DNA from: Thermoanaerobaculia bacterium
GTDB taxonomy: Bacteria; Acidobacteriota; Thermoanaerobaculia; UBA5066
Length of the DNA: 64,000 nucleotides
Assembly (NCBI GenBank): GCA_963719225.1
Contig: CAVRAY010000001.1
Span: 1,248,001-1,312,000, forward strand
Direction of reading: 5' to 3'
Part shown: piece by piece, positions 1 through 64,000 of the stretch
Numbering within the stretch: the first letter of the stretch is position 1
How the letters are laid out: each line of letters begins with the position of its first letter
The notes under the pieces: generated by a model
What the model saw: only the letters and a program-made list of their open reading frames with translations
What the model was told of the DNA's origin: nothing
The model's database searches: none
Position numbers and translations under genes: made by a program

Positions 1-1361
1 GCCGGGATCGAAAGACCGCCGGCGAGCGCGGCGGCGAGCGCAAACGCGGTGGCCGGCCTTCCGGGCCGGAGAACGAGCAGGCTCGCTCCGGTCAGGGCGA
101 GAGCCACGGCCGCCGATGGAAGGGCGCGGACGACCCATCGCACGAGGAGCTGGCGCCGCGGGGCGAGCGGCAGAGTCCGGAGGACGAGCGCCGCCCGGCC
201 GTCGGAGGAGATCGAAGGATAGGCGAAGCGCAGCGACAGCGCCGAGACGAGGAAGAGCGAGAGGCCCGTCTGCAAGCCCGCGACGAGGTCCCGCTGCGAG
301 GCGTCCGCCCCGGGCAGAAGCCGGACGTTCATCAGGTCGAGCAGGAAGACCGCCGCGAGAGATCCGAGCTGGGCGGGAGTGGAGGCGTCTCGAAAAAGAG
401 TCGCCGCTTCGGCGCGGATCAGCTCTCTTCCGAGCGACCGGGCCTCCCGGCCCGTTCGAACCCGGCCGGCCCGCGCGGCGGGACCCGTGGACGATTGTCG
501 GAAGACGTGGAGGTGGAGACGCCAGAGACTCGCCGGAACGAGCAGGAAGGCGGCGAGGCCCACGAGGAGAAGCGCGGTTCCCGGAACGAGCCCCGCTGCC
601 TCGCCGAGGAGACCGCGCGTGGCCGCGCGCGCAGCCCAGGCGGCCGGATCCAGCCCCGGCGAGTCCGGGGGTCTGGCGCCGAGTCGCGTCACGACGGAAA
701 GAGCTTCGACCGGATCGAGGAGTCGCTCCGGCCGCGCGGCGCGAAACCCGACGAGAGCTGCGGCAAGACCGGTCGCCGAGAGGAACGCGGCGAGCAGGCG
801 CGCGCGTGTCGGCGGCACGAGACGCACGAGGAGAAGCGCTGCCGCGATCCCCGCCGCGCCCGCGAGCAGAATCACGCCCGCGAGCGGCACGGCGCCCGCC
901 GCGAACGCGAGGAGGGGACGTCCGCCGGCGAGAGAGGCGACGACAAGAGCGGGTATCGAAAGGAGAAGCGCCGGCGCGGAAGCGAGGGCGATCGTCAGAA
1001 TGGCCTGCCTCCTCACGAGCCGCGCGTGGGCGAAGGGGAGCACACATAGCGCGCCGAGCTCGTCCGAGAGAAAGAGAGTGGAGACCGCCGTGGTGAGCGA
1101 TCCGAGGAATCCAAGGGCGAGCGCCGCCGTGAATGCGAACCCGAGAAGGCGCTCGAGGAGGAACGCGGGCCGGAGCTCCGGGAGCTCGCCGAGGGCCGCG
1201 CGCGAGGCCCTCAGAGCGCCCTCGAGGCCGGCCGCCTCGAGGCCTGCGAACGCGAGGAGAGCGAGGAGTCCCCCGCCCGCGGCCAGGCGCCCGCGGGCGT
1301 CGCCCGCCAGGAGCGTCCGTCCGGCCGCCCGGGCGGAGTTCCAACGGAACACCGCGTTCAC
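1..1361 (-). CDS. Putative ABC transporter permease (3' end runs off the window)
   Basis: GTG at 1361 overlaps the ATPase stop (GTGA). My translation gives a hydrophobic protein (LLERLLGFAFTAALALGFLGSLTTAVSTLFLSDELGALCVLP). Not in the supplied ORF track. Confidence 0.75.
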   Translation of the reverse strand, partial: MNAVFRWNSARAAGRTLLAGDARGRLAAGGGLLALLAFAGLEAAGLEGALRASRAALGELPELRPAFLLERLLGFAFTAALALGFLGSLTTAVSTLFLSDELGALCVLPFAHARLVRRQAILTIALASAPALLLSIPALVVASLAGGRPLLAFAAGAVPLAGVILLAGAAGIAAALLLVRLVPPTRARLLAAFLSATGLAAALVGFRAARPERLLDPVEALSVVTRLGARPPDSPGLDPAAWAARAATRGLLGEAAGLVPGTALLLVGLAAFLLVPASLWRLHLHVFRQSSTGPAARAGRVRTGREARSLGRELIRAEAATLFRDASTPAQLGSLAAVFLLDLMNVRLLPGADASQRDLVAGLQTGLSLFLVSALSLRFAYPSISSDGRAALVLRTLPLAPRRQLLVRWVVRALPSAAVALALTGASLLVLRPGRPATAFALAAALAGGLSIP

Positions 1362-2110
1362 GGCTTCGGCGGTCCGCCCGCGAGGTCGAAAAAGACGGCC
1401 GAGAGCGCTCCTCCCCGGCCCGAGGCGGTGTCGAGATTCCGGGGAGAGCCCCGCGCGACGAGCCGGCCTTCGACGAGAAGGCCCGCGGCGGATGCGATCT
1501 CTTCGGCGAGCGCGAGCTGATGCGTCGTGAGCAGGACGGCGGCTCCCTTTGCGGCGTGAGCGCGCAGGCGTTCCGAAAGCCCGCGCTGGGCGAGCGGATC
1601 GAGACCGACCATGGGCTCGTCGAGAACGAGGACGGAGGGATCGTGGAGAAACGCCTGGGCCAGCGCCACGCGCTGCCGCGTGCCGTGAGAGAGGGTCTCG
1701 TTGCGTTCCGAGGAGACCTCCTCGAGCTGGAATGCGACGAGCTCCGCGTCGATGCGCTCTTCGAGCTCCGCTCCGCGGTTCCCGAACGTCGCGCCCACGA
1801 AGCGCAGGGTCTCCCGTGGGGTCCATTTCGGCCAGAGATAGGGCCTGTCGGGAACGAAGCCCAGGCGCCGCTTGGCCGCGACGGGATCGCGCGCGACGTC
1901 GATCCCGCACACGTAGGTGCGGCCCGCGGTCGGGGCCAGGAGCCCGGTCAAGAGGCCGATGGCGGTCGTCTTCCCGGCGCCGTTCGGGCCCACGAGCGCG
2001 AAGACCGCGCCCGCGGGCACGTCGAGCGTCAGGTCCGCGAGCGCCGTCTTCCGGCCGTACGTCTTGGTCGCCCCGTCGAACCGGATCGACGGGAGTGCGG
2101 CCCCGTCAGG
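1358..2110 (-). CDS. ABC transporter ATP-binding protein (start uncertain; first canonical start at 2020)
   Basis: Walker [10 protein letters not shown], signature LSHGTRQR, Walker B VLVLDEP, H-loop TTH. The in-frame upstream extension [24 protein letters not shown] is a typical ABC N-terminus. Confidence 0.9.
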
Positions 2111-3404
2111 CGTAGAGACCCCGCACCTGCATGTCGTAGGCGACGCGCTGGATGGCGACCATGTAAGCCGCGATGCGGTACGAGACGCCGTGGGTGGCGG
2201 CCATGTCGCGCACGTCGCCGAAGGACTGGACCATCATCTCCTCGAGGCGCTCGTTGACCTCCTGCTCGCGCCAGAAGAAGCCCATCCGGTCCTGCACCCA
2301 CTCGAAGTAGGACACCGTGACGCCCCCGCCGTTCGCGAGGATGTCCGGGATGACGACGACGCCCTTCTTCTGAAGGACCTCGTCTGCGTCGTACGTCGTG
2401 GGGCCGTTCGCGCCCTCGAGGATGATCTTCGCGCGGATGTCCTTGGCGTTCTCGGTCGTGATCTGGTTCTCGAGAGCGGCCGGGACGAGGATGTCGCAAT
2501 CGATCGTGAGGAGGTCGCTCGCGTCGAGAGGGGTGCTTCCCGGGAAGCCGACCACGCTCTTGGTCTTCGCGACGTACTCGAGGAGCTTCGGGACGTCGAG
2601 CCCGGCCTTGTTCTGGATGGCGCCGTTCACGTCGGAAACCGCGATGACCTTCGCGCCCTGAAGAAAGAACATCTTCGCCGAGATCGACCCGACGTTCCCG
2701 AAACCCTGCACGGCGACGCGCGCGCCGTCGAGCGGCACGCCGTGGGCCTTCCCGGCCTCGCGGCCCGCGATCATGACGCCCCGCCCCGTGGCCTCCACGC
2801 GGCCGCGCGATCCGCCGATCGTGATCGGCTTGCCGGTGACGACGCTCGTGACGGTGTGGCGCATGTGCATCGAGTACGTGTCCATGAGCCATGCCATCGT
2901 CTGGGAGTCGGTGCCCACGTCGGGGGCGGGGACGTCCTTCTCGGGGCCGAGGACGTCCATGAGCTCGGCGGTGTAGCGGCGCGTGATCCGCTCGAGCTCG
3001 CCGCGCGAAAGCTTGCGCGGGTCGCAGATGACCCCGCCCTTTCCGCCGCCGAACGGGATGTTCATGACGGCGCACTTCCACGTCATCCAGGAGGCGAGCG
3101 CGCGCACCTCGTCGAGCGTCACGTGGGGGTCGTAGCGGATTCCGCCCTTCGCCGGGCCGCGGGCGATGTTGTGATGCACCCGGTAGCCAATGAAGAGCTC
3201 GATTCGTCCGTCGTCCATGATGACGGGGATCGATACCTTCACCTCCTTGATGGGCTCGCGCAGCACCTTGCAGAGCCCGGCATCGAGCTTCAGGAGACGC
3301 GCGGCGTGGTCGAAACGCGACGCCATTTCCTCGAACGGGTTGATCGCCGCATCGCGGGCGGGGCGATGCAGGACGCCCGACGTGGATTCGGGATTGAAAG
3401 TCAC
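2106..3404 (-). CDS. gdhA: Glu/Leu/Phe/Val dehydrogenase (glutamate dehydrogenase)
   Basis: [42 protein letters not shown] and [19 protein letters not shown] motifs. Confidence 0.95.
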
Positions 3405-3482
3405 GAAGCCTCCTTGGAACGAGTCTCGGCCGCTCTCTCATTCTATCCGGGCGACGTGTCCTTGGTATGTCACCATCTCGCC

Positions 3483-4064
3483 ATGTCGGCCCCCGATACG
3501 CGCGAGGACGCGGAGCTCGTCAAGCTCGTCCTCGCGGGCGACACGGAGCTCTACGCCGTGCTCGTGAACCGCTATCGCACGCGCGTTTCCCGATACGTAG
3601 AGCGCTTTACGTACGACGTGGAGGACGCCCGCGACGTCACGCAGGACGTCTTCGTCAAAGTGTATGGCGCGCTCGACTCGTTCGACCCGCATTTCAAGTT
3701 TTCCACATGGCTCTTCCGCATCGCCGGAAACGCTGCGATCGATCACCTGCGGCGGCGGCGCGTCCGCACGCTGCCGCTCGAGTACCCCTCCGGAGAGGAT
3801 GGCGAGATGCGCGCCGTGGATCCTCCCGAAGTGCGGCCGAATCCTCACGAGGAGCTCACCCGCCGGCGCCTTCGAGATGCCCTTTCAGCGGCCATCGACC
3901 GTTTGCCTGACGACTATCGGGAGCTCATCAGCCTCCGCCACTACGGCGAAATGCCCTACGAAGAGATCGCCGACCTCAAAGGCATGCCGCTCGGAACCGT
4001 CAAGAACAAGCTCTTCCGGGCGCGCCAGGCCCTGCGAGATCTTTTGCCCAAGGACATCGTATAG
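3483..4064 (+). CDS. ECF RNA polymerase sigma factor (SigW/RpoE-like)
   Basis: DVTQDVFVKVY, FSTWLFRIAGNAAIDHLRR (region 2); YEEIADLKGMPLGTVKNKLFRAR (region 4). C-terminal part of ORF 1917..4064. Confidence 0.93.
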   Translation: MSAPDTREDAELVKLVLAGDTELYAVLVNRYRTRVSRYVERFTYDVEDARDVTQDVFVKVYGALDSFDPHFKFSTWLFRIAGNAAIDHLRRRRVRTLPLEYPSGEDGEMRAVDPPEVRPNPHEELTRRRLRDALSAAIDRLPDDYRELISLRHYGEMPYEEIADLKGMPLGTVKNKLFRARQALRDLLPKDIV

Positions 4065-4073
4065 AGGAACGGG

Positions 4074-4595
4074 ATGATCGACATCAGCCGCGACCGCGCC
4101 CGGGACGCCCACCCGCCCTCCCCGGAGGAGCTGGAGGCGGACCGCCGTCTGGAACTCATTCTGGATGAGTGTGTTATGGCGTCGCCGGCCGCTCCCTTCG
4201 AAGCCGACCTCACGGCTCGTGTCATGGCGGCGCGGCCCTTCGCGGCCTGGGAGGTCCGCCGGGCCGGTGCATGGCGCGTTCCTGCCCTCGTGGCGACGAC
4301 CTTCCTCGCGGCCAGCCTCGCCATCTTCCTGGCTCCCCTCTGGACGCTCGGACCCGGAACCGCACTCGAGACTTGGGCGCGCGTGATGGCGGCGGGGACG
4401 GCGGGAGGTCTCCCGGCTCTTCTCGCGGCCGTGCCCGCGCTCGCGAGCGCCCTCGCGGCGGTCTTCGCGAGCGCGTCCGGCACGCGCCCGGTGCTCGCCG
4501 GCGCGCTGCTCGCTTCGGGCAGCGCCCTTGCGCTTCTCGCCGGGCGGCTGGCGCAGCGTCCCTCGCGCCTCGGCGCGATCGCACGCCGCGGCTGA
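4074..4595 (+). CDS. Membrane protein, probable anti-sigma factor
   Basis: Directly follows the ECF sigma gene; short cytoplasmic N-terminus (APFEADLTARVMA) then hydrophobic helices. Confidence 0.6.
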   Translation: MIDISRDRARDAHPPSPEELEADRRLELILDECVMASPAAPFEADLTARVMAARPFAAWEVRRAGAWRVPALVATTFLAASLAIFLAPLWTLGPGTALETWARVMAAGTAGGLPALLAAVPALASALAAVFASASGTRPVLAGALLASGSALALLAGRLAQRPSRLGAIARRG

Positions 4596-4607
4596 CGCGA
4601 GGGGCGT

Positions 4608-5588
4608 GTGAGCCGCTCGAAGCGCTTGACGAGGAGCCGGGCGACTCGGGCGCTTCTATTGATTCTGATTGTCGCTCCGGCAGTCGCGTGGCGCGCGAAG
4701 GCCGAGGAGAGCTCGTTGTCCATTCCCATCGGCACGCTCCGAGCCGGTGATGTCGTGGTCCTCGGGAAGCAGTTTTTCTTAGAAGGTGAATTGGAAGGGA
4801 GCGCCGTGCTCGTCGGAGGAAGCACGGCGGTCGTGTCGGGCCGCATTCATCGCGACCTCATCCTCCTCGGCGCGAACGCGACGGTTCGCCGCGGCGCCCG
4901 CATCGATGGCGACGTGCTTTCCGTCGGCGGTTCTCTCACCTTCGAAGAAATCCCCGGTGGTCACTCTTCGGACGTGACGACGAGCACGACCACGGCGCAA
5001 GTGGGGGGGCACGTCCGCACGATCACCGCTCTCGAGGCGGCCGTCGTCTCCGAGCTCGAGACCTCTCCGCTGACGTCCGGCAGGACCTCGCCGCTCGTTC
5101 TTTCCTTCCGCCTGTTTCTGCTCTTCTGCTGGCTCGTCGTCTCCATCGGACTCCTCTATCTCGCCCCCCGCCAGGTCCTTCGTGCGGCGGACGGGTCGCG
5201 CGGCCGCCTCGCGTTTCTCGCCGCGCTCGGCGCGACCGCGGTCTTGACCGCGCTCCTCCTCGCGGCCTTCGCTCTGTCGATCCTCCCGGCTCGTCTCGCG
5301 CTCGCCCTCGGCGTGGCGCTCCTCCTCGCGCTCGCCGCCGCGAAGGTCTTCGGTCTCGCGGCGCTCTTCGTCGTCCTGGGCCGCCGCGCGACGCCCCGCG
5401 CCGTGCGCGGCGATCTCCTGTTCGGAGACCCGGCGGCGCTCGCGGCCGGCCTTCTCCTCCTCGGCCTCGCGTCTCTCGTGCCCGTCGCCGGCCCTCTCGT
5501 CTGGAGTCTCGCGTCGCTCGCGGGAATCGGCGTCGCTCTCGCGGCTGTCGTGTCGCGCGAGCCGCGCCTCGTGCTCGCCGCCTCCTGA
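4608..5588 (+). CDS. Bactofilin-like (polymer-forming) beta-helix domain plus multi-pass membrane domain protein
   Basis: Signal peptide, repeated GDVVVLG / GSAVLVGG / RDLILLGA / GDVLSVGG units, then about 5 TM helices. Confidence 0.65.
4764..4955. repeat. Intragenic convergent motif pair
   Basis: Forward TTTTTCTTAGAAGGTGAA (4773-4790); reverse TCACCTTCGAAGAAATCCCC (4936-4955). Confidence 0.7.
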
Positions 5589-5640
5589 TAGGCTCCGGCG
5601 AGAGCCCTCCAAAGGGGCCTCGAAGGAGATCGAGATTCCG

Positions 5641-6512
<872 letters not shown>

Positions 6513-6516
<4 letters not shown>

Positions 6517-8375
6517 TCTGTCAGGTCTGCGGCGCGACGAACGACCTCGATCGCGAATACTGCATCAAGTGCCAGAGCAAGCTCCTCGTGGTTTCGGGAG
6601 CGCCCGAGGCGTACGAAGAGGCGACACCGCAGGAAGAGGGGGTCTCGCTGGATGAGCACCTCCTCGAGCGCGTGAGCATCCTCGAGGAGATCGTCAAGCG
6701 CAGCGCCGAGACGCTGAAGATGCTCCTCGACGCCCTGAACCGGCAGGAAAAGAACGGCTTCGTCGCGCAGACCGGCCTCCTGGCCCTCAAGGACCTTCTC
6801 GAGAGGAAGGGCCTCCTCGTGGAGGAGGAGCTGCTCGATCTCTGGGAGACGCGCGTCGACCACCACATGACCGCGATGGAGAAGCGCGAGCGCTTCCTCG
6901 AGCGCAAGGAGCGGATGCTCGGCGGCTTCTCGGGAGACCGGCGGGATCGCTTCAAAGGGCTGCTTTCGGACGCCGAGTTCGCGTTCTACGCGCTCGATCC
7001 GGACAAGGCGGTGAAGGTGCTCGAGGAGGCGTACCGCCTGGACCGGGACAACGCCGACCTCGCCTTCTTCCTGGGCGAGACGTACTTCAACGAGGGCGAG
7101 ACCGACCGGGCGGGGGCGATGCTCCGCGCCGTTCTCGCGAAGGAGCCGAAACACTTCGACGCGCTCGTGTACGTCGGCGTTCTCGAGAACGAGGCGGGCC
7201 GCACGGATCGCGCGCTCGAGGTCCTGAAGGAAGCCGTCGCCGTCAGGCCCGACGCGTTCCTGCCTCACTTCACGCTCGGAGCGCTTTACGCGCTTCAGGG
7301 CCAGCTCGCACGGGCGGAGACCTTCCTGAAGAAGGCGGTCGAGCTCGACGAGAATGCGCAGGCGTTTTCTCTCCTCGGCACGATCGCGTACGAGCGCGGC
7401 CGGCTCACCGAGGCGATCGAGGCCTTCCAGAAGGCCGTGCGCCTGGATCCCGACGACGAGGACGCGCTCTACCAGCTCGGCCTCTGCTATCTCGACCGCG
7501 GGTGGACGCAGAAGGCGGCGGAACGGTTCCAGTCCGCTCTCGAGCTGAACCCGAACCGGATCGAATACCAGGAAGCGTCGAAGCTCCTGGCGCCGTCCGG
7601 GGGTCGCGCGCTCCCGAAAGTGACCGGCGAGGCGGCACAGCTCGCCCGCAGGGCCGAAGCGGCCGCGGGGCGCGACCCGCAGAAGGCGATGGCGCTCTAC
7701 CGCCGCGCGCTGAAGCTCGACCCGGAGAACCCGACGCTCCTCATCGCACATGCTCTCCTCTGCTCGGCCGTGGGCAGGACGTCCGACGCGGTCGCCACGA
7801 CGCGGCGGGTCCTCTCCCGCGCGCCGGGCGAGATGGTCGCCGCGGCCGCCTACACGACTCTCCTCGAAGCGCTCAAGGCCGAAGGGAAGTTCCGCGAGGG
7901 AAGCCGCGTCGCCGAGGAGATGCTCGGGGCGGTGAAGTCCAACTACGCGCGCTCGATCGCGTACTTCCAGCGGGCCACGACGCTCGCGGAGATGGGGGAG
8001 GACCTCGACGCGGCGCTGGAGCTCGCTGATCTCTCGCTCAAGCTCTCGCCGAAGGAAATGCGGCAGTTCCCGCTCGCGGCCAAGGGCTGGGTCCACTACA
8101 AGCGGCGCGAATACGACCGCGCCGTGGAATGTCTGCGCCGCGCCACGGACCTCGGCGAGACGCCGACCTCTCTCACTCACCTGGGCCTCGCGTACCTCGC
8201 GCTCGGAGACGCGCGGGCCGCGCGACAGGCCTTCGGGCGGGCGAAGCGGCGCGACACGCGAGTCTCGGCAGGGCGCGGCCTCGAGGCGAAGATGCTCGAG
8301 CAGATCCGGCGGAACCTCCAGCTCACGGAGAAGCTCGCAAACCGCGGGCGCACGCGCCCGCGCGACCGCCGCTGA
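6513..8375 (+). CDS. Zinc-ribbon plus tetratricopeptide-repeat protein
   Basis: GTGA-coupled to hbd. N-terminal CQVC...CIKC, a coiled segment, then many TPR helix pairs (e.g. [13 protein letters not shown]). Confidence 0.85.
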
Positions 8376-8389
8376 AGCGCATTTCCCGC

Positions 8390-8419
8390 TTGACACGTCA
8401 GCTCGACTGGCGATAGCGT
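8390..8419 (+). promoter_or_regulatory. Candidate sigma70 promoter of the TonB-receptor/lipid operon
   Basis: TTGACA at 8390-8395 and TAGCGT 18 bp downstream, followed by the imperfect palindrome AAACATACCGAGTGTTC (possible operator). Confidence 0.4.
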
Positions 8420-8477
8420 CCAAAAACATACCGAGTGTTCGGGATTTTGCCGCTCGACGGCGATGGAGGAGGACGAC

Positions 8478-11285
8478 ATGGTGAATTGCACGAGGATCGC
8501 GCGCACGGTGAGATTTCTCGCGCCCGCCGCCGCCCTGGTCCTGGTGGTCGCGGCGTTCTTCGCGGCGTCCCCAGCCGGAGCCCAGACGGCGACCGCGACA
8601 CTCGACGTCGTGGCGACGGACGGCGCGGGCGGCCCGCTGCCCGGCGTCACCGTCGAGGTGAAGCGTCCGGAGACGGGCCTTTCGCGGACCGGGGTCACCG
8701 GGAGCGGCGGCCTCGCGTCTTTCCCCGCGTTGCCCCCCGGTACGTACGACGTCGCCGTGAAGCTCGCGGGCTTCGAGACCGTCGAGCAGAAGGGCCTCGT
8801 CCTCCTCGTCGGCCAGAGCGCGCGAGTCAGCGCGACACTGCAGGGCAAGAGGAGCGAGACGGTGAGCGTCGTCGCCTCGGCGCCGCTCGTGGACGTCTAC
8901 AAGACGGACTCCTCGACGAACATCACGCCACAGCTGATCCGCGACCTCCCGACGCCGGACCGCGACTTCCAGAAGCTGGCCTTCATCGCACCCGGCGTCG
9001 AGCGCGAGCGCGGCGGGTTCCGCTTCGTGACGGGAGGCCCGGTCATCGGCGGAGGCGGCAACGCGAGCCAGCAGACGATTCTGGTGGACGGCGTCGACTT
9101 CACCGACCCGGCTCTCGGCCAGGCCAAGACGAAGTTCTCGCAGGACGCGATCTCCGAGTTCCGCGTCATCAACAACCGGTTCGACGCAGAGATCGGCGGC
9201 TCCTCGGGAGGTGCGCTGTCGATCCTGACGAAGACCGGCACGAACACGTTCGCCGGGTCGCTCTTCGGCTTCTACCGCGGCGGCGCGCTGCGCGCGAAAG
9301 GCGCCGGGGAAGAGGACTCCGGAATCAGCTATCTCCGCGACCAGTTCGGGTTCACGGCCGGCGGACCGATCGTGAAGGACCAGACGCATTTCTTCGGCTC
9401 CTTCGAGCAGATCAACTCGACGACGGCGATCCTCGTCCGGCCGCAGGGCGCGTTCAAGGACGCGCTGAAGGCGGACGTCAAGCACCCGTTCCACCAGTCT
9501 CTCGGGTACGCGGGCGTCGACCAGACGCTGTCCGACTCGAACAATCTCACGGCGAAGGTCGAGTACGAGCGGTATCGCGAGAACAACTTCCGCGTCGGAG
9601 GCGTCGCCGACGTGACGAACGGGCAGGAGCTCAATCGTGACAACCTCAACGTCACGGTCGGAGATACGGCCGTCCTTGGCTCGACGACGGTCAACGAGCT
9701 CCGCGCGCAGTATGGAAAGAGGAAGTACGACGAGCCGCCGAACTCGACGGCGCCCACCGAGTGGTACACGCGGGGAACGACCCTCACAACCGGCGGAAGC
9801 CTCTACGGGGACCTCTTCGGCGACGGGAACCAGTGGGAGCTGCGCGACACGCTCAACCTCCACCTCGGGGGCAAGACGGGCACGCACGACGTGAAGATCG
9901 GCGCGGCGTTCCAGCGCGTCGTGGACGAGTCGAACATCCCCGTGTATTCGCCCGGGCTCTTCTACTACCTCGGGGACACGAAGGCCCTTCTCTTCGCGTA
10001 CCTGTACGGCGTCGGCTCCGCGGACGTCACGGCGAACACGAACCGGATCGCGGCGTTCGTCCAGGACGACTGGAAGCCGATCTCGAACCTTTCCGTGAGT
10101 CTTGGCGTACGGTACGACCTCGACACGAACGCCAACAACCCGGACTTCAAGCAGCCGGTCCTCGGCATCGACGGGCGCAAGGTGGATTCGACGAACATCC
10201 AGCCGCGCCTCGGCTTTTCGTACGACATCGCCGGGAACGGCAAGTACGTCGCGCGCGGGGGTGTGGGAATCTTCACGGGTCGTTATCTGCTGGTCCCCCT
10301 TTTCACGGAGCTCCAGCAGAACGGCATCACGGGCCGCATCACGTACACGAACGCGAATGGAGCTCTCCTCGGCTTCCCGCAGTTCACGCTCGATCCGAAC
10401 AACCCGGCGAACACGGGCATCCGGTCCAAGCCCGCGATTGGTCTCATGGCGCCCGAGCTGAAGGCGCCGCAGTCCACGCAGGCGACGCTCGGCTTCACGA
10501 CGCGCCTCGGAAAGACGGGTCTCTACGCCGACGTCGAGGGCGTCTACATGAAGGGCCGCAACGAGATCGCGGTCCGCGACGTGAACTGGAGCGGAGACGC
10601 TACCCACATCCGCCCGATCGCGGTGTACGACCAGGTCAACGAGTACACGAACGACGGCCGGTCCGAGTACAAGGCCCTCGTCTTCGCCGTGAACGGTAGT
10701 CTGAAGGGCGGCCACGTGATCGCAGCCTCGGTTACCTTCGCGAGCAAGCACAACATCAACGACGACTTCAGCCCCGAGTTCCCGACGGGCTACCCGAGCG
10801 ATCCGGCGAACATGGAGGCCGAGTACGGGCGGGCGCGGTCGTACGAGCGCATGCGCATCGTGGTGTCGGGCGTGGCCCGGCTGCCGTGGCAGATCTCCGT
10901 CGCGCCGGTCTTCGAATACGGCACCGGCCAGCCGTGGACGCGGCGCCGCGGCTACGACTTCAATGGCGACGGCAAGACCGGCGACCGCCTGCCGGGCGTG
11001 GACCGCTTCGGTGAGGACGGCCCGCGCTACAGCAGCCTGAACCTTCGGGTCGCCAAGGCGGTGCCTCTCTCCGGGATTAGCATCGACGTCATCGCCGAGG
11101 TCTTCAACCTCTTCAACACGGTCAACTACGACGTCACGACCATCGACAACGCGGAATTCCTGTCAGGGCCGACGGCCGCGAACCCGGCGCTCCCCCCCGT
11201 GACGAACTCGCACTACGGGGTCTACACGTCGACGCTGCCGTCCTCTTCGCGCGAGGTCCAGCTCGGCCTGAGGGTGAGCTTCTGA
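8478..11285 (+). CDS. TonB-dependent receptor (Oar-like, N-terminal carboxypeptidase-regulatory-like domain)
   Basis: Signal peptide, LPGVTV...LPPGTYDV, DAISEFRV...FDAEIG, FVQDDWK, LGVRYD, QPRLGFSYD, C-terminal QLGLRVSF; GGAGGA RBS before ATG 8478. Confidence 0.92.
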   Translation: MVNCTRIARTVRFLAPAAALVLVVAAFFAASPAGAQTATATLDVVATDGAGGPLPGVTVEVKRPETGLSRTGVTGSGGLASFPALPPGTYDVAVKLAGFETVEQKGLVLLVGQSARVSATLQGKRSETVSVVASAPLVDVYKTDSSTNITPQLIRDLPTPDRDFQKLAFIAPGVERERGGFRFVTGGPVIGGGGNASQQTILVDGVDFTDPALGQAKTKFSQDAISEFRVINNRFDAEIGGSSGGALSILTKTGTNTFAGSLFGFYRGGALRAKGAGEEDSGISYLRDQFGFTAGGPIVKDQTHFFGSFEQINSTTAILVRPQGAFKDALKADVKHPFHQSLGYAGVDQTLSDSNNLTAKVEYERYRENNFRVGGVADVTNGQELNRDNLNVTVGDTAVLGSTTVNELRAQYGKRKYDEPPNSTAPTEWYTRGTTLTTGGSLYGDLFGDGNQWELRDTLNLHLGGKTGTHDVKIGAAFQRVVDESNIPVYSPGLFYYLGDTKALLFAYLYGVGSADVTANTNRIAAFVQDDWKPISNLSVSLGVRYDLDTNANNPDFKQPVLGIDGRKVDSTNIQPRLGFSYDIAGNGKYVARGGVGIFTGRYLLVPLFTELQQNGITGRITYTNANGALLGFPQFTLDPNNPANTGIRSKPAIGLMAPELKAPQSTQATLGFTTRLGKTGLYADVEGVYMKGRNEIAVRDVNWSGDATHIRPIAVYDQVNEYTNDGRSEYKALVFAVNGSLKGGHVIAASVTFASKHNINDDFSPEFPTGYPSDPANMEAEYGRARSYERMRIVVSGVARLPWQISVAPVFEYGTGQPWTRRRGYDFNGDGKTGDRLPGVDRFGEDGPRYSSLNLRVAKAVPLSGISIDVIAEVFNLFNTVNYDVTTIDNAEFLSGPTAANPALPPVTNSHYGVYTSTLPSSSREVQLGLRVSF

Positions 11286-12064
11286 ACGATCCCGGAGGCG
11301 GCCGCGTCGCCGTCGTGACGGGCGGCGCGGCCGGCATCGGCCGCGCCACCGCCCTCCGTTTCGCGCGGGGCGGCGCGATCGTGTCGGCGTGGGACGTGGA
11401 CGAGAAGGGCCTCGCGGCGCTCGCCGACGAGCTCAAGGCCGCGGGCGCGCCCGACGCCGAGGGCCGGCAGGTGGACGTCACGGACGCTGCGGCCGTGGAG
11501 AGCGCCGTAGCAGGCGTCGTCGCGCGCTTCACGCGGCTCGACGTCCTCGTGAACAACGCCGGAATCGTCCGCGACGCCCAGCTCGTCAAGTGGAAGGACG
11601 GGGCGCCGGTCTCGACGATGTCAGAAGCCGACTTCGACAAGGTCGTTTCCGTGAACCTCAAGGGTGTCTTCCTCTGCGCGCGCGCCGCGGCCCCGCACAT
11701 GATCCGGCAGGGTGCGGGTGTCATCCTGAACGCCTCGTCCGTCGTCGGCCTCTACGGCAACTTCGGCCAGACGAACTACGCCGCGACGAAGGCGGGCGTG
11801 ATCGCGATGACGCAGACCTGGGCGCGCGAGCTCGGGAAGTTCGGCGTGCGCGTGAACGCGATCGCCCCGGGCTTCATCGCGACGGAGATCCTGAAAGCCA
11901 TGCCCGAGAAGGTCATCGCGGGAATGGTCGCGAGGACCCCGCTGGGCCGGATGGGCAGGCCGGAGGACATCGCCGAGGCCTATTTCTGGCTCGCGTCCGA
12001 CGCCGCCGCGTTCGTGCACGGCGCGACCCTCTCGGTGGACGGCGGGCTCGTGGTGGGGACGTGA
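11282..12064 (+). CDS. fabG: 3-oxoacyl-ACP/acetoacetyl-CoA reductase (SDR); probable CTG start at 11282, first canonical start 11315
   Basis: GRVAVVTGGAAGIG, NNAGIVRD, YAATK and NAIAPGFI motifs. Confidence 0.88.
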   Translation: MNDPGGGRVAVVTGGAAGIGRATALRFARGGAIVSAWDVDEKGLAALADELKAAGAPDAEGRQVDVTDAAAVESAVAGVVARFTRLDVLVNNAGIVRDAQLVKWKDGAPVSTMSEADFDKVVSVNLKGVFLCARAAAPHMIRQGAGVILNASSVVGLYGNFGQTNYAATKAGVIAMTQTWARELGKFGVRVNAIAPGFIATEILKAMPEKVIAGMVARTPLGRMGRPEDIAEAYFWLASDAAAFVHGATLSVDGGLVVGT

Positions 12065-13065
12065 CCGCGAACGGCCGCTACGCACGCATCGTGTCGACCG
12101 GAAGCTACGTGCCCGAGATCGAGACCTCGAACGACGCGCTTCGCGCGCGCTTCGACGCGACCGCTCCGGATTTCGTGGACAAGATGGAGGCGGGCAGCGG
12201 CATCCTCACCCGGTGGCAGGCGCCTGAGGACTGGGCGACCTCGGATCTCGCCGTGCGCGCGGCGCGGAAGGCTCTCGAGAACGCCGGGCGTTCGCCCGAG
12301 GACGTGGACCTCATCCTTCTCGGCACGGACTCGCCGGACTTCATCACGCCCGCTACCTCGGTCGTCGTCCAGCACAAGCTCGGCGCCAAGAACGCCGGCA
12401 CGTTCGACGTGGGATGCGCCTGCGCCTCGTTTCCAACCGGCCTCTCGACCGCGGCGGGACTCATCGCGACGAACCCGGCGCTCAAGACGGTTCTCGTGAT
12501 CGGCGCCTACATGATGCGCAAGCTCACGGACCCGAAGGACCCGATGATCTTCTTCTTCGGGGACGGAGCGGGCGCCGCCGTCCTCGAGGGCGGCGACGCG
12601 CCGGGGTTCGTGACGTCGGCATTCCGCGCCGACGGCGCCTTCCACCGCAACTGGGCCATCTTCTCCGGCGGCACCGCGGAGCCCGCCAGCGCGGAAGCCT
12701 TGCGCGCGGGCCGCACAACCGTGAAACTCGTCGAGCGCTACCCGCCGGAGCTCAATCACGAAGGCTGGCCGCGGCTCGTGCGCCAGATGGCGACGCAGGG
12801 GGAGTTCTCGGTGTCCGACATCGACCTCGTCCTTTTCACGCAGGTTCGAAAGCCTTCGATCGATCTCGTCATGAAGGACCTCGGCCTCCCCATGGAGAAG
12901 ACGCACACCGTGATGGAGAAGTGGGGCTACACGGGTTCGGCCAGCGTCGCGATGGCTCTCGACGACGCGCGCGCCCAAGGCAAGGCCCGCCACGGAGACC
13001 TCGTCGTGCTCGTCGCGTCGGGCGTGGGCTACAACATGGCCGGCACGGTCTTCCGCATGACCTGA
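12061..13065 (+). CDS. KAS III/FabH-like protein with non-canonical catalytic residues
   Basis: STGSYVP, DVGCACASF (Cys), FGDGAGA. The usual PHQAN and GNTS motifs read FTQVR and GYTGSAS here. Confidence 0.88.
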   Translation: MTANGRYARIVSTGSYVPEIETSNDALRARFDATAPDFVDKMEAGSGILTRWQAPEDWATSDLAVRAARKALENAGRSPEDVDLILLGTDSPDFITPATSVVVQHKLGAKNAGTFDVGCACASFPTGLSTAAGLIATNPALKTVLVIGAYMMRKLTDPKDPMIFFFGDGAGAAVLEGGDAPGFVTSAFRADGAFHRNWAIFSGGTAEPASAEALRAGRTTVKLVERYPPELNHEGWPRLVRQMATQGEFSVSDIDLVLFTQVRKPSIDLVMKDLGLPMEKTHTVMEKWGYTGSASVAMALDDARAQGKARHGDLVVLVASGVGYNMAGTVFRMT

Positions 13066-13076
13066 GGCTTCGCCCC

Positions 13077-14045
13077 ATGTCGCGTTTTCGCAAGGTCCTC
13101 CTCGCGCTCGTCCTGCTCCTCGCCGCGGTCGGCGCGGCGGCGGGACTCCTGTTCTGGAAGAGGCCCATCGCGACGCTCGCATGGCTGGGCAGGTGCCGCC
13201 TCGAGGCCACCGGCTTCACGAAGCTGAAGGTGGCGTCCGCGGCGGGGGTCCAGACCGTCTTCCGCGGCGGCTCCGGGCCGGTCGTCGTCCTTCTCCACGG
13301 CGCCGGCGACCAGGCCGGCGCCTGGTCACGGGTGGCACCTTCACTCTCGAAGAGCTTCACGCTGATCCTCCCGGATCTCGCGGGCCACGGCGAGAGTGCA
13401 CCGGCGCGCGGCCCGCTGCCGCTCGGAGTGCTCCTCCAGGGCCTCGACGGGATCCTCGAGCGCCAGGTTCCGGCCGGCAAGGTCACGCTCGTCGGGAACT
13501 CTCTCGGCGCCTGGATGGCGGCGCTGTGGGCGAAGGAGCATCCCACGCGCGTGGAGCACCTCGTCTTCGTGAACGGAGGGCCGATCCGCGGGGAGCGCAC
13601 GGATCTGACGCTCATGCCGCGCAACCGGACCCAGGCCGACGCGCTTCTCTACGCGCTTCGGGACCCGACGAGCCCGGTCGTTCCGACCTTCGTCGTGGAC
13701 GACATCATCCGCGTTTCGAACGAGGGGCCGATCGCCCGCCTCGCGGCGGACGCGAAAGGGATGGAGACCTACCTGCTCGACGGGAAGCTCGATACGTTCA
13801 CGATTCCCGTCGACCTTCTCTGGGGGGCTTCCGACAAGCTGCTCCCGGTCGCGTGGGCCGAGCGCCTCCAGGCGCAGCTGCCCACGGCGCGCCTGACGAA
13901 GATCGACCGGTGCGGCCACGTGCCTCAGCAGGAATGCCCCGAGGCGTTCTCGTCGGCTCTCTCGAAGATCCTGAAGGACCCGCTTCCGGCTCCTACGGTC
14001 TCCTCTCCGCCCGCCAAGCCCGTCAGAAGGCCGGCAGCTCCGTGA
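13077..14045 (+). CDS. Alpha/beta hydrolase with N-terminal membrane anchor or signal
   Basis: LLHGAG, DLAGHG, nucleophile elbow GNSLG, C-terminal CGHVPQ. Confidence 0.88.
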   Translation: MSRFRKVLLALVLLLAAVGAAAGLLFWKRPIATLAWLGRCRLEATGFTKLKVASAAGVQTVFRGGSGPVVVLLHGAGDQAGAWSRVAPSLSKSFTLILPDLAGHGESAPARGPLPLGVLLQGLDGILERQVPAGKVTLVGNSLGAWMAALWAKEHPTRVEHLVFVNGGPIRGERTDLTLMPRNRTQADALLYALRDPTSPVVPTFVVDDIIRVSNEGPIARLAADAKGMETYLLDGKLDTFTIPVDLLWGASDKLLPVAWAERLQAQLPTARLTKIDRCGHVPQQECPEAFSSALSKILKDPLPAPTVSSPPAKPVRRPAAP

Positions 14046-16534
14046 TCCATGGCGACGTCCTCGGCGAGCGTGCGCGCCTGACGCCTTCCAAGACGGTGCT
14101 CGTCGAGGTCGCGACCGGGCGACGGTTTTCGTACGCCCAGATGGATGCCCGCGCGGCGGCGGCGGCTCGCGCGCTGACCGAAGGTTTCGGCGTAAAGAAA
14201 GGCGACCGCGTCGCGCTGCTCGCGCACAACCGCGTCGAATTTCTCGACGTGTTCTTCGCGGCGGCGAAAGCAGGATTCGTGCTCGTACCACTCAGCACGC
14301 GCCTCACCACGAACGAGCTCGCGGGAATCCTGGAAGACGCGCAACCGAAAGCGCTCATCTATGGGGCAGAGTTCGAAGAGACCGTTGAAGATTTGCTTAG
14401 AAGGGTAAAGGGATGCGAGGGCGTCGCCCTCGACGCTCCGGCGGAGCCCACGCACGGACGCCTCTCCACCTTCGAAGAAATCTCCTCTTCTCTTCCAGCG
14501 GCGCCTCCTGGCGCCGCTGCAGAATCTTCATCCTCTTCTCGTCCCGCGCCCGAAGATCTCCTCGCGCTCCTCTACACCTCGGGCACGACCGGCAAGCCGA
14601 AGGGCGTGATGGTGCCGCACCGGATGGTGGGGTGGAACGCGGTGAACACCGCCGTCTCCTGGCAGCTCCGCGAGGACGACGTCTCGCCGGTCTTCACGCC
14701 GCTCTACCACGCGGGCGGGCTGGGCGCGTTCCTGACTCCGATCTTCGCGATCGGCGGAACGATCGTGCTGCACGCCGGTTTCGACGTGGAGGAAGTCCTC
14801 GCGACGATCGGGCGGGAGCGCTGCACCGTCGTGCTGGGCGTTCCGACGATCTTCCGGATGCTCCGCGAGGCGAAAGGGTTCGCGGGAGCGGATTTTTCGA
14901 GCGTCCGCTGGTTCGCCAGCGGGGGAGCCCCCCTGCCCCTCGACCTGATCGAGGCGTGGCAGGCGCGGGGCGTCGTCCTGAAGCAGGGCTACGGCCTGAC
15001 CGAGGTGGGCGTGAACTGTTTCGCGATGACGGCCGAAGAATCCGTGAGAAAAGCCGGCTCGATCGGCAAGCCCCTGATGTTCACCGAGGCGCGGCTCCGA
15101 CTCGAGGACGGCCGCGAGGCGGGCACGGACGAGGTCGGGGAGCTCCTTCTCCGCGGGCCGCACGTCTGCCAGGGCTACTTTCGGAACCCCGAGGCCACGG
15201 CCGCCGCTCTCGACGCGGGCGGCTGGTTTCACACGGGCGATCTCGCCAAGCGCGACGCGGACGGCTTCTACACGATCGCAGGCCGCAGGAAGGACATGTT
15301 CATCTCGGGCGGCGTCAACGTCTATCCGGCCGAGGTGGAAGCAGTGCTCTTCCAGCACGCGGCAGTGAAGGACGTCGCGGTCGTCGGCGTGCCGGACGAC
15401 AAGTGGGGAGAGGTCGGCGTCGCATTCGTCGTGAGAAGAGAAGACGAAAAGAAAGACGAAGAGAAGATTTCCATGAAAGGGGAAGAGGGGACGGAGAAAA
15501 GTGAAGAGAAGATTTCTTTGAAGGGTGAAGAGGGGCATGGCGCCGCGGTGGCGGCGGAGCTCGCCGGGTTCGTCGCGTCCCGCCTCGCGAAATACAAGGT
15601 ACCGCGGGAATTCGTCTTCGTCGACGCCCTCCCACGCACGCCCTACGGGAAAGTCGTGAAGGGAGAGCTCCTCTCTTCTTACCTTTCTAAGAAATCTTCC
15701 TTTTCCTCTTCCTCTTCTCCTTCTCCCGTGCTGGCCCACCGCGTCGACGGAGAAGGCCCTCCGCTCCTGCTCCTGAACGGCGGCATGATGTCGATGTCCG
15801 CCTGGGAGCCCGTCGCCAGGCGGCTCGCTGAGCGCCATCGCGTCATTCGATGCGACTTCCGGGGACAGCTCCTCTCGCCCGGCATTCCACCCGCGCGCAT
15901 GGAAGGTCACGCGGATGATCTCGTGCGACTCCTCGATGCACTTTCGATTCCCCGCGTGGACGTCGTCGCCGCCTCGTTCGGCGCTTACGTCGGACTCCTC
16001 CTCGCAGCGCTCCATCCCGGACGCGTCGCCTCCGTCCTGGCCGCCACGGTCACGGATGCGGTCGACGGGAGCCTGGGCGAGGGGAGCGAGTCTTTGGCGG
16101 CCGCCGTGCGGGAGGCCGTCTCGGGCGGCGACCGGACGAAGGTCTACGACCACATCGTGTCGATCGCGTACTCGCCCGCGTGGCAGGAATCCCATCGGGA
16201 CGAGCTCTCGGCGCGCCGGGGGCAGGTGGGGCTTCTGCCGCAGGAGTGGTTCGCCGGCCTGGACGGCCTGCTCCGGGCGCTCGTCACCGTGGACCTCAAG
16301 CCGTACCTTTCGAAGATCACCTGCCCGGTTCTCGTCATCGCTGCGGAGCACGATTCAGCCATGCCGCTCGAGCGCACCGAGGCGGTTGCCGGGGCGATTC
16401 GGGGCGCGGACTTCGTGGTCGTGCCCGGCTCCGGGCACGCCGTGAGCGTGGAAAGGGAGGACGAGTTTCTCCTCATCGCGGAAAGGTTCCTCGAGAGGGT
16501 CGCGCGGCCGACCCACGCGACGGACGCGCGGTGA
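14042..16534 (+). CDS. Long-chain acyl-CoA ligase (AMP-binding) fused to a C-terminal alpha/beta-hydrolase domain
   Basis: YTSGTTGKPKG, GYGLTE, FHTGD, GRRKDMFISGG, PRTPYGKV, then a Ser-rich linker and LLLLNGG / AASFG / GSGH hydrolase motifs. Confidence 0.9.
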   Translation: MIHGDVLGERARLTPSKTVLVEVATGRRFSYAQMDARAAAAARALTEGFGVKKGDRVALLAHNRVEFLDVFFAAAKAGFVLVPLSTRLTTNELAGILEDAQPKALIYGAEFEETVEDLLRRVKGCEGVALDAPAEPTHGRLSTFEEISSSLPAAPPGAAAESSSSSRPAPEDLLALLYTSGTTGKPKGVMVPHRMVGWNAVNTAVSWQLREDDVSPVFTPLYHAGGLGAFLTPIFAIGGTIVLHAGFDVEEVLATIGRERCTVVLGVPTIFRMLREAKGFAGADFSSVRWFASGGAPLPLDLIEAWQARGVVLKQGYGLTEVGVNCFAMTAEESVRKAGSIGKPLMFTEARLRLEDGREAGTDEVGELLLRGPHVCQGYFRNPEATAAALDAGGWFHTGDLAKRDADGFYTIAGRRKDMFISGGVNVYPAEVEAVLFQHAAVKDVAVVGVPDDKWGEVGVAFVVRREDEKKDEEKISMKGEEGTEKSEEKISLKGEEGHGAAVAAELAGFVASRLAKYKVPREFVFVDALPRTPYGKVVKGELLSSYLSKKSSFSSSSSPSPVLAHRVDGEGPPLLLLNGGMMSMSAWEPVARRLAERHRVIRCDFRGQLLSPGIPPARMEGHADDLVRLLDALSIPRVDVVAASFGAYVGLLLAALHPGRVASVLAATVTDAVDGSLGEGSESLAAAVREAVSGGDRTKVYDHIVSIAYSPAWQESHRDELSARRGQVGLLPQEWFAGLDGLLRALVTVDLKPYLSKITCPVLVIAAEHDSAMPLERTEAVAGAIRGADFVVVPGSGHAVSVEREDEFLLIAERFLERVARPTHATDAR
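14387..14496. repeat. Intragenic convergent motif pair
   Basis: Forward GAAGATTTGCTTAGAAGGGTAA (14387-14408); reverse TCCACCTTCGAAGAAATCTCCTCTTCTCTTCC (14465-14496). Confidence 0.75.
15458..15700. repeat. Two tandem forward motif copies (45 bp period) plus one reverse copy
   Basis: GAAGAGAAGATTTCCATGAAAGGGGAAGAGGGG (15458), GAAGAGAAGATTTCTTTGAAGGGTGAAGAGGGG (15503), reverse CTCTCTTCTTACCTTTCTAAGAAATCTTCC (15671-15700). Confidence 0.85.
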
Positions 16535-17394
16535 GCCCCGCGCCTACTCCGGTCCGCGAGGGCCGCCAGGCCTCCGGCGGATACGGGTACCACTGGGAGC
16601 TGCACGGCACGGGCTCTCGCGAGACCGTGTGCCTCCTGAACGGACTCGCGATGTCGACGAAGAGCTGGCTCTCCTTCCTCCCGGAGCTGACGCCGGCGTA
16701 CGACGTCCTTCTCTTCGATTACCTCGGGCAGGGCGCCTCCGACGACGCCGAGGTGAAAGGCGGAGCGATTCCCGCCTTCGGGGACGCCCTCGCGGGGATC
16801 CTCGATGCCGCGGGCCTCGGCCGAGTCCACGCGGTCGGGGTCTCCTACGGAGGATTCGTCGCCGCAGACTTCGCGCGACTTCACGGCCACCGCCTGCACA
16901 CGCTCACCCTTTCCGGAATCCTGCTGACCCGGGAGACGCTCTTCTCGATGTACCAGGACGTGTCGTTGCGGTTCTATCGGGGCGGGCCGGAGCTCTTCGA
17001 TCTGTACACGCGGTATCTCTACGAAAAGATCTTCGGCGAGGCGTTCGTGACCCGCGTCGGAGAGAAGCTCGAGTCGATGCGGGGCAATTTCCACGACCGT
17101 TATCGGGACCGGATCGAGGCGTTGGTCCGCCTCACCGAGGCGCAGGATCCGTTCTTCGCCGCTCTCGAGGCGAATGCTCCCGGGTACGCGGCGATCCCGT
17201 GCCCGGTGCTGGTCCTCGCGGGCGCCGAGGACCGCGCGATCCCGCCGTCTCAGCAGCGAAAGATCGCCGCCGTGATTCCGCACGCGCGTTACGAGGAGAT
17301 CGAGGGCTCGGGCCACGTCGTCTACCTCGAGCGGCCCGACCTCTTCTGGCCGCGCGTCAGGCGGTTCTTCGGGTCGAGGGATCCGGCTGCCTGA
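16531..17394 (+). CDS. Alpha/beta hydrolase
   Basis: GTGA-coupled; LLNGLAM, DYLGQG, GVSYGG and GSGHVV motifs. Confidence 0.88.
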   Translation: MSPAPTPVREGRQASGGYGYHWELHGTGSRETVCLLNGLAMSTKSWLSFLPELTPAYDVLLFDYLGQGASDDAEVKGGAIPAFGDALAGILDAAGLGRVHAVGVSYGGFVAADFARLHGHRLHTLTLSGILLTRETLFSMYQDVSLRFYRGGPELFDLYTRYLYEKIFGEAFVTRVGEKLESMRGNFHDRYRDRIEALVRLTEAQDPFFAALEANAPGYAAIPCPVLVLAGAEDRAIPPSQQRKIAAVIPHARYEEIEGSGHVVYLERPDLFWPRVRRFFGSRDPAA

Positions 17395-17397
17395 CGC

Positions 17398-18063
17398 TCA
17401 GCGCCGGGCGCGCGCCAGGGGCGCGGGCGCGGGCGCGTCCGACGCGAGCATGGCCTCCCTCAGCACCCCGTGGCGGAGGATGTCCGCGATCTCCCTCACG
17501 ACGATGTCCGTGTCCTTTCCGAACTGGTCGGGGACGCCGAAGAGAATCTCGACGGCGTAGTACTGCAGGAAAACGCGGCTCGCGAGGATCACGGCGGTCG
17601 TCGCCGGAATGCCCGGGCGGATTTCCCTCGACAGCGCGCCTTCGCCGTGTGCCTTGAGGAAGCGCTCGAAGCGCGTGCCCATTTCCGCGTAGAACTTGCG
17701 GATGTGGTTGCCGGAGAGCTCGACGACGTCCACGTAGATGAGCGCGATGTACTTGCGGTACTGGCGCACGCTCTCGCGCGCTCCGGCCGCGATCTCCTCG
17801 AGGTTGTCGGGAAAATGGCCCGAGGCGAGGGCGCGGTTGAAGGGCAGGTCCGGGCTCTCGATCGCCTTCCAGTACTGGCCGAGAACCGTCTGGAAGATCG
17901 TCTCCTTGTCGGGAAAGTGGTGATAGACGTTTCCCGTGGAGACGCCGGCCGACTGCGCGATCTCGCGGATACTCGTGCCCCGGTAACCCTGGCTCGAGAA
18001 GAGATTCAGCGCGGCTTCGAGGATGGCCGCGCGGCTTTTCTCGGACCTCTTGTCCTGCTCCAC
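17398..18063 (-). CDS. TetR/AcrR family transcriptional regulator
   Basis: AILEAALNLFSSQGYRGTSIREIAQSAGVSTGNVYHHFPDKE. Confidence 0.93.
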   Translation of the reverse strand: MEQDKRSEKSRAAILEAALNLFSSQGYRGTSIREIAQSAGVSTGNVYHHFPDKETIFQTVLGQYWKAIESPDLPFNRALASGHFPDNLEEIAAGARESVRQYRKYIALIYVDVVELSGNHIRKFYAEMGTRFERFLKAHGEGALSREIRPGIPATTAVILASRVFLQYYAVEILFGVPDQFGKDTDIVVREIADILRHGVLREAMLASDAPAPAPLARARR

Positions 18064-18086
18064 TCCCCGAGTGTAGTCCCCGGCGC

Positions 18087-19403
18087 TCAGCGCGGAGCCG
18101 AGGCCGGCGTCGAGGCGCCTGCGAGGAGAGCTCTCAGGCGCGGAAACGCGGCGGCGATGTCGTCCATCGAGACCGCTCCCGCCGAAAGCCGGAACCAGCC
18201 CGTGTCGCCGGCGAGGCCGAACGCCTGGAACGGCACGACCCCGATGCCCGCGCCGAGAAGGAGCCGCCGCACGTCGTCGTTCGTTTTCACGAGGGTTCCG
18301 TTCACGCTGCTTCCGAAGAGGTCGAAGCGCGCCGAAAGGTAGATCGCGCCCTGCGGCTCGATCGCGTCCACCGGAAAGCCCTCGTTTTTCATGTCCATGA
18401 CGCCGCGGTACAGGGCTTCGAGACGCTGGACGAGCCTGGCGCGAACGGAGTCGCCATAGGCGGAGATGACCTCGGGCGCGTTCAGGAGCGCGGCGACGCC
18501 GACCTGCTCGGCTTTGGGCGCCCAGGCGCCGACGTGGCCGAGGATGTCGGACATGCGCCGCCGCACCGCGGGCGGCATGACGCCCCAGCCTACGCGCATT
18601 CCCGTCGCGCAGAAGGCCTTCGAGATCGCGTCGAGGAAGATCACGTACGGCGCGCTCTCGGGCACGAGCGCCACGGGGGTGTGGTGCACGGCCTTGCCGA
18701 ACGTGAGCGTCCAGTACACCTGGTCGTAGATGAAGTAGAGGGGCTTCTTTCCCGTAGCCTCGCGCCGCCGATTCTCGTCGACGACCATCGCCGCGATGGC
18801 CGTGAGGGCCTCCTTCGAGATGACGGTGCCCGTGGGGTTCAGCGGCGAGTTGAGGATGAGGAGCCGCGCCTCCGGCAGGTGCGGGCGGAGCTGGTCGGGC
18901 GTCGGGAAGAAGTTGGACGCGGCCGAGACGATCACCGGGACGCCGCGAGCGCCCGACAGGTAGGCGTAATGGTTGTTGTTCCAGGTGGGAACGGGGTAGA
19001 TCGCGGTCTCGCCGGGATCGACGAGCGTCCGATACGCGCCGTAGAGGAGGGGCCTCGCGCCCGAGGCGATGACGACCGAGTCGACGGGATACGAGAGCCC
19101 GAGGTCCCTCTCGTAGAGGCGCACGACGGCCTCGCGCAGCGGCAGGATGCCTTCGGCGGGCGGGTAGTTCGTCTGTCCTGCTTCGAGAGCCTTGCACGTG
19201 CCCTCGAGCAGCTCCTTCGGGATCGGGAAGTACTTCGGGTCGAAGTCGCCGACCGTGAGGTTGCAGACGGGAAGGCCCTTCGCCTGCATTGCGCGGATCT
19301 CCCCGGAGATGCGCAGGATCTCGGAGCCGACGACGCCGCGGGCGAGCGCGGAAAGGCCGGCGTCGCCCTTTTCGGGCGATTGAAAGTAGGGAGTGACGTC
19401 CAT
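18087..19403 (-). CDS. PLP-dependent aminotransferase class I/II (aspartate aminotransferase-like)
   Basis: NLTVGD, YPPAEG, NSPLNPTG, YDQVY, DAISKAFCATGMRVGW (PLP lysine). Confidence 0.9.
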   Translation of the reverse strand: MDVTPYFQSPEKGDAGLSALARGVVGSEILRISGEIRAMQAKGLPVCNLTVGDFDPKYFPIPKELLEGTCKALEAGQTNYPPAEGILPLREAVVRLYERDLGLSYPVDSVVIASGARPLLYGAYRTLVDPGETAIYPVPTWNNNHYAYLSGARGVPVIVSAASNFFPTPDQLRPHLPEARLLILNSPLNPTGTVISKEALTAIAAMVVDENRRREATGKKPLYFIYDQVYWTLTFGKAVHHTPVALVPESAPYVIFLDAISKAFCATGMRVGWGVMPPAVRRRMSDILGHVGAWAPKAEQVGVAALLNAPEVISAYGDSVRARLVQRLEALYRGVMDMKNEGFPVDAIEPQGAIYLSARFDLFGSSVNGTLVKTNDDVRRLLLGAGIGVVPFQAFGLAGDTGWFRLSAGAVSMDDIAAAFPRLRALLAGASTPASAPR

Positions 19404-19487
19404 CGTTCGAAGTCTATTACGCCGCATCACCTTCATAGTGCAAAGTACTTGACAGAGGCAACCCGGTGGCGTCACGCTCTTCGGGCG

Positions 19488-20075
19488 ATGGCGGCGGAGC
19501 CGACGGCGAACCTGAAAGACCGGGCCGAAGAGGACCTGAGGTTCATCCGCGCGGCGATGGGCCGCGGGGCGGCCTTCACGTGCGTGCCCGGTCGGGGAGG
19601 CGTCGTGATGGGTGCGGTCGGTGCGGTCGCCGCCGTGCTCGCCTCGAGGACTCTCTCGCCGCGCGACTGGCTCGCCGTCTGGGCAGGGGCCGGGGTTCTC
19701 TCCTTCGCGGTCGGCGTCGCCACACTTCTCCGGAAGGCGCGGCACGCGGATCACCGGCCCGCCAGCTCGGCGGCCCGCAGGTTCGCGCTGGCGCTCCTTC
19801 CGCCTCTCGTCGCCGGCGCGGCCCTCACCGCCGCGCTCGCCCGCGCCGGCTCCTACGCGCTCCTGCCGGCCGTCTGGCTCCTTTTCTACGGCTGCGCGGT
19901 GGTCGGAGCGGGCGTTTCGTCCGTGCCCGTGGTCCCGGCATTCGGCGGAGCCCTCGTCGTGCTTGGACTCGCCGCTCTCCTTCTGCCCGGCTCGGGGAAC
20001 CTCCTTCTCGGCCTCGGGTTCGGTGCCGGCCACGTCGTTTCGGGGCTCGTCGTCGCCCGGAGATACGGTGGCTGA
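19488..20075 (+). CDS. Multi-pass membrane protein, partner of the adjacent winged-helix regulator
   Basis: AEEDLRFIRAAM N-terminus, about 6 TM helices, GFGAGHVVSG near the C-terminus. Confidence 0.75.
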   Translation: MAAEPTANLKDRAEEDLRFIRAAMGRGAAFTCVPGRGGVVMGAVGAVAAVLASRTLSPRDWLAVWAGAGVLSFAVGVATLLRKARHADHRPASSAARRFALALLPPLVAGAALTAALARAGSYALLPAVWLLFYGCAVVGAGVSSVPVVPAFGGALVVLGLAALLLPGSGNLLLGLGFGAGHVVSGLVVARRYGG

Positions 20076-20433
20076 GGCCGCGCGTTCCCGCACGGCCGGG
20101 AAGGAACGGCAGAAGAAGGCGGCACCCGCGCCATCCGAAGCCATGCGGCTCGAGGGGCTCATCCACGAGCGCCTCCGCCTCGGGATCGTGAGCGCGCTCG
20201 CAGGAGCGCCTTCCCTCACCTTCGTGGAGCTCAAGGAGATCCTCGGAGCGACGGACGGGAACCTCTCCGTCCATGCCCGCAGGCTCGAGGAGGCCGGCTA
20301 CGTCTCGTGCGTGAAAGGCTTCGACGGACGCGTGCCCCGGACGGAGTTCCGCCTCACCGAGGACGGCCGCCGGGCGCTGCGCCGCTACCTCGACCACCTC
20401 GAAGCGCTCATCGAGGCCACCCGGAGGCGCTGA
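20068..20433 (+). CDS. Winged-helix transcriptional regulator (ArsR/MarR-like, HTH_34 type)
   Basis: LIHERLRLGIVSAL...FVELKEILGATDGNLSVHARRLEEAGYV...PRTEFRLTEDGR. Confidence 0.88.
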   Translation: MAEAARSRTAGKERQKKAAPAPSEAMRLEGLIHERLRLGIVSALAGAPSLTFVELKEILGATDGNLSVHARRLEEAGYVSCVKGFDGRVPRTEFRLTEDGRRALRRYLDHLEALIEATRRR

Positions 20434-20473
20434 AACACCATGAGTGTGAACCCGGACGAAAGCATCGCCACCA

Positions 20474-20490
20474 ACTTTGTGTCATAAAGT
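20474..20490. promoter_or_regulatory. Palindromic operator-like site ACTTT-N7-AAAGT
   Basis: AT-rich inverted repeat between the regulator and the next gene; a related site lies at 19430-19446. Confidence 0.5.
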
Positions 20491-20506
20491 AGAATGAGGA
20501 TTCCCG

Positions 20507-21142
20507 ATGTACACGAACTTCTCCTTCCTCCCCCCGCCGCTCGCCGTGCTCGCCTTCCTCGGAACGGGCTTCCTGACGGCCGCTCTCCTCGCCGCGGCGG
20601 CGATCTTCGCCCTCGCGGGGCGCGCGCCGCTCGCGCGCCGGCTCCTCCTCGGTTCGACCGTGCTCCCGGCGGCCTATGCGGCCGCTCTCTTCGGCCTCGG
20701 GACTGCGGCGCGGGAGCGGACCGTCCCTCGCGGCGGCGAGAAGTTCTTCTGCGAGATCGACTGCCACGTCGGCTATTCGGTCGCCGCCTTCGTCGAATCG
20801 GCGGAGAGCGGCGGGCGGCGAGCCGTCGTGACGCTCCGGTCGCGTTTCGACGAGACCACGATCTCGCCGCGCCGCGGGAACGAGTCGCTCGTGCCGAATC
20901 CACGTTCCGCGGCTCTCGTCGACGCCCGGGGCCGCCGCTTCGTCGCCGAGCCCGCGGGGGTCGCAGCGCTGAAGGCCGCGCTCCGGCCGGGTGAGTCCTA
21001 CGCGACGGACCTCGTCTTCCGGATCCCGGAGGACGCGGGGGAAGTCAGGCTCTCTCTCGTGGAGGCGGATAACCTGGTTCGACTCCTCCTCGGCCACGAG
21101 CGCGCACCCCTGGCCGGTGAAACGCTCCTCGCCTTGAGGTGA
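20507..21142 (+). CDS. Hypothetical membrane-anchored protein
   Basis: GAGG RBS, two N-terminal TM helices, then a soluble beta-rich domain (FCEIDCH, LRPGESYATDLVF). Confidence 0.7.
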   Translation: MYTNFSFLPPPLAVLAFLGTGFLTAALLAAAAIFALAGRAPLARRLLLGSTVLPAAYAAALFGLGTAARERTVPRGGEKFFCEIDCHVGYSVAAFVESAESGGRRAVVTLRSRFDETTISPRRGNESLVPNPRSAALVDARGRRFVAEPAGVAALKAALRPGESYATDLVFRIPEDAGEVRLSLVEADNLVRLLLGHERAPLAGETLLALR

Positions 21143-21170
21143 CGGCGCCCCTGCTAATCTCCGGCGCGAT

Positions 21171-22949
21171 ATGCGCTGGTCCCAGTCGTTTCTCGTGACT
21201 CTCCGCGAGGTGCCCGGCGACGCCGAGGTCGTCTCGCATCAGCTCCTTTACCGCGCCGGGCTCATCCACAAGCTCGCGGCGGGCATCTATTCGTTCACGC
21301 CGTTCGGGTTCCGGTCGCTCAAGAAGATGATCGACATCGTGCGCGAGGAGATGGACTCCACCGGCGCGATGGAGGTCGACCTGCCCATCCTGCAGCCGAA
21401 GGAGCTGTGGGTGGAATCCGGCCGCTGGCAGCGCTACGTGGACGACGGAATCCTCTTTCACCTGGAGGACCGCAAGGGCGGCGAGTTCGCACTCGCGCCG
21501 ACGGCCGAGGAGGCCGTCACCGACATGGTGCGGCGCTCCGTCACGTCCTGGCGGCAGCTCCCGTTCAACCTGTACCAGATCCGCACGAAGTTCCGCGACG
21601 AGATCCGCCCACGCTTCGGTCTCCTGCGCGGCCGCGAGTTCCTCATGAAGGACGCGTACTCGTTCGACGTGGACCAGAAGGGCCTCGACGTGCATTACCG
21701 GAAGATGGACGCAGCGTACCGGCGCATCTTCGAACGCTGCAACCTCGAGTACGCCCTCGTGGAAGCCGACTCGGGCGCCATCGGCGGCTCCGCCTCGCAG
21801 GAGTTCATGGTCGTGGCGGACACGGGCGAGGACGCGCTCGTCTTCTCCGACGCGGGCGACTACGGCGCGAACGTGGAGAAGGCCGTCACGGCCCCGCTCC
21901 CCGAGCCGTGGGCGGGGGAGGAGGCGAAACCCTTCGGCTTGGCGAACGCGCCGACGCCGGGTCTTTATACCTGTGAGGACCAGGCGAAGCACTTCGGGAC
22001 GACGACGTCGCGCATCGTCAAGACGATGATCTTCGAATGGGTAAGAGGCGAGGACGAGGCCGGGATCGCCGCGGTTCTGATCCGTGGCGATCTCGACATC
22101 CAGGAAGTCAAGCTGCCGAAGGCGCTCGGCGTTTCGCACGTCAAGTTCGTTTCCGAAGAGATTCTCAGAATGGTATCGGGCACGCGCCCCGGTTTCGTCG
22201 GGCCGCTCGGTCTTCTTCCCTTCAAAGAAAATCCGATTCCCCTCTTCGTCGACCGTTCGCTCGAGCACGCCGTCAACGTGTGGTGCGGAGCGAACAAAGA
22301 CGGCCTCCACCATTCGAACGTCTCGATCTCGCGCGACGTCATGTCGCTGCCCGCGTTTTCCGGTGTCGTCGAGGTCGCGACCGCGCGCGAGGGCGATCCC
22401 TCGCCCACGGGCAAAGGCACGCTTCGGATCCGGCGCGGCATCGAGGTGGGCCACATCTTCAAGCTCGGCACGAAGTACTCCGAGGCGATGAAATGCGAGG
22501 TCGCCGACCAGGCCCAGAAGATGGTGCCTCTCACGATGGGCTGCTACGGGCTCGGCCTCGGCCGCACGGTGGCGGCGGCCATCGAGCAGAATCACGACGA
22601 GCTCGGCATCATCTGGCCGGTGCCGCTCGCGCCGTTTGCGTGCGTCGTCGCGGCGCTCCAGCGCGACGCTCCCGTCGTCGAGGCGGCGAGTGCGCTCTAC
22701 GAGGGCCTCAAGGCCGCGGGCGTGGAGGTTTTCTACGACGACCGCGACGAGAGGCCGGGCGTGAAGTTCAAGGACCTCGACCTCATCGGCTTCCCCGTGC
22801 GTGTCGTCGTGGGCGGCAAGGGCCTCGCGAAGGGCGTCGTCGAGGTCTCCACGCGCCGCGAGAGGAAGGCCGCCGAGATCGCGCCGGACCGCGTCGTGGA
22901 GCTCGTCACGAAGACGCTCGCGGCGGGGGCGAAGACGCTGGTGGGTTGA
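21171..22949 (+). CDS. proS: Proline--tRNA ligase (bacterial type with editing insertion)
   Basis: SHQLLYRAG, LAPTAEE, FRDEIRPRFGLLRGREFLMKDAYSF, GIEVGHIFKLG, MGCYGLG and DDRDERPGVKF motifs. Confidence 0.97.
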   Translation: MRWSQSFLVTLREVPGDAEVVSHQLLYRAGLIHKLAAGIYSFTPFGFRSLKKMIDIVREEMDSTGAMEVDLPILQPKELWVESGRWQRYVDDGILFHLEDRKGGEFALAPTAEEAVTDMVRRSVTSWRQLPFNLYQIRTKFRDEIRPRFGLLRGREFLMKDAYSFDVDQKGLDVHYRKMDAAYRRIFERCNLEYALVEADSGAIGGSASQEFMVVADTGEDALVFSDAGDYGANVEKAVTAPLPEPWAGEEAKPFGLANAPTPGLYTCEDQAKHFGTTTSRIVKTMIFEWVRGEDEAGIAAVLIRGDLDIQEVKLPKALGVSHVKFVSEEILRMVSGTRPGFVGPLGLLPFKENPIPLFVDRSLEHAVNVWCGANKDGLHHSNVSISRDVMSLPAFSGVVEVATAREGDPSPTGKGTLRIRRGIEVGHIFKLGTKYSEAMKCEVADQAQKMVPLTMGCYGLGLGRTVAAAIEQNHDELGIIWPVPLAPFACVVAALQRDAPVVEAASALYEGLKAAGVEVFYDDRDERPGVKFKDLDLIGFPVRVVVGGKGLAKGVVEVSTRRERKAAEIAPDRVVELVTKTLAAGAKTLVG

Positions 22950-22983
22950 TTGTGTGAGATCATGTGTAGGCATGGAGGGAGAC

Positions 22984-23184
22984 GTGCCTACGAATCTCGC
23001 GATCGACGACGGCCTTCTCGCCGAGGCGCTCAAGATCGGCGGCCTCAAGACGAAGAGGGAGACGGTCAATCAGGCGCTCGAAGACTTCATCCGGGCCCGA
23101 AAGCGGCTTAGCGCCCTGAAGCGTCTCGGGACGATCGAGTTCGCTCAGCGTTGGAACCACAAGGCGGATCGCCGGCGCCGGTGA
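22984..23184 (+). CDS. vapB: VapB-family antitoxin
   Basis: MPTNLAIDDGLLAEALKIGGLKTKRETVNQALEDFIR; GGAGG RBS; overlaps the PIN gene. Confidence 0.85.
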   Translation: MPTNLAIDDGLLAEALKIGGLKTKRETVNQALEDFIRARKRLSALKRLGTIEFAQRWNHKADRRRR

Positions 23185-23594
23185 TCGCTCTCGACACTTC
23201 GCTGCTTTCGGCGGTCTTCCGGAGGCGAAAGCCATCGAGGGGCCCGGAACCGCGGGAAGCGGAGCTCTTTCGGCGCCTCGTCGAGTCGGAAGAGCCCATG
23301 TTCGTCCCGGGCATCGTGCTGCAGGAGCTCCTGTCGGGCGCGCGCTCGGAGACGCAGCGTCGCCGCCTGGAGGAGATCCTGGAAGGTTTCGAAGTACGGA
23401 CCGCAGTGGTCGAAGATCACCGGCTGGCCGCGACGATCCGTGACGAGTGCCGCCGAAAAGGAATCACGGCTGCCGCAATCGACTGTCTCATCACCGCTCA
23501 GGCCATTCGCGCCGACGCCCATCTCTTCACGCTCGACCGGGACTTCGATCGCATTGCAGCCATCTCGAATCTGCGCCTTCTGAGAGAACCATGA
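23181..23594 (+). CDS. vapC: VapC-family PIN-domain toxin
   Basis: ALDTS, IVLQELLSG, IDCLITA and TLDRDF acidic PIN motifs. Confidence 0.9.
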   Translation: MIALDTSLLSAVFRRRKPSRGPEPREAELFRRLVESEEPMFVPGIVLQELLSGARSETQRRRLEEILEGFEVRTAVVEDHRLAATIRDECRRKGITAAAIDCLITAQAIRADAHLFTLDRDFDRIAAISNLRLLREP

Positions 23595-23764
23595 CGACCG
23601 CGGGCCTTTCGCTCACGGAGGATCGCCTTTCGGAAGCCGTCTCGGTCTCCACGGCGTGCCTCGAGTCCGGCACGGACGAGGACGCGGATACGGCGCTGAG
23701 AGGCGCGTTTCACGGATTTCGTCTCGAAATCGTGCTCCCCGCTCTCGTCGCTCGCCTTCGTTAG
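23591..23764 (+). CDS. Small hypothetical protein (57 aa)
   Basis: ATGA overlap with the vapC stop; no recognisable motif. Confidence 0.35.
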   Translation: MTTAGLSLTEDRLSEAVSVSTACLESGTDEDADTALRGAFHGFRLEIVLPALVARLR

Positions 23765-23833
23765 TACGTCCGCATCAATTCGGGGAGGGGGGCGCCATCC
23801 TAGAATCGCCGCGGGACTACGAAAGGAACACGC

Positions 23834-26089
23834 GTGAGCCTTTCCAAGCAGGATGCCCTCGACTATCACTCCACGGGCCGCAAGGGCAAGCTGGAGGTCA
23901 TTCCCTCCAAGCCGTGCGCCACGGCCCGCGACCTCTCTCTCGCCTACACGCCCGGAGTCGCCGACCCGTGCCTCGAGATCGCGCGGGACTCCGACCTCGT
24001 CTACGAGTACACGGGCAAGGGAAACCTCGTCGCCGTCATCTCGAACGGCACGGCCGTCCTCGGCCTGGGTGACATCGGCCCGCTCGCCGGGAAGCCCGTG
24101 ATGGAGGGGAAAGGCGTCCTCTTCAAGAGGTTCGCCGACGTCGATGTCTTCGACATCGAGATCGACGAAAAGGATCCGGACAAGCTCATCGAATGCATCG
24201 CCCGACTCGAACCGACGTTCGGCGGGATCAACCTCGAGGACATCAAGGCGCCGGAGTGCTTCTACATCGAAGAGAAGCTCAAGGCGCGGATGAAAATCCC
24301 CGTCTTCCACGACGACCAGCACGGCACGGCGATCATCTCCGCGGCCGCGTTCCTGAACGCGCTCGAGATCGCGGGCAAGAAGCTCGAGGACGTCAAGGTC
24401 GTCTTCGCGGGCGCCGGCGCGGCCGCGAACGCGTGCGCGAACCTCTACATCACGTACGGCGTGCGGCTCGAGAACATCCTCATGGTCGACCGGACGGGCG
24501 TGATCTGGAAGGGCCGGACGGAGAACATGAACCCCTACAAGGAGCGCTTCGCCCGCGACACGAAGAAGCGCACCGTCGCCGAGGCGCTCGAGGGCGCCGA
24601 CGCCTTCATCGGCGTTTCCGCGGCGAAGCTCATCACCGGAGAGATGATCAAGAAGATGGCGAAGGATCCGATCATCTTCGCCATGGCCAACCCGGTGCCG
24701 GAGATCTCCCCGGAGGAGGCGAAGGCCGCGCGTCCCGACGTGATCATGGCGACGGGCCGCTCGGATTATCCGAACCAGGTCAACAACGTCCTCGGCTTTC
24801 CGTTCATCTTCCGCGGAGCGCTCGACTGCCGCGCGACGCAGATCAACGAAGCGATGAAGCTGGCCGCCTCCAAAGCCCTCGCGGACCTCGCGAAGGAGGA
24901 CGTGCCCGACTCGGTCGCCCGCGCCTACGGCGTCGATCATTTCAAGTTCGGGCGCGAATACCTGATCCCGAAGCCGTTCGACTGGCGCGTGCTTCACCAC
25001 GTTGCGCCGGCCGTGGCCGCGGCGGCCGCCGCGACGGGAGTCGCGAAACAGCCCATCGCGGACCTCGAGGCGTACGGCCGGAAGCTCGAGGGCATGCTCT
25101 CGCGCTCCCGGTCCTTCATGCAGGTCATCCACGAGAAGGCGAAGTCGAACCCGAAGCGGATCGTCCTGGCTGAGGGCGATCACCCGAAGATCCAGCGAGC
25201 GGCCAAGATCCTCGCCGAGGAGGGAATCGCCTGGCCGATCCTCCTCTCGCGCGGGAAGAAGGCCGAGGCGGCGCTCGGCGTGCTCGACGTGAAGGCGCCG
25301 ATCACGGTCGTCGATCCGGAGGAGCATCCGCATTTCAAGAGCTACGTCGAGGCTTTCTGGGAAAAGCGGAAGCGCCACGGCGTGACGAAGGAAGACGCGG
25401 AGCACATGGTGCGCGTCCGGAACTTCTTCGCGGGGATGATGGTCGCCCAGGGAGACGCCGACGTCGCGCTCTCGGGCCTGACGACCTATTACCCGGAGAC
25501 GATCCGGCCGGCGCTTCTGACGATCGGCGTCGCGCCGGACGCGAAGAAGGTTTCGGGCCTCTACATTCTCATCCTGCAGGACCGGGTCTTCTTCTTTGCC
25601 GACACGACCGTCAACATCGATCCGACGGCGGAGGACCTCGCGGAGATCGCGATCCGTTCCGCGGACACCGCGAAGCTCTTCAACATCGTGCCGCGTGTGG
25701 CGATGATCGCTTTCTCCAACTTCGGCTCGACGCGCACGCCGGTCACCGACAAGGTGCGCGCGGCCGTGAAGCTCGTGCACGAGCGGCGGCCCGATCTCGA
25801 ATGTGACGGCGAGATGCAGGCCGACACCGCCGTCCTGCCGCAGTTCCTGACGGAGAATTACCCCTGGACCTCGCTCACGGGCGCGCCCAACGTCCTCGTC
25901 TTCCCGGAGCTCCAGAGCGCGAACGCGGCCTACAAGCTCGTCTGGCGTCTCGCGAAGGCGGAGGCGATCGGGCCGATCCTCATGGGGATGGGCAAGCCCG
26001 TGCACGTCCTCCAGCGCGGCGTCGAGGTCTCGGACATCGTCAACATGGCCGCTTTCGGCGTGGTGGACGCTCAGTCGCGGAAGGCGTGA
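23834..26089 (+). CDS. maeB: NADP-dependent malic enzyme with PTA-like C-terminal domain
   Basis: [57 protein letters not shown] and GPILMG motifs. Confidence 0.96.
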
Positions 26090-26132
26090 TCCCGGGGCAC
26101 GCGGTTCGCCCGTCCGCTACGATGCGGGCCGC

Positions 26133-27479
26133 GTGGACATCCTCACGACAGGGTGCGGCCTCCTCGCCGCCTGGGCGGCCTTGCCCGCGCTCGATGCTTT
26201 CCTGAGGTGGCGGCGCCTCACGGCGCCGGGGGGCGCCCGAGCCCCCGAGGGCGCTCGCGCGCCCGGGAAGATCCTCGCTGTGATCCCGTCGCGCGCCGAG
26301 GGCGCGCGGGTGGGGGATCTCGCGGAGGATTTGAGGAGAGAAGGGGAGAGAAGAGAAGAGAAGATTTCTTCGAAGGTGAATGAGTCAGGGGATGCCGGCG
26401 ACGCCGCGCCGAAGGCTTCTCGCTCGGCCGTGGAGGTCTTGGTGCTTCTGGACGGCCCTGACCCAGACGCCGAGGCGCGACTCGCGCGCGAGGGCGTCAA
26501 ACACCTTTCTAAGAAATCCCCGGGCCCTTCCAAAGGCCACGCCCTCGCTTTTCTGGCAGAAAGCCTACGGGAGCGTCTGAACTCATATGACTTCATCCTC
26601 GTCTTCGACGCCGACATGCGCGTCGCCGACGGTTTCTTTTCCGGCCTGCGCGTGCCCGAAGGGGCCGAGGCCTTTCAGTTGCCGGTTCGCCCTTCGGGCG
26701 CTCCGGGGCCGGGAGCCCCGCGCGTCGAGGCTCTCTCTCTCGCGGAGGCACGACTGGATGACCTCGCGCGGGACGCGGACGGCCTGCCCGTCCGTCTGCG
26801 CGGAAAGGCCATGGGGTTCACCCCGAGCGCTTTCCGCTTCGGCCCGGCGGCGGCCACGCGGACGACGGCCGAGGATTCGGAGGCCACGCTCGCCCTCCTC
26901 GCGAGGGGTGTGACGGTGCACGCGCTCGACGGGCCCTGGGCGTTCGACGAGCCGTCCTCCGACACGGGCGCGATGGGCCGCTCCCGAGCGCGATGGTTCG
27001 GGGGGCACCTGAAGCTCCTCGCAACGGGGTTCGCCGACCTCCTGCGGCTCGCGGCGAGAAGCCCGAAGGGCGCGTTCGTTCTCGCGTGCGATCTCTGGCT
27101 GAGGCCGAGGATCTTTCTGCTCGGGACCCTCGCGTTTCTTGCGATCGGATCGGATCTGCTCATGGTGGTTTTTTCTTCGAGTGGCGCGTGGTCCGCCGCG
27201 GCGCGGGCAGGCGGCGAAGCCGCGACCGGGGGTGCAGCCGCGTCGGCGCAACCCTTCGCGCTCCTCGCTTGCCTCTTCGCTCTTTCACTTCTAGGAAAAT
27301 CTGCGTTGCTTTTCGAGTGGCTCTCGCTTGCCGCGCTTCGCCGGCACATCGGCTATCCCCCCGAGGTGCCCGCGGTCACCCTCGCCGATCTTCTCTCCTC
27401 GCTCTCGATGTGGGCGCGCGCGGCGGGGCGTGGTCTTCTCGCGCCGTCTGCTTGGCACCGGGCACGGCCGTCCGCGTGA
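26133..27479 (+). CDS. Glycosyltransferase family 2, membrane-bound
   Basis: SKGHAL, VFDAD (DxD), TAED, SRARW and C-terminal TM helices. Confidence 0.8.
   Translation: MDILTTGCGLLAAWAALPALDAFLRWRRLTAPGGARAPEGARAPGKILAVIPSRAEGARVGDLAEDLRREGERREEKISSKVNESGDAGDAAPKASRSAVEVLVLLDGPDPDAEARLAREGVKHLSKKSPGPSKGHALAFLAESLRERLNSYDFILVFDADMRVADGFFSGLRVPEGAEAFQLPVRPSGAPGPGAPRVEALSLAEARLDDLARDADGLPVRLRGKAMGFTPSAFRFGPAAATRTTAEDSEATLALLARGVTVHALDGPWAFDEPSSDTGAMGRSRARWFGGHLKLLATGFADLLRLAARSPKGAFVLACDLWLRPRIFLLGTLAFLAIGSDLLMVVFSSSGAWSAAARAGGEAATGGAAASAQPFALLACLFALSLLGKSALLFEWLSLAALRRHIGYPPEVPAVTLADLLSSLSMWARAAGRGLLAPSAWHRARPSA
26346..26520. repeat. Intragenic convergent motif pair
   Basis: Forward GAGAAGAGAAGAGAAGATTTCTTCGAAGGTGAA (ends 26380); reverse ACACCTTTCTAAGAAATCCC (26501-26520). 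Confidence 0.85.
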
Positions 27480-28630
27480 AAGCCGTCCTTCTGGTGCCCC
27501 GCCTTCCCGGAACGGGCTTCACGGGAGACCGCTTGCGGGCGGAGCTCCATCTTCAGGCGCTCGCGTCGGCGGGTTACGAGACGGCCCTGGTCGGCGGGGT
27601 CGCGGGAGAAGAGGAGATTCTTCGAGTGAAGGACGCGGCGGCCGTCCATTCCGTGCGGCTCCGTCGCACCCTGCTTCCGGTTGGGCTCGCGTCGGCGGCG
27701 GTTTCCGGCGAGCCGCTCCAATCCGCCCTTTTCAAAGGCGCTTTCGGACCTTGCCTTCGTGACGCCGCCCGCAATGCGGATCTCTTGGTCTGCCTCCTCC
27801 TTCCTCGCCTGCTCGCTCATCTCCGCTCATTCCCGCCCCTCCCTCGCGTGGTGGACTTCGTCGACGCCCTCGCCGAAGCGGCGCGTCAGGCGGCGCGAAA
27901 CGACCCGTCGCCCTGGCGTCGGGCGTACTGGATGGTCGAAGCCTCCCGCCTCGCGGTCGCCGAAGCTCGGGCGGCGCGGGGCGCAGCGGCTCTCCTCGCG
28001 ACGACCCCCTTCGACGCCGCGCATCTCCCGGCCGGCACGCGAGCCGTGGCAAATGGCGTGGCGCTTCTGCCCCCCGGAACCTCGGAGCGCGGGCCCCTCG
28101 TGGCCTTCACCGGGCGCCTCATGTACCGTCCGAATCGCCTGGCGGCGCGACGACTGATCCGCGACATCTGGCCGCGCGTCAGACGCGCCGTGCCGGACGC
28201 CCGTCTTCTCGTGGCCGGCGCCGACGCGCCCGCCGAGCTCCGCGCCTCGAACGGGCGGGAGGGCGTCGAAGTCGTGAGCCCGGTCCCCGCCATGGCCGAG
28301 CTCCTGAGGAGGGCGCGCGTCGTCGCGCTTCCCGTGGACCTGGGAACGGGCACGCCGAACAAGCTCTTCGAGGCGTTCGAAGCGGGCGCGGCCGTCGTGG
28401 CCTCCGCCGGAATCATCGCGCGCGCCAGCTCCCCGGATGCGCGCGCTCCGGCGCGCGCCGCCGCCACGGACGAGGAGTTCGCGCGCGAGATTGCGGACTA
28501 TCTCGGAGATCCCGGCCGCGCCGCACGCGACGGCGAGGCCGGTCGCGCCTTCGTCGAGGCGCACGCGGACCGCCGCGCCTCGGTCGCGGCTCTCGCGGCG
28601 GCCTACCGCGCGGCCGTGGAGGCCGCGTGA
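27476..28630 (+). CDS. Glycosyltransferase family 4
   Basis: GDRLRA, DFVDAL, FTGRLMYRPN and GTGTPNKLFEAFEAG motifs. Confidence 0.85.
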   Translation: MKAVLLVPRLPGTGFTGDRLRAELHLQALASAGYETALVGGVAGEEEILRVKDAAAVHSVRLRRTLLPVGLASAAVSGEPLQSALFKGAFGPCLRDAARNADLLVCLLLPRLLAHLRSFPPLPRVVDFVDALAEAARQAARNDPSPWRRAYWMVEASRLAVAEARAARGAAALLATTPFDAAHLPAGTRAVANGVALLPPGTSERGPLVAFTGRLMYRPNRLAARRLIRDIWPRVRRAVPDARLLVAGADAPAELRASNGREGVEVVSPVPAMAELLRRARVVALPVDLGTGTPNKLFEAFEAGAAVVASAGIIARASSPDARAPARAAATDEEFAREIADYLGDPGRAARDGEAGRAFVEAHADRRASVAALAAAYRAAVEAA

Positions 28631-29946
28631 GGCCCCGCGGCGAAAGACCGGGCCGGGGCTGGCTTCTCGCGGCCGGCGACGTCTGCGTCGCCGTGGGCGT
28701 CTTCGCGCTGATCGTCGAGGTTCGCCGCCTTCTCCCGCTGCCGGGGACCCTCGGAAAGCTGCCGGCCTCCAACGTGTCGCTGGAGGTTCCGTGGCTCGCG
28801 CTCGTGGGATTCGTGGCGATGGTCGCGCTCTGGCTCGGCGGCACGTACGACGAACCGCTCGCGTCGGTGAAGGAACGGGGCGGCCTGCTCGTCTCGGCGC
28901 TCGTCGCGGGCGGCCTGCTCCTCGCGGCGTACTTTTTCGCGGGCCGGGCCGTGCCGAGGACGGTCCTTCTCATTTACGTGCCCCTCCTCTCCTTCGCGCT
29001 CGGGCTCTGGCGCTCGCTCGCCGAGGTCCTCGCCCCCATCGGCACGCGCGCCGTTCTCGTGCTCGGCTCGGGAGAGGACGCCCGGCGCGCGGCCGAGGCC
29101 CTGCGCGCCGGCCAGATCACGGGCCACTCCCTCGCGGGCTGGAGCGAGAGCGCTTCGCTCGACGAGCTGAAGGACGCCGAGGACGTGATCTTCGCGTCCG
29201 ACCGTCCCGAGGATCGATCCAGGCTCGTCTCGCTCCTCGAGCGCAGCCTCGAGCACGACTTCGACCTCTGGGTTCTCCCCGGGCTCGCCGACATCGTCTC
29301 GTCCCGCGCCGTCACGAGGAGCCTCGCGGATCTCCCGCTTACTCCGGTCGTGACGCGCGGCGCGAGCGTCCTCGCGTTCGCGTGGCGCCGCATTCTCGAC
29401 CTCCTCGTCGGCGCCGTGCTTCTCGTCGCGGCGGCTCCGGTCCTTCTCCTCGTCACTCTCGCCGTCACGCTCGGCAGCCCCGGCGCTCCCTGGATCCGCC
29501 AGCGCAGGGTCGGCCTCGGAGGACGCGAGTTCCTCCTGTGGAAGGTGCGGACGATGCAGGCGGATGCGGAGGCCAGGACGGGGCCCACGCTGTCCGGCCT
29601 CGACGACGAACGGGTGACGCGCCTCGGCGCTTTCCTTCGGCGGACACGGCTCGACGAGCTTCCGCAGCTCCTGCACGTGGTGGGAGGCTCGATGAGCCTC
29701 ATCGGGCCGCGGCCCGAGCGTCCGGAATTCGTGGCGACATACGAGAGGGAGATTCCGGCCTATCGCCTGCGTCACGCGCTCAAGCCCGGCCTCACGGGCC
29801 TGGCGCAGGTCATGGGCGCTTATGCGACGAAGCCGGACGTCAAGCTGCGCTATGACCTCGGCTATCTGTTCCACTGGACGCCCTTCCTCGACGTCTTCAT
29901 CCTGCTGCGCACGATCGTCACGGTGCTGAAGGGGAGCGGGATCTAG
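28627..29946 (+). CDS. Polyprenyl-phosphate glycosylphosphotransferase (priming sugar transferase)
   Basis: N-terminal TMs; KVRTM, RVTRLGAFLRRTRLDELPQL, GSMSLIGPRPERP, KPGLTGLAQV. Confidence 0.92.
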   Translation: MRPRGERPGRGWLLAAGDVCVAVGVFALIVEVRRLLPLPGTLGKLPASNVSLEVPWLALVGFVAMVALWLGGTYDEPLASVKERGGLLVSALVAGGLLLAAYFFAGRAVPRTVLLIYVPLLSFALGLWRSLAEVLAPIGTRAVLVLGSGEDARRAAEALRAGQITGHSLAGWSESASLDELKDAEDVIFASDRPEDRSRLVSLLERSLEHDFDLWVLPGLADIVSSRAVTRSLADLPLTPVVTRGASVLAFAWRRILDLLVGAVLLVAAAPVLLLVTLAVTLGSPGAPWIRQRRVGLGGREFLLWKVRTMQADAEARTGPTLSGLDDERVTRLGAFLRRTRLDELPQLLHVVGGSMSLIGPRPERPEFVATYEREIPAYRLRHALKPGLTGLAQVMGAYATKPDVKLRYDLGYLFHWTPFLDVFILLRTIVTVLKGSGI

Positions 29947-29975
29947 ACTGGCGCCGGCTCTTGTAAGATTTGCGA

Positions 29976-29990
29976 TGGCCCCGGCATTGC
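29976..29990 (+). promoter_or_regulatory. sigma54 -24/-12 promoter candidate (pseudo-kinase/NtrC operon)
   Basis: TGGCCCCGGCATTGC (GG-N10-GC) in the intergenic gap. Confidence 0.55.
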
Positions 29991-30036
29991 ACCCCGGATC
30001 TCTACATGCGATCTCCGATTCCGCGAAAGGGCCGTC

Positions 30037-30717
30037 ATGGTGCGTGAGACCTTCGAGCAGCAGCGGCTGGGAGCGACTCTTCGCGCGTGCCGCGCGCTGC
30101 GGCACGAGTTCGCGACGCCCCTCTCGGCCGCGGCCCTCCATCTCGAGGTCGCGCGGCGCGCCGCAGCCCGCGCCGAAGAGGAAATCCCCGAGAAGCTGCG
30201 CGCCGGCCTCGAGACGGGCAAGGAGCAGCTCGACGAGGCGTCCCGTCTCCTGGAAGGCCTCACGGCCATCGGGAGCGCGCACGAAGGAGACCCCGGGCTC
30301 CTGGATTTCGCGGCGCTCGTGGCGCGCACGGGCCGGCTTCGCGTGCCCGAGCTGGAGCGGCAGGGGCTCACGCTGCAGAGCGCCGGACCTTCCGACGGTG
30401 CGCTCGTGGACGGATTCCTCGACGAGCTCGAGAGCGCGACCGGGGAGGCGCTCCTCACCGCGGCCCGCTGGTCCGCGCCGGGCAACGCCCGTCTCGAGAC
30501 GCGCCTCGCGGACGGGACCGTGTCGTTCTCGTTCCGGGTCCTGCTCGCGCGCGGCGCTCCCGGCGACATGCTTTTCAAGACGCGCAGCCGCCCGAACGCC
30601 GGGCTCGGCCCCTTCCTCGCGCGCTGGACCTTCGAGGCGCACGGGGGGCGGCTCGAGGGGGCCGAGGACGGAAAACACCTGACCGTGACAGGATCCCTGC
30701 CTCTGGTGAACGCATGA
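30037..30717 (+). CDS. Sensorless histidine-kinase-like protein (H-box intact, ATPase domain degenerate)
   Basis: ALRHEFATPLSAA H-box; GLGPFLAR and HGGRL remain, but no N-box Asn or DxGxG. Confidence 0.7.
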   Translation: MVRETFEQQRLGATLRACRALRHEFATPLSAAALHLEVARRAAARAEEEIPEKLRAGLETGKEQLDEASRLLEGLTAIGSAHEGDPGLLDFAALVARTGRLRVPELERQGLTLQSAGPSDGALVDGFLDELESATGEALLTAARWSAPGNARLETRLADGTVSFSFRVLLARGAPGDMLFKTRSRPNAGLGPFLARWTFEAHGGRLEGAEDGKHLTVTGSLPLVNA

Positions 30718-32177
30718 AAGTACTCGTCGTCGAAGACGACTCCGAGACCCGAAAAGGAGTTCAGCTGCTCCTCGAGGAGTTCGATCTCGACGTGAAAGCC
30801 GCGTCGACGCTCGCCGAGGGGCGCGCCGCGCTCGCTTCGTTCGATCCGGACGTCTGCCTCACGGATCTCCAGCTTCCCGACGGAGACGGCATCGACTTCA
30901 TCCGGGATGCGCGCGCCGCGGATCCGCGGCGTGAGATCGTGGTTCTGACGGGCCACGGATCGCTCGACACGGCGGTGGAAGCGATGAAGGCGGGCGCCTT
31001 CGACTACCTCGTCAAGCCGCTTCGTCCCGTGCAGCTCGAGGCCGTGCTCGAGCGTCTCCGCCCCGGCGGCTCTCCGCAGGACACGGACGCCGCCCTGTGG
31101 AAGACGCTCGACGAGACCGGACATTTCGGGGCGATGGTGGGGGTCTCGAACGCCATGCGGGAGACCTGCGCCGTCATCGCGCGCATCGCGCGCTCGGACG
31201 CGCCCGTCATGATCACGGGTGAGAGCGGCAGCGGCAAGGAGGCGGCGGCTCAGACGATCCACTCGCTGTCGCGCCGGCGCGAGAAGCCGCTCGTGGCGAT
31301 CAACTGCGGCGCGGTCGCTGCGAACCTCATCGAGAGCGAGCTCTTCGGTCACGAAAAAGGCGCGTTCACGGGAGCCGACAAGCGCCGCGCGGGATACTTC
31401 GAGCTCGCCCACGGCGGCACGTTGTTCCTCGACGAGATCACCGAGATGTCAGCCGACCTGCAGGTCAAGTTCCTCAGGGTGCTCGAGACGCGCTCGTTCC
31501 GGCGCGTCGGCGGGAACGAAGAGATCGGCAGCGACGTGCGCATCATCTCGAGCTCGAATCGCGATCTTCTCGAGGCCGTCGAGAAGAAGACCCTCCGCGA
31601 AGACCTCTATTACCGCCTCAACGTGTTCCCGCTGCACATCGTTCCCCTTCGCGAGCGCCGCGAGGACGTCGCCGTGCTCGCGAAGCACTTTCTCGACCTC
31701 GTGGCCGAAAACGAGGTGGCGGGTCGTCGTACTTTTTCGGCCGCCGCTCTCGAGAGGATGGCTGCCCATCCCTGGCCCGGCAACGTGCGCGAGCTCCGGA
31801 ACGTCGTTCACCGCGCGTACGTGCTGTCCGACGACGGAGTGGTGGACGAAGCGGTCGTGGCGGCCGTCCTCGCCGGCCGGTCGAGCGGCGTCTACTCGTC
31901 GGTGCGACCGCCTGCGCCGGCGCCGCAGCGGGCCGCCGCCGAGACTCCCGCGGCCACCGACGCGCCTGCCGTCCCCGCGGCGGCCGAGGCGTCCGCGTCG
32001 GACGATCCGCTCCGCGTGCCGGTCCGCGTGGGAGACTCGCTCGAGGACGTCGAGCGCCGCCTCCTGGAGCGCACGCTCGCCGCGGTGGGCGGCAACAAGA
32101 AGAAGGCCGCCGAGATCCTCCGCGTGAGCCTCAAAACCGTCTACAACAAGATCAAGCAATACAAGCTCGAGTCCTGA
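30714..32177 (+). CDS. sigma54-dependent response regulator (NtrC/AtoC family: receiver, AAA+, Fis HTH)
   Basis: [53 protein letters not shown] and [13 protein letters not shown] motifs. Confidence 0.95.
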
Positions 32178-32200
32178 TCCCGGTCCGTTTCCGGATCAGG
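32173..32200. terminator. Hairpin between convergent stop codons (possible bidirectional terminator)
   Basis: CCTGATCCCGG...CCGGATCAGG; no U-tract. Confidence 0.35.
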
Positions 32201-35200
32201 GGCCGGATGCGTATTGGCGCGCCACGCGCAGGAGCTCCGCGGGGACGAGGGGCTTCTTGAGAAAGCCCGCGTCGTTTCGCCGGGGAGGCGCGAATCCCGG
32301 GGCCGCGATGCCCGACATGACGACGATCGGCAGCGAGGCGAGGGAGGGCTGCTCCTCGATCTTCCGTACGAACGACCAGCCGTTCATCCGCGGCATTTCG
32401 AGGTCGACGAGGACGAGGCGCGGGCGGAGTCCGGCGTCGAGGTGCTGCAGAGCCTCGAAGCCGTCCTCGGCCCCGATTCCGCTGAAACCTTCGTCGTCGA
32501 GAAGCCGGAGGATGCCGTCGCGCAGCGCGCGGTCGTCGTCCACGACGAGGACGTCCGGCTGGCTTCGCGGCGGAACGCTCTGGCTCCGTCGCCCGGCCCG
32601 GCCGGTCGGGCGCCGCACGGTTGCGGCCGCCGCGGCCGTGCTTTCACGCGCCTGCGTCGCCGCGCCGAGGATGCCCTTGACCTCGTGAACACCTCCGTCG
32701 TCCACGAGCGCCACGACGTTGCCCGGAATCGGCTTCCCGTCCACGGTGAGATCGCGAACGCCGGTCGTCCTTCCATCCGGATTCTCGATCCGGATCTTCC
32801 AGACGGTGGTGCCGATCCGGAGAGAGACGGAATAGAAGGGCCAGGTCCCGGGGATCCGGGGGTTCAGCCTCAGCTCGGCGCCCCTGCGATTCAGGCCGAG
32901 AAGGCTCTCCGTGGCGACGCGGTAGAGCCAGCCCGCCGAGCCGGTGTACCAGGTCCATCCCGCCCGACCGAGATGGGCGGGATGTGCCGCGACGTCTCCC
33001 GCCACCACGTACGGCTCCCCTCCGTAGCGGATCGCGGCGGCCTCGGTGCGCGTGTGGTTCACGGGATTCACCATGTGGAAGAGCTCCAGCGCCTCGTCGG
33101 CGGATCCCAGCGCCGCCGCCGCCATGACGACCCATGCGGCGGCGTGCGTGTACTGGCCGCCATTTTCGCGGATGCCCGGGGGATAGCCCTTGATGTAGCC
33201 GGGCTCTTCGGGACCGTGGTCGAACGGAGGGGTGAGAAGCGTGACGATCTCCGCGTCCCGTCTGACGAGCCGCGACCGTACGGCATCCATGGCTCGCTCG
33301 GCGCGGGCTGCCGGTGCCGCGCCGGAGAGCACCGCCCACGACTGGGCGATGGAGTCGATCTGGCCGTCCACGTTCCGGCGTGACCCGAGCGGGGCGCCGT
33401 CGTCGAACGTTCCACGCCGATACCACTCTCCGTCCCACGCGAGGTCGAGCGCGTGACGCAGGCGTTCGGCTTCGCTCCGATAGCGCGCGGCGCGCGCGGA
33501 ATCGCCGCGCGCCTCGCAGAGCGCGGCGAACGGAACGAGGATGGAAAACTGGAAAAAACCGAGCCAGACGCTCTCGCCCCGGCCCTGGGACCCCACCTCG
33601 TTCATGGCGTCGTTCCAGTCCCCCGTGCCGATCAAGGGGAGGCCCTGCGCTCCCGCCGTGAGAGCGGCGTCCATCGCGCGCGCCGCGTGGCCGAAGAGCG
33701 TGTCGCTCTCGGACGAGGTCGCCGGCTCGAGATACGACTCGCGCTCGCCTTCGGCGAGGAGAGGTGCCTCGAGATACGGAGCTCTCTCGTCCCAGACGGA
33801 GGCGTCGCCCGTGACCTCGACGTACCTCATCGCCGCCCACGGAAGCCAGAGGAGGTCGTCCGAGCAGCGCGTTCGCGTGCCGCGCCCGGATGGTTCGTGC
33901 CACCAGTGCTGGACGTCCCCCTCCCGAAACTGGCGGCCGGCGGCCCTGACGAGATGCCCACGTGCGAGATCGGGTCTGATGAGCACGAGCGAGGACACGT
34001 CCTGGAGCTGGTCCCGGAAGCCCCACGCCCCGCCGGGTTGGTAATAGCCCGTACGCGCGAAGACGCGCGAGGCGATCACCTGGCAAGGGAGCCATCGGTT
34101 CACGAGGAGATCGAGAGAGTCGTCGGGAGTCTCGACGACGAGCGCGTCGAGCGTCTCGTCCCAGAAGGATCGGACGCGCTCCCTCTCCCGGGCGGCCTCG
34201 TCCGGCATGGAGAAGCGGGCCGCGAGTCGACGGGCCTCCTCCTCGTCACTTCCCTGGCCGAGGAGGAAAGCGAGCGTCCTGGTTTCGCCCGGCGCGAGAT
34301 TCACGAAGACGTGCAGCGCCGCGCAGGGATCGAAACCGCCGCCCGTGCGGCCGGAAAGTCGGGCGCGGTGCGGACCTTCGGCCGACCGCAGGTTTCTGAG
34401 GGGCCCCAGAAACTCGCGCCGGTCCGCCGTGTAGGAAACGACGGGCTCGCTCGAAGCGAAGAAGGCGACGTGCCCGCTGAAGTCCGCGTTCGCCGGGTTG
34501 CGCGCCAGAATCGCGCGGACGTCCCCCGCGAAAGAGGTGACGACGTGTCGCGGCGCTTCGGGGCGCGGCGGGCCGAGAGCCCACGCGGCGTAGCCGAAGA
34601 TGGAGAGGCGGCGCGCCCGAGCGTTCGTGTTCTCGAGCGTGAGGAGCACGACCTTCACCGGTTCTTCGCGGGCGACGAACGTCTCCAGGGAGTGAGTGAT
34701 TCCCACCGTGGTTCGCCGGAAACGGGTCCGGCCCGCTTCGTGCGTCACGTGCCAGCGCGCCGTCCTATCCCGCGGGAGAGCTCCTGGCGTCGCGCCGAAG
34801 ACGTCGCGCGTCTCGTCGTCGCGCACGAAGACGGCCTCCGGCAGCGGGTCGCTCACCGGGTCGTTCGCGAAAGGCGTCAGGCGGTTTTCCCGGCTGTTTT
34901 CGGCCCAGGTGGTCACGGCGCCGGCTGTCGTCACCAGGGAGCCGAAGCGTGGATTCGCGAGGACGTTCGCCCAGGGGTGCGGCGTCTCGCGTGCCCCGTC
35001 GAGCACGATCTCGTAGGTGCGGCCGCCTTCGCCGAAGCCGCCGAAGCCGTTCGCCATCTTCAGGCCGGCCGGCTCCTCCTCCTCTTCTTCCGGGACGGTT
35101 CGTGGCCTCTGGGCGGGGGGCGAGGAAGGCTCCACGAGGAAGGGTGCGGCGCGGTCGAGCTGCATCGCGAGGCTCCCGTCGGTTCCGCGGAGAACCGCGC

Positions 35201-38200
35201 GCGCGTACGCGAGGAGCGCCCTGTGCTCGTCCGCGCTCAGGAGATCCACGCGCAGGAGGAAGACTCCGCCGCTCTGGCCCGCGCGCGATGCCCAGGGACC
35301 GTGCTCGACGAGAAGCGTGAGGAGGTCGTGCACCTCCTTGCGATAACCCTCCTCGTGCTCGTTCAGGAGGATCAGGTCCGCCGCGAGACCCTTGAGGCGC
35401 CAGTACTCCTGTGCCTCGAGGGCCTGCCGCGCCAGGGCGAGGTCCTGCGCGCGCTCGATGCGCACGGTGAGAAGGGGCAGGTCGCCCGAGATCCCGTGAC
35501 GCCAGAGCGCCGAAACGTCGAGCGTGTTGGCCTCGTGGACCTCGGGTGGCGCGGCGAGCGTCCGATCCGAGCCCACGACCCTCGAGGCCAGCCTCTCGAA
35601 GAGACGCGCTTCCTCGGGCGTCAGGCCGAGATGCCGGACCGCGACCTGCGCATGCGTTCGCGCGAGCGCGAGGGCGCGCACTCCGGCGGAAGGGTCGTGG
35701 TATTTCTGGGCGAAGGCGAGCGCGCCCTCGCGCGTGTCCGCGACGCCCGTCGTGAACGTGAGGCGCGCGATCGCGCCCGGCGCGAGCCGCACACGCTGCC
35801 TCAGGCTGAGAATCGGGTCGAGCACCGTGCCCGTGGTTCCCGTGAGCGCCCGGCTCTCCATCGCCTCCGGATCCGACCCGTCGCGTCCGCGCCCGTAGAA
35901 GCGCGCGCGGTCGGTCTCCCATTCCAGAGGTCCCTGCGGCCGTGCCGCGACCGCGAGGACGTGGACGGCGAAGACCGCCTTCTCGCCGGCCGCCCGCGGG
36001 CGGCGCGCGCAGAGGAGAGCCGAGTCCGAGGAAACCGCTTCCGTCTCGAGGAAGAGCTTGCCGAAGGCGGGATGCGCGACGTCGTCCTGCGCTTTCGCGA
36101 GCGCGATCTCGACGGCGCTCGTCGCCTCGATCTCGCGCGTCGTGCCGCTCAGATTCGTGAGCGTCAGACGGCGGACCTCGACGTCGTCCTCCGGGGAGAC
36201 CGCGATCTCGAGCAGCGACTCGATCTCCGCGTCGCGCCGCCGGAACGACGCGAGCTCCGGAAGAAACGTGACCCGGTAGAGCTCGGGCTCGTGCCGCGTG
36301 GGGGCATACGTGGCAGACCAGACGACGCCGCTGCGCACGTCGCGAAGGTAGAGAGCGTTGGAGACAGGATCGGAAGTGGGATCCTCGCGGTGGCGCGCGA
36401 CCGAGAGGCCGCGCCAGAAGCTCGCGCCTCCGCCCGCCTGTGTGACCGCGGAGACGAGGCTGCCGTTGGAGAGGTACTGGGTGACCGGAAACGGCTGGAG
36501 GGGAGAGCGATGGAGGCGCGGCGCCGCGGCCGGCGAGGTCGGCAGCGGAAGGACCTCCTCTTCCGTGGGGCGCGGCTGGGGCACCGGGGCTTCGCGGGGC
36601 GGACGTTCCTGGAGCAGGAGCTCGGTCGCGCGGACGCGAGGATCGGCATGGAAGCGCCTCACCATCACGTCGTCGAGAAGCACGTTCGCGAACGCGACGA
36701 GGCTCATGCCCTGGTGGTGCGCGAATACCGTGCGGACGACGACGCCGCGACCGTCCGCCGTACGCTGGAGGGCGTGAGGCTCGGCCGGGGCGTCTCCCTC
36801 CGTGTAATCGACCGCATCCCAGAAGCCCCACGGGCCTTCGGCGCCGGCGGCCGAGAATGCGCGCAGGTTCCTCACGGCTTTCACGGGCTGGAAGAGGGCT
36901 GCGAGCGCGGAGGCGTAGGGCGCCACGACGAGGTCCTCGTCGAGGCCCCGGCGAAAGCCGAGCCCGGGGACGCCGAAGGCCCGGTACTGGTGCTCGCCCA
37001 CGAGGTCCGTGACGCGAAACGCGGACTCGGAGGCTCCCCAGGGCACGCCGTGCGCGCGGCCCCACTCCTCCTGACGGCGGATCGCCATCCGGCACGAGGC
37101 GTCGAGGAGAGTCTCCCGATAAGTGCGCGTGAACAGGAGAGGCATCAGATACTCGAACATCGAGCCGCTCCAGGACAGGAGCGTGGGAATCCCGTGCAGG
37201 TTGACGGCGAGGCGCCCGAGCCGGAACCAGTGGCTCTGCGGAACGTCGCCCTTGGCGATGGCGAGGAAGCTCGTGAGCCGCGCCTCCGAGGCGAGAAGGT
37301 CGTAGAACGTCTCGTCGCGTTTCACCGTGTCGTGGATCCCGGGGCGGCAGCCGGTCACGAAGAGTCCCCGCGAGGCGTTGTAGAGGGGGCGAAAGTCCAT
37401 GCCGTCGGCCAGCGCCAGGGCTCGACGGGCGAGGTCCTCCGCGTGAACCCGGTCCTTCTCGGCCGTGAGCTCGCGGAGGCCGTGAGCGAGCACGAGAAGA
37501 CAGGCGGCCAGGTTTCCGCTGTCGACCGTCGAAACATATCGGGGCTCGAGCGGCTCGAGCGTCCGCGTGTCGTACCAGTTCAGGACGTGCCCTCTCCAGC
37601 GCTCGAGACCCTCGACCGTGCGAAGAGTCCGATCGAGTCGCGCGAGGAGGCGGTCCGTCTCGAGCCAGCCGAAGTCGTGGGCGGCGAGGTCCGCGAGCAG
37701 TGCGAGCCCGATGTTCGTGGGGGAAGTCCGCGGCGCGATCAACGGAGGACTCTCGTCCCGTTCGGCGGCGAGATTGTCCGGGACGAGACCGTTCGGGTCC
37801 CCGTGGACGAGCTCCTCGAAGTAGCCCCACGTCTTCCGCGCGGTCTCGAGGAGGAAATCCCGGTCGTCCGACGGAAGCGTCTCGCGGCCGAACGGCGCCG
37901 CGTGGCTGAGCCACCAAGCGAGGACGGGGCTGAATGCCCAGAGGACGAGCAAGGGCGCCGCGAGGGGCAGGGCCGAAGGCCGAATGGCGGCCACCAGGAG
38001 AGCGAGGAGCGTCGCCGAGAGCGGGCTCGAGATCATCTCGCCGAAGAACGAACGCGGTCCCCCCGTGGCGAGGAGCCCGGCGGCGCGCGCCGCGGCCTTG
38101 GCGAAGGTCTCCCACTCGAGGAGCCGCCGCCCCGTGACGACGAGGCGCACGAGCGTGAGAACGATCGCGTGAACGGATTCGAACGCATAGTGGGGCAGGA

Positions 38201-40793
38201 ACGCGAGACCCACGAGCGTCTGGGAGACGGCGGTCTCGAGGTCCCCGGAGAGCTCCCGCGCGAACGCGAAGACCGGTTGCTGCGGGCGCGGGCCCGCGAG
38301 CACGGATCGCAGGACCGCCACGATGGGAAGGGCCAGCACCGACAGCGCGAGGAGCACCCACACGAGGGGATTGCCGGGGAGGACGGTGAGACCGGTGGCG
38401 AAGAGCGCGAGCAGCGCCGGCGGCAGGAGGCTTCGCCTCAGGTTGTCGAGGATCTTCCATTGCGCGATGAGCGGCAGGCGATTGCGTTCCAGCCCGAGCG
38501 GCGTCGGGACGAGCGGAAGGAGCCAGCGCAGGATCTGCCAGTCGCCTCGCACCCAGCGGTGCTGCCGCCGTGCGTGAGCGAGGACGTTGCTCGGGTAATC
38601 GTCGACGACCTCCACGTCCGTCACGAGCGCGGTGCGCGCGTGCAGACCCTCGAACAGGTCGTGCGACAAGAGGGAATTCTCGGGCACGCGGCCCTCGAGG
38701 GCCGTCTGGAAGGCGTCGACGTCGTACAGGCCCTTGCCGGCGAAGACTCCCTCCCCGAAGAGATCCTGGTAGGTATCAGAGACCGCGGTCGTGTACGGGT
38801 CGACGCCCGTGTGGCCCGAGAAGACGCGCGCGAACCGGGACGCCGCCGCGCTCGTCGTCGCGATGCTCACGCGGGGCTGAAGGACGCCGTAGCCCTCCGT
38901 CACGCGGCGGGTCTTGGAATCGACGCGGGGCCGGTTCAGGGGATGCTCGAGGATGCCGACGAGCGTGCGGGCCGTGTCCCGCGGAAGGCGCGTGTCGCTG
39001 TCGAGCGTGAGGACGTAACGCACGGAAGGCAGGAGCGAGAGATTACCCAGCTGAAGCCCGAAGCTCGTGTCGGTCGCGCCGCGCAGCAGGCGATTGAGCT
39101 CCTCGAGCTTTCCTCGCTTCCTCTCCCAGCCCATCCACAGCCCCTCGGACGGGTTCCAGCGCCGTACGCGGTGAAAGAGAAAGAACCGGTCCGCTCCATG
39201 CGTGGCGTTGAGGGCGGCGATTCCGCGCGAGGCGGCTTCGAGGATCGCGTCGTCCTCTGGTTCCGTCGCCTCGACGGCGTCGGCGAAATCGGACAGGATC
39301 GCGAAGTGCACGCGGGGGTCCGGATTGGCGAGAGCCTGGACCTCGAGATGGCGAAGCATGGGCTCGACGGCCGCGACTCCTTCGAACAGCGTCGGAAAGA
39401 CGACGAGCGTCCGGGCGCCTTCGGGGACGCCGTCCCGCACGTCGAGCCGCGGAAGGCGCCGCGGCGGGATCAGCGCGTCGACGCATCTCTGGACGAGGAA
39501 GACGGCGATCTCCGAGACGGGCAGCGCCGCGAGCGCGAAAGCCCACATCTCGACTCCGGGCGCGACGCCGGCCGCGCGCGCGTACGCGGAGACGGCCGCG
39601 AGCCCGGCTGCCGTCAAAGCGAAGATGCTTCCGAGATAGAGCACCGCCGCATGGCGGAAGAACGCACGCCTCAGGCGTGCGATCGGCCCGCGTCGCCCTC
39701 CGACGTCCCTTTCGAACTCGGGGCGGCCGGGTCCGACCAGGAACCATCCGACGTGCGCCTCGCGAGGATCCGTTCCCGGCGAGGTTTCCCGGGCGCGGGC
39801 CGCGGCCCGCCGGGCCACCCGCACCTGATCCTCCCCGCTCGAGGCCGCGAGCTTCTCGATCGCGTGGCGATAGCGGTCGCGCGTCAGGAAGTCCATGCGC
39901 CCGTAGGCGCCGCCCGGGTCGTAACGGAGCGCCTCCTCGACGAGGCTCACGCGCTCCACGAAGGGACCCCAATCGAGCGTTCCGCAGAGCCTCAGAGCGG
40001 AGACCGCGTTCGCGATCGAGACCTGCAGCCCCGCTTGCCGCTGGTTCTCGGCACGGACCGCGTCCTCGAGCGTCTGGCCTCGAGCACGGAGCCGCTCGGC
40101 CACGGCGGAGACGAGCTCGCTGGCGCTCGCGCCGTATTCCCGGGCGCGCTGGAGGAGACGCGCCGCGAACGCCGGCGCCGGCGGGTCGGGGAGGAGGAGC
40201 TCTCGCGTGGAGGGAGCGCGCGCGAGAAGGGCGTCGGCACGGAGCCTGTCCGCGCGGATCGCGAGGAGCTCGTCCGCGAGGCCGCGCAGGTGGTCCACGA
40301 GGGCGGCACGTAGAAGGCTCGGCCAGGCCCAGAGCTCGGCGAGCGTGAGAGGCGTAACCGTCTGGAAAGCCGCGAGAAAACGCTCGAGCCGCTCCGCGTC
40401 GAGCCGGGCGTCGCTCTGCGAAACGATGTCCCAGGCGAGCGCCTCGATCCGAGCCGCGCCACCATGCTCTGCTCCGGCGAGGCGTGGCAGTTTTCGGTTG
40501 TACGCGCGAGGCAGGTCGTGCCGCACGCCGCGCACCTCCGCTTCGAGGAGATGGAAGTTGTCGAGCAGCCACGCGACCGCCGGCGTGACCGCTTCACCGG
40601 CGCGCACGTCGGAGGCGAGGACGCCGTACGCCCGTCGAAGCGCCGGAAGATTCGAGTCGAGGCGCGCCAGCACGTGACGTCCGCCGCCTCGAGGGAGGAC
40701 CGTCCATGCAGCGCCGAGCGAGCGGGCATGTTCCTCGAGGCGGTCGAGGGGCAGAAATTCTCCCAACCCACCGCGCGGGTGCTCTCCGCTCAT
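32196..40793 (-). CDS. Cyclic beta-1,2-glucan synthase (Cgs/NdvB/ChvB-like, with GH94 phosphorylase) fused to a C-terminal receiver domain
   Basis: WLLDNF, WERKRGKL, LDSDT, SHDLFEG, RQHRWVRGDWQ, RTSPTNIG, YDLLASEARL, SWSGSMFEYLMP, GFRDQLQD, GDWND, RENGGQYTH, GWTWYTGSAGW; then VLVVDDD...LVDLEMP...LKKP. Start placed at ATG 40793 because 40807-40821 looks like the promoter. Confidence 0.92.
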   Translation of the reverse strand: MSGEHPRGGLGEFLPLDRLEEHARSLGAAWTVLPRGGGRHVLARLDSNLPALRRAYGVLASDVRAGEAVTPAVAWLLDNFHLLEAEVRGVRHDLPRAYNRKLPRLAGAEHGGAARIEALAWDIVSQSDARLDAERLERFLAAFQTVTPLTLAELWAWPSLLRAALVDHLRGLADELLAIRADRLRADALLARAPSTRELLLPDPPAPAFAARLLQRAREYGASASELVSAVAERLRARGQTLEDAVRAENQRQAGLQVSIANAVSALRLCGTLDWGPFVERVSLVEEALRYDPGGAYGRMDFLTRDRYRHAIEKLAASSGEDQVRVARRAAARARETSPGTDPREAHVGWFLVGPGRPEFERDVGGRRGPIARLRRAFFRHAAVLYLGSIFALTAAGLAAVSAYARAAGVAPGVEMWAFALAALPVSEIAVFLVQRCVDALIPPRRLPRLDVRDGVPEGARTLVVFPTLFEGVAAVEPMLRHLEVQALANPDPRVHFAILSDFADAVEATEPEDDAILEAASRGIAALNATHGADRFFLFHRVRRWNPSEGLWMGWERKRGKLEELNRLLRGATDTSFGLQLGNLSLLPSVRYVLTLDSDTRLPRDTARTLVGILEHPLNRPRVDSKTRRVTEGYGVLQPRVSIATTSAAASRFARVFSGHTGVDPYTTAVSDTYQDLFGEGVFAGKGLYDVDAFQTALEGRVPENSLLSHDLFEGLHARTALVTDVEVVDDYPSNVLAHARRQHRWVRGDWQILRWLLPLVPTPLGLERNRLPLIAQWKILDNLRRSLLPPALLALFATGLTVLPGNPLVWVLLALSVLALPIVAVLRSVLAGPRPQQPVFAFARELSGDLETAVSQTLVGLAFLPHYAFESVHAIVLTLVRLVVTGRRLLEWETFAKAAARAAGLLATGGPRSFFGEMISSPLSATLLALLVAAIRPSALPLAAPLLVLWAFSPVLAWWLSHAAPFGRETLPSDDRDFLLETARKTWGYFEELVHGDPNGLVPDNLAAERDESPPLIAPRTSPTNIGLALLADLAAHDFGWLETDRLLARLDRTLRTVEGLERWRGHVLNWYDTRTLEPLEPRYVSTVDSGNLAACLLVLAHGLRELTAEKDRVHAEDLARRALALADGMDFRPLYNASRGLFVTGCRPGIHDTVKRDETFYDLLASEARLTSFLAIAKGDVPQSHWFRLGRLAVNLHGIPTLLSWSGSMFEYLMPLLFTRTYRETLLDASCRMAIRRQEEWGRAHGVPWGASESAFRVTDLVGEHQYRAFGVPGLGFRRGLDEDLVVAPYASALAALFQPVKAVRNLRAFSAAGAEGPWGFWDAVDYTEGDAPAEPHALQRTADGRGVVVRTVFAHHQGMSLVAFANVLLDDVMVRRFHADPRVRATELLLQERPPREAPVPQPRPTEEEVLPLPTSPAAAPRLHRSPLQPFPVTQYLSNGSLVSAVTQAGGGASFWRGLSVARHREDPTSDPVSNALYLRDVRSGVVWSATYAPTRHEPELYRVTFLPELASFRRRDAEIESLLEIAVSPEDDVEVRRLTLTNLSGTTREIEATSAVEIALAKAQDDVAHPAFGKLFLETEAVSSDSALLCARRPRAAGEKAVFAVHVLAVAARPQGPLEWETDRARFYGRGRDGSDPEAMESRALTGTTGTVLDPILSLRQRVRLAPGAIARLTFTTGVADTREGALAFAQKYHDPSAGVRALALARTHAQVAVRHLGLTPEEARLFERLASRVVGSDRTLAAPPEVHEANTLDVSALWRHGISGDLPLLTVRIERAQDLALARQALEAQEYWRLKGLAADLILLNEHEEGYRKEVHDLLTLLVEHGPWASRAGQSGGVFLLRVDLLSADEHRALLAYARAVLRGTDGSLAMQLDRAAPFLVEPSSPPAQRPRTVPEEEEEEPAGLKMANGFGGFGEGGRTYEIVLDGARETPHPWANVLANPRFGSLVTTAGAVTTWAENSRENRLTPFANDPVSDPLPEAVFVRDDETRDVFGATPGALPRDRTARWHVTHEAGRTRFRRTTVGITHSLETFVAREEPVKVVLLTLENTNARARRLSIFGYAAWALGPPRPEAPRHVVTSFAGDVRAILARNPANADFSGHVAFFASSEPVVSYTADRREFLGPLRNLRSAEGPHRARLSGRTGGGFDPCAALHVFVNLAPGETRTLAFLLGQGSDEEEARRLAARFSMPDEAARERERVRSFWDETLDALVVETPDDSLDLLVNRWLPCQVIASRVFARTGYYQPGGAWGFRDQLQDVSSLVLIRPDLARGHLVRAAGRQFREGDVQHWWHEPSGRGTRTRCSDDLLWLPWAAMRYVEVTGDASVWDERAPYLEAPLLAEGERESYLEPATSSESDTLFGHAARAMDAALTAGAQGLPLIGTGDWNDAMNEVGSQGRGESVWLGFFQFSILVPFAALCEARGDSARAARYRSEAERLRHALDLAWDGEWYRRGTFDDGAPLGSRRNVDGQIDSIAQSWAVLSGAAPAARAERAMDAVRSRLVRRDAEIVTLLTPPFDHGPEEPGYIKGYPPGIRENGGQYTHAAAWVVMAAAALGSADEALELFHMVNPVNHTRTEAAAIRYGGEPYVVAGDVAAHPAHLGRAGWTWYTGSAGWLYRVATESLLGLNRRGAELRLNPRIPGTWPFYSVSLRIGTTVWKIRIENPDGRTTGVRDLTVDGKPIPGNVVALVDDGGVHEVKGILGAATQARESTAAAAATVRRPTGRAGRRSQSVPPRSQPDVLVVDDDRALRDGILRLLDDEGFSGIGAEDGFEALQHLDAGLRPRLVLVDLEMPRMNGWSFVRKIEEQPSLASLPIVVMSGIAAPGFAPPRRNDAGFLKKPLVPAELLRVARQYASGP

Positions 40794-40806
40794 CCCCAAC
40801 GCCGTC

Positions 40807-40821
40807 GCAAGCTCCACGCCA
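40807..40821 (-). promoter_or_regulatory. sigma54 promoter candidate (glucan synthase)
   Basis: Minus strand TGGCGTGGAGCTTGC. Confidence 0.55.
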
Positions 40822-40912
40822 CGTTTCGGGTCCCGCTTTCGCCTCCGCGTCGAGTGGAATTTGGAAAAGTTTCAACCGGAAAGGAGGCGATTGGCGATAA
40901 TCTCGCCAATTC

Positions 40913-41938
40913 GTGGCAACGATTCCGGGAACGACGACGATTCCAGCGACCGCAACGCCGGCGCGGGAGGACTTTCACTTCTCCCGGGAGCGCGAGCCGC
41001 ATGCCCAGCGGGCCCGCGAGATCCTGCGCCGCCATGCCGAGATTCGTTCCTGTGCGGGACGAAACGCGTGGAGTGCTCTTCTCGTGGCCCTTCTCGTCTT
41101 GCTGCAAACTTCGTTGGCCGCGCTAGTGTCCCATCTTCCGATCTGGGCGGCTCTCCTCGTCGCGTTCCTCGTGGGGGCCTTCCTGGATCACACCCTCTGG
41201 GTGCTGATCCACGAGTGCTCTCACAACCTCGTGTTCCGCCGTGCGTCCTGGAATCGCCTGGCCGCCATCCTCGCGAATCTTCCGCACGTCCTGCCGAGCG
41301 CCATCTCGTTCCAGACCTACCACCTGAAGCACCACGCGTATCAGGGCGTCTACGAGCTGGACGCGGACATCCCGAGTCGCTGGGAAGCGCGCCTCGTCGG
41401 CCATTCCGCGCTCATGAAGGCGTTGTGGCTCCTCTTGTTTCCGATCTTCCAGGTCACCCGGCCTCCGCGCCTCCGCGAGATCACCCTTTTCGGTCCGTGG
41501 GTGTTCGCGAACATCGGGGTGCAGGTCGCCTACGACGTCGCGGTGTGGATGGCGCTCGGCCCCAAGGCTCTCCTGTATCTCACCGTCTCGTTCTTCTTCT
41601 CGGTCGGCCTGCATCCGCTCGGAGCGCGCTGGATCCAGGAGCACTACCTCGTCTTCGAGGAGCAGGAGACGTCGAGCTACTACGGCCCGCTGAACGCCGT
41701 CGCGCTGAACGTCGGACATCACAACGAGCACCACGACTTTCCGTCCGTGCCGTGGAACCGGCTTCCGGCGATTCGGCGCGCCGTGCCCGAGGTGTACGAC
41801 GCCCTTCCCTCGCACCGATCGTGGACGCGGCTGCTGCTGCGGTTCGTTTTCGACCGCAAGCTCTCGCTGTTCAGCCGCACGATCCGCTCCGAACGCGGTC
41901 CCAAAGCGCCTCCCCAGGGCGATCCGGCCGCGTCCTGA
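40913..41938 (+). CDS. Membrane fatty acid desaturase, sphingolipid delta-4 desaturase (DEGS1/DES1)-like
   Basis: EDF...EPHAQRAREIL N-terminus; His boxes HECSH, HLKHH, HNEHH; GLHPLG...EHY and SYYGPLN...NVG motifs. Confidence 0.85.
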   Translation: MATIPGTTTIPATATPAREDFHFSREREPHAQRAREILRRHAEIRSCAGRNAWSALLVALLVLLQTSLAALVSHLPIWAALLVAFLVGAFLDHTLWVLIHECSHNLVFRRASWNRLAAILANLPHVLPSAISFQTYHLKHHAYQGVYELDADIPSRWEARLVGHSALMKALWLLLFPIFQVTRPPRLREITLFGPWVFANIGVQVAYDVAVWMALGPKALLYLTVSFFFSVGLHPLGARWIQEHYLVFEEQETSSYYGPLNAVALNVGHHNEHHDFPSVPWNRLPAIRRAVPEVYDALPSHRSWTRLLLRFVFDRKLSLFSRTIRSERGPKAPPQGDPAAS

Positions 41939-41947
41939 AATATCTGC

Positions 41948-41962
41948 TGGCACGGGCCCTGC
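41948..41962 (+). promoter_or_regulatory. sigma54 promoter candidate
   Basis: TGGCACGGGCCCTGC followed by an AGGAGGA RBS and ATG 41985. Confidence 0.65.
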
Positions 41963-41984
41963 TCTGACGAGGCAGGAGGAGACC

Positions 41985-42428
41985 ATGCAGCACCGCAAGG
42001 ATCCGTTTTTCCTGGGCGCGCTGAGTGCGGCGCTTCTCGTTTCTGCTTTCGGGTGCGCCAAGGAGCCGGGAACGATCGAGAAGAAGTCGGAGTCGACGAC
42101 GCAGACCTCGCGCGGCGAGGTGAAGACGACCAGCGAGTCCACTCAGACCGGCAACACCCTCGAGGCAAAGACGGAGACGAAGACCGACACGGCGGGCCCC
42201 AACATCAAGGGCAAGGTCGAAACGTTCGTGGGGACCGTCACGGAGTACGTACCGGGCAAGAAGATCGAAGTCATGACCGGCGAGAAGAAGAAGCACAGTG
42301 TCGCGCTCGACTCCAAGGACACGACCGTGGCGATCGATACCGCGGTCGCCGTCGGCTCCCGGGTGCGCCTGACGGAGCAGACAGGAGACGACCAGTCGCG
42401 CCGCGTGACGGTCAAGATCGAGGGCTGA
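41985..42428 (+). CDS. Hypothetical lipoprotein
   Basis: Lipobox-like SAFGC, Thr/Lys/Glu-rich; paralogous to 47506..47850. Confidence 0.8.
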   Translation: MQHRKDPFFLGALSAALLVSAFGCAKEPGTIEKKSESTTQTSRGEVKTTSESTQTGNTLEAKTETKTDTAGPNIKGKVETFVGTVTEYVPGKKIEVMTGEKKKHSVALDSKDTTVAIDTAVAVGSRVRLTEQTGDDQSRRVTVKIEG

Positions 42429-42475
42429 GAGAATCCTCCGGGGGACAGGGTCGATGATCTCGAACCCGGAGGTTT

Positions 42476-44263
42476 ATGTCGCTTGAGACCACAGGAAGTG
42501 GCGCGCGATGGCGGCCGCACGGGATGGACACCCGGCTCGCGGTCGCCATCGGCGTGACGTTCAGCGCGCTTCTGCTTCTCGTTTCCGTGACCTGGGTGAA
42601 CACGTCCCGGCTCATCCAGGACGCCCGGCTCGTGGACCACACCAAAGACGTGATCGGCGAGCTCGAGGGCGCGTTCTCGGCGATCAAGGACGGCGAGACG
42701 AGCCAGCGGGGCTTCCTCCTGACCGGCTCGGACTCCTATCTCGACCCCTACCGGGCCGCCGTCGCCGATCTTCCCCGGCGGCTCGAGCGGATCGCCTCCC
42801 TCACGGCCGACAGTCCCGCCCAGCGGACGCGCGCCACGATGCTCCGGCACCTCACGGAAGAGCGTCTCTCCGAGATGGGCCGCACGATCGAGATGGCCCA
42901 GGGCGGCCGAGAGGATGAGGCGCGGGCTTTCCTGAAGACGGGGGTCGGCAAGAGGACGATGGATGCGATCCGGCAGCTCGTCGTGGAGATGAAGGCGGAA
43001 GAGCGTGCGCTCCTCTCCATCCGGGACCGGCGCTCGAGCGAGACGGCTCGCACCCTGCTCACCACGCTCGGAATCGGCTGCGCGCTCCTCTTCGGCTTTC
43101 TGGTCCTCATCTGGTATCTCATCCGCGCCGACATCACGCGTCGCAACAGCGCCGAATCAGCGATTCGTGAGCGGGAGGCACGCATCCGCCGGCTCATCGA
43201 CGCAAACCTGATCGGCGTTCTCTTCTCGGACGACGGGCACGTGACGGACGCCAACGGGGCGTTCCTCTCGATCATCGGGATCGACCGCGAGAGCTGGAAA
43301 CCGCACACGCACAGCCTTTTCGACTTCACGGCGCCCGAGTTCAAGGAGCTCGACGAAAACTGCGAAAAGGCCCTCCGCGAGACCGGCACGTGCCCCCCCT
43401 ACCAGAAAGAGCTCGTGCGTTTGGACGGGACGCGCGTCCCCGTGCTCTTCGGCGCGACGAACGTGGACCTGGGCGGATCGGGACCGGTCCGTGCGTCGTT
43501 CGTCGTCGATCTCTCGGAGCTCAAGAGGCTCGAGACCGAGCGCAATCGCCTGTACGAGGAAGCTCGTGACGCCGTGAAGGCGCGCGACGCTTTCCTCTCG
43601 GTCGCCGGCCACGAGATCCGGACACCCCTGTCGGCCCTGAACCTGATCGTCTACCAGCTCGCGCGGCAGGTCCGGGCGCTCGGAAACGAAAAGGCGATCG
43701 ACCTCGCGGCGCGGAGCGAAAAACAGGTCGCGCGTCTCATCCGGCTCGCCGACGAGCTGCTCGACGTGTCGCGCATCTCGGCGGGCTCCCTGCACCTCGA
43801 TCCCGAAGAAATGGATCTCTCCCTCCTCGCCCGCGAAGCGGGGGAGAGGCTCGAGGAAAGCGCGCGGCGCGCCGGCTGCGGCCTCACGGTCGAGGCGCCC
43901 GCGGGCGTGACCGGGTTCTGGGATCGCCTCCGGCTGGAGCAGGTCGTCTCGAACCTGCTCACGAACGCCTTGAAGTTCGGGGCCGGCGAGCCCGTGGAAG
44001 TGCGTGTCTCGTCCGTCGGAGACGAGGCGATTCTCCTGGTATGCGACCACGGCATCGGGATCCACGATTCCGACAAGCCGCGGATCTTCGGAAGGTTCGA
44101 GCGAGCCGTCTCACGAGAAACCTACCCCGGCATGGGGCTCGGACTCTGGATCACGCGCGAGATCGTCGAGGCGCACGGGGGAAGGATCGGCGTCGAAAGC
44201 CGTCCCGGCGCCGGAGCCACGTTTCGGGTCACGTTGCCGAGACGAACGGGAGAATTGAAATGA
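42476..44263 (+). CDS. Sensor histidine kinase (CHASE3-PAS-HisKA-HATPase)
   Basis: DGETSQRGFLLTG...YLDPY (CHASE3), PAS, GHEIRTPL, NLLTNALKF, DHGIGI and GMGLGL motifs. Confidence 0.93.
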   Translation: MSLETTGSGARWRPHGMDTRLAVAIGVTFSALLLLVSVTWVNTSRLIQDARLVDHTKDVIGELEGAFSAIKDGETSQRGFLLTGSDSYLDPYRAAVADLPRRLERIASLTADSPAQRTRATMLRHLTEERLSEMGRTIEMAQGGREDEARAFLKTGVGKRTMDAIRQLVVEMKAEERALLSIRDRRSSETARTLLTTLGIGCALLFGFLVLIWYLIRADITRRNSAESAIREREARIRRLIDANLIGVLFSDDGHVTDANGAFLSIIGIDRESWKPHTHSLFDFTAPEFKELDENCEKALRETGTCPPYQKELVRLDGTRVPVLFGATNVDLGGSGPVRASFVVDLSELKRLETERNRLYEEARDAVKARDAFLSVAGHEIRTPLSALNLIVYQLARQVRALGNEKAIDLAARSEKQVARLIRLADELLDVSRISAGSLHLDPEEMDLSLLAREAGERLEESARRAGCGLTVEAPAGVTGFWDRLRLEQVVSNLLTNALKFGAGEPVEVRVSSVGDEAILLVCDHGIGIHDSDKPRIFGRFERAVSRETYPGMGLGLWITREIVEAHGGRIGVESRPGAGATFRVTLPRRTGELK

Positions 44264-44313
44264 AGATCCTGACCGTGCAGGACGACGACGCGATCGCGCA
44301 AGCCTCGCGCTGA
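44260..44313 (+). pseudogene. 17-codon remnant of a response-regulator N-terminus
   Basis: ATGA-coupled to the kinase; MKILTVQDDDAIAQASR* resembles receiver beta1-alpha1. Confidence 0.5.
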
Positions 44314-44366
44314 AAGAGCGAGAACGCCCCGGCCCCGCGGGCTAAGGGGCGTTGCGCAGAACCGGG

Positions 44367-44516
44367 TCAGACGACGCGTCGGCCCCCGATGACCTGGATC
44401 AGGACGACGACGATCGCGATGACGAGCAGGACGTGGATGAAACCGCCCATGGTGTACGACGTGACCATCCCGAGGAGCCATAGCACGAGAAGAATGACGA
44501 AAATGGTCCAGAGCAT
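44367..44516 (-). CDS. lmo0937-family small membrane protein (copy 1, 49 aa)
   Basis: MLWTIFVILLVLWLLGMVTSYTMGGFIHVLLVIAIVVVLIQVIGGRRVV; GGAGG RBS. Confidence 0.88.
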   Translation of the reverse strand: MLWTIFVILLVLWLLGMVTSYTMGGFIHVLLVIAIVVVLIQVIGGRRVV

Positions 44517-44544
44517 GTAGGTTCCCTCCCGTCTGATGGATTGA

Positions 44545-44588
44545 GCAACTGCCGTGCCGTGCAAAGACGTGCAAGGAATGGATCGTGC
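44545..44588. promoter_or_regulatory. Back-to-back sigma54 promoter candidates (copy 1)
   Basis: Minus CGGCACGGCAGTTGC (44545-44559) and plus AGGAATGGATCGTGC (44574-44588). Confidence 0.6.
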
Positions 44589-44632
44589 GGTGAGGCGGGG
44601 CGTGAGGGCACCGGCGTGCGCTGCGCGCCCTG

Positions 44633-44945
44633 TTGCCCCGGCGTTCGAAAGCCCGAATACGGCTGAGCGAAAGCGTGACCGGTTCCGGACGGGAGTTCTT
44701 CAAAGCCGCCTGCACGAGGGGCCTCGAGGGCATCGTCTCGAAACGCCGCGACGCGCGGTACCGCTCCGGCCGGGGCGACGCGTGGCTGAAGGCGAAGTGC
44801 CATCGGGAGCAGGAGTTCGTAATCGGGGGATTCACGGAGCCCGAGGGCTCGCGTCCCTTTCTCGGCGCTCTCCTCCTCGGCGTCTACGGCACGAGCGGAA
44901 AACTCGAGCGAGAAGGAGCGCGCGTGAGGGCGCGCGGCCCGGGCG
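44633..44945 (+). pseudogene. ligD: Internal fragment of an ATP-dependent DNA ligase (LigD ligase domain)
   Basis: GLEGIVSKRRDARYRSGRGDAWLKAKC...QEFVIGGFTEPEGSR..LGALLLGVY; lacks the KxDG motif and most of the OB fold. Confidence 0.75.
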
Positions 44946-45947
44946 TCAGGGCTCCTTCGAGGGCGCTTCGAGGAGGCCGAGCAGGCTCTTTTCCGCCACG
45001 TCGAGCCCCGTCCGCGACGCGAGGGCGTCCACGGATTCGACCGGACGCTCCACGGTGATTCCCTTCTCGAAGTTCTCCAGGATGCGCGGGGCGATGTACG
45101 ACGCGCGGGTGACGGCCGGAGTGTTGTGAAGCGCTTCGGAGGTCTCGCGGACCGCCTCGGCCACGACGCGCTTCGTGGGCGCCTCCCCTCGGGCCGCTGC
45201 CCGCGCGAGCGCGCCCGCGCACAGGAGGCTCCCGGCCCAGGTCCGGAAATCCTTGGCTGAGAATTCACCGTCAATCCGGTCGTGGATGTAGGCGTTGAGA
45301 GCTTCGGGCTTCACGGCCACGAGGGTTCCGTCCTCGTTTTCGTGGCGGAACAGAGGATTGCCTTCCCGTGAGAGCAGCTCCGTGAGGACGCGCACCGCCG
45401 CCCGGTCCCGGATGACCATGCGATGCTCCTTCCCGCTTTTTCCCGTGAATTCGAAAACCACGCCTCCCCGTTCGCGGCGCACGTGCCGCCGGCGGAGCGT
45501 CGTCAGTCCATAGCTGCGGTTCTCCCGCTCGTAAGCCGCGCTTCCCGGACGGACGAAGTGGCACATGAGGATGCGGGCCATGCACGCGAGCACGCGCTCC
45601 TGCGACAGTCCCTTCGACGCGAGATCGGCTGCGACGGCCCTTCTGAGCCTGGGAAGCGACTGGATGAAGCGCCCGAGGCGCGCGAATTTTCGACGATCGG
45701 TCCGCCGGACCCATTGCTCGTGGTAGATGTACTGCCAGCGTCCGGCCCGGTCCCGGCCCACGGCCTGCAGCTTGGAAGCTGCCGAGAGCGAGACGTGGAC
45801 GTTCGTCCAGGCGGGAGGGATCCGCAGCGCGGCAATGCGCTTCAGGACCGAAGGAGGCGCCGGAAAGGAACGGGCGTCGGACCATTCCACCTTCGAACCG
45901 GACGAGCGGCGGAAGCCGGTGCGCTCGAGGCGCTCGATCGAAGTCAT
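44946..45947 (-). CDS. DNA topoisomerase IB (bacterial, poxvirus-like)
   Basis: IPPAWTNV, GRDRAGRWQYIY, RPGSAAY, SYGLTTL, FTGKSG, SAKDFRTW and LHNTPAVTRASYI (catalytic Tyr). Confidence 0.93.
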   Translation of the reverse strand: MTSIERLERTGFRRSSGSKVEWSDARSFPAPPSVLKRIAALRIPPAWTNVHVSLSAASKLQAVGRDRAGRWQYIYHEQWVRRTDRRKFARLGRFIQSLPRLRRAVAADLASKGLSQERVLACMARILMCHFVRPGSAAYERENRSYGLTTLRRRHVRRERGGVVFEFTGKSGKEHRMVIRDRAAVRVLTELLSREGNPLFRHENEDGTLVAVKPEALNAYIHDRIDGEFSAKDFRTWAGSLLCAGALARAAARGEAPTKRVVAEAVRETSEALHNTPAVTRASYIAPRILENFEKGITVERPVESVDALASRTGLDVAEKSLLGLLEAPSKEP

Positions 45948-45960
45948 CGTCCCGTCTTCC

Positions 45961-45975
45961 GCAAGGTCCGAGCCA
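45961..45975 (-). promoter_or_regulatory. sigma54 promoter candidate (topoisomerase IB)
   Basis: Minus strand TGGCTCGGACCTTGC. Confidence 0.55.
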
Positions 45976-45990
45976 GGCGGGAAGGAATGC

Positions 45991-46614
45991 TCATCGAGAC
46001 TTCCGGTCGAGGCGGGCCGGCCGCGACCCCGTGCGAGGCGCGCCGCCGAGACCTCGGTATTCCAGCTCGACGCCGCTCCGGGCGTGACGCAGCAGGAGCC
46101 CGCCGCGGCTCATGTCGCCGCGTCCGACGAAGGCGGCCGGAAACCGCAGGCCCTCCCCGAACACCTCCGAGAGGACGACGGCATATTTTTCGGTGGCGAT
46201 GCTTGCGAGCAGAACAACCTCGAGATCCGGGGCCTGCGCGCGCAACGCGGCGGCGTCGCGACGGAAGGGCCCGGTGAAGGCCGGATTCGCCGGGTCGATG
46301 CCGTCGCCGCCGAAGGAAAGCACGCGATCGACGCCCATCGGATGCGTCGGCGGCCTGAGTCCCTCGTTGGGCGTGACGACGAGGACGCCGGGAACGCTTT
46401 CAGGCGGCCGTGCGAACGTGCGCGCGTAGGCGAGCTTGCCCCGGAAGTAGAGGCCGCTCAGGAAGGAAAATACGTCTCCGAGCGGGGCTTCACCGCTGCG
46501 AACGGCCTCGGCGAGCGGGAAGCGCGCACGGGGCGAAAGCAGCAGCGACGCGCGCTTCCCCCGGCATGACGCCGGCGAAAGGACGAAGATTCGGTGAGCT
46601 GTCGCGCTGCTCAG
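45991..46614 (-). CDS. Hypothetical protein (probable CTG start overlapping the lmo0937 stop)
   Basis: RIFVLSPA...FSFLSGLYFRGKLAYA...VLLASIATEKY...FVGRGDMSRGGLLLR reads as a globular domain; no canonical start between 46614 and the domain. Confidence 0.7.
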   Translation of the reverse strand: MSSATAHRIFVLSPASCRGKRASLLLSPRARFPLAEAVRSGEAPLGDVFSFLSGLYFRGKLAYARTFARPPESVPGVLVVTPNEGLRPPTHPMGVDRVLSFGGDGIDPANPAFTGPFRRDAAALRAQAPDLEVVLLASIATEKYAVVLSEVFGEGLRFPAAFVGRGDMSRGGLLLRHARSGVELEYRGLGGAPRTGSRPARLDRKSR

Positions 46615-46763
46615 ACGACGGGACGCCTGCCTTGAATGACGCGGATCAGGACGACGACGATGGCGATGACGAGAAGGACGTGGATGAAACCGCCCATCGT
46701 GTACGAGGTCACCATCCCGAGAAGCCACAGCACAAGGAGAATGACAAAAATGGTCCAGAGCAT
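46611..46763 (-). CDS. lmo0937-family small membrane protein (copy 2, 50 aa)
   Basis: First 40 aa identical to copy 1; AGGAGG RBS. Confidence 0.88.
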   Translation of the reverse strand: MLWTIFVILLVLWLLGMVTSYTMGGFIHVLLVIAIVVVLIRVIQGRRPVV

Positions 46764-46789
46764 GTTGCTTCCTCCTATTCCCGAACAGA

Positions 46790-46823
46790 GCAACTGCCGT
46801 GCCGCGCATGGAACGGATCGTGC
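46790..46823. promoter_or_regulatory. Back-to-back sigma54 promoter candidates (copy 2)
   Basis: Minus CGGCACGGCAGTTGC (46790-46804) and plus TGGAACGGATCGTGC (46809-46823). Confidence 0.65.
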
Positions 46824-46846
46824 TGTCAATCGGGGAGGAGGACGGC

Positions 46847-47464
46847 ATGGCTCTCTATTCGGCACAGGATTTCACGAGGCTCCTTGGAACGCCGGGGTTC
46901 AGCGACGCACTGCTGACGCAGCATTTCGAGCTCTATCGCGGCTATGTGAAGAACGCGAATGCCCTTCACGACGAGCTCGAGGCCGCGTCACCCGGCAAGT
47001 CGCCTGCTCCGTACTGGTCGGAGCTCAAGCGCCGCTTCGGCTGGGAGTGGAATGGAATGCGGCTTCACGAGATGTATTTTGGAAATCTGACAAAGAACCG
47101 GCCGGCGCTGGAAAAGGGTGCCGGTCTCGGGGCGCAGATCAACCGCGACTTCGGCTCGCACGAGGCGTGGGAGAAGGAATTCCGCGCGACCGGTAGCCTC
47201 CGGGGAATCGGATGGGCCGCGCTCGTGTGGGACGCCCAGGTGCGCCGGCTCTTCAACGTCTGGATCGACGAGCACGACCGCGGCCAGCTCGCCGGGTGCC
47301 CGGTGCTTCTTCTCATGGACGTCTTCGAGCACGCGTTCATGACCGACTACGGCACGAAGCGAGCGGATTACATCGAAGCGTTCCTCGCGGCCGCGGATTG
47401 GGACCTCGCGTCCCACCGCTTCGAGCTCGCGAACGCGCAGGTTCACGTCTCGGCGCACGCGTGA
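46847..47464 (+). CDS. Fe/Mn superoxide dismutase family protein (ChrC-like)
   Basis: QHFELYRGYVKN, NGMRLHEMYFGNL, GIGWAAL and LMDVFEHAF motifs; GGAGGAGG RBS. Confidence 0.88.
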   Translation: MALYSAQDFTRLLGTPGFSDALLTQHFELYRGYVKNANALHDELEAASPGKSPAPYWSELKRRFGWEWNGMRLHEMYFGNLTKNRPALEKGAGLGAQINRDFGSHEAWEKEFRATGSLRGIGWAALVWDAQVRRLFNVWIDEHDRGQLAGCPVLLLMDVFEHAFMTDYGTKRADYIEAFLAAADWDLASHRFELANAQVHVSAHA

Positions 47465-47466
47465 GC

Positions 47467-47481
47467 TGGCACGCGGGGTGC
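47467..47481 (+). promoter_or_regulatory. sigma54 promoter candidate
   Basis: TGGCACGCGGGGTGC followed by a GGAGGT RBS and ATG 47506. Confidence 0.6.
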
Positions 47482-47505
47482 AGCTCAGGATTCGGGAGGT
47501 GTTGT

Positions 47506-47850
47506 ATGAATCGCAAGTTTTTCTCTTCCGCCCTATCCGTCCTTCTCCTCGGAGGAACGGCCGCCTTCGCGGACGACAAGCCGATGGAGAAGAAAGACGA
47601 AACGAAGGTCACGACGACGGAAGGCACGATGAAATCGAAGGATCACATCGTCGTCGGAGTCGTGAAGGAGTATCGGGCCGGCGAAAAGCTCAAGGTTCTC
47701 GTCGGAAAGAAGACGCATTCGTTCGACCTCGACGAGAAGAAGGTGAGCACCACCGTCGATCCGGCGGTCGCGGTCGGCACCAAGGTGAAGGTCATCGAAT
47801 CGAAGGACGCGAACGGGAACAAGACGCTCACCGTGAACCCCACGAGCTGA
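47506..47850 (+). CDS. Hypothetical secreted protein
   Basis: Signal peptide ending AFA, Lys/Thr-rich; paralogue of 41985..42428. Confidence 0.8.
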   Translation: MNRKFFSSALSVLLLGGTAAFADDKPMEKKDETKVTTTEGTMKSKDHIVVGVVKEYRAGEKLKVLVGKKTHSFDLDEKKVSTTVDPAVAVGTKVKVIESKDANGNKTLTVNPTS

Positions 47851-47877
47851 GAGCCCCTTTCTCGTCGCACCTTCGAC

Positions 47878-47907
47878 GGGGACGTCCTCACGGACGTCCC
47901 CTTTTTT
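47878..47907 (+). terminator. Rho-independent terminator
   Basis: GGGGACGTCC-TCAC-GGACGTCCCC followed by TTTTTT. Confidence 0.85.
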
Positions 47908-47940
47908 CCTTGTTCGTCGTGTAACCCGTTGATGATTCCC

Positions 47941-47955
47941 TGGCACATCAGTTGC
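47941..47955 (+). promoter_or_regulatory. sigma54 promoter candidate (ferritin-like gene)
   Basis: TGGCACATCAGTTGC, near consensus, just after a terminator. Confidence 0.75.
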
Positions 47956-47978
47956 TCCTTTCCGTGGGGAGGGCCGCC

Positions 47979-48578
47979 ATGAATCACGCCGCGAAGCGAG
48001 CCGAAGGCCTCAAGAAACCAGCGCCGGAGGGCGTTTTCCTCAGCGACGTCGTCGAGCTGCGCCGGCGCGCGCGGCGCGAGATCGAGGAAGGGGCGGTTAC
48101 GCCCGGATATCGCGCGGACCTCGAGAGTGTCGTGAAGATCCTCAACATCGCGCTGGCGACGGAGATCGTCTGCGTGCTGCGCTACAAGAGGCATTACTTC
48201 ATGGCCGACGGCATCCACGCCGACCCGGTGAAGACCGAGTTCCTCGAACATGCAACGGAAGAGCAGGCGCACGCGGACAAGATCGCGGAACGCATCCGGC
48301 AGCTGGGGGGAGAGCCGGACCTCGATCCGGCCAGTCTGCTGTCGAAGAGTCACACCGAGTATCAGGAAGGAACGTCTCTCCTCGAGATGATCCGGGAGGA
48401 TCTCGTGGCGGAGCGCATCGCCATCGAGTCCTACAAGGAGATGATCGCGTTCGTCGGCGAGAACGATCCCACGACGCGCCGGCTGTTCGAGTGGATCCTC
48501 GGCCAGGAAGAGGAGCACGCGGACGACATGGCGCATCTCCTCGTCTCCTTCGACGGAGAGAAAAAAGGGGGCACCTAG
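47979..48578 (+). CDS. Ferritin-like (bacterioferritin/Dps-like) protein
   Basis: LNIALATEIVCVLRYKRHY, EEQAHAD, RIRQLGGEP, EDLVAERIAI and QEEEHADD di-iron motifs. Confidence 0.9.
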   Translation: MNHAAKRAEGLKKPAPEGVFLSDVVELRRRARREIEEGAVTPGYRADLESVVKILNIALATEIVCVLRYKRHYFMADGIHADPVKTEFLEHATEEQAHADKIAERIRQLGGEPDLDPASLLSKSHTEYQEGTSLLEMIREDLVAERIAIESYKEMIAFVGENDPTTRRLFEWILGQEEEHADDMAHLLVSFDGEKKGGT

Positions 48579-49447
48579 GCCACCCGTCTCTTCCGCGGGG
48601 CCTTTCCCCCGCGGCGGGCGACGCTCGCACGCAACGCGTCCATCAGGTCGATCACACGGCCCTCTTCCTCCGGCTCCCCGGCGGCGGCGGCCGGAGCGGA
48701 GACGGAGGCTCCCTTCCTGGCGAGCAGCTTCTTCAGCGCCGTTCGATAGCGGTCGGGGTATTTCGCCGGATCGAGCGCCTCCTCCGACATCTGGTCGATG
48801 AGGAGGCGCGCCATCTTGATTTCACCGGTGCCCGCGGACAGGGATCCGGCGGCCGGCGGCGAAGCCACCTCCTCGAACGGCCGGAGCAGAATCGCGGCCA
48901 GGCCGTGCGGGATCGCGACGACGGCGGCCAGATGCTCGCGGGTCCTCAGCCTCAAGCGCCCCAGGCCGACGCGGTCCGAAGCCGCCAGGGCGTTGCGGAA
49001 GACCGCGAAGGACCGTGCTCCTCCTTCGTCCGGGATGACGTAGTAAGGCTGGTCATAGGTCAGCGGGTCGATGCGTCCCGCGCCCACGAACGAGAGGATC
49101 TCGAGCGCGTGGGCCTCGGTGCCGGCTCCCGCGTCCTTGCGCGCAGACGCGAGCTCTTCCTTTTCCACGACCGCCCATTTTCCCTTCGACACCTCGTATC
49201 CCTTCACCACGTCGTCGTCCGCGACTTCCACGTCCTCTCTGCTGCAGAACTTCCGGTATCGGATCGGGGCGAGGTCCTTTCGATGAAGAAGGTGGAAGCC
49301 CACGTGCTCGCGGGCGTCTACGGCGGGCACGAGCTCGACGGGAATCCCGACGAGCCCGAACGAAATCCTTCCCTTCCAGACCGCACGCCTAGCCGTGCGC
49401 GGAGAGTTCTTTACGTGAGCTTTCTTCTTCGTGGAGCTCTCGCGCAT
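48575..49447 (-). CDS. ku: Non-homologous end-joining protein Ku
   Basis: RAVWKGRISFGLVGIPV, VVKGYEV, DPLTYDQPYY, YPDRYR and VIDLMDALRASV motifs. Confidence 0.93.
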   Translation of the reverse strand: MRESSTKKKAHVKNSPRTARRAVWKGRISFGLVGIPVELVPAVDAREHVGFHLLHRKDLAPIRYRKFCSREDVEVADDDVVKGYEVSKGKWAVVEKEELASARKDAGAGTEAHALEILSFVGAGRIDPLTYDQPYYVIPDEGGARSFAVFRNALAASDRVGLGRLRLRTREHLAAVVAIPHGLAAILLRPFEEVASPPAAGSLSAGTGEIKMARLLIDQMSEEALDPAKYPDRYRTALKKLLARKGASVSAPAAAAGEPEEEGRVIDLMDALRASVARRGGKAPRKRRVA

Positions 49448-49469
49448 CGAAACCTCCTCCCGCGAGCTC

Positions 49470-49484
49470 GCAATGAACGTGCCG
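49470..49484 (-). promoter_or_regulatory. sigma54 promoter candidate (ku)
   Basis: Minus strand CGGCACGTTCATTGC, then GGAGGAGG RBS and ATG 49447. Confidence 0.7.
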
Positions 49485-51308
49485 TCAGTTAAGAAGATCT
49501 TTCTTTCTTCCACCGGCTTCCGTGGTGCGTAAGGGAGGCAAGGGCGGAACCCCGCCACCTCGCGCGAGGCCCTCCTCGGCCGACGCGACGGCGCTGGCGA
49601 CCGCGTCGCGCTCGCCGGCCGGGACCGCGTCGAGGAGGCGCGGCTGGATCCAGACCGAGCGTACGAAAAGCCCCTGCGCCTCCCGCTCCCGTCCCAGCGC
49701 CGCCGCGGCGCGGCCGAGGTTCAGGTCACTCTCGGCGCGCTCCTCGAGCCGGAACGACCGCGCGTACAAGGTGTACGCGACCTCTCGTTCGCCCCTCAGG
49801 GACTGGACCGAGCCCCATGCGAGAAGAGCCGTGGCCGAGCGCGGCCTGAGGGCGATCGATTGCGCCAGCCGCTCGTTCGCCGCGGAGAGAAGCTCGGCCT
49901 TCCGGGAAGCCGCCTCCTCGGGGGCGGAGGCGGCCTCGCGCAGCAGATTCTCGCCGTCGGCCTGAGCGAAGGTCGCGAGGGACCGGGCGGCGGCAAGCAC
50001 GACGAGCGAGAGCGCGAACGCGGCGAGGACGGCACGGCCGCTGCGCACGGGGACATCCGGAGCGTCCACGTCGCCCCTGACTCGACGAAGCGCCACGCCG
50101 GCGAAAAAGGCGGCCGGCCCGGAAGCGACGGCGATCCGAAGAGGAAAGTCCGCGAGACCCAGCAGAGCGATGGCCAGGAGAATCGCGAAGAGGCCGTCCA
50201 CCGAGCTCGAGCCGCCCGTCGTCGACGTGCCCTTGCGGCAGCCCAGAAGTCCCAGGAGGACTGCGCAAGAGGCGGCCAGAGCGGCGAACGCCGCCAGCGG
50301 GCCGCTCTCGGCAGCGAGCGTGACGGGCTCGCTGTGCGCATTGTCGAAATGCGCGGAGCCGCTCCTGTGCACGAGACGGCGTCTCGTGCGCTCCTCCGCC
50401 GCGAGCCGGGCCGGGACGAAGCGATTCGAGAAGGCTCCCGGCCCGGCTCCGAAAAAGGGCCGCGCGCGGAGCATCTCGCGGCCCGCGAGGAGTCCGATGT
50501 CGCGCTGCGTCGTCGCGGATGCGAGGTCGCCGCGCCGCAGCTCGTCGAGCTTCACGAGGGCGCGACGCCCGGCTCCGGTGGCGACCGCGAGAAGCGCCGC
50601 AGCCACGAGAGCCGCGAGCGCGAGCGAGCGGCGGCGGAAATCGAGCGCGAGAAAGGCCGCGGCTCCGCCGCCGAACGCGAGCGCCGGCGCGACCGACTCC
50701 GTCGCGAATAGCCCGAGGAGCGTCGCCAGGAGGCCCGCCGCGGCGACGACTCTCGCGGCGGTGCTCTCGCCGGGCGTCGCCGCACGCGTGAAGAGGAGCA
50801 CTGCGGGGATGACGAGCGCCATCCCCACGTCGCCCGCGTTTCCAATGAGGCCGGCCGCGAGAAACCGGGGCTCCGGGGCTTCCAGGGGCAGGCGGAAGAC
50901 GCCGACCCAGCGCTGCAGCGCGGCGAGAGCACCCGTGGCGGCGCCCGCCGCCATCAGCGCGACGGCCGCGGCGCCTGCGACCCGCGCGCCCGGCCGGGAC
51001 GCACCTGCGAAGAGGAGCGCGAGCGGTGAGAGAACCGCGACGGCCGTGAGCGGGTCCACGACGTCCACGTTCGCGAGGGCCGAGAGGAGAGCGAAAGCGA
51101 GTACCGAAAGCAGGCCGAAAGCGGCGACGCGCGCGGCACGCCCTGGTCCGAGAGCCGGAAACGACCCGTGCCGCGCGAGACCGAGCATCGCGAGGGCGGC
51201 TCCGAGAGCCTGAACGAGAAGCTTCGTCTCGCGAAGGGCGTCGCTCGAGGCCGCGGAGAAGAAAAGAAAAGGGGAAACGAGAGCGGCGAGAATCCCGACG
51301 ACGACCAT
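49485..51308 (-). CDS. O-antigen ligase/Wzy_C-family membrane protein with C-terminal TPR-like helices
   Basis: Many TM helices; GLIGN, RPFFGAGPGAF, NAHSEPV...AESG and DFPLR motifs. Confidence 0.75.
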   Translation of the reverse strand: MVVVGILAALVSPFLFFSAASSDALRETKLLVQALGAALAMLGLARHGSFPALGPGRAARVAAFGLLSVLAFALLSALANVDVVDPLTAVAVLSPLALLFAGASRPGARVAGAAAVALMAAGAATGALAALQRWVGVFRLPLEAPEPRFLAAGLIGNAGDVGMALVIPAVLLFTRAATPGESTAARVVAAAGLLATLLGLFATESVAPALAFGGGAAAFLALDFRRRSLALAALVAAALLAVATGAGRRALVKLDELRRGDLASATTQRDIGLLAGREMLRARPFFGAGPGAFSNRFVPARLAAEERTRRRLVHRSGSAHFDNAHSEPVTLAAESGPLAAFAALAASCAVLLGLLGCRKGTSTTGGSSSVDGLFAILLAIALLGLADFPLRIAVASGPAAFFAGVALRRVRGDVDAPDVPVRSGRAVLAAFALSLVVLAAARSLATFAQADGENLLREAASAPEEAASRKAELLSAANERLAQSIALRPRSATALLAWGSVQSLRGEREVAYTLYARSFRLEERAESDLNLGRAAAALGREREAQGLFVRSVWIQPRLLDAVPAGERDAVASAVASAEEGLARGGGVPPLPPLRTTEAGGRKKDLLN

Positions 51309-51331
51309 GCGCTGCGAGAATAGCCGAGCGC

Positions 51332-52447
51332 TCAGCGCGGGCGTTCCTGCCACGCCGCGAGCACCTTCAGGAGCAGACCGCCGTGGGCGCGCCGGGAGAT
51401 CTGGCCCGGAGAGAGGAGGGAAATCCTGCTCGGAAGGGGAGGGACCCTCGGGCCTCGCCGTGCCCCTGCGGGCTGGTGGCGAAGCGAAGGCACGGGTGAT
51501 TTTTCTTTGAAGGTGAATAGGGAAACCACATAGCGCCGATCCAATACCGAGTGGCGAAGCGTGGCCACCGGCTCGAGCGCGATGGTTTCTCGGCGCGCGG
51601 TTCGTTTCCACCCCCTTCTAAGAACATTTGCAGGCCGTTCCCCGTGGCGAACCTCGAACATCGGAACGCAAAGGTGACCCTTGACGAGGGTCTTGTCTTC
51701 TACGAGCAAAATCTTCTTTCCCCTCTCGACGATTCCCGCGACGAGATGAATGGATCTGGGCTTCGCCCGTCTCGGGGCCCGCGGGAAGCCTTCCGGCTTC
51801 CCGCTCGCCGCGGCCCTGCAAAGTGTCCGCAGCGGGCAGGCACCGCAGCGCGGCGCGCGAGGCGTGCAGACGAGAGCCCCGAGCTCCATCGAGGCCTGGT
51901 TGTAGCCGCCGGAATCCCTCGCGGGAACCAGAGCCTGCGCGAGAGCGCGCACTTTCGCGAGAGTCCCAGGCGCTTTCGGATCCAGCCTCAGCCCATGCAG
52001 CCGGCAGAGAACGCGCACGACGTTGCCGTCCACGACCGCGGCGCGAGCCCCGAAGGCGATAGACGCCACGGCCGCGCTCGTGTAGGGGCCGACGCCGGGC
52101 AGCTCGTGCCAGCCCTCGACGGTACGCGGAAACGCGCCGGCCGCCGCGATCATCCGTGCGGCGCGATGGAGGTTGCGCGCTCGGGCGTAATAGCCGAGGC
52201 CGCTCCACTCCGCGAGGACCGCGCGCTCGGGTGCCCGGGCGAGCGCATCCACCGTCGGGAAACGCTCCAGGAATCGCGTCCAGCGTCTCTCGACGACCTC
52301 GACGGTCGTTTGCTGGAGCATGATCTCGGAAATCCAGATTCCGTAGGGGTCGCGCGTCCTTCGCCACGGCAGATCGCGGCGCTCGCGCCGGTACCAGCGC
52401 GTGAGGCGCCGGGCGATGGCGCGCGAAGGGAAAGGGATGGAATCCAC
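51332..52447 (-). CDS. mutY: A/G-specific adenine DNA glycosylase
   Basis: RDLPWR, WISEIMLQQT, WSGLGYYARARNL, LPGVGPYT, VDGNVVRV and Fe-S CTPRAPRCGACPL..LC. Confidence 0.93.
   Translation of the reverse strand: MDSIPFPSRAIARRLTRWYRRERRDLPWRRTRDPYGIWISEIMLQQTTVEVVERRWTRFLERFPTVDALARAPERAVLAEWSGLGYYARARNLHRAARMIAAAGAFPRTVEGWHELPGVGPYTSAAVASIAFGARAAVVDGNVVRVLCRLHGLRLDPKAPGTLAKVRALAQALVPARDSGGYNQASMELGALVCTPRAPRCGACPLRTLCRAAASGKPEGFPRAPRRAKPRSIHLVAGIVERGKKILLVEDKTLVKGHLCVPMFEVRHGERPANVLRRGWKRTARRETIALEPVATLRHSVLDRRYVVSLFTFKEKSPVPSLRHQPAGARRGPRVPPLPSRISLLSPGQISRRAHGGLLLKVLAAWQERPR
51498..51628. repeat. Intragenic convergent motif pair in mutY
   Basis: Forward GATTTTTCTTTGAAGGTGAA (51498-51517); reverse CACCCCCTTCTAAGAACATT (51609-51628). 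Confidence 0.7.
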
Positions 52448-52467
52448 GGAGATACGATACCCGCCCG

Positions 52468-52887
52468 ATGGAGCTCGACTGGGAAGGCCTGGCGGTCGCG
52501 TTCGCGGCCCGCTCGATGCTGATGAACCACTTCCTCGACCGCGCGACGGGCGAAGTGCACGCGCATCTGAACGGCTCGCCCGAGCTCCGCGAGGCGCTGC
52601 TCCACGAAAGGAGCGGGCGTTACCTCCGCATCCCGAAGTCGACGAAGGACGTCGACACCGCCCGGTGCCGCGCGTTCGCTCCGCGGATGGAGAGCGCCGA
52701 AGCCCGCGAAAAGGCGCTTCTCGCGCTCGAGTCGGGCGGCCCCGGCGGCTTCCGCGACGTGCTCCTGACTTTCCCGAACGACGAGAAGGCCTGGTTCGTG
52801 TTCCGCGACCGGCGCGTGCGCGAAGAGCTGAAGGCCTGGCTCGAAGCGGAGGGCATCCGACTCGACGAAGGGCGTTCGGCGAGCTGA
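52468..52887 (+). CDS. UPF0158-family protein
   Basis: HFLDRATGEV, RYLRIP, GGFRDVL and AWFVFR...AWLEAEGI pattern. Confidence 0.65.
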   Translation: MELDWEGLAVAFAARSMLMNHFLDRATGEVHAHLNGSPELREALLHERSGRYLRIPKSTKDVDTARCRAFAPRMESAEAREKALLALESGGPGGFRDVLLTFPNDEKAWFVFRDRRVREELKAWLEAEGIRLDEGRSAS

Positions 52888-52909
52888 TCGTCGCGGGCCG
52901 GGGCGGCCG

Positions 52910-53575
52910 TCAGAAGACGAAGCGCGCGAACCGGCTCGGGACGTGGAAGTCCGGCGGATCGGAACGGAGGGTCGGGCACAGAGCGAGGAAATGCGTCTCG
53001 CGTCCGCGCGCGATCCGGTAGGCATTCCCGCGGCGCTCCTCCCCTTCGGCGGGGGCGTGGCCCGAGGGAAGAAACGTCCACGGCACCACCAGCCGGCAGC
53101 TCCATCGCCTCCACTCCGTCGCGGAAAGGGCAGCCGGGTCCCCGCGCACTTCGATCGAGATCGCGGCCGAGGCATGTCCGGGCGAGACCTTCCATGTCTT
53201 CCGGCTCTCATCCGGGTTCACGACGAGGGCGGTGTAGCAGGCGCCCCGCGGATTCACGACGATCTCCTGGTAAGTGCGGGGCTCGAGGGGCGAAGCCAGG
53301 AAGAGCTCCACGCACTCGTCGAGGAAGACTTCCTCGTCGTCGCCCCGCCGGATCGTCAGCGGCGGGTCGGCGGCCGCTTCGAAGAGAACGAGAAGAGCCT
53401 CCCGCGTCGAGGCGAAACGCACGGTTGTCGCGAGCGGCGGCGCCGGCGCCCCGCCCACCTCCGCGAGCGCGTGGAACTGCTGGGACGCGACGTCCTCCGG
53501 CGATGCGACGCGGGCGACGGGGACGATCGCGGGAGCGTCCGAAATCATCGTCGCCCGAGCGCGACGCCCCGCCAC
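52910..53575 (-). CDS. Carbohydrate-binding family 9-like protein
   Basis: DECVELFL, YQEIVVNP, GNAYRI and DFHVPSRF motifs; start uncertain. Confidence 0.65.
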   Translation of the reverse strand: MAGRRARATMISDAPAIVPVARVASPEDVASQQFHALAEVGGAPAPPLATTVRFASTREALLVLFEAAADPPLTIRRGDDEEVFLDECVELFLASPLEPRTYQEIVVNPRGACYTALVVNPDESRKTWKVSPGHASAAISIEVRGDPAALSATEWRRWSCRLVVPWTFLPSGHAPAEGEERRGNAYRIARGRETHFLALCPTLRSDPPDFHVPSRFARFVF

Positions 53576-53576
53576 G

Positions 53577-54452
53577 TCAGGACCATTCGAGGTCTTTGAG
53601 GTCGAGGCGGCCGAGAAGCCGCCGCGAAGACGCCTGCGCGCGCGCGACCGCGCGCTCTTCGGCCGCGAGCAAGGGAGGGAGAAGGCGGAGCGCTTCGCGG
53701 CGGCCCTTCGCTTGCGCCCTTCCGGCCAGACGCCGGACGAAGGCGGTGAGCTCGGCGAGGTCGTGCGCGTGGCCCGCGGCGTCCTGGAAGTCCGCCAGAA
53801 GCGGGACGAGCTTCCCCGGGGCTCGCATCAGGTCGTCGGCGAACTCGAGGCCGTAGCGCAGGTCCCGGGCGATGATGCGCGCCGGGTGTAGACCCGCCGG
53901 GCCGGGGGTTCCGGCCTTGCGCAGCCCCTTCGCCGCGCGCCGGAGGCGGCGCCGGACCGATTTCGCGAGCTCTTTTTCGGCGAGAGCGTCCGCGGTGCCG
54001 GTGAGCGGATCGTGGAGGCGCGCGAGCACGCGGTCGCGGCGCGTGAAAGCCCGACGGAGCCGGGCGAGAAGCGCGCGTGTCTGCTCCGGCGAGGGGCCGG
54101 AATCGCCTTCCTTCGCGATACGGGCGGCCAGGCGCGTGGCGACGGCGCGGCGGCGGGAGTCCTTCCGAAAGCGCGCGAGGAGGAGCTTTCGCGCGACGTC
54201 CTGCGTTCGCCGAACGGAAAGCGCACGCCGAAGGTCGCGCGCGGCAGCCCTCAGCGCCTTCCCGGCCCCCTTTCGGGGGACGTCGCCCGTCAGGCGCGCG
54301 AGCGCGGCGGTCCTTCGAAGAGCGACGCGCAGGTCGTGGAGCGTCTCACCCTCGGGGGGGCCCGACACGCGCGCGAGGAGCGCGTCCAGCTTGGCGCGCC
54401 GTTCCGAGAGCGCGGCGGACGTTCGCGAGAGGAGGTGCGGGGGCGAGGCCAC
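53577..54452 (-). CDS. CHAD-domain (polyphosphate-binding) protein
   Basis: LHDLRVALRR, LHPARIIARDLRYGLE and FQDAAGHAHDL motifs. Confidence 0.85.
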   Translation of the reverse strand: MASPPHLLSRTSAALSERRAKLDALLARVSGPPEGETLHDLRVALRRTAALARLTGDVPRKGAGKALRAAARDLRRALSVRRTQDVARKLLLARFRKDSRRRAVATRLAARIAKEGDSGPSPEQTRALLARLRRAFTRRDRVLARLHDPLTGTADALAEKELAKSVRRRLRRAAKGLRKAGTPGPAGLHPARIIARDLRYGLEFADDLMRAPGKLVPLLADFQDAAGHAHDLAELTAFVRRLAGRAQAKGRREALRLLPPLLAAEERAVARAQASSRRLLGRLDLKDLEWS

Positions 54453-54503
54453 GTGAGAGCGGGATCGTATCGGCCGCCGGGGCATACGGGCAGGCCGGAC
54501 GGA

Positions 54504-56279
54504 TCAGGGCCGCGGCCTCCGGGGAAGGATCAGGCTCGCGCCAGCCGCGGCTTCGACGACCGGGAGGTCCGGAGAGGGATAGCCCACGTGCCACCCCTGG
54601 GCGCGGTCCACCCCGAGCTCGGGCAGGAGGTCCATGACCTCCTCCGATTCCACGCCTTCGGCCACGGTCTTGACGCCGAGGCCCCGGCAGATCCCCGCCA
54701 TGCCCCGCACGAAGACGCGGTTCGCCTTCTCCTTCGGGAGGTCTCTCACGTAGCTGATGTCGAGCTTGAGGGTGGACACGGGCAGCTCTCGGAGGTAGCG
54801 GAACGACGAGAAGCCCATACCGAAGTCGTCGAGAGCGAAGTGGAAGCCTTCCCCGACGAGCGCCCGCGTGAAGTCCTGGACGCGGTCGAAGTCCCGCACG
54901 GCGGCGGTCTCGGTGATCTCGAACGTGACGCGCTCGGGGCGGATGCCCTTGGCTCGCGCCATGCGCGAGATGTCGGCGACGAGCGTGTCGTCGTCGAAGT
55001 CCAGGCCCGAGAGGTTGATCCCGATCTCGAGCTCGGGGCTGATGCGCTTTCTGGCGGCCGCGAGGTTGTCGAACGCGGCGGCGATGATGGCGCGATCGAT
55101 CGCGGTGACGATGCCGAAGCGTTCGGCGGCTCCGAGGAACTCTGCGGGAAGCGCGATGCGTCCATCGGGCTCGCGCATGCGGGCGAGGGTCTCGACGGCC
55201 ACGATGCGTCCGGTTCCGACCTCGGCGACGGGTTGGAAGTAGGGGACGAAGCGCGACTCGGCCAGAGACGAACGGATGCGATTCGACTGCTCCCGCAGCC
55301 GGCCGGTCCGATCCCGCTCGCGGTCCGAAGGGTCGTGGAGCCGTACGCGGCCTCCGCCGCGGCGCTTGGCCTGGTGCATGGCGAGGTCGGCCGCGAGGAA
55401 AAGGTCCGCGGCGCCGCCGGCATGTTCGGGAAACACGGCTACACCCGCGCTGGCGGTCAGGGTCAGCGCGTTCCCCTCCCAGATCGGCGCCATCCGGCGA
55501 ATGAGCGCGATGACCGTCTCGGCGCGCGGCGCCGCCTCGGCCGCGGAGGCGCCGGGGAGCAGGATCGCGATCTCGTCGCCGCCCACGCGGCCCGCGGTCT
55601 CTCCGCCGAGGAGGGTGACCCGAAGAGTCTCGGCCATGGAACGGAGGTAATCGTCTCCCGCGAGGAGGCCGTGGGTGTCGTTCAGGGTCTTGAAGTTGTC
55701 GAGGCCGATGACGACGAGCGACAGCGGCCGTCCGAACAGGTCGGCACGGGCGATCTCGCGCTCGAGCTCGAAATGAAACTGCTCGCGGTTCGCGAAGCCG
55801 GTGAGCGCATCGGCGGGTTCGGCCACGGTGTCGGCGGAGTCGGAGCGGAGCTTCTCACCGGCGGCTCCCGTCACCTCACGCGCCGCGGCGAGAAAGCCCC
55901 CTTCTGCGGCCTGCGCGGAGATGCGCGTCGTCACCCAGAACACGCGCTCGATCGTCTCGGGGCCTGCCGGAATCCGCACCTCGAAGTTCGTCGCGCCGCC
56001 GGGATGCGCCGTCGCTTCGATGAGGCTGTCACGCCCCGGCGGCGAGAGCCAGAACGGCGGCGAGCTCCCGGGCGCCTCGTCGAGACTGCCGGGGCCGGGC
56101 GTTCCCTCGGCGAGCGCGGCGTCGTTCGCGAGAAGGACGCGGCCCGTGCGGTCGAAGAGAGCCGTCGGGTCCGGCGAATCGATGAGCAGCGATACCGGTC
56201 GCCGGACGACGCCCGAGCCCTTCCGCCCCTCTCGAACGCGGATGGGTTGCGTGTCCGTCTGTGATCGGCTCTTCTGCAC
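54504..56279 (-). CDS. PAS-like/GGDEF/EAL c-di-GMP signalling protein
   Basis: DALTGFANR, RVGGDEI, FQPV, ETLAR, FEITET, ALDDFGMG, LKLD, VAEGVE and AQGW motifs; start uncertain. Confidence 0.9.
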   Translation of the reverse strand: MQKSRSQTDTQPIRVREGRKGSGVVRRPVSLLIDSPDPTALFDRTGRVLLANDAALAEGTPGPGSLDEAPGSSPPFWLSPPGRDSLIEATAHPGGATNFEVRIPAGPETIERVFWVTTRISAQAAEGGFLAAAREVTGAAGEKLRSDSADTVAEPADALTGFANREQFHFELEREIARADLFGRPLSLVVIGLDNFKTLNDTHGLLAGDDYLRSMAETLRVTLLGGETAGRVGGDEIAILLPGASAAEAAPRAETVIALIRRMAPIWEGNALTLTASAGVAVFPEHAGGAADLFLAADLAMHQAKRRGGGRVRLHDPSDRERDRTGRLREQSNRIRSSLAESRFVPYFQPVAEVGTGRIVAVETLARMREPDGRIALPAEFLGAAERFGIVTAIDRAIIAAAFDNLAAARKRISPELEIGINLSGLDFDDDTLVADISRMARAKGIRPERVTFEITETAAVRDFDRVQDFTRALVGEGFHFALDDFGMGFSSFRYLRELPVSTLKLDISYVRDLPKEKANRVFVRGMAGICRGLGVKTVAEGVESEEVMDLLPELGVDRAQGWHVGYPSPDLPVVEAAAGASLILPRRPRP

Positions 56280-56302
56280 TTTTTTCCCCGGAGTCTGGCT
56301 GA

Positions 56303-56788
56303 TTATCGCCCGAGTCGGGTCAAGGCGTCTCCTGTGAGCCTGTAGACCTGCCAGCCGTCCATCGGAACGGCCCCCAGCCGGAGGTAGAAGCGGATCGCGG
56401 GCTCGTTCCAGGTGAGCACGCTCCATTCCATCCGTCCGCAGCCGCGGGCGACGGCGAGGCGCGCGAGATGCGTCAGGAGGGCCTCGCCGATGCCGAGCCC
56501 CCGCCGCGCGGGAATCACGAAGAGGTCCTCGAGATAGAGGCCGGGCCGCGTCAGCCAGGTCGAGTAGTTGTGGAAGAAAAGCGCGAAGCCCACGATCTCG
56601 CCGCCCATTTCCGCGAGGACGACCTCCGCGAAGCGCTTCTCTCCGAACAGGTGCTCGCCGAGGAGCTTCGCGTCGGCATGGCAATCCTGCGGCTGCTTTT
56701 CGTATTCGGCGAGGGCTTCGATCAAAGAGACGATCGCGTTCACGTCCTCTGGCCGCGCATCGCGAAGGGTGAATCGTGCTTCGTCCAT
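56303..56788 (-). CDS. GNAT N-acetyltransferase (diamine acetyltransferase-like)
   Basis: LAEYEK, YSTW...GLYLEDLFV...RGLGIG, RMEWSVLTWNEPAIRFY. Confidence 0.92.
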   Translation of the reverse strand: MDEARFTLRDARPEDVNAIVSLIEALAEYEKQPQDCHADAKLLGEHLFGEKRFAEVVLAEMGGEIVGFALFFHNYSTWLTRPGLYLEDLFVIPARRGLGIGEALLTHLARLAVARGCGRMEWSVLTWNEPAIRFYLRLGAVPMDGWQVYRLTGDALTRLGR

Positions 56789-56830
56789 GGCGCCGGCGAT
56801 CTTACGCGGGGAGGGTGTAAAACACGTCGC

Positions 56831-57409
56831 GTGCCGCTCGGCTCGTCCTTCTACGGTCTCCTCACGAAGCGCGTCGGGCGGGCGCGCCTTTCCGCGGCGC
56901 TCCCGCACGTGCCTCCCGGGGCGCGCGTCCTCGACGTCGGATGCGGCCTGACCGACCTCCCCGACCGGATCGCGGACTACGTCGGCTGCGACCGCAACGC
57001 CGAAGTGCTGGCGTCCCGGAGGGGGAGATGGCCGAAGAAGGATTTTTTCGAATGGGACATCGGCCGAGGCCCGGCTCCGCCCGAGCTCGAGGCGAGGGCG
57101 CCTTTCGAAGGGATTCTCCTTCTCGCCGTCCTCGAACACGTCGCGGACCCGGCGGCGATCCTGTCCCGCCTCTCTTCTCTTCTTTCTCGCGGCGGATGTC
57201 TGATCGTCACCACCCCGCACCCGGCGGGTCGCTGGGCGCTCGAGGCCGGGGCCGCGCTCCGCCTCCTCTCCACGCACGCCCGGGACGAGCACGAGAGCCT
57301 CCTCGGGCGCACGGCCCTCGAGGAGGCAGGCCGGTCGGCCGGAATCTCCCTCGTCCTCTACCGGCGTTTCCTCTTCGGCCTGAACCAGCTGGCGGTGTTC
57401 TCCCGGTGA
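56831..57409 (+). CDS. Class I SAM-dependent methyltransferase
   Basis: [16 protein letters not shown] and GGCLIVTTP motifs. Confidence 0.85.
57034..57124. repeat. Intragenic convergent motif pair in the methyltransferase
   Basis: Forward GAAGAAGGATTTTTTCGAATGGGA; reverse CCTTTCGAAGGGATTCTCCTTCTC. Confidence 0.55.
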
Positions 57410-60342
57410 GCCGGGCGCGTCCCGTTTCGCGCGCCGCGTCCGCGATCACGGTCGTGAACGCGCGCACCCACAACCTCAAGAACGTGACGTGCGCTTTTCC
57501 GGTCGGCGCGCTCACGGTCGTGACCGGTCCTTCCGGCTCGGGGAAGTCGTCGCTCGCGTTCGACACGCTCTACGCCGAGGGCCAGCGCCGGTTCGTGGAG
57601 TCGATGTCCACGTACGCTCGGCAGTACCTCGAAAGGCTCGAGCGCCCGGACGTGGACCTCATCGAGCACGTCCTGCCCGCGCTCGCGATCGAGCAGAAGG
57701 CTCCCGCGCGATCGGCGCGTTCCACGGTCGGGACGGCGACCGAGATCCACGACGTCCTGCGGCTCCTCTTCGCGGCCGCCGGCACGCTGCGGTGCGCCGA
57801 CGACGGGACACTCGTTCGCCGCCACACCGTCGAAGGGATAAGGGACATTCTGCTTTCGGAGTGGGGCGAGGGCGCGCGGGTGCTCGTGATCGCGCCGCGA
57901 AAAGTCCAGTCGTTCGAGGCCGAGAGCGCAGAGTGGAGAAGACTCGGTTTTTTCCGCTATGTCTCCGCTTCGGGGGACGTTCTGGAAATTTCTTCGAATG
58001 GAAAAGAGACGGAGAAAGCGGCCGCGCCGCTTGCGGCCTTCCCGCTGCTCGTGGGGCGCCACGTGCTTGCGGCCTCCGATCCGGAAATCCTCTCTTCACT
58101 TTCAATGGCATTCGACGCCGGAGACGGTGAGCTTCTTGTGCTGAAATTCGGAGGGGGTCTTGCCTCGGCCCGCCGCTTCCGCCGCGGCCTCGTGTGCGAC
58201 GTGTGCGGGCGGCGCTTCACTGATCCGGTTCCCGCGCTCTTCTCCTTCAACTCGCCTCGAGGCGCGTGCGAGACGTGCCAGGGTTTCGGTCGTGTGACGG
58301 GCATCGACGCGGCACGCGTCATCCCCGACCCGGCGAAGTCGCTCCGAGAGCGGCCGATCGCGCCGTTCAACTCGCCGGCCTACGAGAGCGCCTACGACGA
58401 CCTGAAGGTGGTCTCGCGGCGCCACAAGCTGCGCTGGGACGTGCCGTGGAACGAGCTGACGCCGCGCGAGCGGGACGTCGTCTGGAAGGGTTCGGGCGAC
58501 TGGTATGGGGTCGAAGGTCTCTTCAAGTACCTCGAAAAGAAGCGGTACAAGGTGCACGTGAGGGTCCTCCTGTCGCGCTATCGCGGCTATACGCCGTGTC
58601 CCTCCTGCGGCGGGGCGCGCCTGAGAAGCGAGGCGCTCGCGGTGACGCTCTCCGGCAAGACGATCGCCCAGGTCGCAGCCCTCACGCTCGACGAGCTCCT
58701 CGTCTTTCTGGCCGGCGCTCTTCCCGGCGGCGAGGAGCGCGCGCGGGGAGCGTCGCTCGTCGAGGACCTCCGGCGTCGCGTCGGAACGCTCGTCGAGATC
58801 GGCCTCGGGTACCTCACGCTTTCGCGGACGATGCGGACGCTCTCGGGCGGTGAGGCCCAGCGGATCCAGCTCGGCGCGGCGATCGGGAACGCTCTCACCG
58901 GCACTCTCTACGTGCTCGACGAGCCCACGGTCGGCCTCCATCCGCGCGACACGCACCGGCTCCTCGGCGTCCTCGAGCGCCTCGCGGCCGGCGGAAACGC
59001 CGTCGTCGCCGTCGAGCACGACACGGACGTCATCCGCGCGGCCGACCACGTCATCGACCTCGGGCCGGGCGCGGGAGCACGCGGCGGGCGCCTCGTGTTC
59101 GAGGGGACGCCGGGGGAGCTGGAGAAGGCGGACACGCTCACGGGGAGGTCGCTGAGGAGGGAGACCGAAGAAAGAGAAGAAATTTTTGCTTCGGAAAGGG
59201 AAAGAGACGGCAAGCCGTATCGGCCAGGCGCTCCGAGCGAACTCATCGCAGCCGAAACGTCGCGCGCCTTCGGCGCTTTCTTAGAAGGGGGTATGAGGTC
59301 TGCGGCGCTCGAGCCGGGCACCGAAGCGATCCGTGTCCTCGGCGCGCGAGCAAACAATCTTCAAAATATTTCCGTCGACTTTCCCCTTCACCAGCTCGTC
59401 GCGGTGTCCGGAGTGTCGGGCTCGGGGAAGTCGTCGCTCGTCGTGGACGTGCTCGCGGCGGGTGCCCGGCAGCGCATGGGGAAGGGGCTTCTCCCCGGCG
59501 TGGACGAGGTGGGCGCCCACGACGCGATCGAGGGGCTCGACCGCGTCGCCGAGGTCATTCTCGTCGACCAGTCTCCGCTCGGGCGCTCGTCCCGCTCGAA
59601 CGCGGCGACGTACACGAAAGCCTGGGACGAGATCCGGACGCTCCTCGCCCGCGCGGGCTCCGCGAAGGCGCGCGGCCTCGAAAAGGGCGCGTTCAGCTTC
59701 AACGCTCCCGGCGGGAGGTGCGAGCGCTGCGAGGGGGCGGGCGTCGTCACCGTGGACATGCAGTTCCTCGCCGACGTGACGGTCGTGTGCGACGTGTGCG
59801 ACGGGCGCAGGTTCAAGCCCGAGGTGCTCGAGGTGAGGCTCAGAGGGCGGAACGTCGACGAGCTCCTCGCCACCACCGTCGACGAAGCGCGCGAGCTCTT
59901 CGCCGACGTACGGGTGATCTCGGACCGGCTCCAGCCGCTCGCGGAAGCCGGGCTCTCCTACCTGACCCTCGGTCAGTCCACCGGAACGCTCTCGGGCGGC
60001 GAAGCCCAGCGGCTGAAGATCGCGTCGTTCCTCAGGGGCGGGGGGCCCGACGAGCCGGTTCTGTTCATCTTCGACGAGCCGACGACCGGACTGGCGCCTT
60101 CCGACGTGGACGTGCTCCTCGCGGTCTTCCGGCGCCTCCTCGCGGCGGGTCATTCGATCGTTGCCGTGGAGCACCACACGGGTTTTCTCGCCCGCGCCGA
60201 CACCCTGATCGAGCTCGGGCCCGGTGGCGGCCCCGCGGGCGGCCGCATCCTGTTTTCAGGCCCTCCGGCGGCTCTCGCGGCTCTCGGCGGAACTCCGACG
60301 GCCGACGCGCTCCGGGGCCGGGTACAATTTCCGTCACGGTGA
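57406..60342 (+). CDS. uvrA: Excinuclease ABC subunit A paralogue (UvrA2-type)
   Basis: [45 protein letters not shown] twice, GVSGSGKSS and zinc-finger CxxC pairs. Confidence 0.93.
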
Positions 60343-61556
60343 CGAACGAGGTCTTCCGGTATGTGCTCTCGGCGGAGGGCCGTGAAATCGACCTTCTGGA
60401 CGGCGAGGCGACGCTGGGCCGCAGCCGGACCTCGACGGTGCGCCTCGAGCACGAGTCCGTTTCGCGCTCGCACGCGCTCCTCACGCTGAACCGCGGAGAG
60501 GCGATCGTCAAGGACCTCAACTCCTCCAACGGTACCTACGTGGGAGGGAAGAGGATCTCGCGCGAGACACGGCTTCAGAGCGGCGACCGCGTCCAGCTGG
60601 GCGCTGCGGTCATCGATCTCAAGATCATTGCGCCGAGCGTGCCCTCGGAGCGCACGGCGATGCTCGGGGCCGACGCGCTCCCGTCCCAGGCGCCCGCGCC
60701 GGCGCCGGACCCGCCTTCGGGCATAGCCTTCGACCAGGCTCCCGGCGTCACAAACCCGGGCGCGGTCGCCGCGCCGCCTGCCGCTGGCGCGCCGGATCCG
60801 ATGTCGGCCTCGGAGCTTTTCCGGGAGGTGGACAAGAAAGGTGTCGCGCCCCCGCGCGCGGGTTCGGGCTTCCGGGAGGCTTTCCCCGCGGCGCTTCGGC
60901 CACCAGACGACGTGTCGACTGTTGCTCCTCCGCCCGGCTCCGTCCCCGACCTCGAGGCGCCCTTCGTCTCGGCGGTCGCCCCCCGGGAGCTGGCGGACCT
61001 TTCCATCCAGATGAGCGCGACGCAGGCTCCTCCCCGCCCGCCGTCTCTCGAGCGGGTGGTCGCCTTTCGGGAAAGGCGGGCTCCGTCGCTCAACGAAGCC
61101 CCCCGCAATGCCGCGAATCCCTTCGCGCGCCTCCTCGCGGCGCTCGTCGACGCCGTGATCCTCACGGCCATCAACCTCCTCCTGTTCGCGCCCGTCTTCC
61201 TCATCGATTATTTCCGCACCGAGCTCCAGACCCGCGACGCCGCGCCCGACTGGGCGTTCCGCGGCGTCACGGCTCTCTCGATCCTGCTCGCCGCTCTCGC
61301 GAACGCGCTCTACGTCGTCGGCGGCTGGGCCTGGCGCGGGCGCACGCCGGGCAAGTCCCTGCTCGGCCTCACCGTGGTCAAGCGCGGCGAGATCGGCGGG
61401 AGGGGCATCGGCTGGAAGGCGGCTCTCATCCGCGCGGTGGTCCTCGTGCTCGCGGGGATTCCGCTCGGCCTCGGATGGGTGTGGGCCTTCTTCGAGAAGG
61501 AGAAGCGCGCCTTCCAGGACCTCGCGGCCGGAACGTGGGTCGTGAGATCGCGCTGA
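60339..61556 (+). CDS. FHA-domain / Pro-rich linker / RDD-family membrane protein
   Basis: LGRS...SVSRSHA...DLNSSNGTYV (FHA); RLLAALVD...GRTPGK...QDLAAGTWV (RDD). Confidence 0.88.
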   Translation: MTNEVFRYVLSAEGREIDLLDGEATLGRSRTSTVRLEHESVSRSHALLTLNRGEAIVKDLNSSNGTYVGGKRISRETRLQSGDRVQLGAAVIDLKIIAPSVPSERTAMLGADALPSQAPAPAPDPPSGIAFDQAPGVTNPGAVAAPPAAGAPDPMSASELFREVDKKGVAPPRAGSGFREAFPAALRPPDDVSTVAPPPGSVPDLEAPFVSAVAPRELADLSIQMSATQAPPRPPSLERVVAFRERRAPSLNEAPRNAANPFARLLAALVDAVILTAINLLLFAPVFLIDYFRTELQTRDAAPDWAFRGVTALSILLAALANALYVVGGWAWRGRTPGKSLLGLTVVKRGEIGGRGIGWKAALIRAVVLVLAGIPLGLGWVWAFFEKEKRAFQDLAAGTWVVRSR

Positions 61557-61560
61557 AGCG

Positions 61561-62415
61561 TCAGGTTCCGCCCAGGGTCGCGAGGAGGGACGGGGAGAGA
61601 AGGGCTTCTTCCGAGCGGCGGCTGCCACCGCGTTTGCGCCAGGTTGAAAGAGACTTCCTCGCGCGGGCGAGGAGCGAGGGATCGGCGCGACCTTCGAGGA
61701 CGTAACGCGTGCCCAGGACGAGCGTCGCGAGGAGGTCCGCCTCCTTCGCTTCCGGACGGGCGAGGCGGAAGCTCTCGATGGCAGCCTCGGCTCCGGCGAA
61801 GTCACCGGCCGAGAAGAGAGTCAGGATGCGCTCGGGATCGGCGGCAGCGCCGTCCTTCGGCGCGGGGGTCGCGTCCGTCGGAAGCACGGCTGTCGCCGTC
61901 GGAGTCGCGGACGGAGCCGCGGCGGCCGCTGGTTCCGGAGTGGGAGAGGAGGTGGGCGTCGGGAGGGAAGCCGCCTGCTGGGCCTCCCGGCGCTCCAGCT
62001 GACCGAGCCTCCCTAGGAGATCGGCGGATTCCGGGAAGCCGTCGATGACCCCTTCGCTCCGGGACCGGAGGAGGTTGCGCTTCGCCTCCAGGACCTCTCC
62101 CAGCTCCATGTGGGCGACGCCCAGCCAGTAGTAGGGATCGTAGAGGTCCACGAAATTTCGTGTCGTACCGAAGCCCTTTTGCGCCTGGGTGTGTCCCGTC
62201 GCGAGGGCGTCGTTCATTTTTCGCACCACGAGCGGCCAGTCTTTCCTCTGGGCCGCGGCCTGACCCGCCTGATACGCCTTCACGGCGGCGTCGGGGGGTA
62301 GAATCGCCTGTGCCCGGAGCGGGCCCGCGAAGGCGATGAACGCCACGGCGATGATCCCGACGGACCCGGGCGCCCGTGGGATGGAGCGCGCGCCGTGACA
62401 CTTCCGAGTGCGCAT
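61561..62415 (-). CDS. Hypothetical secreted TPR-like protein
   Basis: Signal peptide, PYYWLGVAHMELG TPR-like helix and Pro/Thr linker. Confidence 0.65.
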   Translation of the reverse strand: MRTRKCHGARSIPRAPGSVGIIAVAFIAFAGPLRAQAILPPDAAVKAYQAGQAAAQRKDWPLVVRKMNDALATGHTQAQKGFGTTRNFVDLYDPYYWLGVAHMELGEVLEAKRNLLRSRSEGVIDGFPESADLLGRLGQLERREAQQAASLPTPTSSPTPEPAAAAAPSATPTATAVLPTDATPAPKDGAAADPERILTLFSAGDFAGAEAAIESFRLARPEAKEADLLATLVLGTRYVLEGRADPSLLARARKSLSTWRKRGGSRRSEEALLSPSLLATLGGT

Positions 62416-62436
62416 AGAGAGGGATTCTAGAGAAGG

Positions 62437-64000
62437 ATGGGTTTCACGCCCCGGCTTTCACGGTCGATCGTCCGGGTGGCGATGCTCGCCGCCCTGGCAG
62501 GCGCGTGGGCGGCCGCCGCACGGGCCGCATGCCCGGCCGCGCCCGTCCTGACGGGACCCTCCGGAATCCAGGCGGGCGACTCGTACGCGCTCTCCTGGAC
62601 GAACGTCTTCACCGACGTGGCGGCCTCGAACGTCAATTACTACGTCGTCGAGCGGGCCCTCGACTCCTCGTTCTCGTCGTCGCTCGACCAGACCACGACG
62701 CAGCGCTCCGCGATCACGCTTCCGCCCGCGCCGGCGAGCGCCAGGATCCTGTACCACCGCATCGTCGTCCGATCCTCGTGTCCCACCGCCTCGTTCGCGG
62801 CGATCGTGTCGAACGTCGTCGCCGTCCCGGTGAAGAGCGTCTGCGACGTGCCGCCCTCCGTGGGAGAGCTCCACGCGAACCCCCCGAACCCGCCGGCATT
62901 CTCGACGTGGGTCGTCACGTGGGACACGCTCGGCACGGGCGCGGGGCCGGGCGGCGGGCTCACGGGGCTCAAGTTCCGGATCCGGCGCACGTCGGTCTTC
63001 GAGCCCGACGGGCGCGAGTGGGTCGTGGAAGGGGGCGCCGACTCGTTCACGGGCGCGCCCGGCGAATACGTTTTCCAGGTCCGGGCCGAAGCCTCCTGCG
63101 GCTCCGTCGGCCCGTGGTCCCCGGCGTTGCGCGTGACGGTGGGCAACGTCCTGAGGCCCGCGCTCCTCCTCGTCTCGGAGCCGGCCCCGATCGCCTCGCT
63201 CGTCCCTCCGGCGGGGACACACCCGACCACGGCGTTCGTCGTGCGTAACGGCGGAACCGATCCCATCCTCGTGCGCGCGAAGCCGGACGACAGCGGCTTC
63301 GTGGTCGCGCCGGAGTCCTTCACGCTCGGTCCGAACGTGGCGCAGACGGTCGTCGTGACGTCCCTCTACGTGACGGCGCTTCTGCGTCCCGTGCACGCGT
63401 CGGTCGCGCTCACGGCCGGCGACACGACGCTCACCGTTCCGCTCGACGCCATGATCACGGCCGCGCCGTCGACGGGAAAGGTCGTGTGGAGCGACGCGAC
63501 CGCCGACGTCGACCGCGACGGGGACCCGGTGCTCCGCTCGATCGTGAATCCGTCGAGCAGCGTCGCGTCGTTCGTCGCGTCGGTCCGCGCCTCCTGGCTC
63601 TCCGTCGTGTCGCTGGACGGCCAGCCCTGGGATCGTCCGCTCGCCGCGCACGAATCGCGGACGGTGCAACTCGTCGTGGACCGGGCGAAGCGCCGCTCGG
63701 GCACCGGCACGGAGGTCGGCGCGGTGGCGCTCGGCACGGTCGGATTCGCGGACAGCCCCGAGACGCTCCTCGTCACCGACGACGGGCCGCCGGTCCTGCC
63801 GGCCGCGACCGGGGCCGGCGCGCAGCCCGCCACGGCGCCGCACACGCGCCTCCTGTACGCGGCGTTTCCGAACGCCGTCGACGCGCGACGCGTGGGGCGA
63901 TTCGCGGCGGACCTCTGGCTCACGAACACCGACGCCGTGAATCCCGTGGCGGTCTCGATCCTCTTCAATCCGGTCGGCGCTCCGGGCGACGGCTCTCTCC
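62437..64000 (+). CDS. Large secreted protein with fibronectin/Ig-like beta domains (runs off the window)
   Basis: My translation from ATG 62437 (AGAAGG RBS): signal peptide, then ACPAAPVLTGP...YALSWTN...YVVER...YVFQVRAEASCG. Not in the supplied ORF track. Confidence 0.75.
   Translation, partial: MGFTPRLSRSIVRVAMLAALAGAWAAAARAACPAAPVLTGPSGIQAGDSYALSWTNVFTDVAASNVNYYVVERALDSSFSSSLDQTTTQRSAITLPPAPASARILYHRIVVRSSCPTASFAAIVSNVVAVPVKSVCDVPPSVGELHANPPNPPAFSTWVVTWDTLGTGAGPGGGLTGLKFRIRRTSVFEPDGREWVVEGGADSFTGAPGEYVFQVRAEASCGSVGPWSPALRVTVGNVLRPALLLVSEPAPIASLVPPAGTHPTTAFVVRNGGTDPILVRAKPDDSGFVVAPESFTLGPNVAQTVVVTSLYVTALLRPVHASVALTAGDTTLTVPLDAMITAAPSTGKVVWSDATADVDRDGDPVLRSIVNPSSSVASFVASVRASWLSVVSLDGQPWDRPLAAHESRTVQLVVDRAKRRSGTGTEVGAVALGTVGFADSPETLLVTDDGPPVLPAATGAGAQPATAPHTRLLYAAFPNAVDARRVGRFAADLWLTNTDAVNPVAVSILFNPVGAPGDGSL

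Follow-up and report, generated by a model that had tools for sequence, protein, structure and literature searches.

The island of closely spaced genes around a sigma-54 activator in the 64-kb stretch of Thermoanaerobaculia DNA analyzed here (the window) is likely transcribed by sigma-54 and likely belongs to a general stress response switched on by a single conserved activator clade, which includes the window activator and its paralogue at C1:2325617, a reading that we consider fairly probable. General stress responses are attributed to RpoS, SigB or EcfG, and all three appear to be missing from Acidobacteriota of this kind, which are abundant in soil. A wider proposition, which we rate as likely as not, is that a fourth type of general stress response exists beside these three, in which sigma-54 works with a single activator clade and a single enhancer motif from Acidobacteriota to Burkholderiales. 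It would be fed by a pseudokinase relay in Thermoanaerobaculia, would explain the orphan rpoN2 loci, and, in one family, would have dispensed with enhancers through a split between an active copy that lacks the HTH and a DNA-binding copy with a dead ATPase. The literature that we searched, mostly open-access and without supplements (for example, the gene lists of PMC12316311), yielded no description of a sigma-54 general stress regulon or of this activator clade.

All eleven GG-N10-GC 15-mers that a sequence-only reading had placed in the window are found at the positions and on the strands it gave, six of them containing GGCAC. Scored with a sigma-54 matrix trained on 74 sites, all outside the window, ten of the eleven reached at least 11 bits (11.4–18.4 bits) and lie in sense orientation, above chance and in a TGGCAC/TTGC context, with motif and thresholds having been set after data inspection. 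The first site (29976..29990, +, 12.5 bits, conserved in the related genome G003) lies 46 nt before a sensorless histidine pseudokinase with DHp and degenerate CA domains (30037..30717, +; sequence boxes and structure model), which is followed by the activator (30714..32177, +). A GT2/GH94 glucan synthase-like protein with a C-terminal receiver domain (32196..40793, −), which we take to be of the NdvB/ChvB type, has its own site at 40807..40821 (−, 14.4 bits); its start is uncertain, as 40793 and 40799 both fit the site. The site at 41948..41962 (+, 16.5 bits, conserved in relatives) precedes a predicted exported protein of no Pfam family (41985..42428, +), with paralogues at 47506 and C1:2323818, whose matches in an atlas search were exclusively unnamed Acidobacteriota clusters. 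Further along are an lmo0937-family membrane peptide (44367..44516, −; site 44545-44559, 15.0 bits), DNA topoisomerase IB (44946..45947, −; site 45961-45975, only 13 nt upstream, 14.7 bits) and a second lmo0937-family peptide (46611..46763, −), whose 18.4-bit site (46790-46804) ranks second in the genome. This last site stands back to back with that of an Fe/Mn superoxide dismutase (SOD; site 46809-46823, 14.3 bits; gene 46847-47464, +), an arrangement of which both halves are kept in four relatives. Only 2 nt past the SOD stop codon, a conserved 11.4-bit site begins at 47467 ahead of the exported paralogue (47506-47850, +), followed by a 16.4-bit site from 47941 before a ferritin-like protein (47979-48578, +) and, on the opposite strand, by Ku (48575-49447, −; TIGR02772 above cut-off) with its site at 49470-49484 (12.9 bits).

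The proposed placement of sites before genes held for ten of them and failed for ligD. The site in question (44574..44588, +) scores 7.9 bits and is a decayed copy of the SOD promoter, adjoining a duplicate (200 nt, 83% identity) of the lmo0937 segment at 46.6-46.8 kb, and the ligD piece itself (44633..44902, +) is an internal fragment of the ATP-dependent DNA ligase gene; we therefore do not regard it as a credible ligD promoter and did not count it as working. In the matrix scan, the desaturase gene (to 41938), the CHASE3 kinase gene (to 44263) and the ORF at 45991-46338 had no site, and an Rfam search of the window returned no match.

Genome-wide, genes were called site-bearing when a match of at least 11 bits lay 8-80 nt upstream on the sense strand. 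This applied to 124 of 4261 called genes, compared with 27 of 4261 on the antisense strand and 2 of 2824 mid-gene windows; we estimate about 100 real sigma-54 sites, at a mixture of stress, envelope and nitrogen genes. Of 56 tRNAs none had a site, and among 43 housekeeping genes identified by motif, or the leaders of their operons, one did, in agreement with the expectation that housekeeping genes would lack them. The window contains the contig maximum, 9 site-bearing genes in a run of 14, a density not reached in 1000 label shuffles (at most 6). Only about 23 of the 124 genes fall into recognizable stress families by our own classification, and about 48 have no Pfam family. Envelope genes with sites include LptD, LpxC (two), BamD, HtrA, signal peptidase (two), CreD and HlyD (three), and amtB is also among the site-bearing genes. 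Judged by its sites, the sigma-54 gene set of this genome is wider than stress genes.

The rpoN gene presupposed by the earlier reading is present as a single copy (C1:2047697-2049337). A profile search of the 97%-complete genome found no RpoS, SigB or NepR; one group-2-like sigma (C1:3092433) scored 198 against the RpoS cut-off of 378.7 and 117 against the SigBFG cut-off of 234, and EcfG- or SigB-type motifs occurred at 0 of 40 cargo promoters. The suggestion that sigma-54 runs general stress here gains from rpoN, from the lack of RpoS, SigB and NepR matches, from the conserved cargo link and from the clade's islands, and loses from the breadth of the site set. Its extension to desiccation is unsupported: searches of the genome turned up neither catalase nor OtsA, and glgA has no sigma-54 site.

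Among the own-genome cargo with sites are four BON genes, DUF1328, both lmo0937 genes, Ku, the ferritin-like gene, SOD and TopIB, and further MscL, YihY, DUF421, DUF6496, AI-2E (two), hemerythrin (two), CBS (two), DUF2231 and holin-X, with csbD joining once its start codon is corrected; cargo of known general-stress families stands under one promoter type. The linkage predicted for related genomes is conserved across the class: promoter and cargo (ku, lmo0937, DUF1328, csbD, BON) recur together in five families. Single NHEJ-type ku genes had a site of at least 9.5 bits in 13 of 16 cases, mostly 22-29 nt upstream, compared with 0 of 28 in a second Ku clade, a control that makes up most of the 30 best Pfam Ku loci. 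Five tandem-ku-pair loci, whose leaders reach at most 7.3 bits, stand outside this count, which becomes 13/21 if they are included. Sites were also found at 11 of 29 lmo0937 genes (at least 11 bits, within 120 nt) and 4 of 7 DUF1328 genes (at least 10.9 bits). A reverse test on own-genome homologues gave 25 of 34, a figure biased by 17 query rows and falling to 9/17 without them.

The window activator has an intact receiver, GAFTGA, Walker motifs and Fis-type HTH (domain and motif checks), as expected of an NtrC-type enhancer-binding protein. The earlier reading was right that a GAFTGA activator is encoded here, although it is not the sole candidate: the genome has 28 strong matches to sigma-54 activators, this protein among them. 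None of the 25 NCBIfam models listed (NtrC, AtoC, ZraR, PspF, RtcR and others) reached its cut-off, the NtrC model scoring 392 against 558.6, and the protein is 46% identical to a Ralstonia activator beside rpoN2. Its upstream partner keeps His23 and has lost the N-box Asn and the DxGxG box, both of which are missing in all 26 aligned rows, so that the N, G1, F and G2 boxes of an active kinase are incomplete. The structure model (pLDDT 90.6) has Caulobacter DivL (4q20) as its best fold match, sharing the DHp-CA fold and a degenerate ATP site. DivL has Tyr in place of His; the conserved His on a DHp-CA fold is a ChpT-like trait, and ChpT is absent among the fold matches listed. The window protein has no sensor domains. 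We predict that it acts as a phosphotransferase or phosphatase, reminiscent of alphaproteobacterial PhyT/PhyK, a phosphotransferase step upstream of the regulator.

Of the 28 activators, the window protein and the C1:2325617 paralogue have the highest local site density (9 and 7 within 20 kb). Both fall in an 88-row clade (SH 98), marked by LDEITEM and SLKTVYNKI, which also takes in orthologues found in five further families of the class Thermoanaerobaculia, as well as proteins of Burkholderia, Ralstonia and Cupriavidus, among them the uncharacterized, rpoN2-linked activators of Ralstonia and Burkholderia. Site-bearing genes near clade members numbered 43/267 in 32 metagenome loci, 71/286 in the own family and 22/121 in the sister family, as opposed to 8/534 near other activators and 1/107 near the sister clade; sites are about tenfold commoner beside the clade than beside other activators, in related genomes that are not independent of each other. 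Nearby cargo includes CsbD (three), DUF1328 (three), KGG, GlsB, entericidin (two), ferritin and rpoN (three), and clade activators adjoin such stress-gene islands in other phyla as well. A clade-level match occurred in 1 of 61 Myxococcota, where a neighboring BON gene has a 19.4-bit site, and in none of 31 Gemmatimonadota searched (E 1e-108). Within the class, the orthologue of families f5/f13 reads GAFTNA, lies between atpC and topA and has few sites nearby (6/231). A prediction test on five genomes was borne out in three. Of the other two, G155 combines csbD sites and a single enhancer pair with an activator of the sister clade only, and G056 has a 17.6-bit lmo0937 site and no clade activator match at E 1e-92. 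A full-length activator scan of GTDB contigs returned mostly unrelated activators, and its loci were reused as controls. The helix pattern was discarded as a clade test on its own, having picked up the ATPase-dead paralogue as well while overlooking the f3, f5 and HTH-less members; among 201 Gammaproteobacteria, a sample made up largely of small genomes, it occurred in 5, two of which were not coding matches of that peptide.

A candidate enhancer, TG(T/C)AA-N3-TT(A/G)CA in pairs 19-22 bp apart, was defined by a matrix trained on metagenome and Burkholderiales promoters. Pairs occurred at 14 of 65 own-family promoters versus 3 of 168 background promoters, and the paralogue's 19-kb island has five, spaced 20-22 bp apart, versus none across control loci totalling 298 kb. 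The hexamer TTCCAA (9/40) had been rejected as a candidate, forming no palindromes and not replicating outside the family; it is probably half of the longer motif. By the matrix scan, no pairs occur at the window promoters or in three orthologous islands. The single matches in the window are TGGAA-AAG-TTTCA (40860..40876, 13.1 bits), which precedes the 40807 site by about 40 nt, a 12.0-bit match abutting the 41948 site (41934-41950) and a candidate operator or enhancer half-pair, TGTAA-GAT-TTGCG (29960..29976), located 1 nt before the −24 element that serves the pseudokinase-activator operon. At 17.1 bits, the latter is the best match in the genome and the sole one of at least 17, and at the same position G004 has a perfect TGTAA-N3-TTACA and G003 a weaker match. 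Because the strongest genome match abuts the operon's own promoter, autoregulation appears likely, although the positive sign proposed earlier does not follow, since this position fits repression as well as activation. The idea that the island is run by its own activator fared similarly: the activator's clade does sit in such islands, but the clear enhancer pairs belong to the island of the C1:2325617 paralogue.

Under our preferred reading, sigma-54 holoenzyme would wait at about ten closely packed promoters, and putative hybrid kinases would phosphorylate the activator's receiver by way of the pseudokinase, with its retained His, and the activator would then open the island promoters upon stress. 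In the paralogue's island, the activator may bind the paired motifs two helical turns apart, while opening of the window promoters would need no enhancers, as must hold for the f2 orthologue, a sister-family protein that lacks the HTH. The single strong operator abutting the −24 element would feed back on the operon, positively or negatively.

Which paralogue acts where bears on this scheme. We think it unlikely that the C1:2325617 paralogue is the master activator and the window copy a genus-level duplicate serving mainly its own operon, perhaps also the glucan synthase, with cargo proximity being incidental. Among 15 own-family loci, all 20 enhancer pairs lie in paralogue-type loci and none in the three window-type loci; the window-type branch comprises three rows from one genus, whereas the paralogue type is family-wide, and in G004 the window-type pseudokinase is shortened to 50 aa. 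However, window-type copies retain GAFTGA, the receiver Asp and the helix, have the same cargo neighbors in G003, G004 and G019, and, in this genome, the top single motif match lies at the window activator's promoter.

There is a smaller chance that sigma-54 is the lineage's export and envelope sigma, with several unrelated activators serving the island promoters and no unified stress response. Cytoplasmic Ku, TopIB, SOD and ferritin-like genes carry sites, site density tracks this clade rather than other activators, and Burkholderiales clade members again neighbor the same cargo, all of which speak against this scenario, even though the genome has so many activators, G155 and G056 have sites without a clade activator, a heuristic labels 60 of 117 site-bearing proteins as exported-looking versus 819 of 3974 others, and a sigma-54 export/envelope theme is already published (PMC3162934, in the part consulted). 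Sigma-54 might also repress from these sites or sit there as a poised block, leaving transcription to the group-2-like sigma or an ECF sigma. The genome has 19 further sigma-70 region-2 matches, and an antagonistic role was suggested for Ralstonia RpoN2 (consulted part of PMC4676750), but we consider this very improbable: site-to-start distances are tight, with peaks at 10-14 and 20-29 nt, several gaps are too short for a second promoter, the group-2-like sigma belongs to the dnaK-hspR operon, and rpoN2 loss lowers katE transcription in Burkholderia pseudomallei (PMC4745423, likewise in part).

Our favored reading, a clade-fired sigma-54 stress response, has its closest counterpart in the Ralstonia solanacearum rpoN2 locus (RSp1667/RSp1668/RSp1671) and Burkholderia RpoN2-katE; the activator of our Ralstonia locus (L137) is presumably RSp1667, from its position beside rpoN2. 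Compared with these loci, there is one rpoN here, a pseudokinase partner and no adjoining receiver-less second activator. The consulted portions of the rpoN2 papers assign no stress regulon and call the role of rpoN2 enigmatic, and the present reading offers a possible function for loci that two Ralstonia papers left unexplained. PspF and RtcR are sigma-54 activators that control stress genes. So is Myxococcus PexR (PMC12754779, in part); each of the three handles one stress and few operons, and the window protein falls below the PspF and RtcR model cut-offs. EcfG-NepR-PhyR resembles the present system in its cargo, sharing csbD, ecnAB, ku-ligD, a mechanosensitive channel and envelope genes, the first four being direct EcfG targets in Sphingopyxis (PMC7083833, part consulted). 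Unlike with EcfG, RpoS or SigB, the promoters here are of the −24/−12 type, and control would rest with an AAA+ activator rather than with sigma release or stabilization. For the control of ku, csbD, osmY-like and ferritin-like genes, the present evidence points to a sigma factor and an activator clade, together with a candidate enhancer and a putative relay protein. HTH-less sigma-54 activators function without enhancers (PMC3844500 and PMC3162934, both in part), as in FlgR, CtcC, FleT and the engineered DctD250; the window protein differs in keeping its HTH and in its presumed targets, which are stress rather than flagellar or developmental genes. The f2 orthologue is like them, retaining receiver and AAA+ domains without an HTH, and enhancer pairs occur at 0 of 22 promoters in that family, a natural example in which an activator's DNA-binding domain and its enhancers were lost together.

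Genes were predicted with our own codon model (4262 in the genome), and sigma-54 sites were scored with a matrix seeded from the published consensus TGGCACG-N4-TTGC (PMC4676750) and trained on 74 upstream sites, none of them from the window. All eleven GG-N10-GC sites of the sequence-only reading were found where it had placed them. Ten scored 11.4-18.4 bits. The eleventh, at 44574, reaches 7.9 bits: the lmo0937-promoter segment has been duplicated, and this site is the decayed member of the pair, standing before an internal ligD fragment. Genome-wide, 124 of 4261 genes carried a sense site of at least 11 bits. By comparison, 27 had an antisense site (divergent promoters account for some of these) and mid-gene windows gave 2 hits in 2824, so roughly 100 sites are real. 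Near-duplicates on contig C2 (lpxC, signal peptidase, an HlyD-type gene, glyA and two close activators) may reflect contamination (6%, at 97% completeness) and slightly inflate the count of 124. Housekeeping genes (1 of 43) and tRNAs (0 of 56) are practically free of such sites, and among relatives the -24/-12 bases are constant and the flanking sequence drifts. Eighteen of the 124 sites end 10-14 nt upstream of a start codon (in the window, those at 45961 and 40807), which would give nearly leaderless mRNAs. At 46790-46823, the divergent -24 elements are separated by 4 nt, with a spacing of 4-6 nt conserved; simultaneous occupation of both looks unlikely.

Every site-bearing gene except one was scanned against Pfam. 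About 23 belong to general-stress families (our classification, which in part matches the Sphingopyxis EcfG regulon, PMC7083833). Envelope and export genes are about as numerous, amtB accounts for one more, and about 48 matched no Pfam family; the scope of sigma-54 is therefore wider here than that of a stress sigma. The site-bearing stress genes gather in three islands: the window, C1:2.32-2.34 Mb and C1:2.48-2.50 Mb. Within the window's island, a sphingolipid delta-4-desaturase-like gene (40913-41938) and a CHASE3-PAS kinase (42476-44263), a candidate input to the system, lack sites of their own. An ORF at 45991-46338, between topoisomerase IB and lmo0937, has no Pfam or NCBIfam match, and a longer frame extends to 46848. 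The suggested desiccation response is unsupported, since catalase and OtsA were not found in the genome and glgA lacks a site.

One rpoN was found in the genome, together with 28 strong sigma-54 activator matches. On the sigma-70 side, the genome encodes RpoD, 19 further region-2 matches and one group-2-like sigma that reaches neither the RpoS nor the SigB cut-off. NepR was not found in the genome, and EcfG- or SigB-type motifs occurred in 0 of 40 hand-picked cargo promoters. The literature covered contained no sigma-54 general stress regulon (including PMC4745423, PMC4676750, PMC3162934, PMC13207237, PMC7083833, PMC3844500, PMC4371752 and PMC12754779), and the main text of PMC12316311 has neither 'Acidobacter' nor 'CsbD'. 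Texts within this scope do link RpoN2 with katE (PMC4745423), describe rpoN2 as induced in minimal medium and connect a Bradyrhizobium plasmid RpoN with stress genes.

The promoter-cargo linkage recurs in part of the related loci for lmo0937, ku, DUF1328 and the ferritin-like gene, with thresholds chosen after looking and kin genomes that are non-independent. For lmo0937, 11 of 29 loci other than its own have a site of at least 11 bits within 120 nt; six in family f5 score 7.3-10.6 bits, and several others stand behind a BON gene. The ferritin-like gene has a GG-N9-TGC match in 11 of 29 loci, and in 13 of 29 it follows immediately after a small gene of the same operon. DUF1328 sites of at least 10.9 bits occur at 4 of 7 loci. 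Single NHEJ-type ku genes carry a site of at least 9.5 bits in 13 of 16 cases (8-100 nt searched; background 145/4261 at 8-80 nt), or 13 of 21 when five tandem-ku loci, whose leader lacks a site, are added. No sigma-54 site was found in the second Ku clade (0 of 28; L373-L401, own copy C1:1891480-1892343), which lacks a WxG start, is widespread in the class and is usually followed by a gene starting with a MerR-like helix-turn-helix. Among csbD loci outside the class, 2 of 10 have sites; both belong to genome G155. At one of them, L490, the site accompanies a strong enhancer-like pair, and only a sister-clade activator was found in that genome. The family tallies include the unpublished genome G025, which also contributes one row to the lmo0937 set and one to the Ku controls; the conclusions are independent of it.

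Among the 28 activators, the densest site neighbourhoods surround the window's activator (30714-32177) and its paralogue at C1:2325617, likewise behind a pseudokinase. An HTH search with the former retrieved Burkholderia and Ralstonia plasmid activators with BON, DUF2795, DUF4142, DUF892, DUF1328 and YihY neighbours; those of Ralstonia adjoin rpoN2. In B. glumae a copy is surrounded by insertion sequences and has no cargo of this kind. All fall into one clade with the window's activator and paralogue (88 rows, SH 98 without bootstrap; FastTree, 197 AAA+ cores). Matches at E 1e-105 occur in the own family (5/6 genomes), the sister family (7/7), f5 (13/13), f3, f13 and f15; ten other families have none. 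The activator, lmo0937 and the ferritin-like orthologue are all missing from genome G013 (98% complete), which may be due to the loss of one island. Near clade members, 16-25% of genes have sites (metagenome, own-family and sister-family loci) versus 1.5% near other activators. The figure is 2.6% in f5/f13 (L353-L357, L359-L365), where atpC and topA flank the pseudokinase-activator operon and the activator has GAFTNA. In these genomes ku-ligD keeps a site, TGGAAC-N5-ATGC, placed back to back with that of a kinase gene. A prediction test over five genomes gave two misses. In three metagenome loci (L217, L251, L257), a clade activator stands beside an rpoN with its own sigma-54 site, and two include ku.

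Word counts over 55 metagenome and Burkholderiales promoters (one locus own-family-type) yielded a candidate enhancer, TG(T/C)AA-N3-TT(A/G)CA, and a matrix was built from them. With this matrix, pairs spaced at 20-22 bp and lying about 50-170 nt before the -24 element were found at 14 of 65 own-family promoters versus 3 of 168 background promoters, with other spacings nearly empty. Twenty pairs were found over 15 own-family loci, five in the paralogue's island, and none in 17 control loci or six sister-family loci with an HTH-less activator. These pairs provide the best evidence for putative direct control of the cargo by the clade, and a sigma-54 stress regulon under such control seems, from sequence, fairly probable. 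At the promoters of the window and of three orthologous islands no pairs occur; single matches are present instead. The genome's best single match, conserved, abuts -24 of the pseudokinase-activator operon's site at 29976; such abutment occurs at 3 of 345 sites, where 0.04 would be expected, and two of the three are in the window. An operator so placed would overlap the holoenzyme footprint, so feedback of the activator on its own operon may be negative. A sister-family paralogue (L313:8767-10008, L314, L316, L319, L322) has a receiver-AAA-HTH layout with a degenerate AAA+ domain, no GAFTGA and the same recognition helix, in housekeeping context; these genomes also have the active orthologue, which is without the HTH. 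Paralogue and orthologue might cooperate, or one of them might be a repressor.

The pseudokinase (30037-30717) lies upstream of the activator in the own and sister families, f5, f13 and f15, with a sigma-54 site before it at 5 of 11 f5 loci and in f15. Its homologues come under the source names 'Thermoanaerobaculia bacterium' and 'Acidobacteriota bacterium', from which the class is deduced. By alignment the pseudokinase retains His23 and lacks the ATP-site boxes; the predicted structure, a sensorless DHp-CA core, most resembles DivL. In one sister-family genome it has shrunk to a 70-aa helical stump, which suggests that the His hairpin is its working part. Hybrid kinases would relay through it to the activator; it could possibly also serve as a phosphatase, its His being followed by ExxT, which we take to be a phosphatase motif. 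The glucan synthase-like protein (32196-40793) has a receiver domain at its C-terminal end, and a second copy (C1:2344881-2353132) appears broken into pieces.
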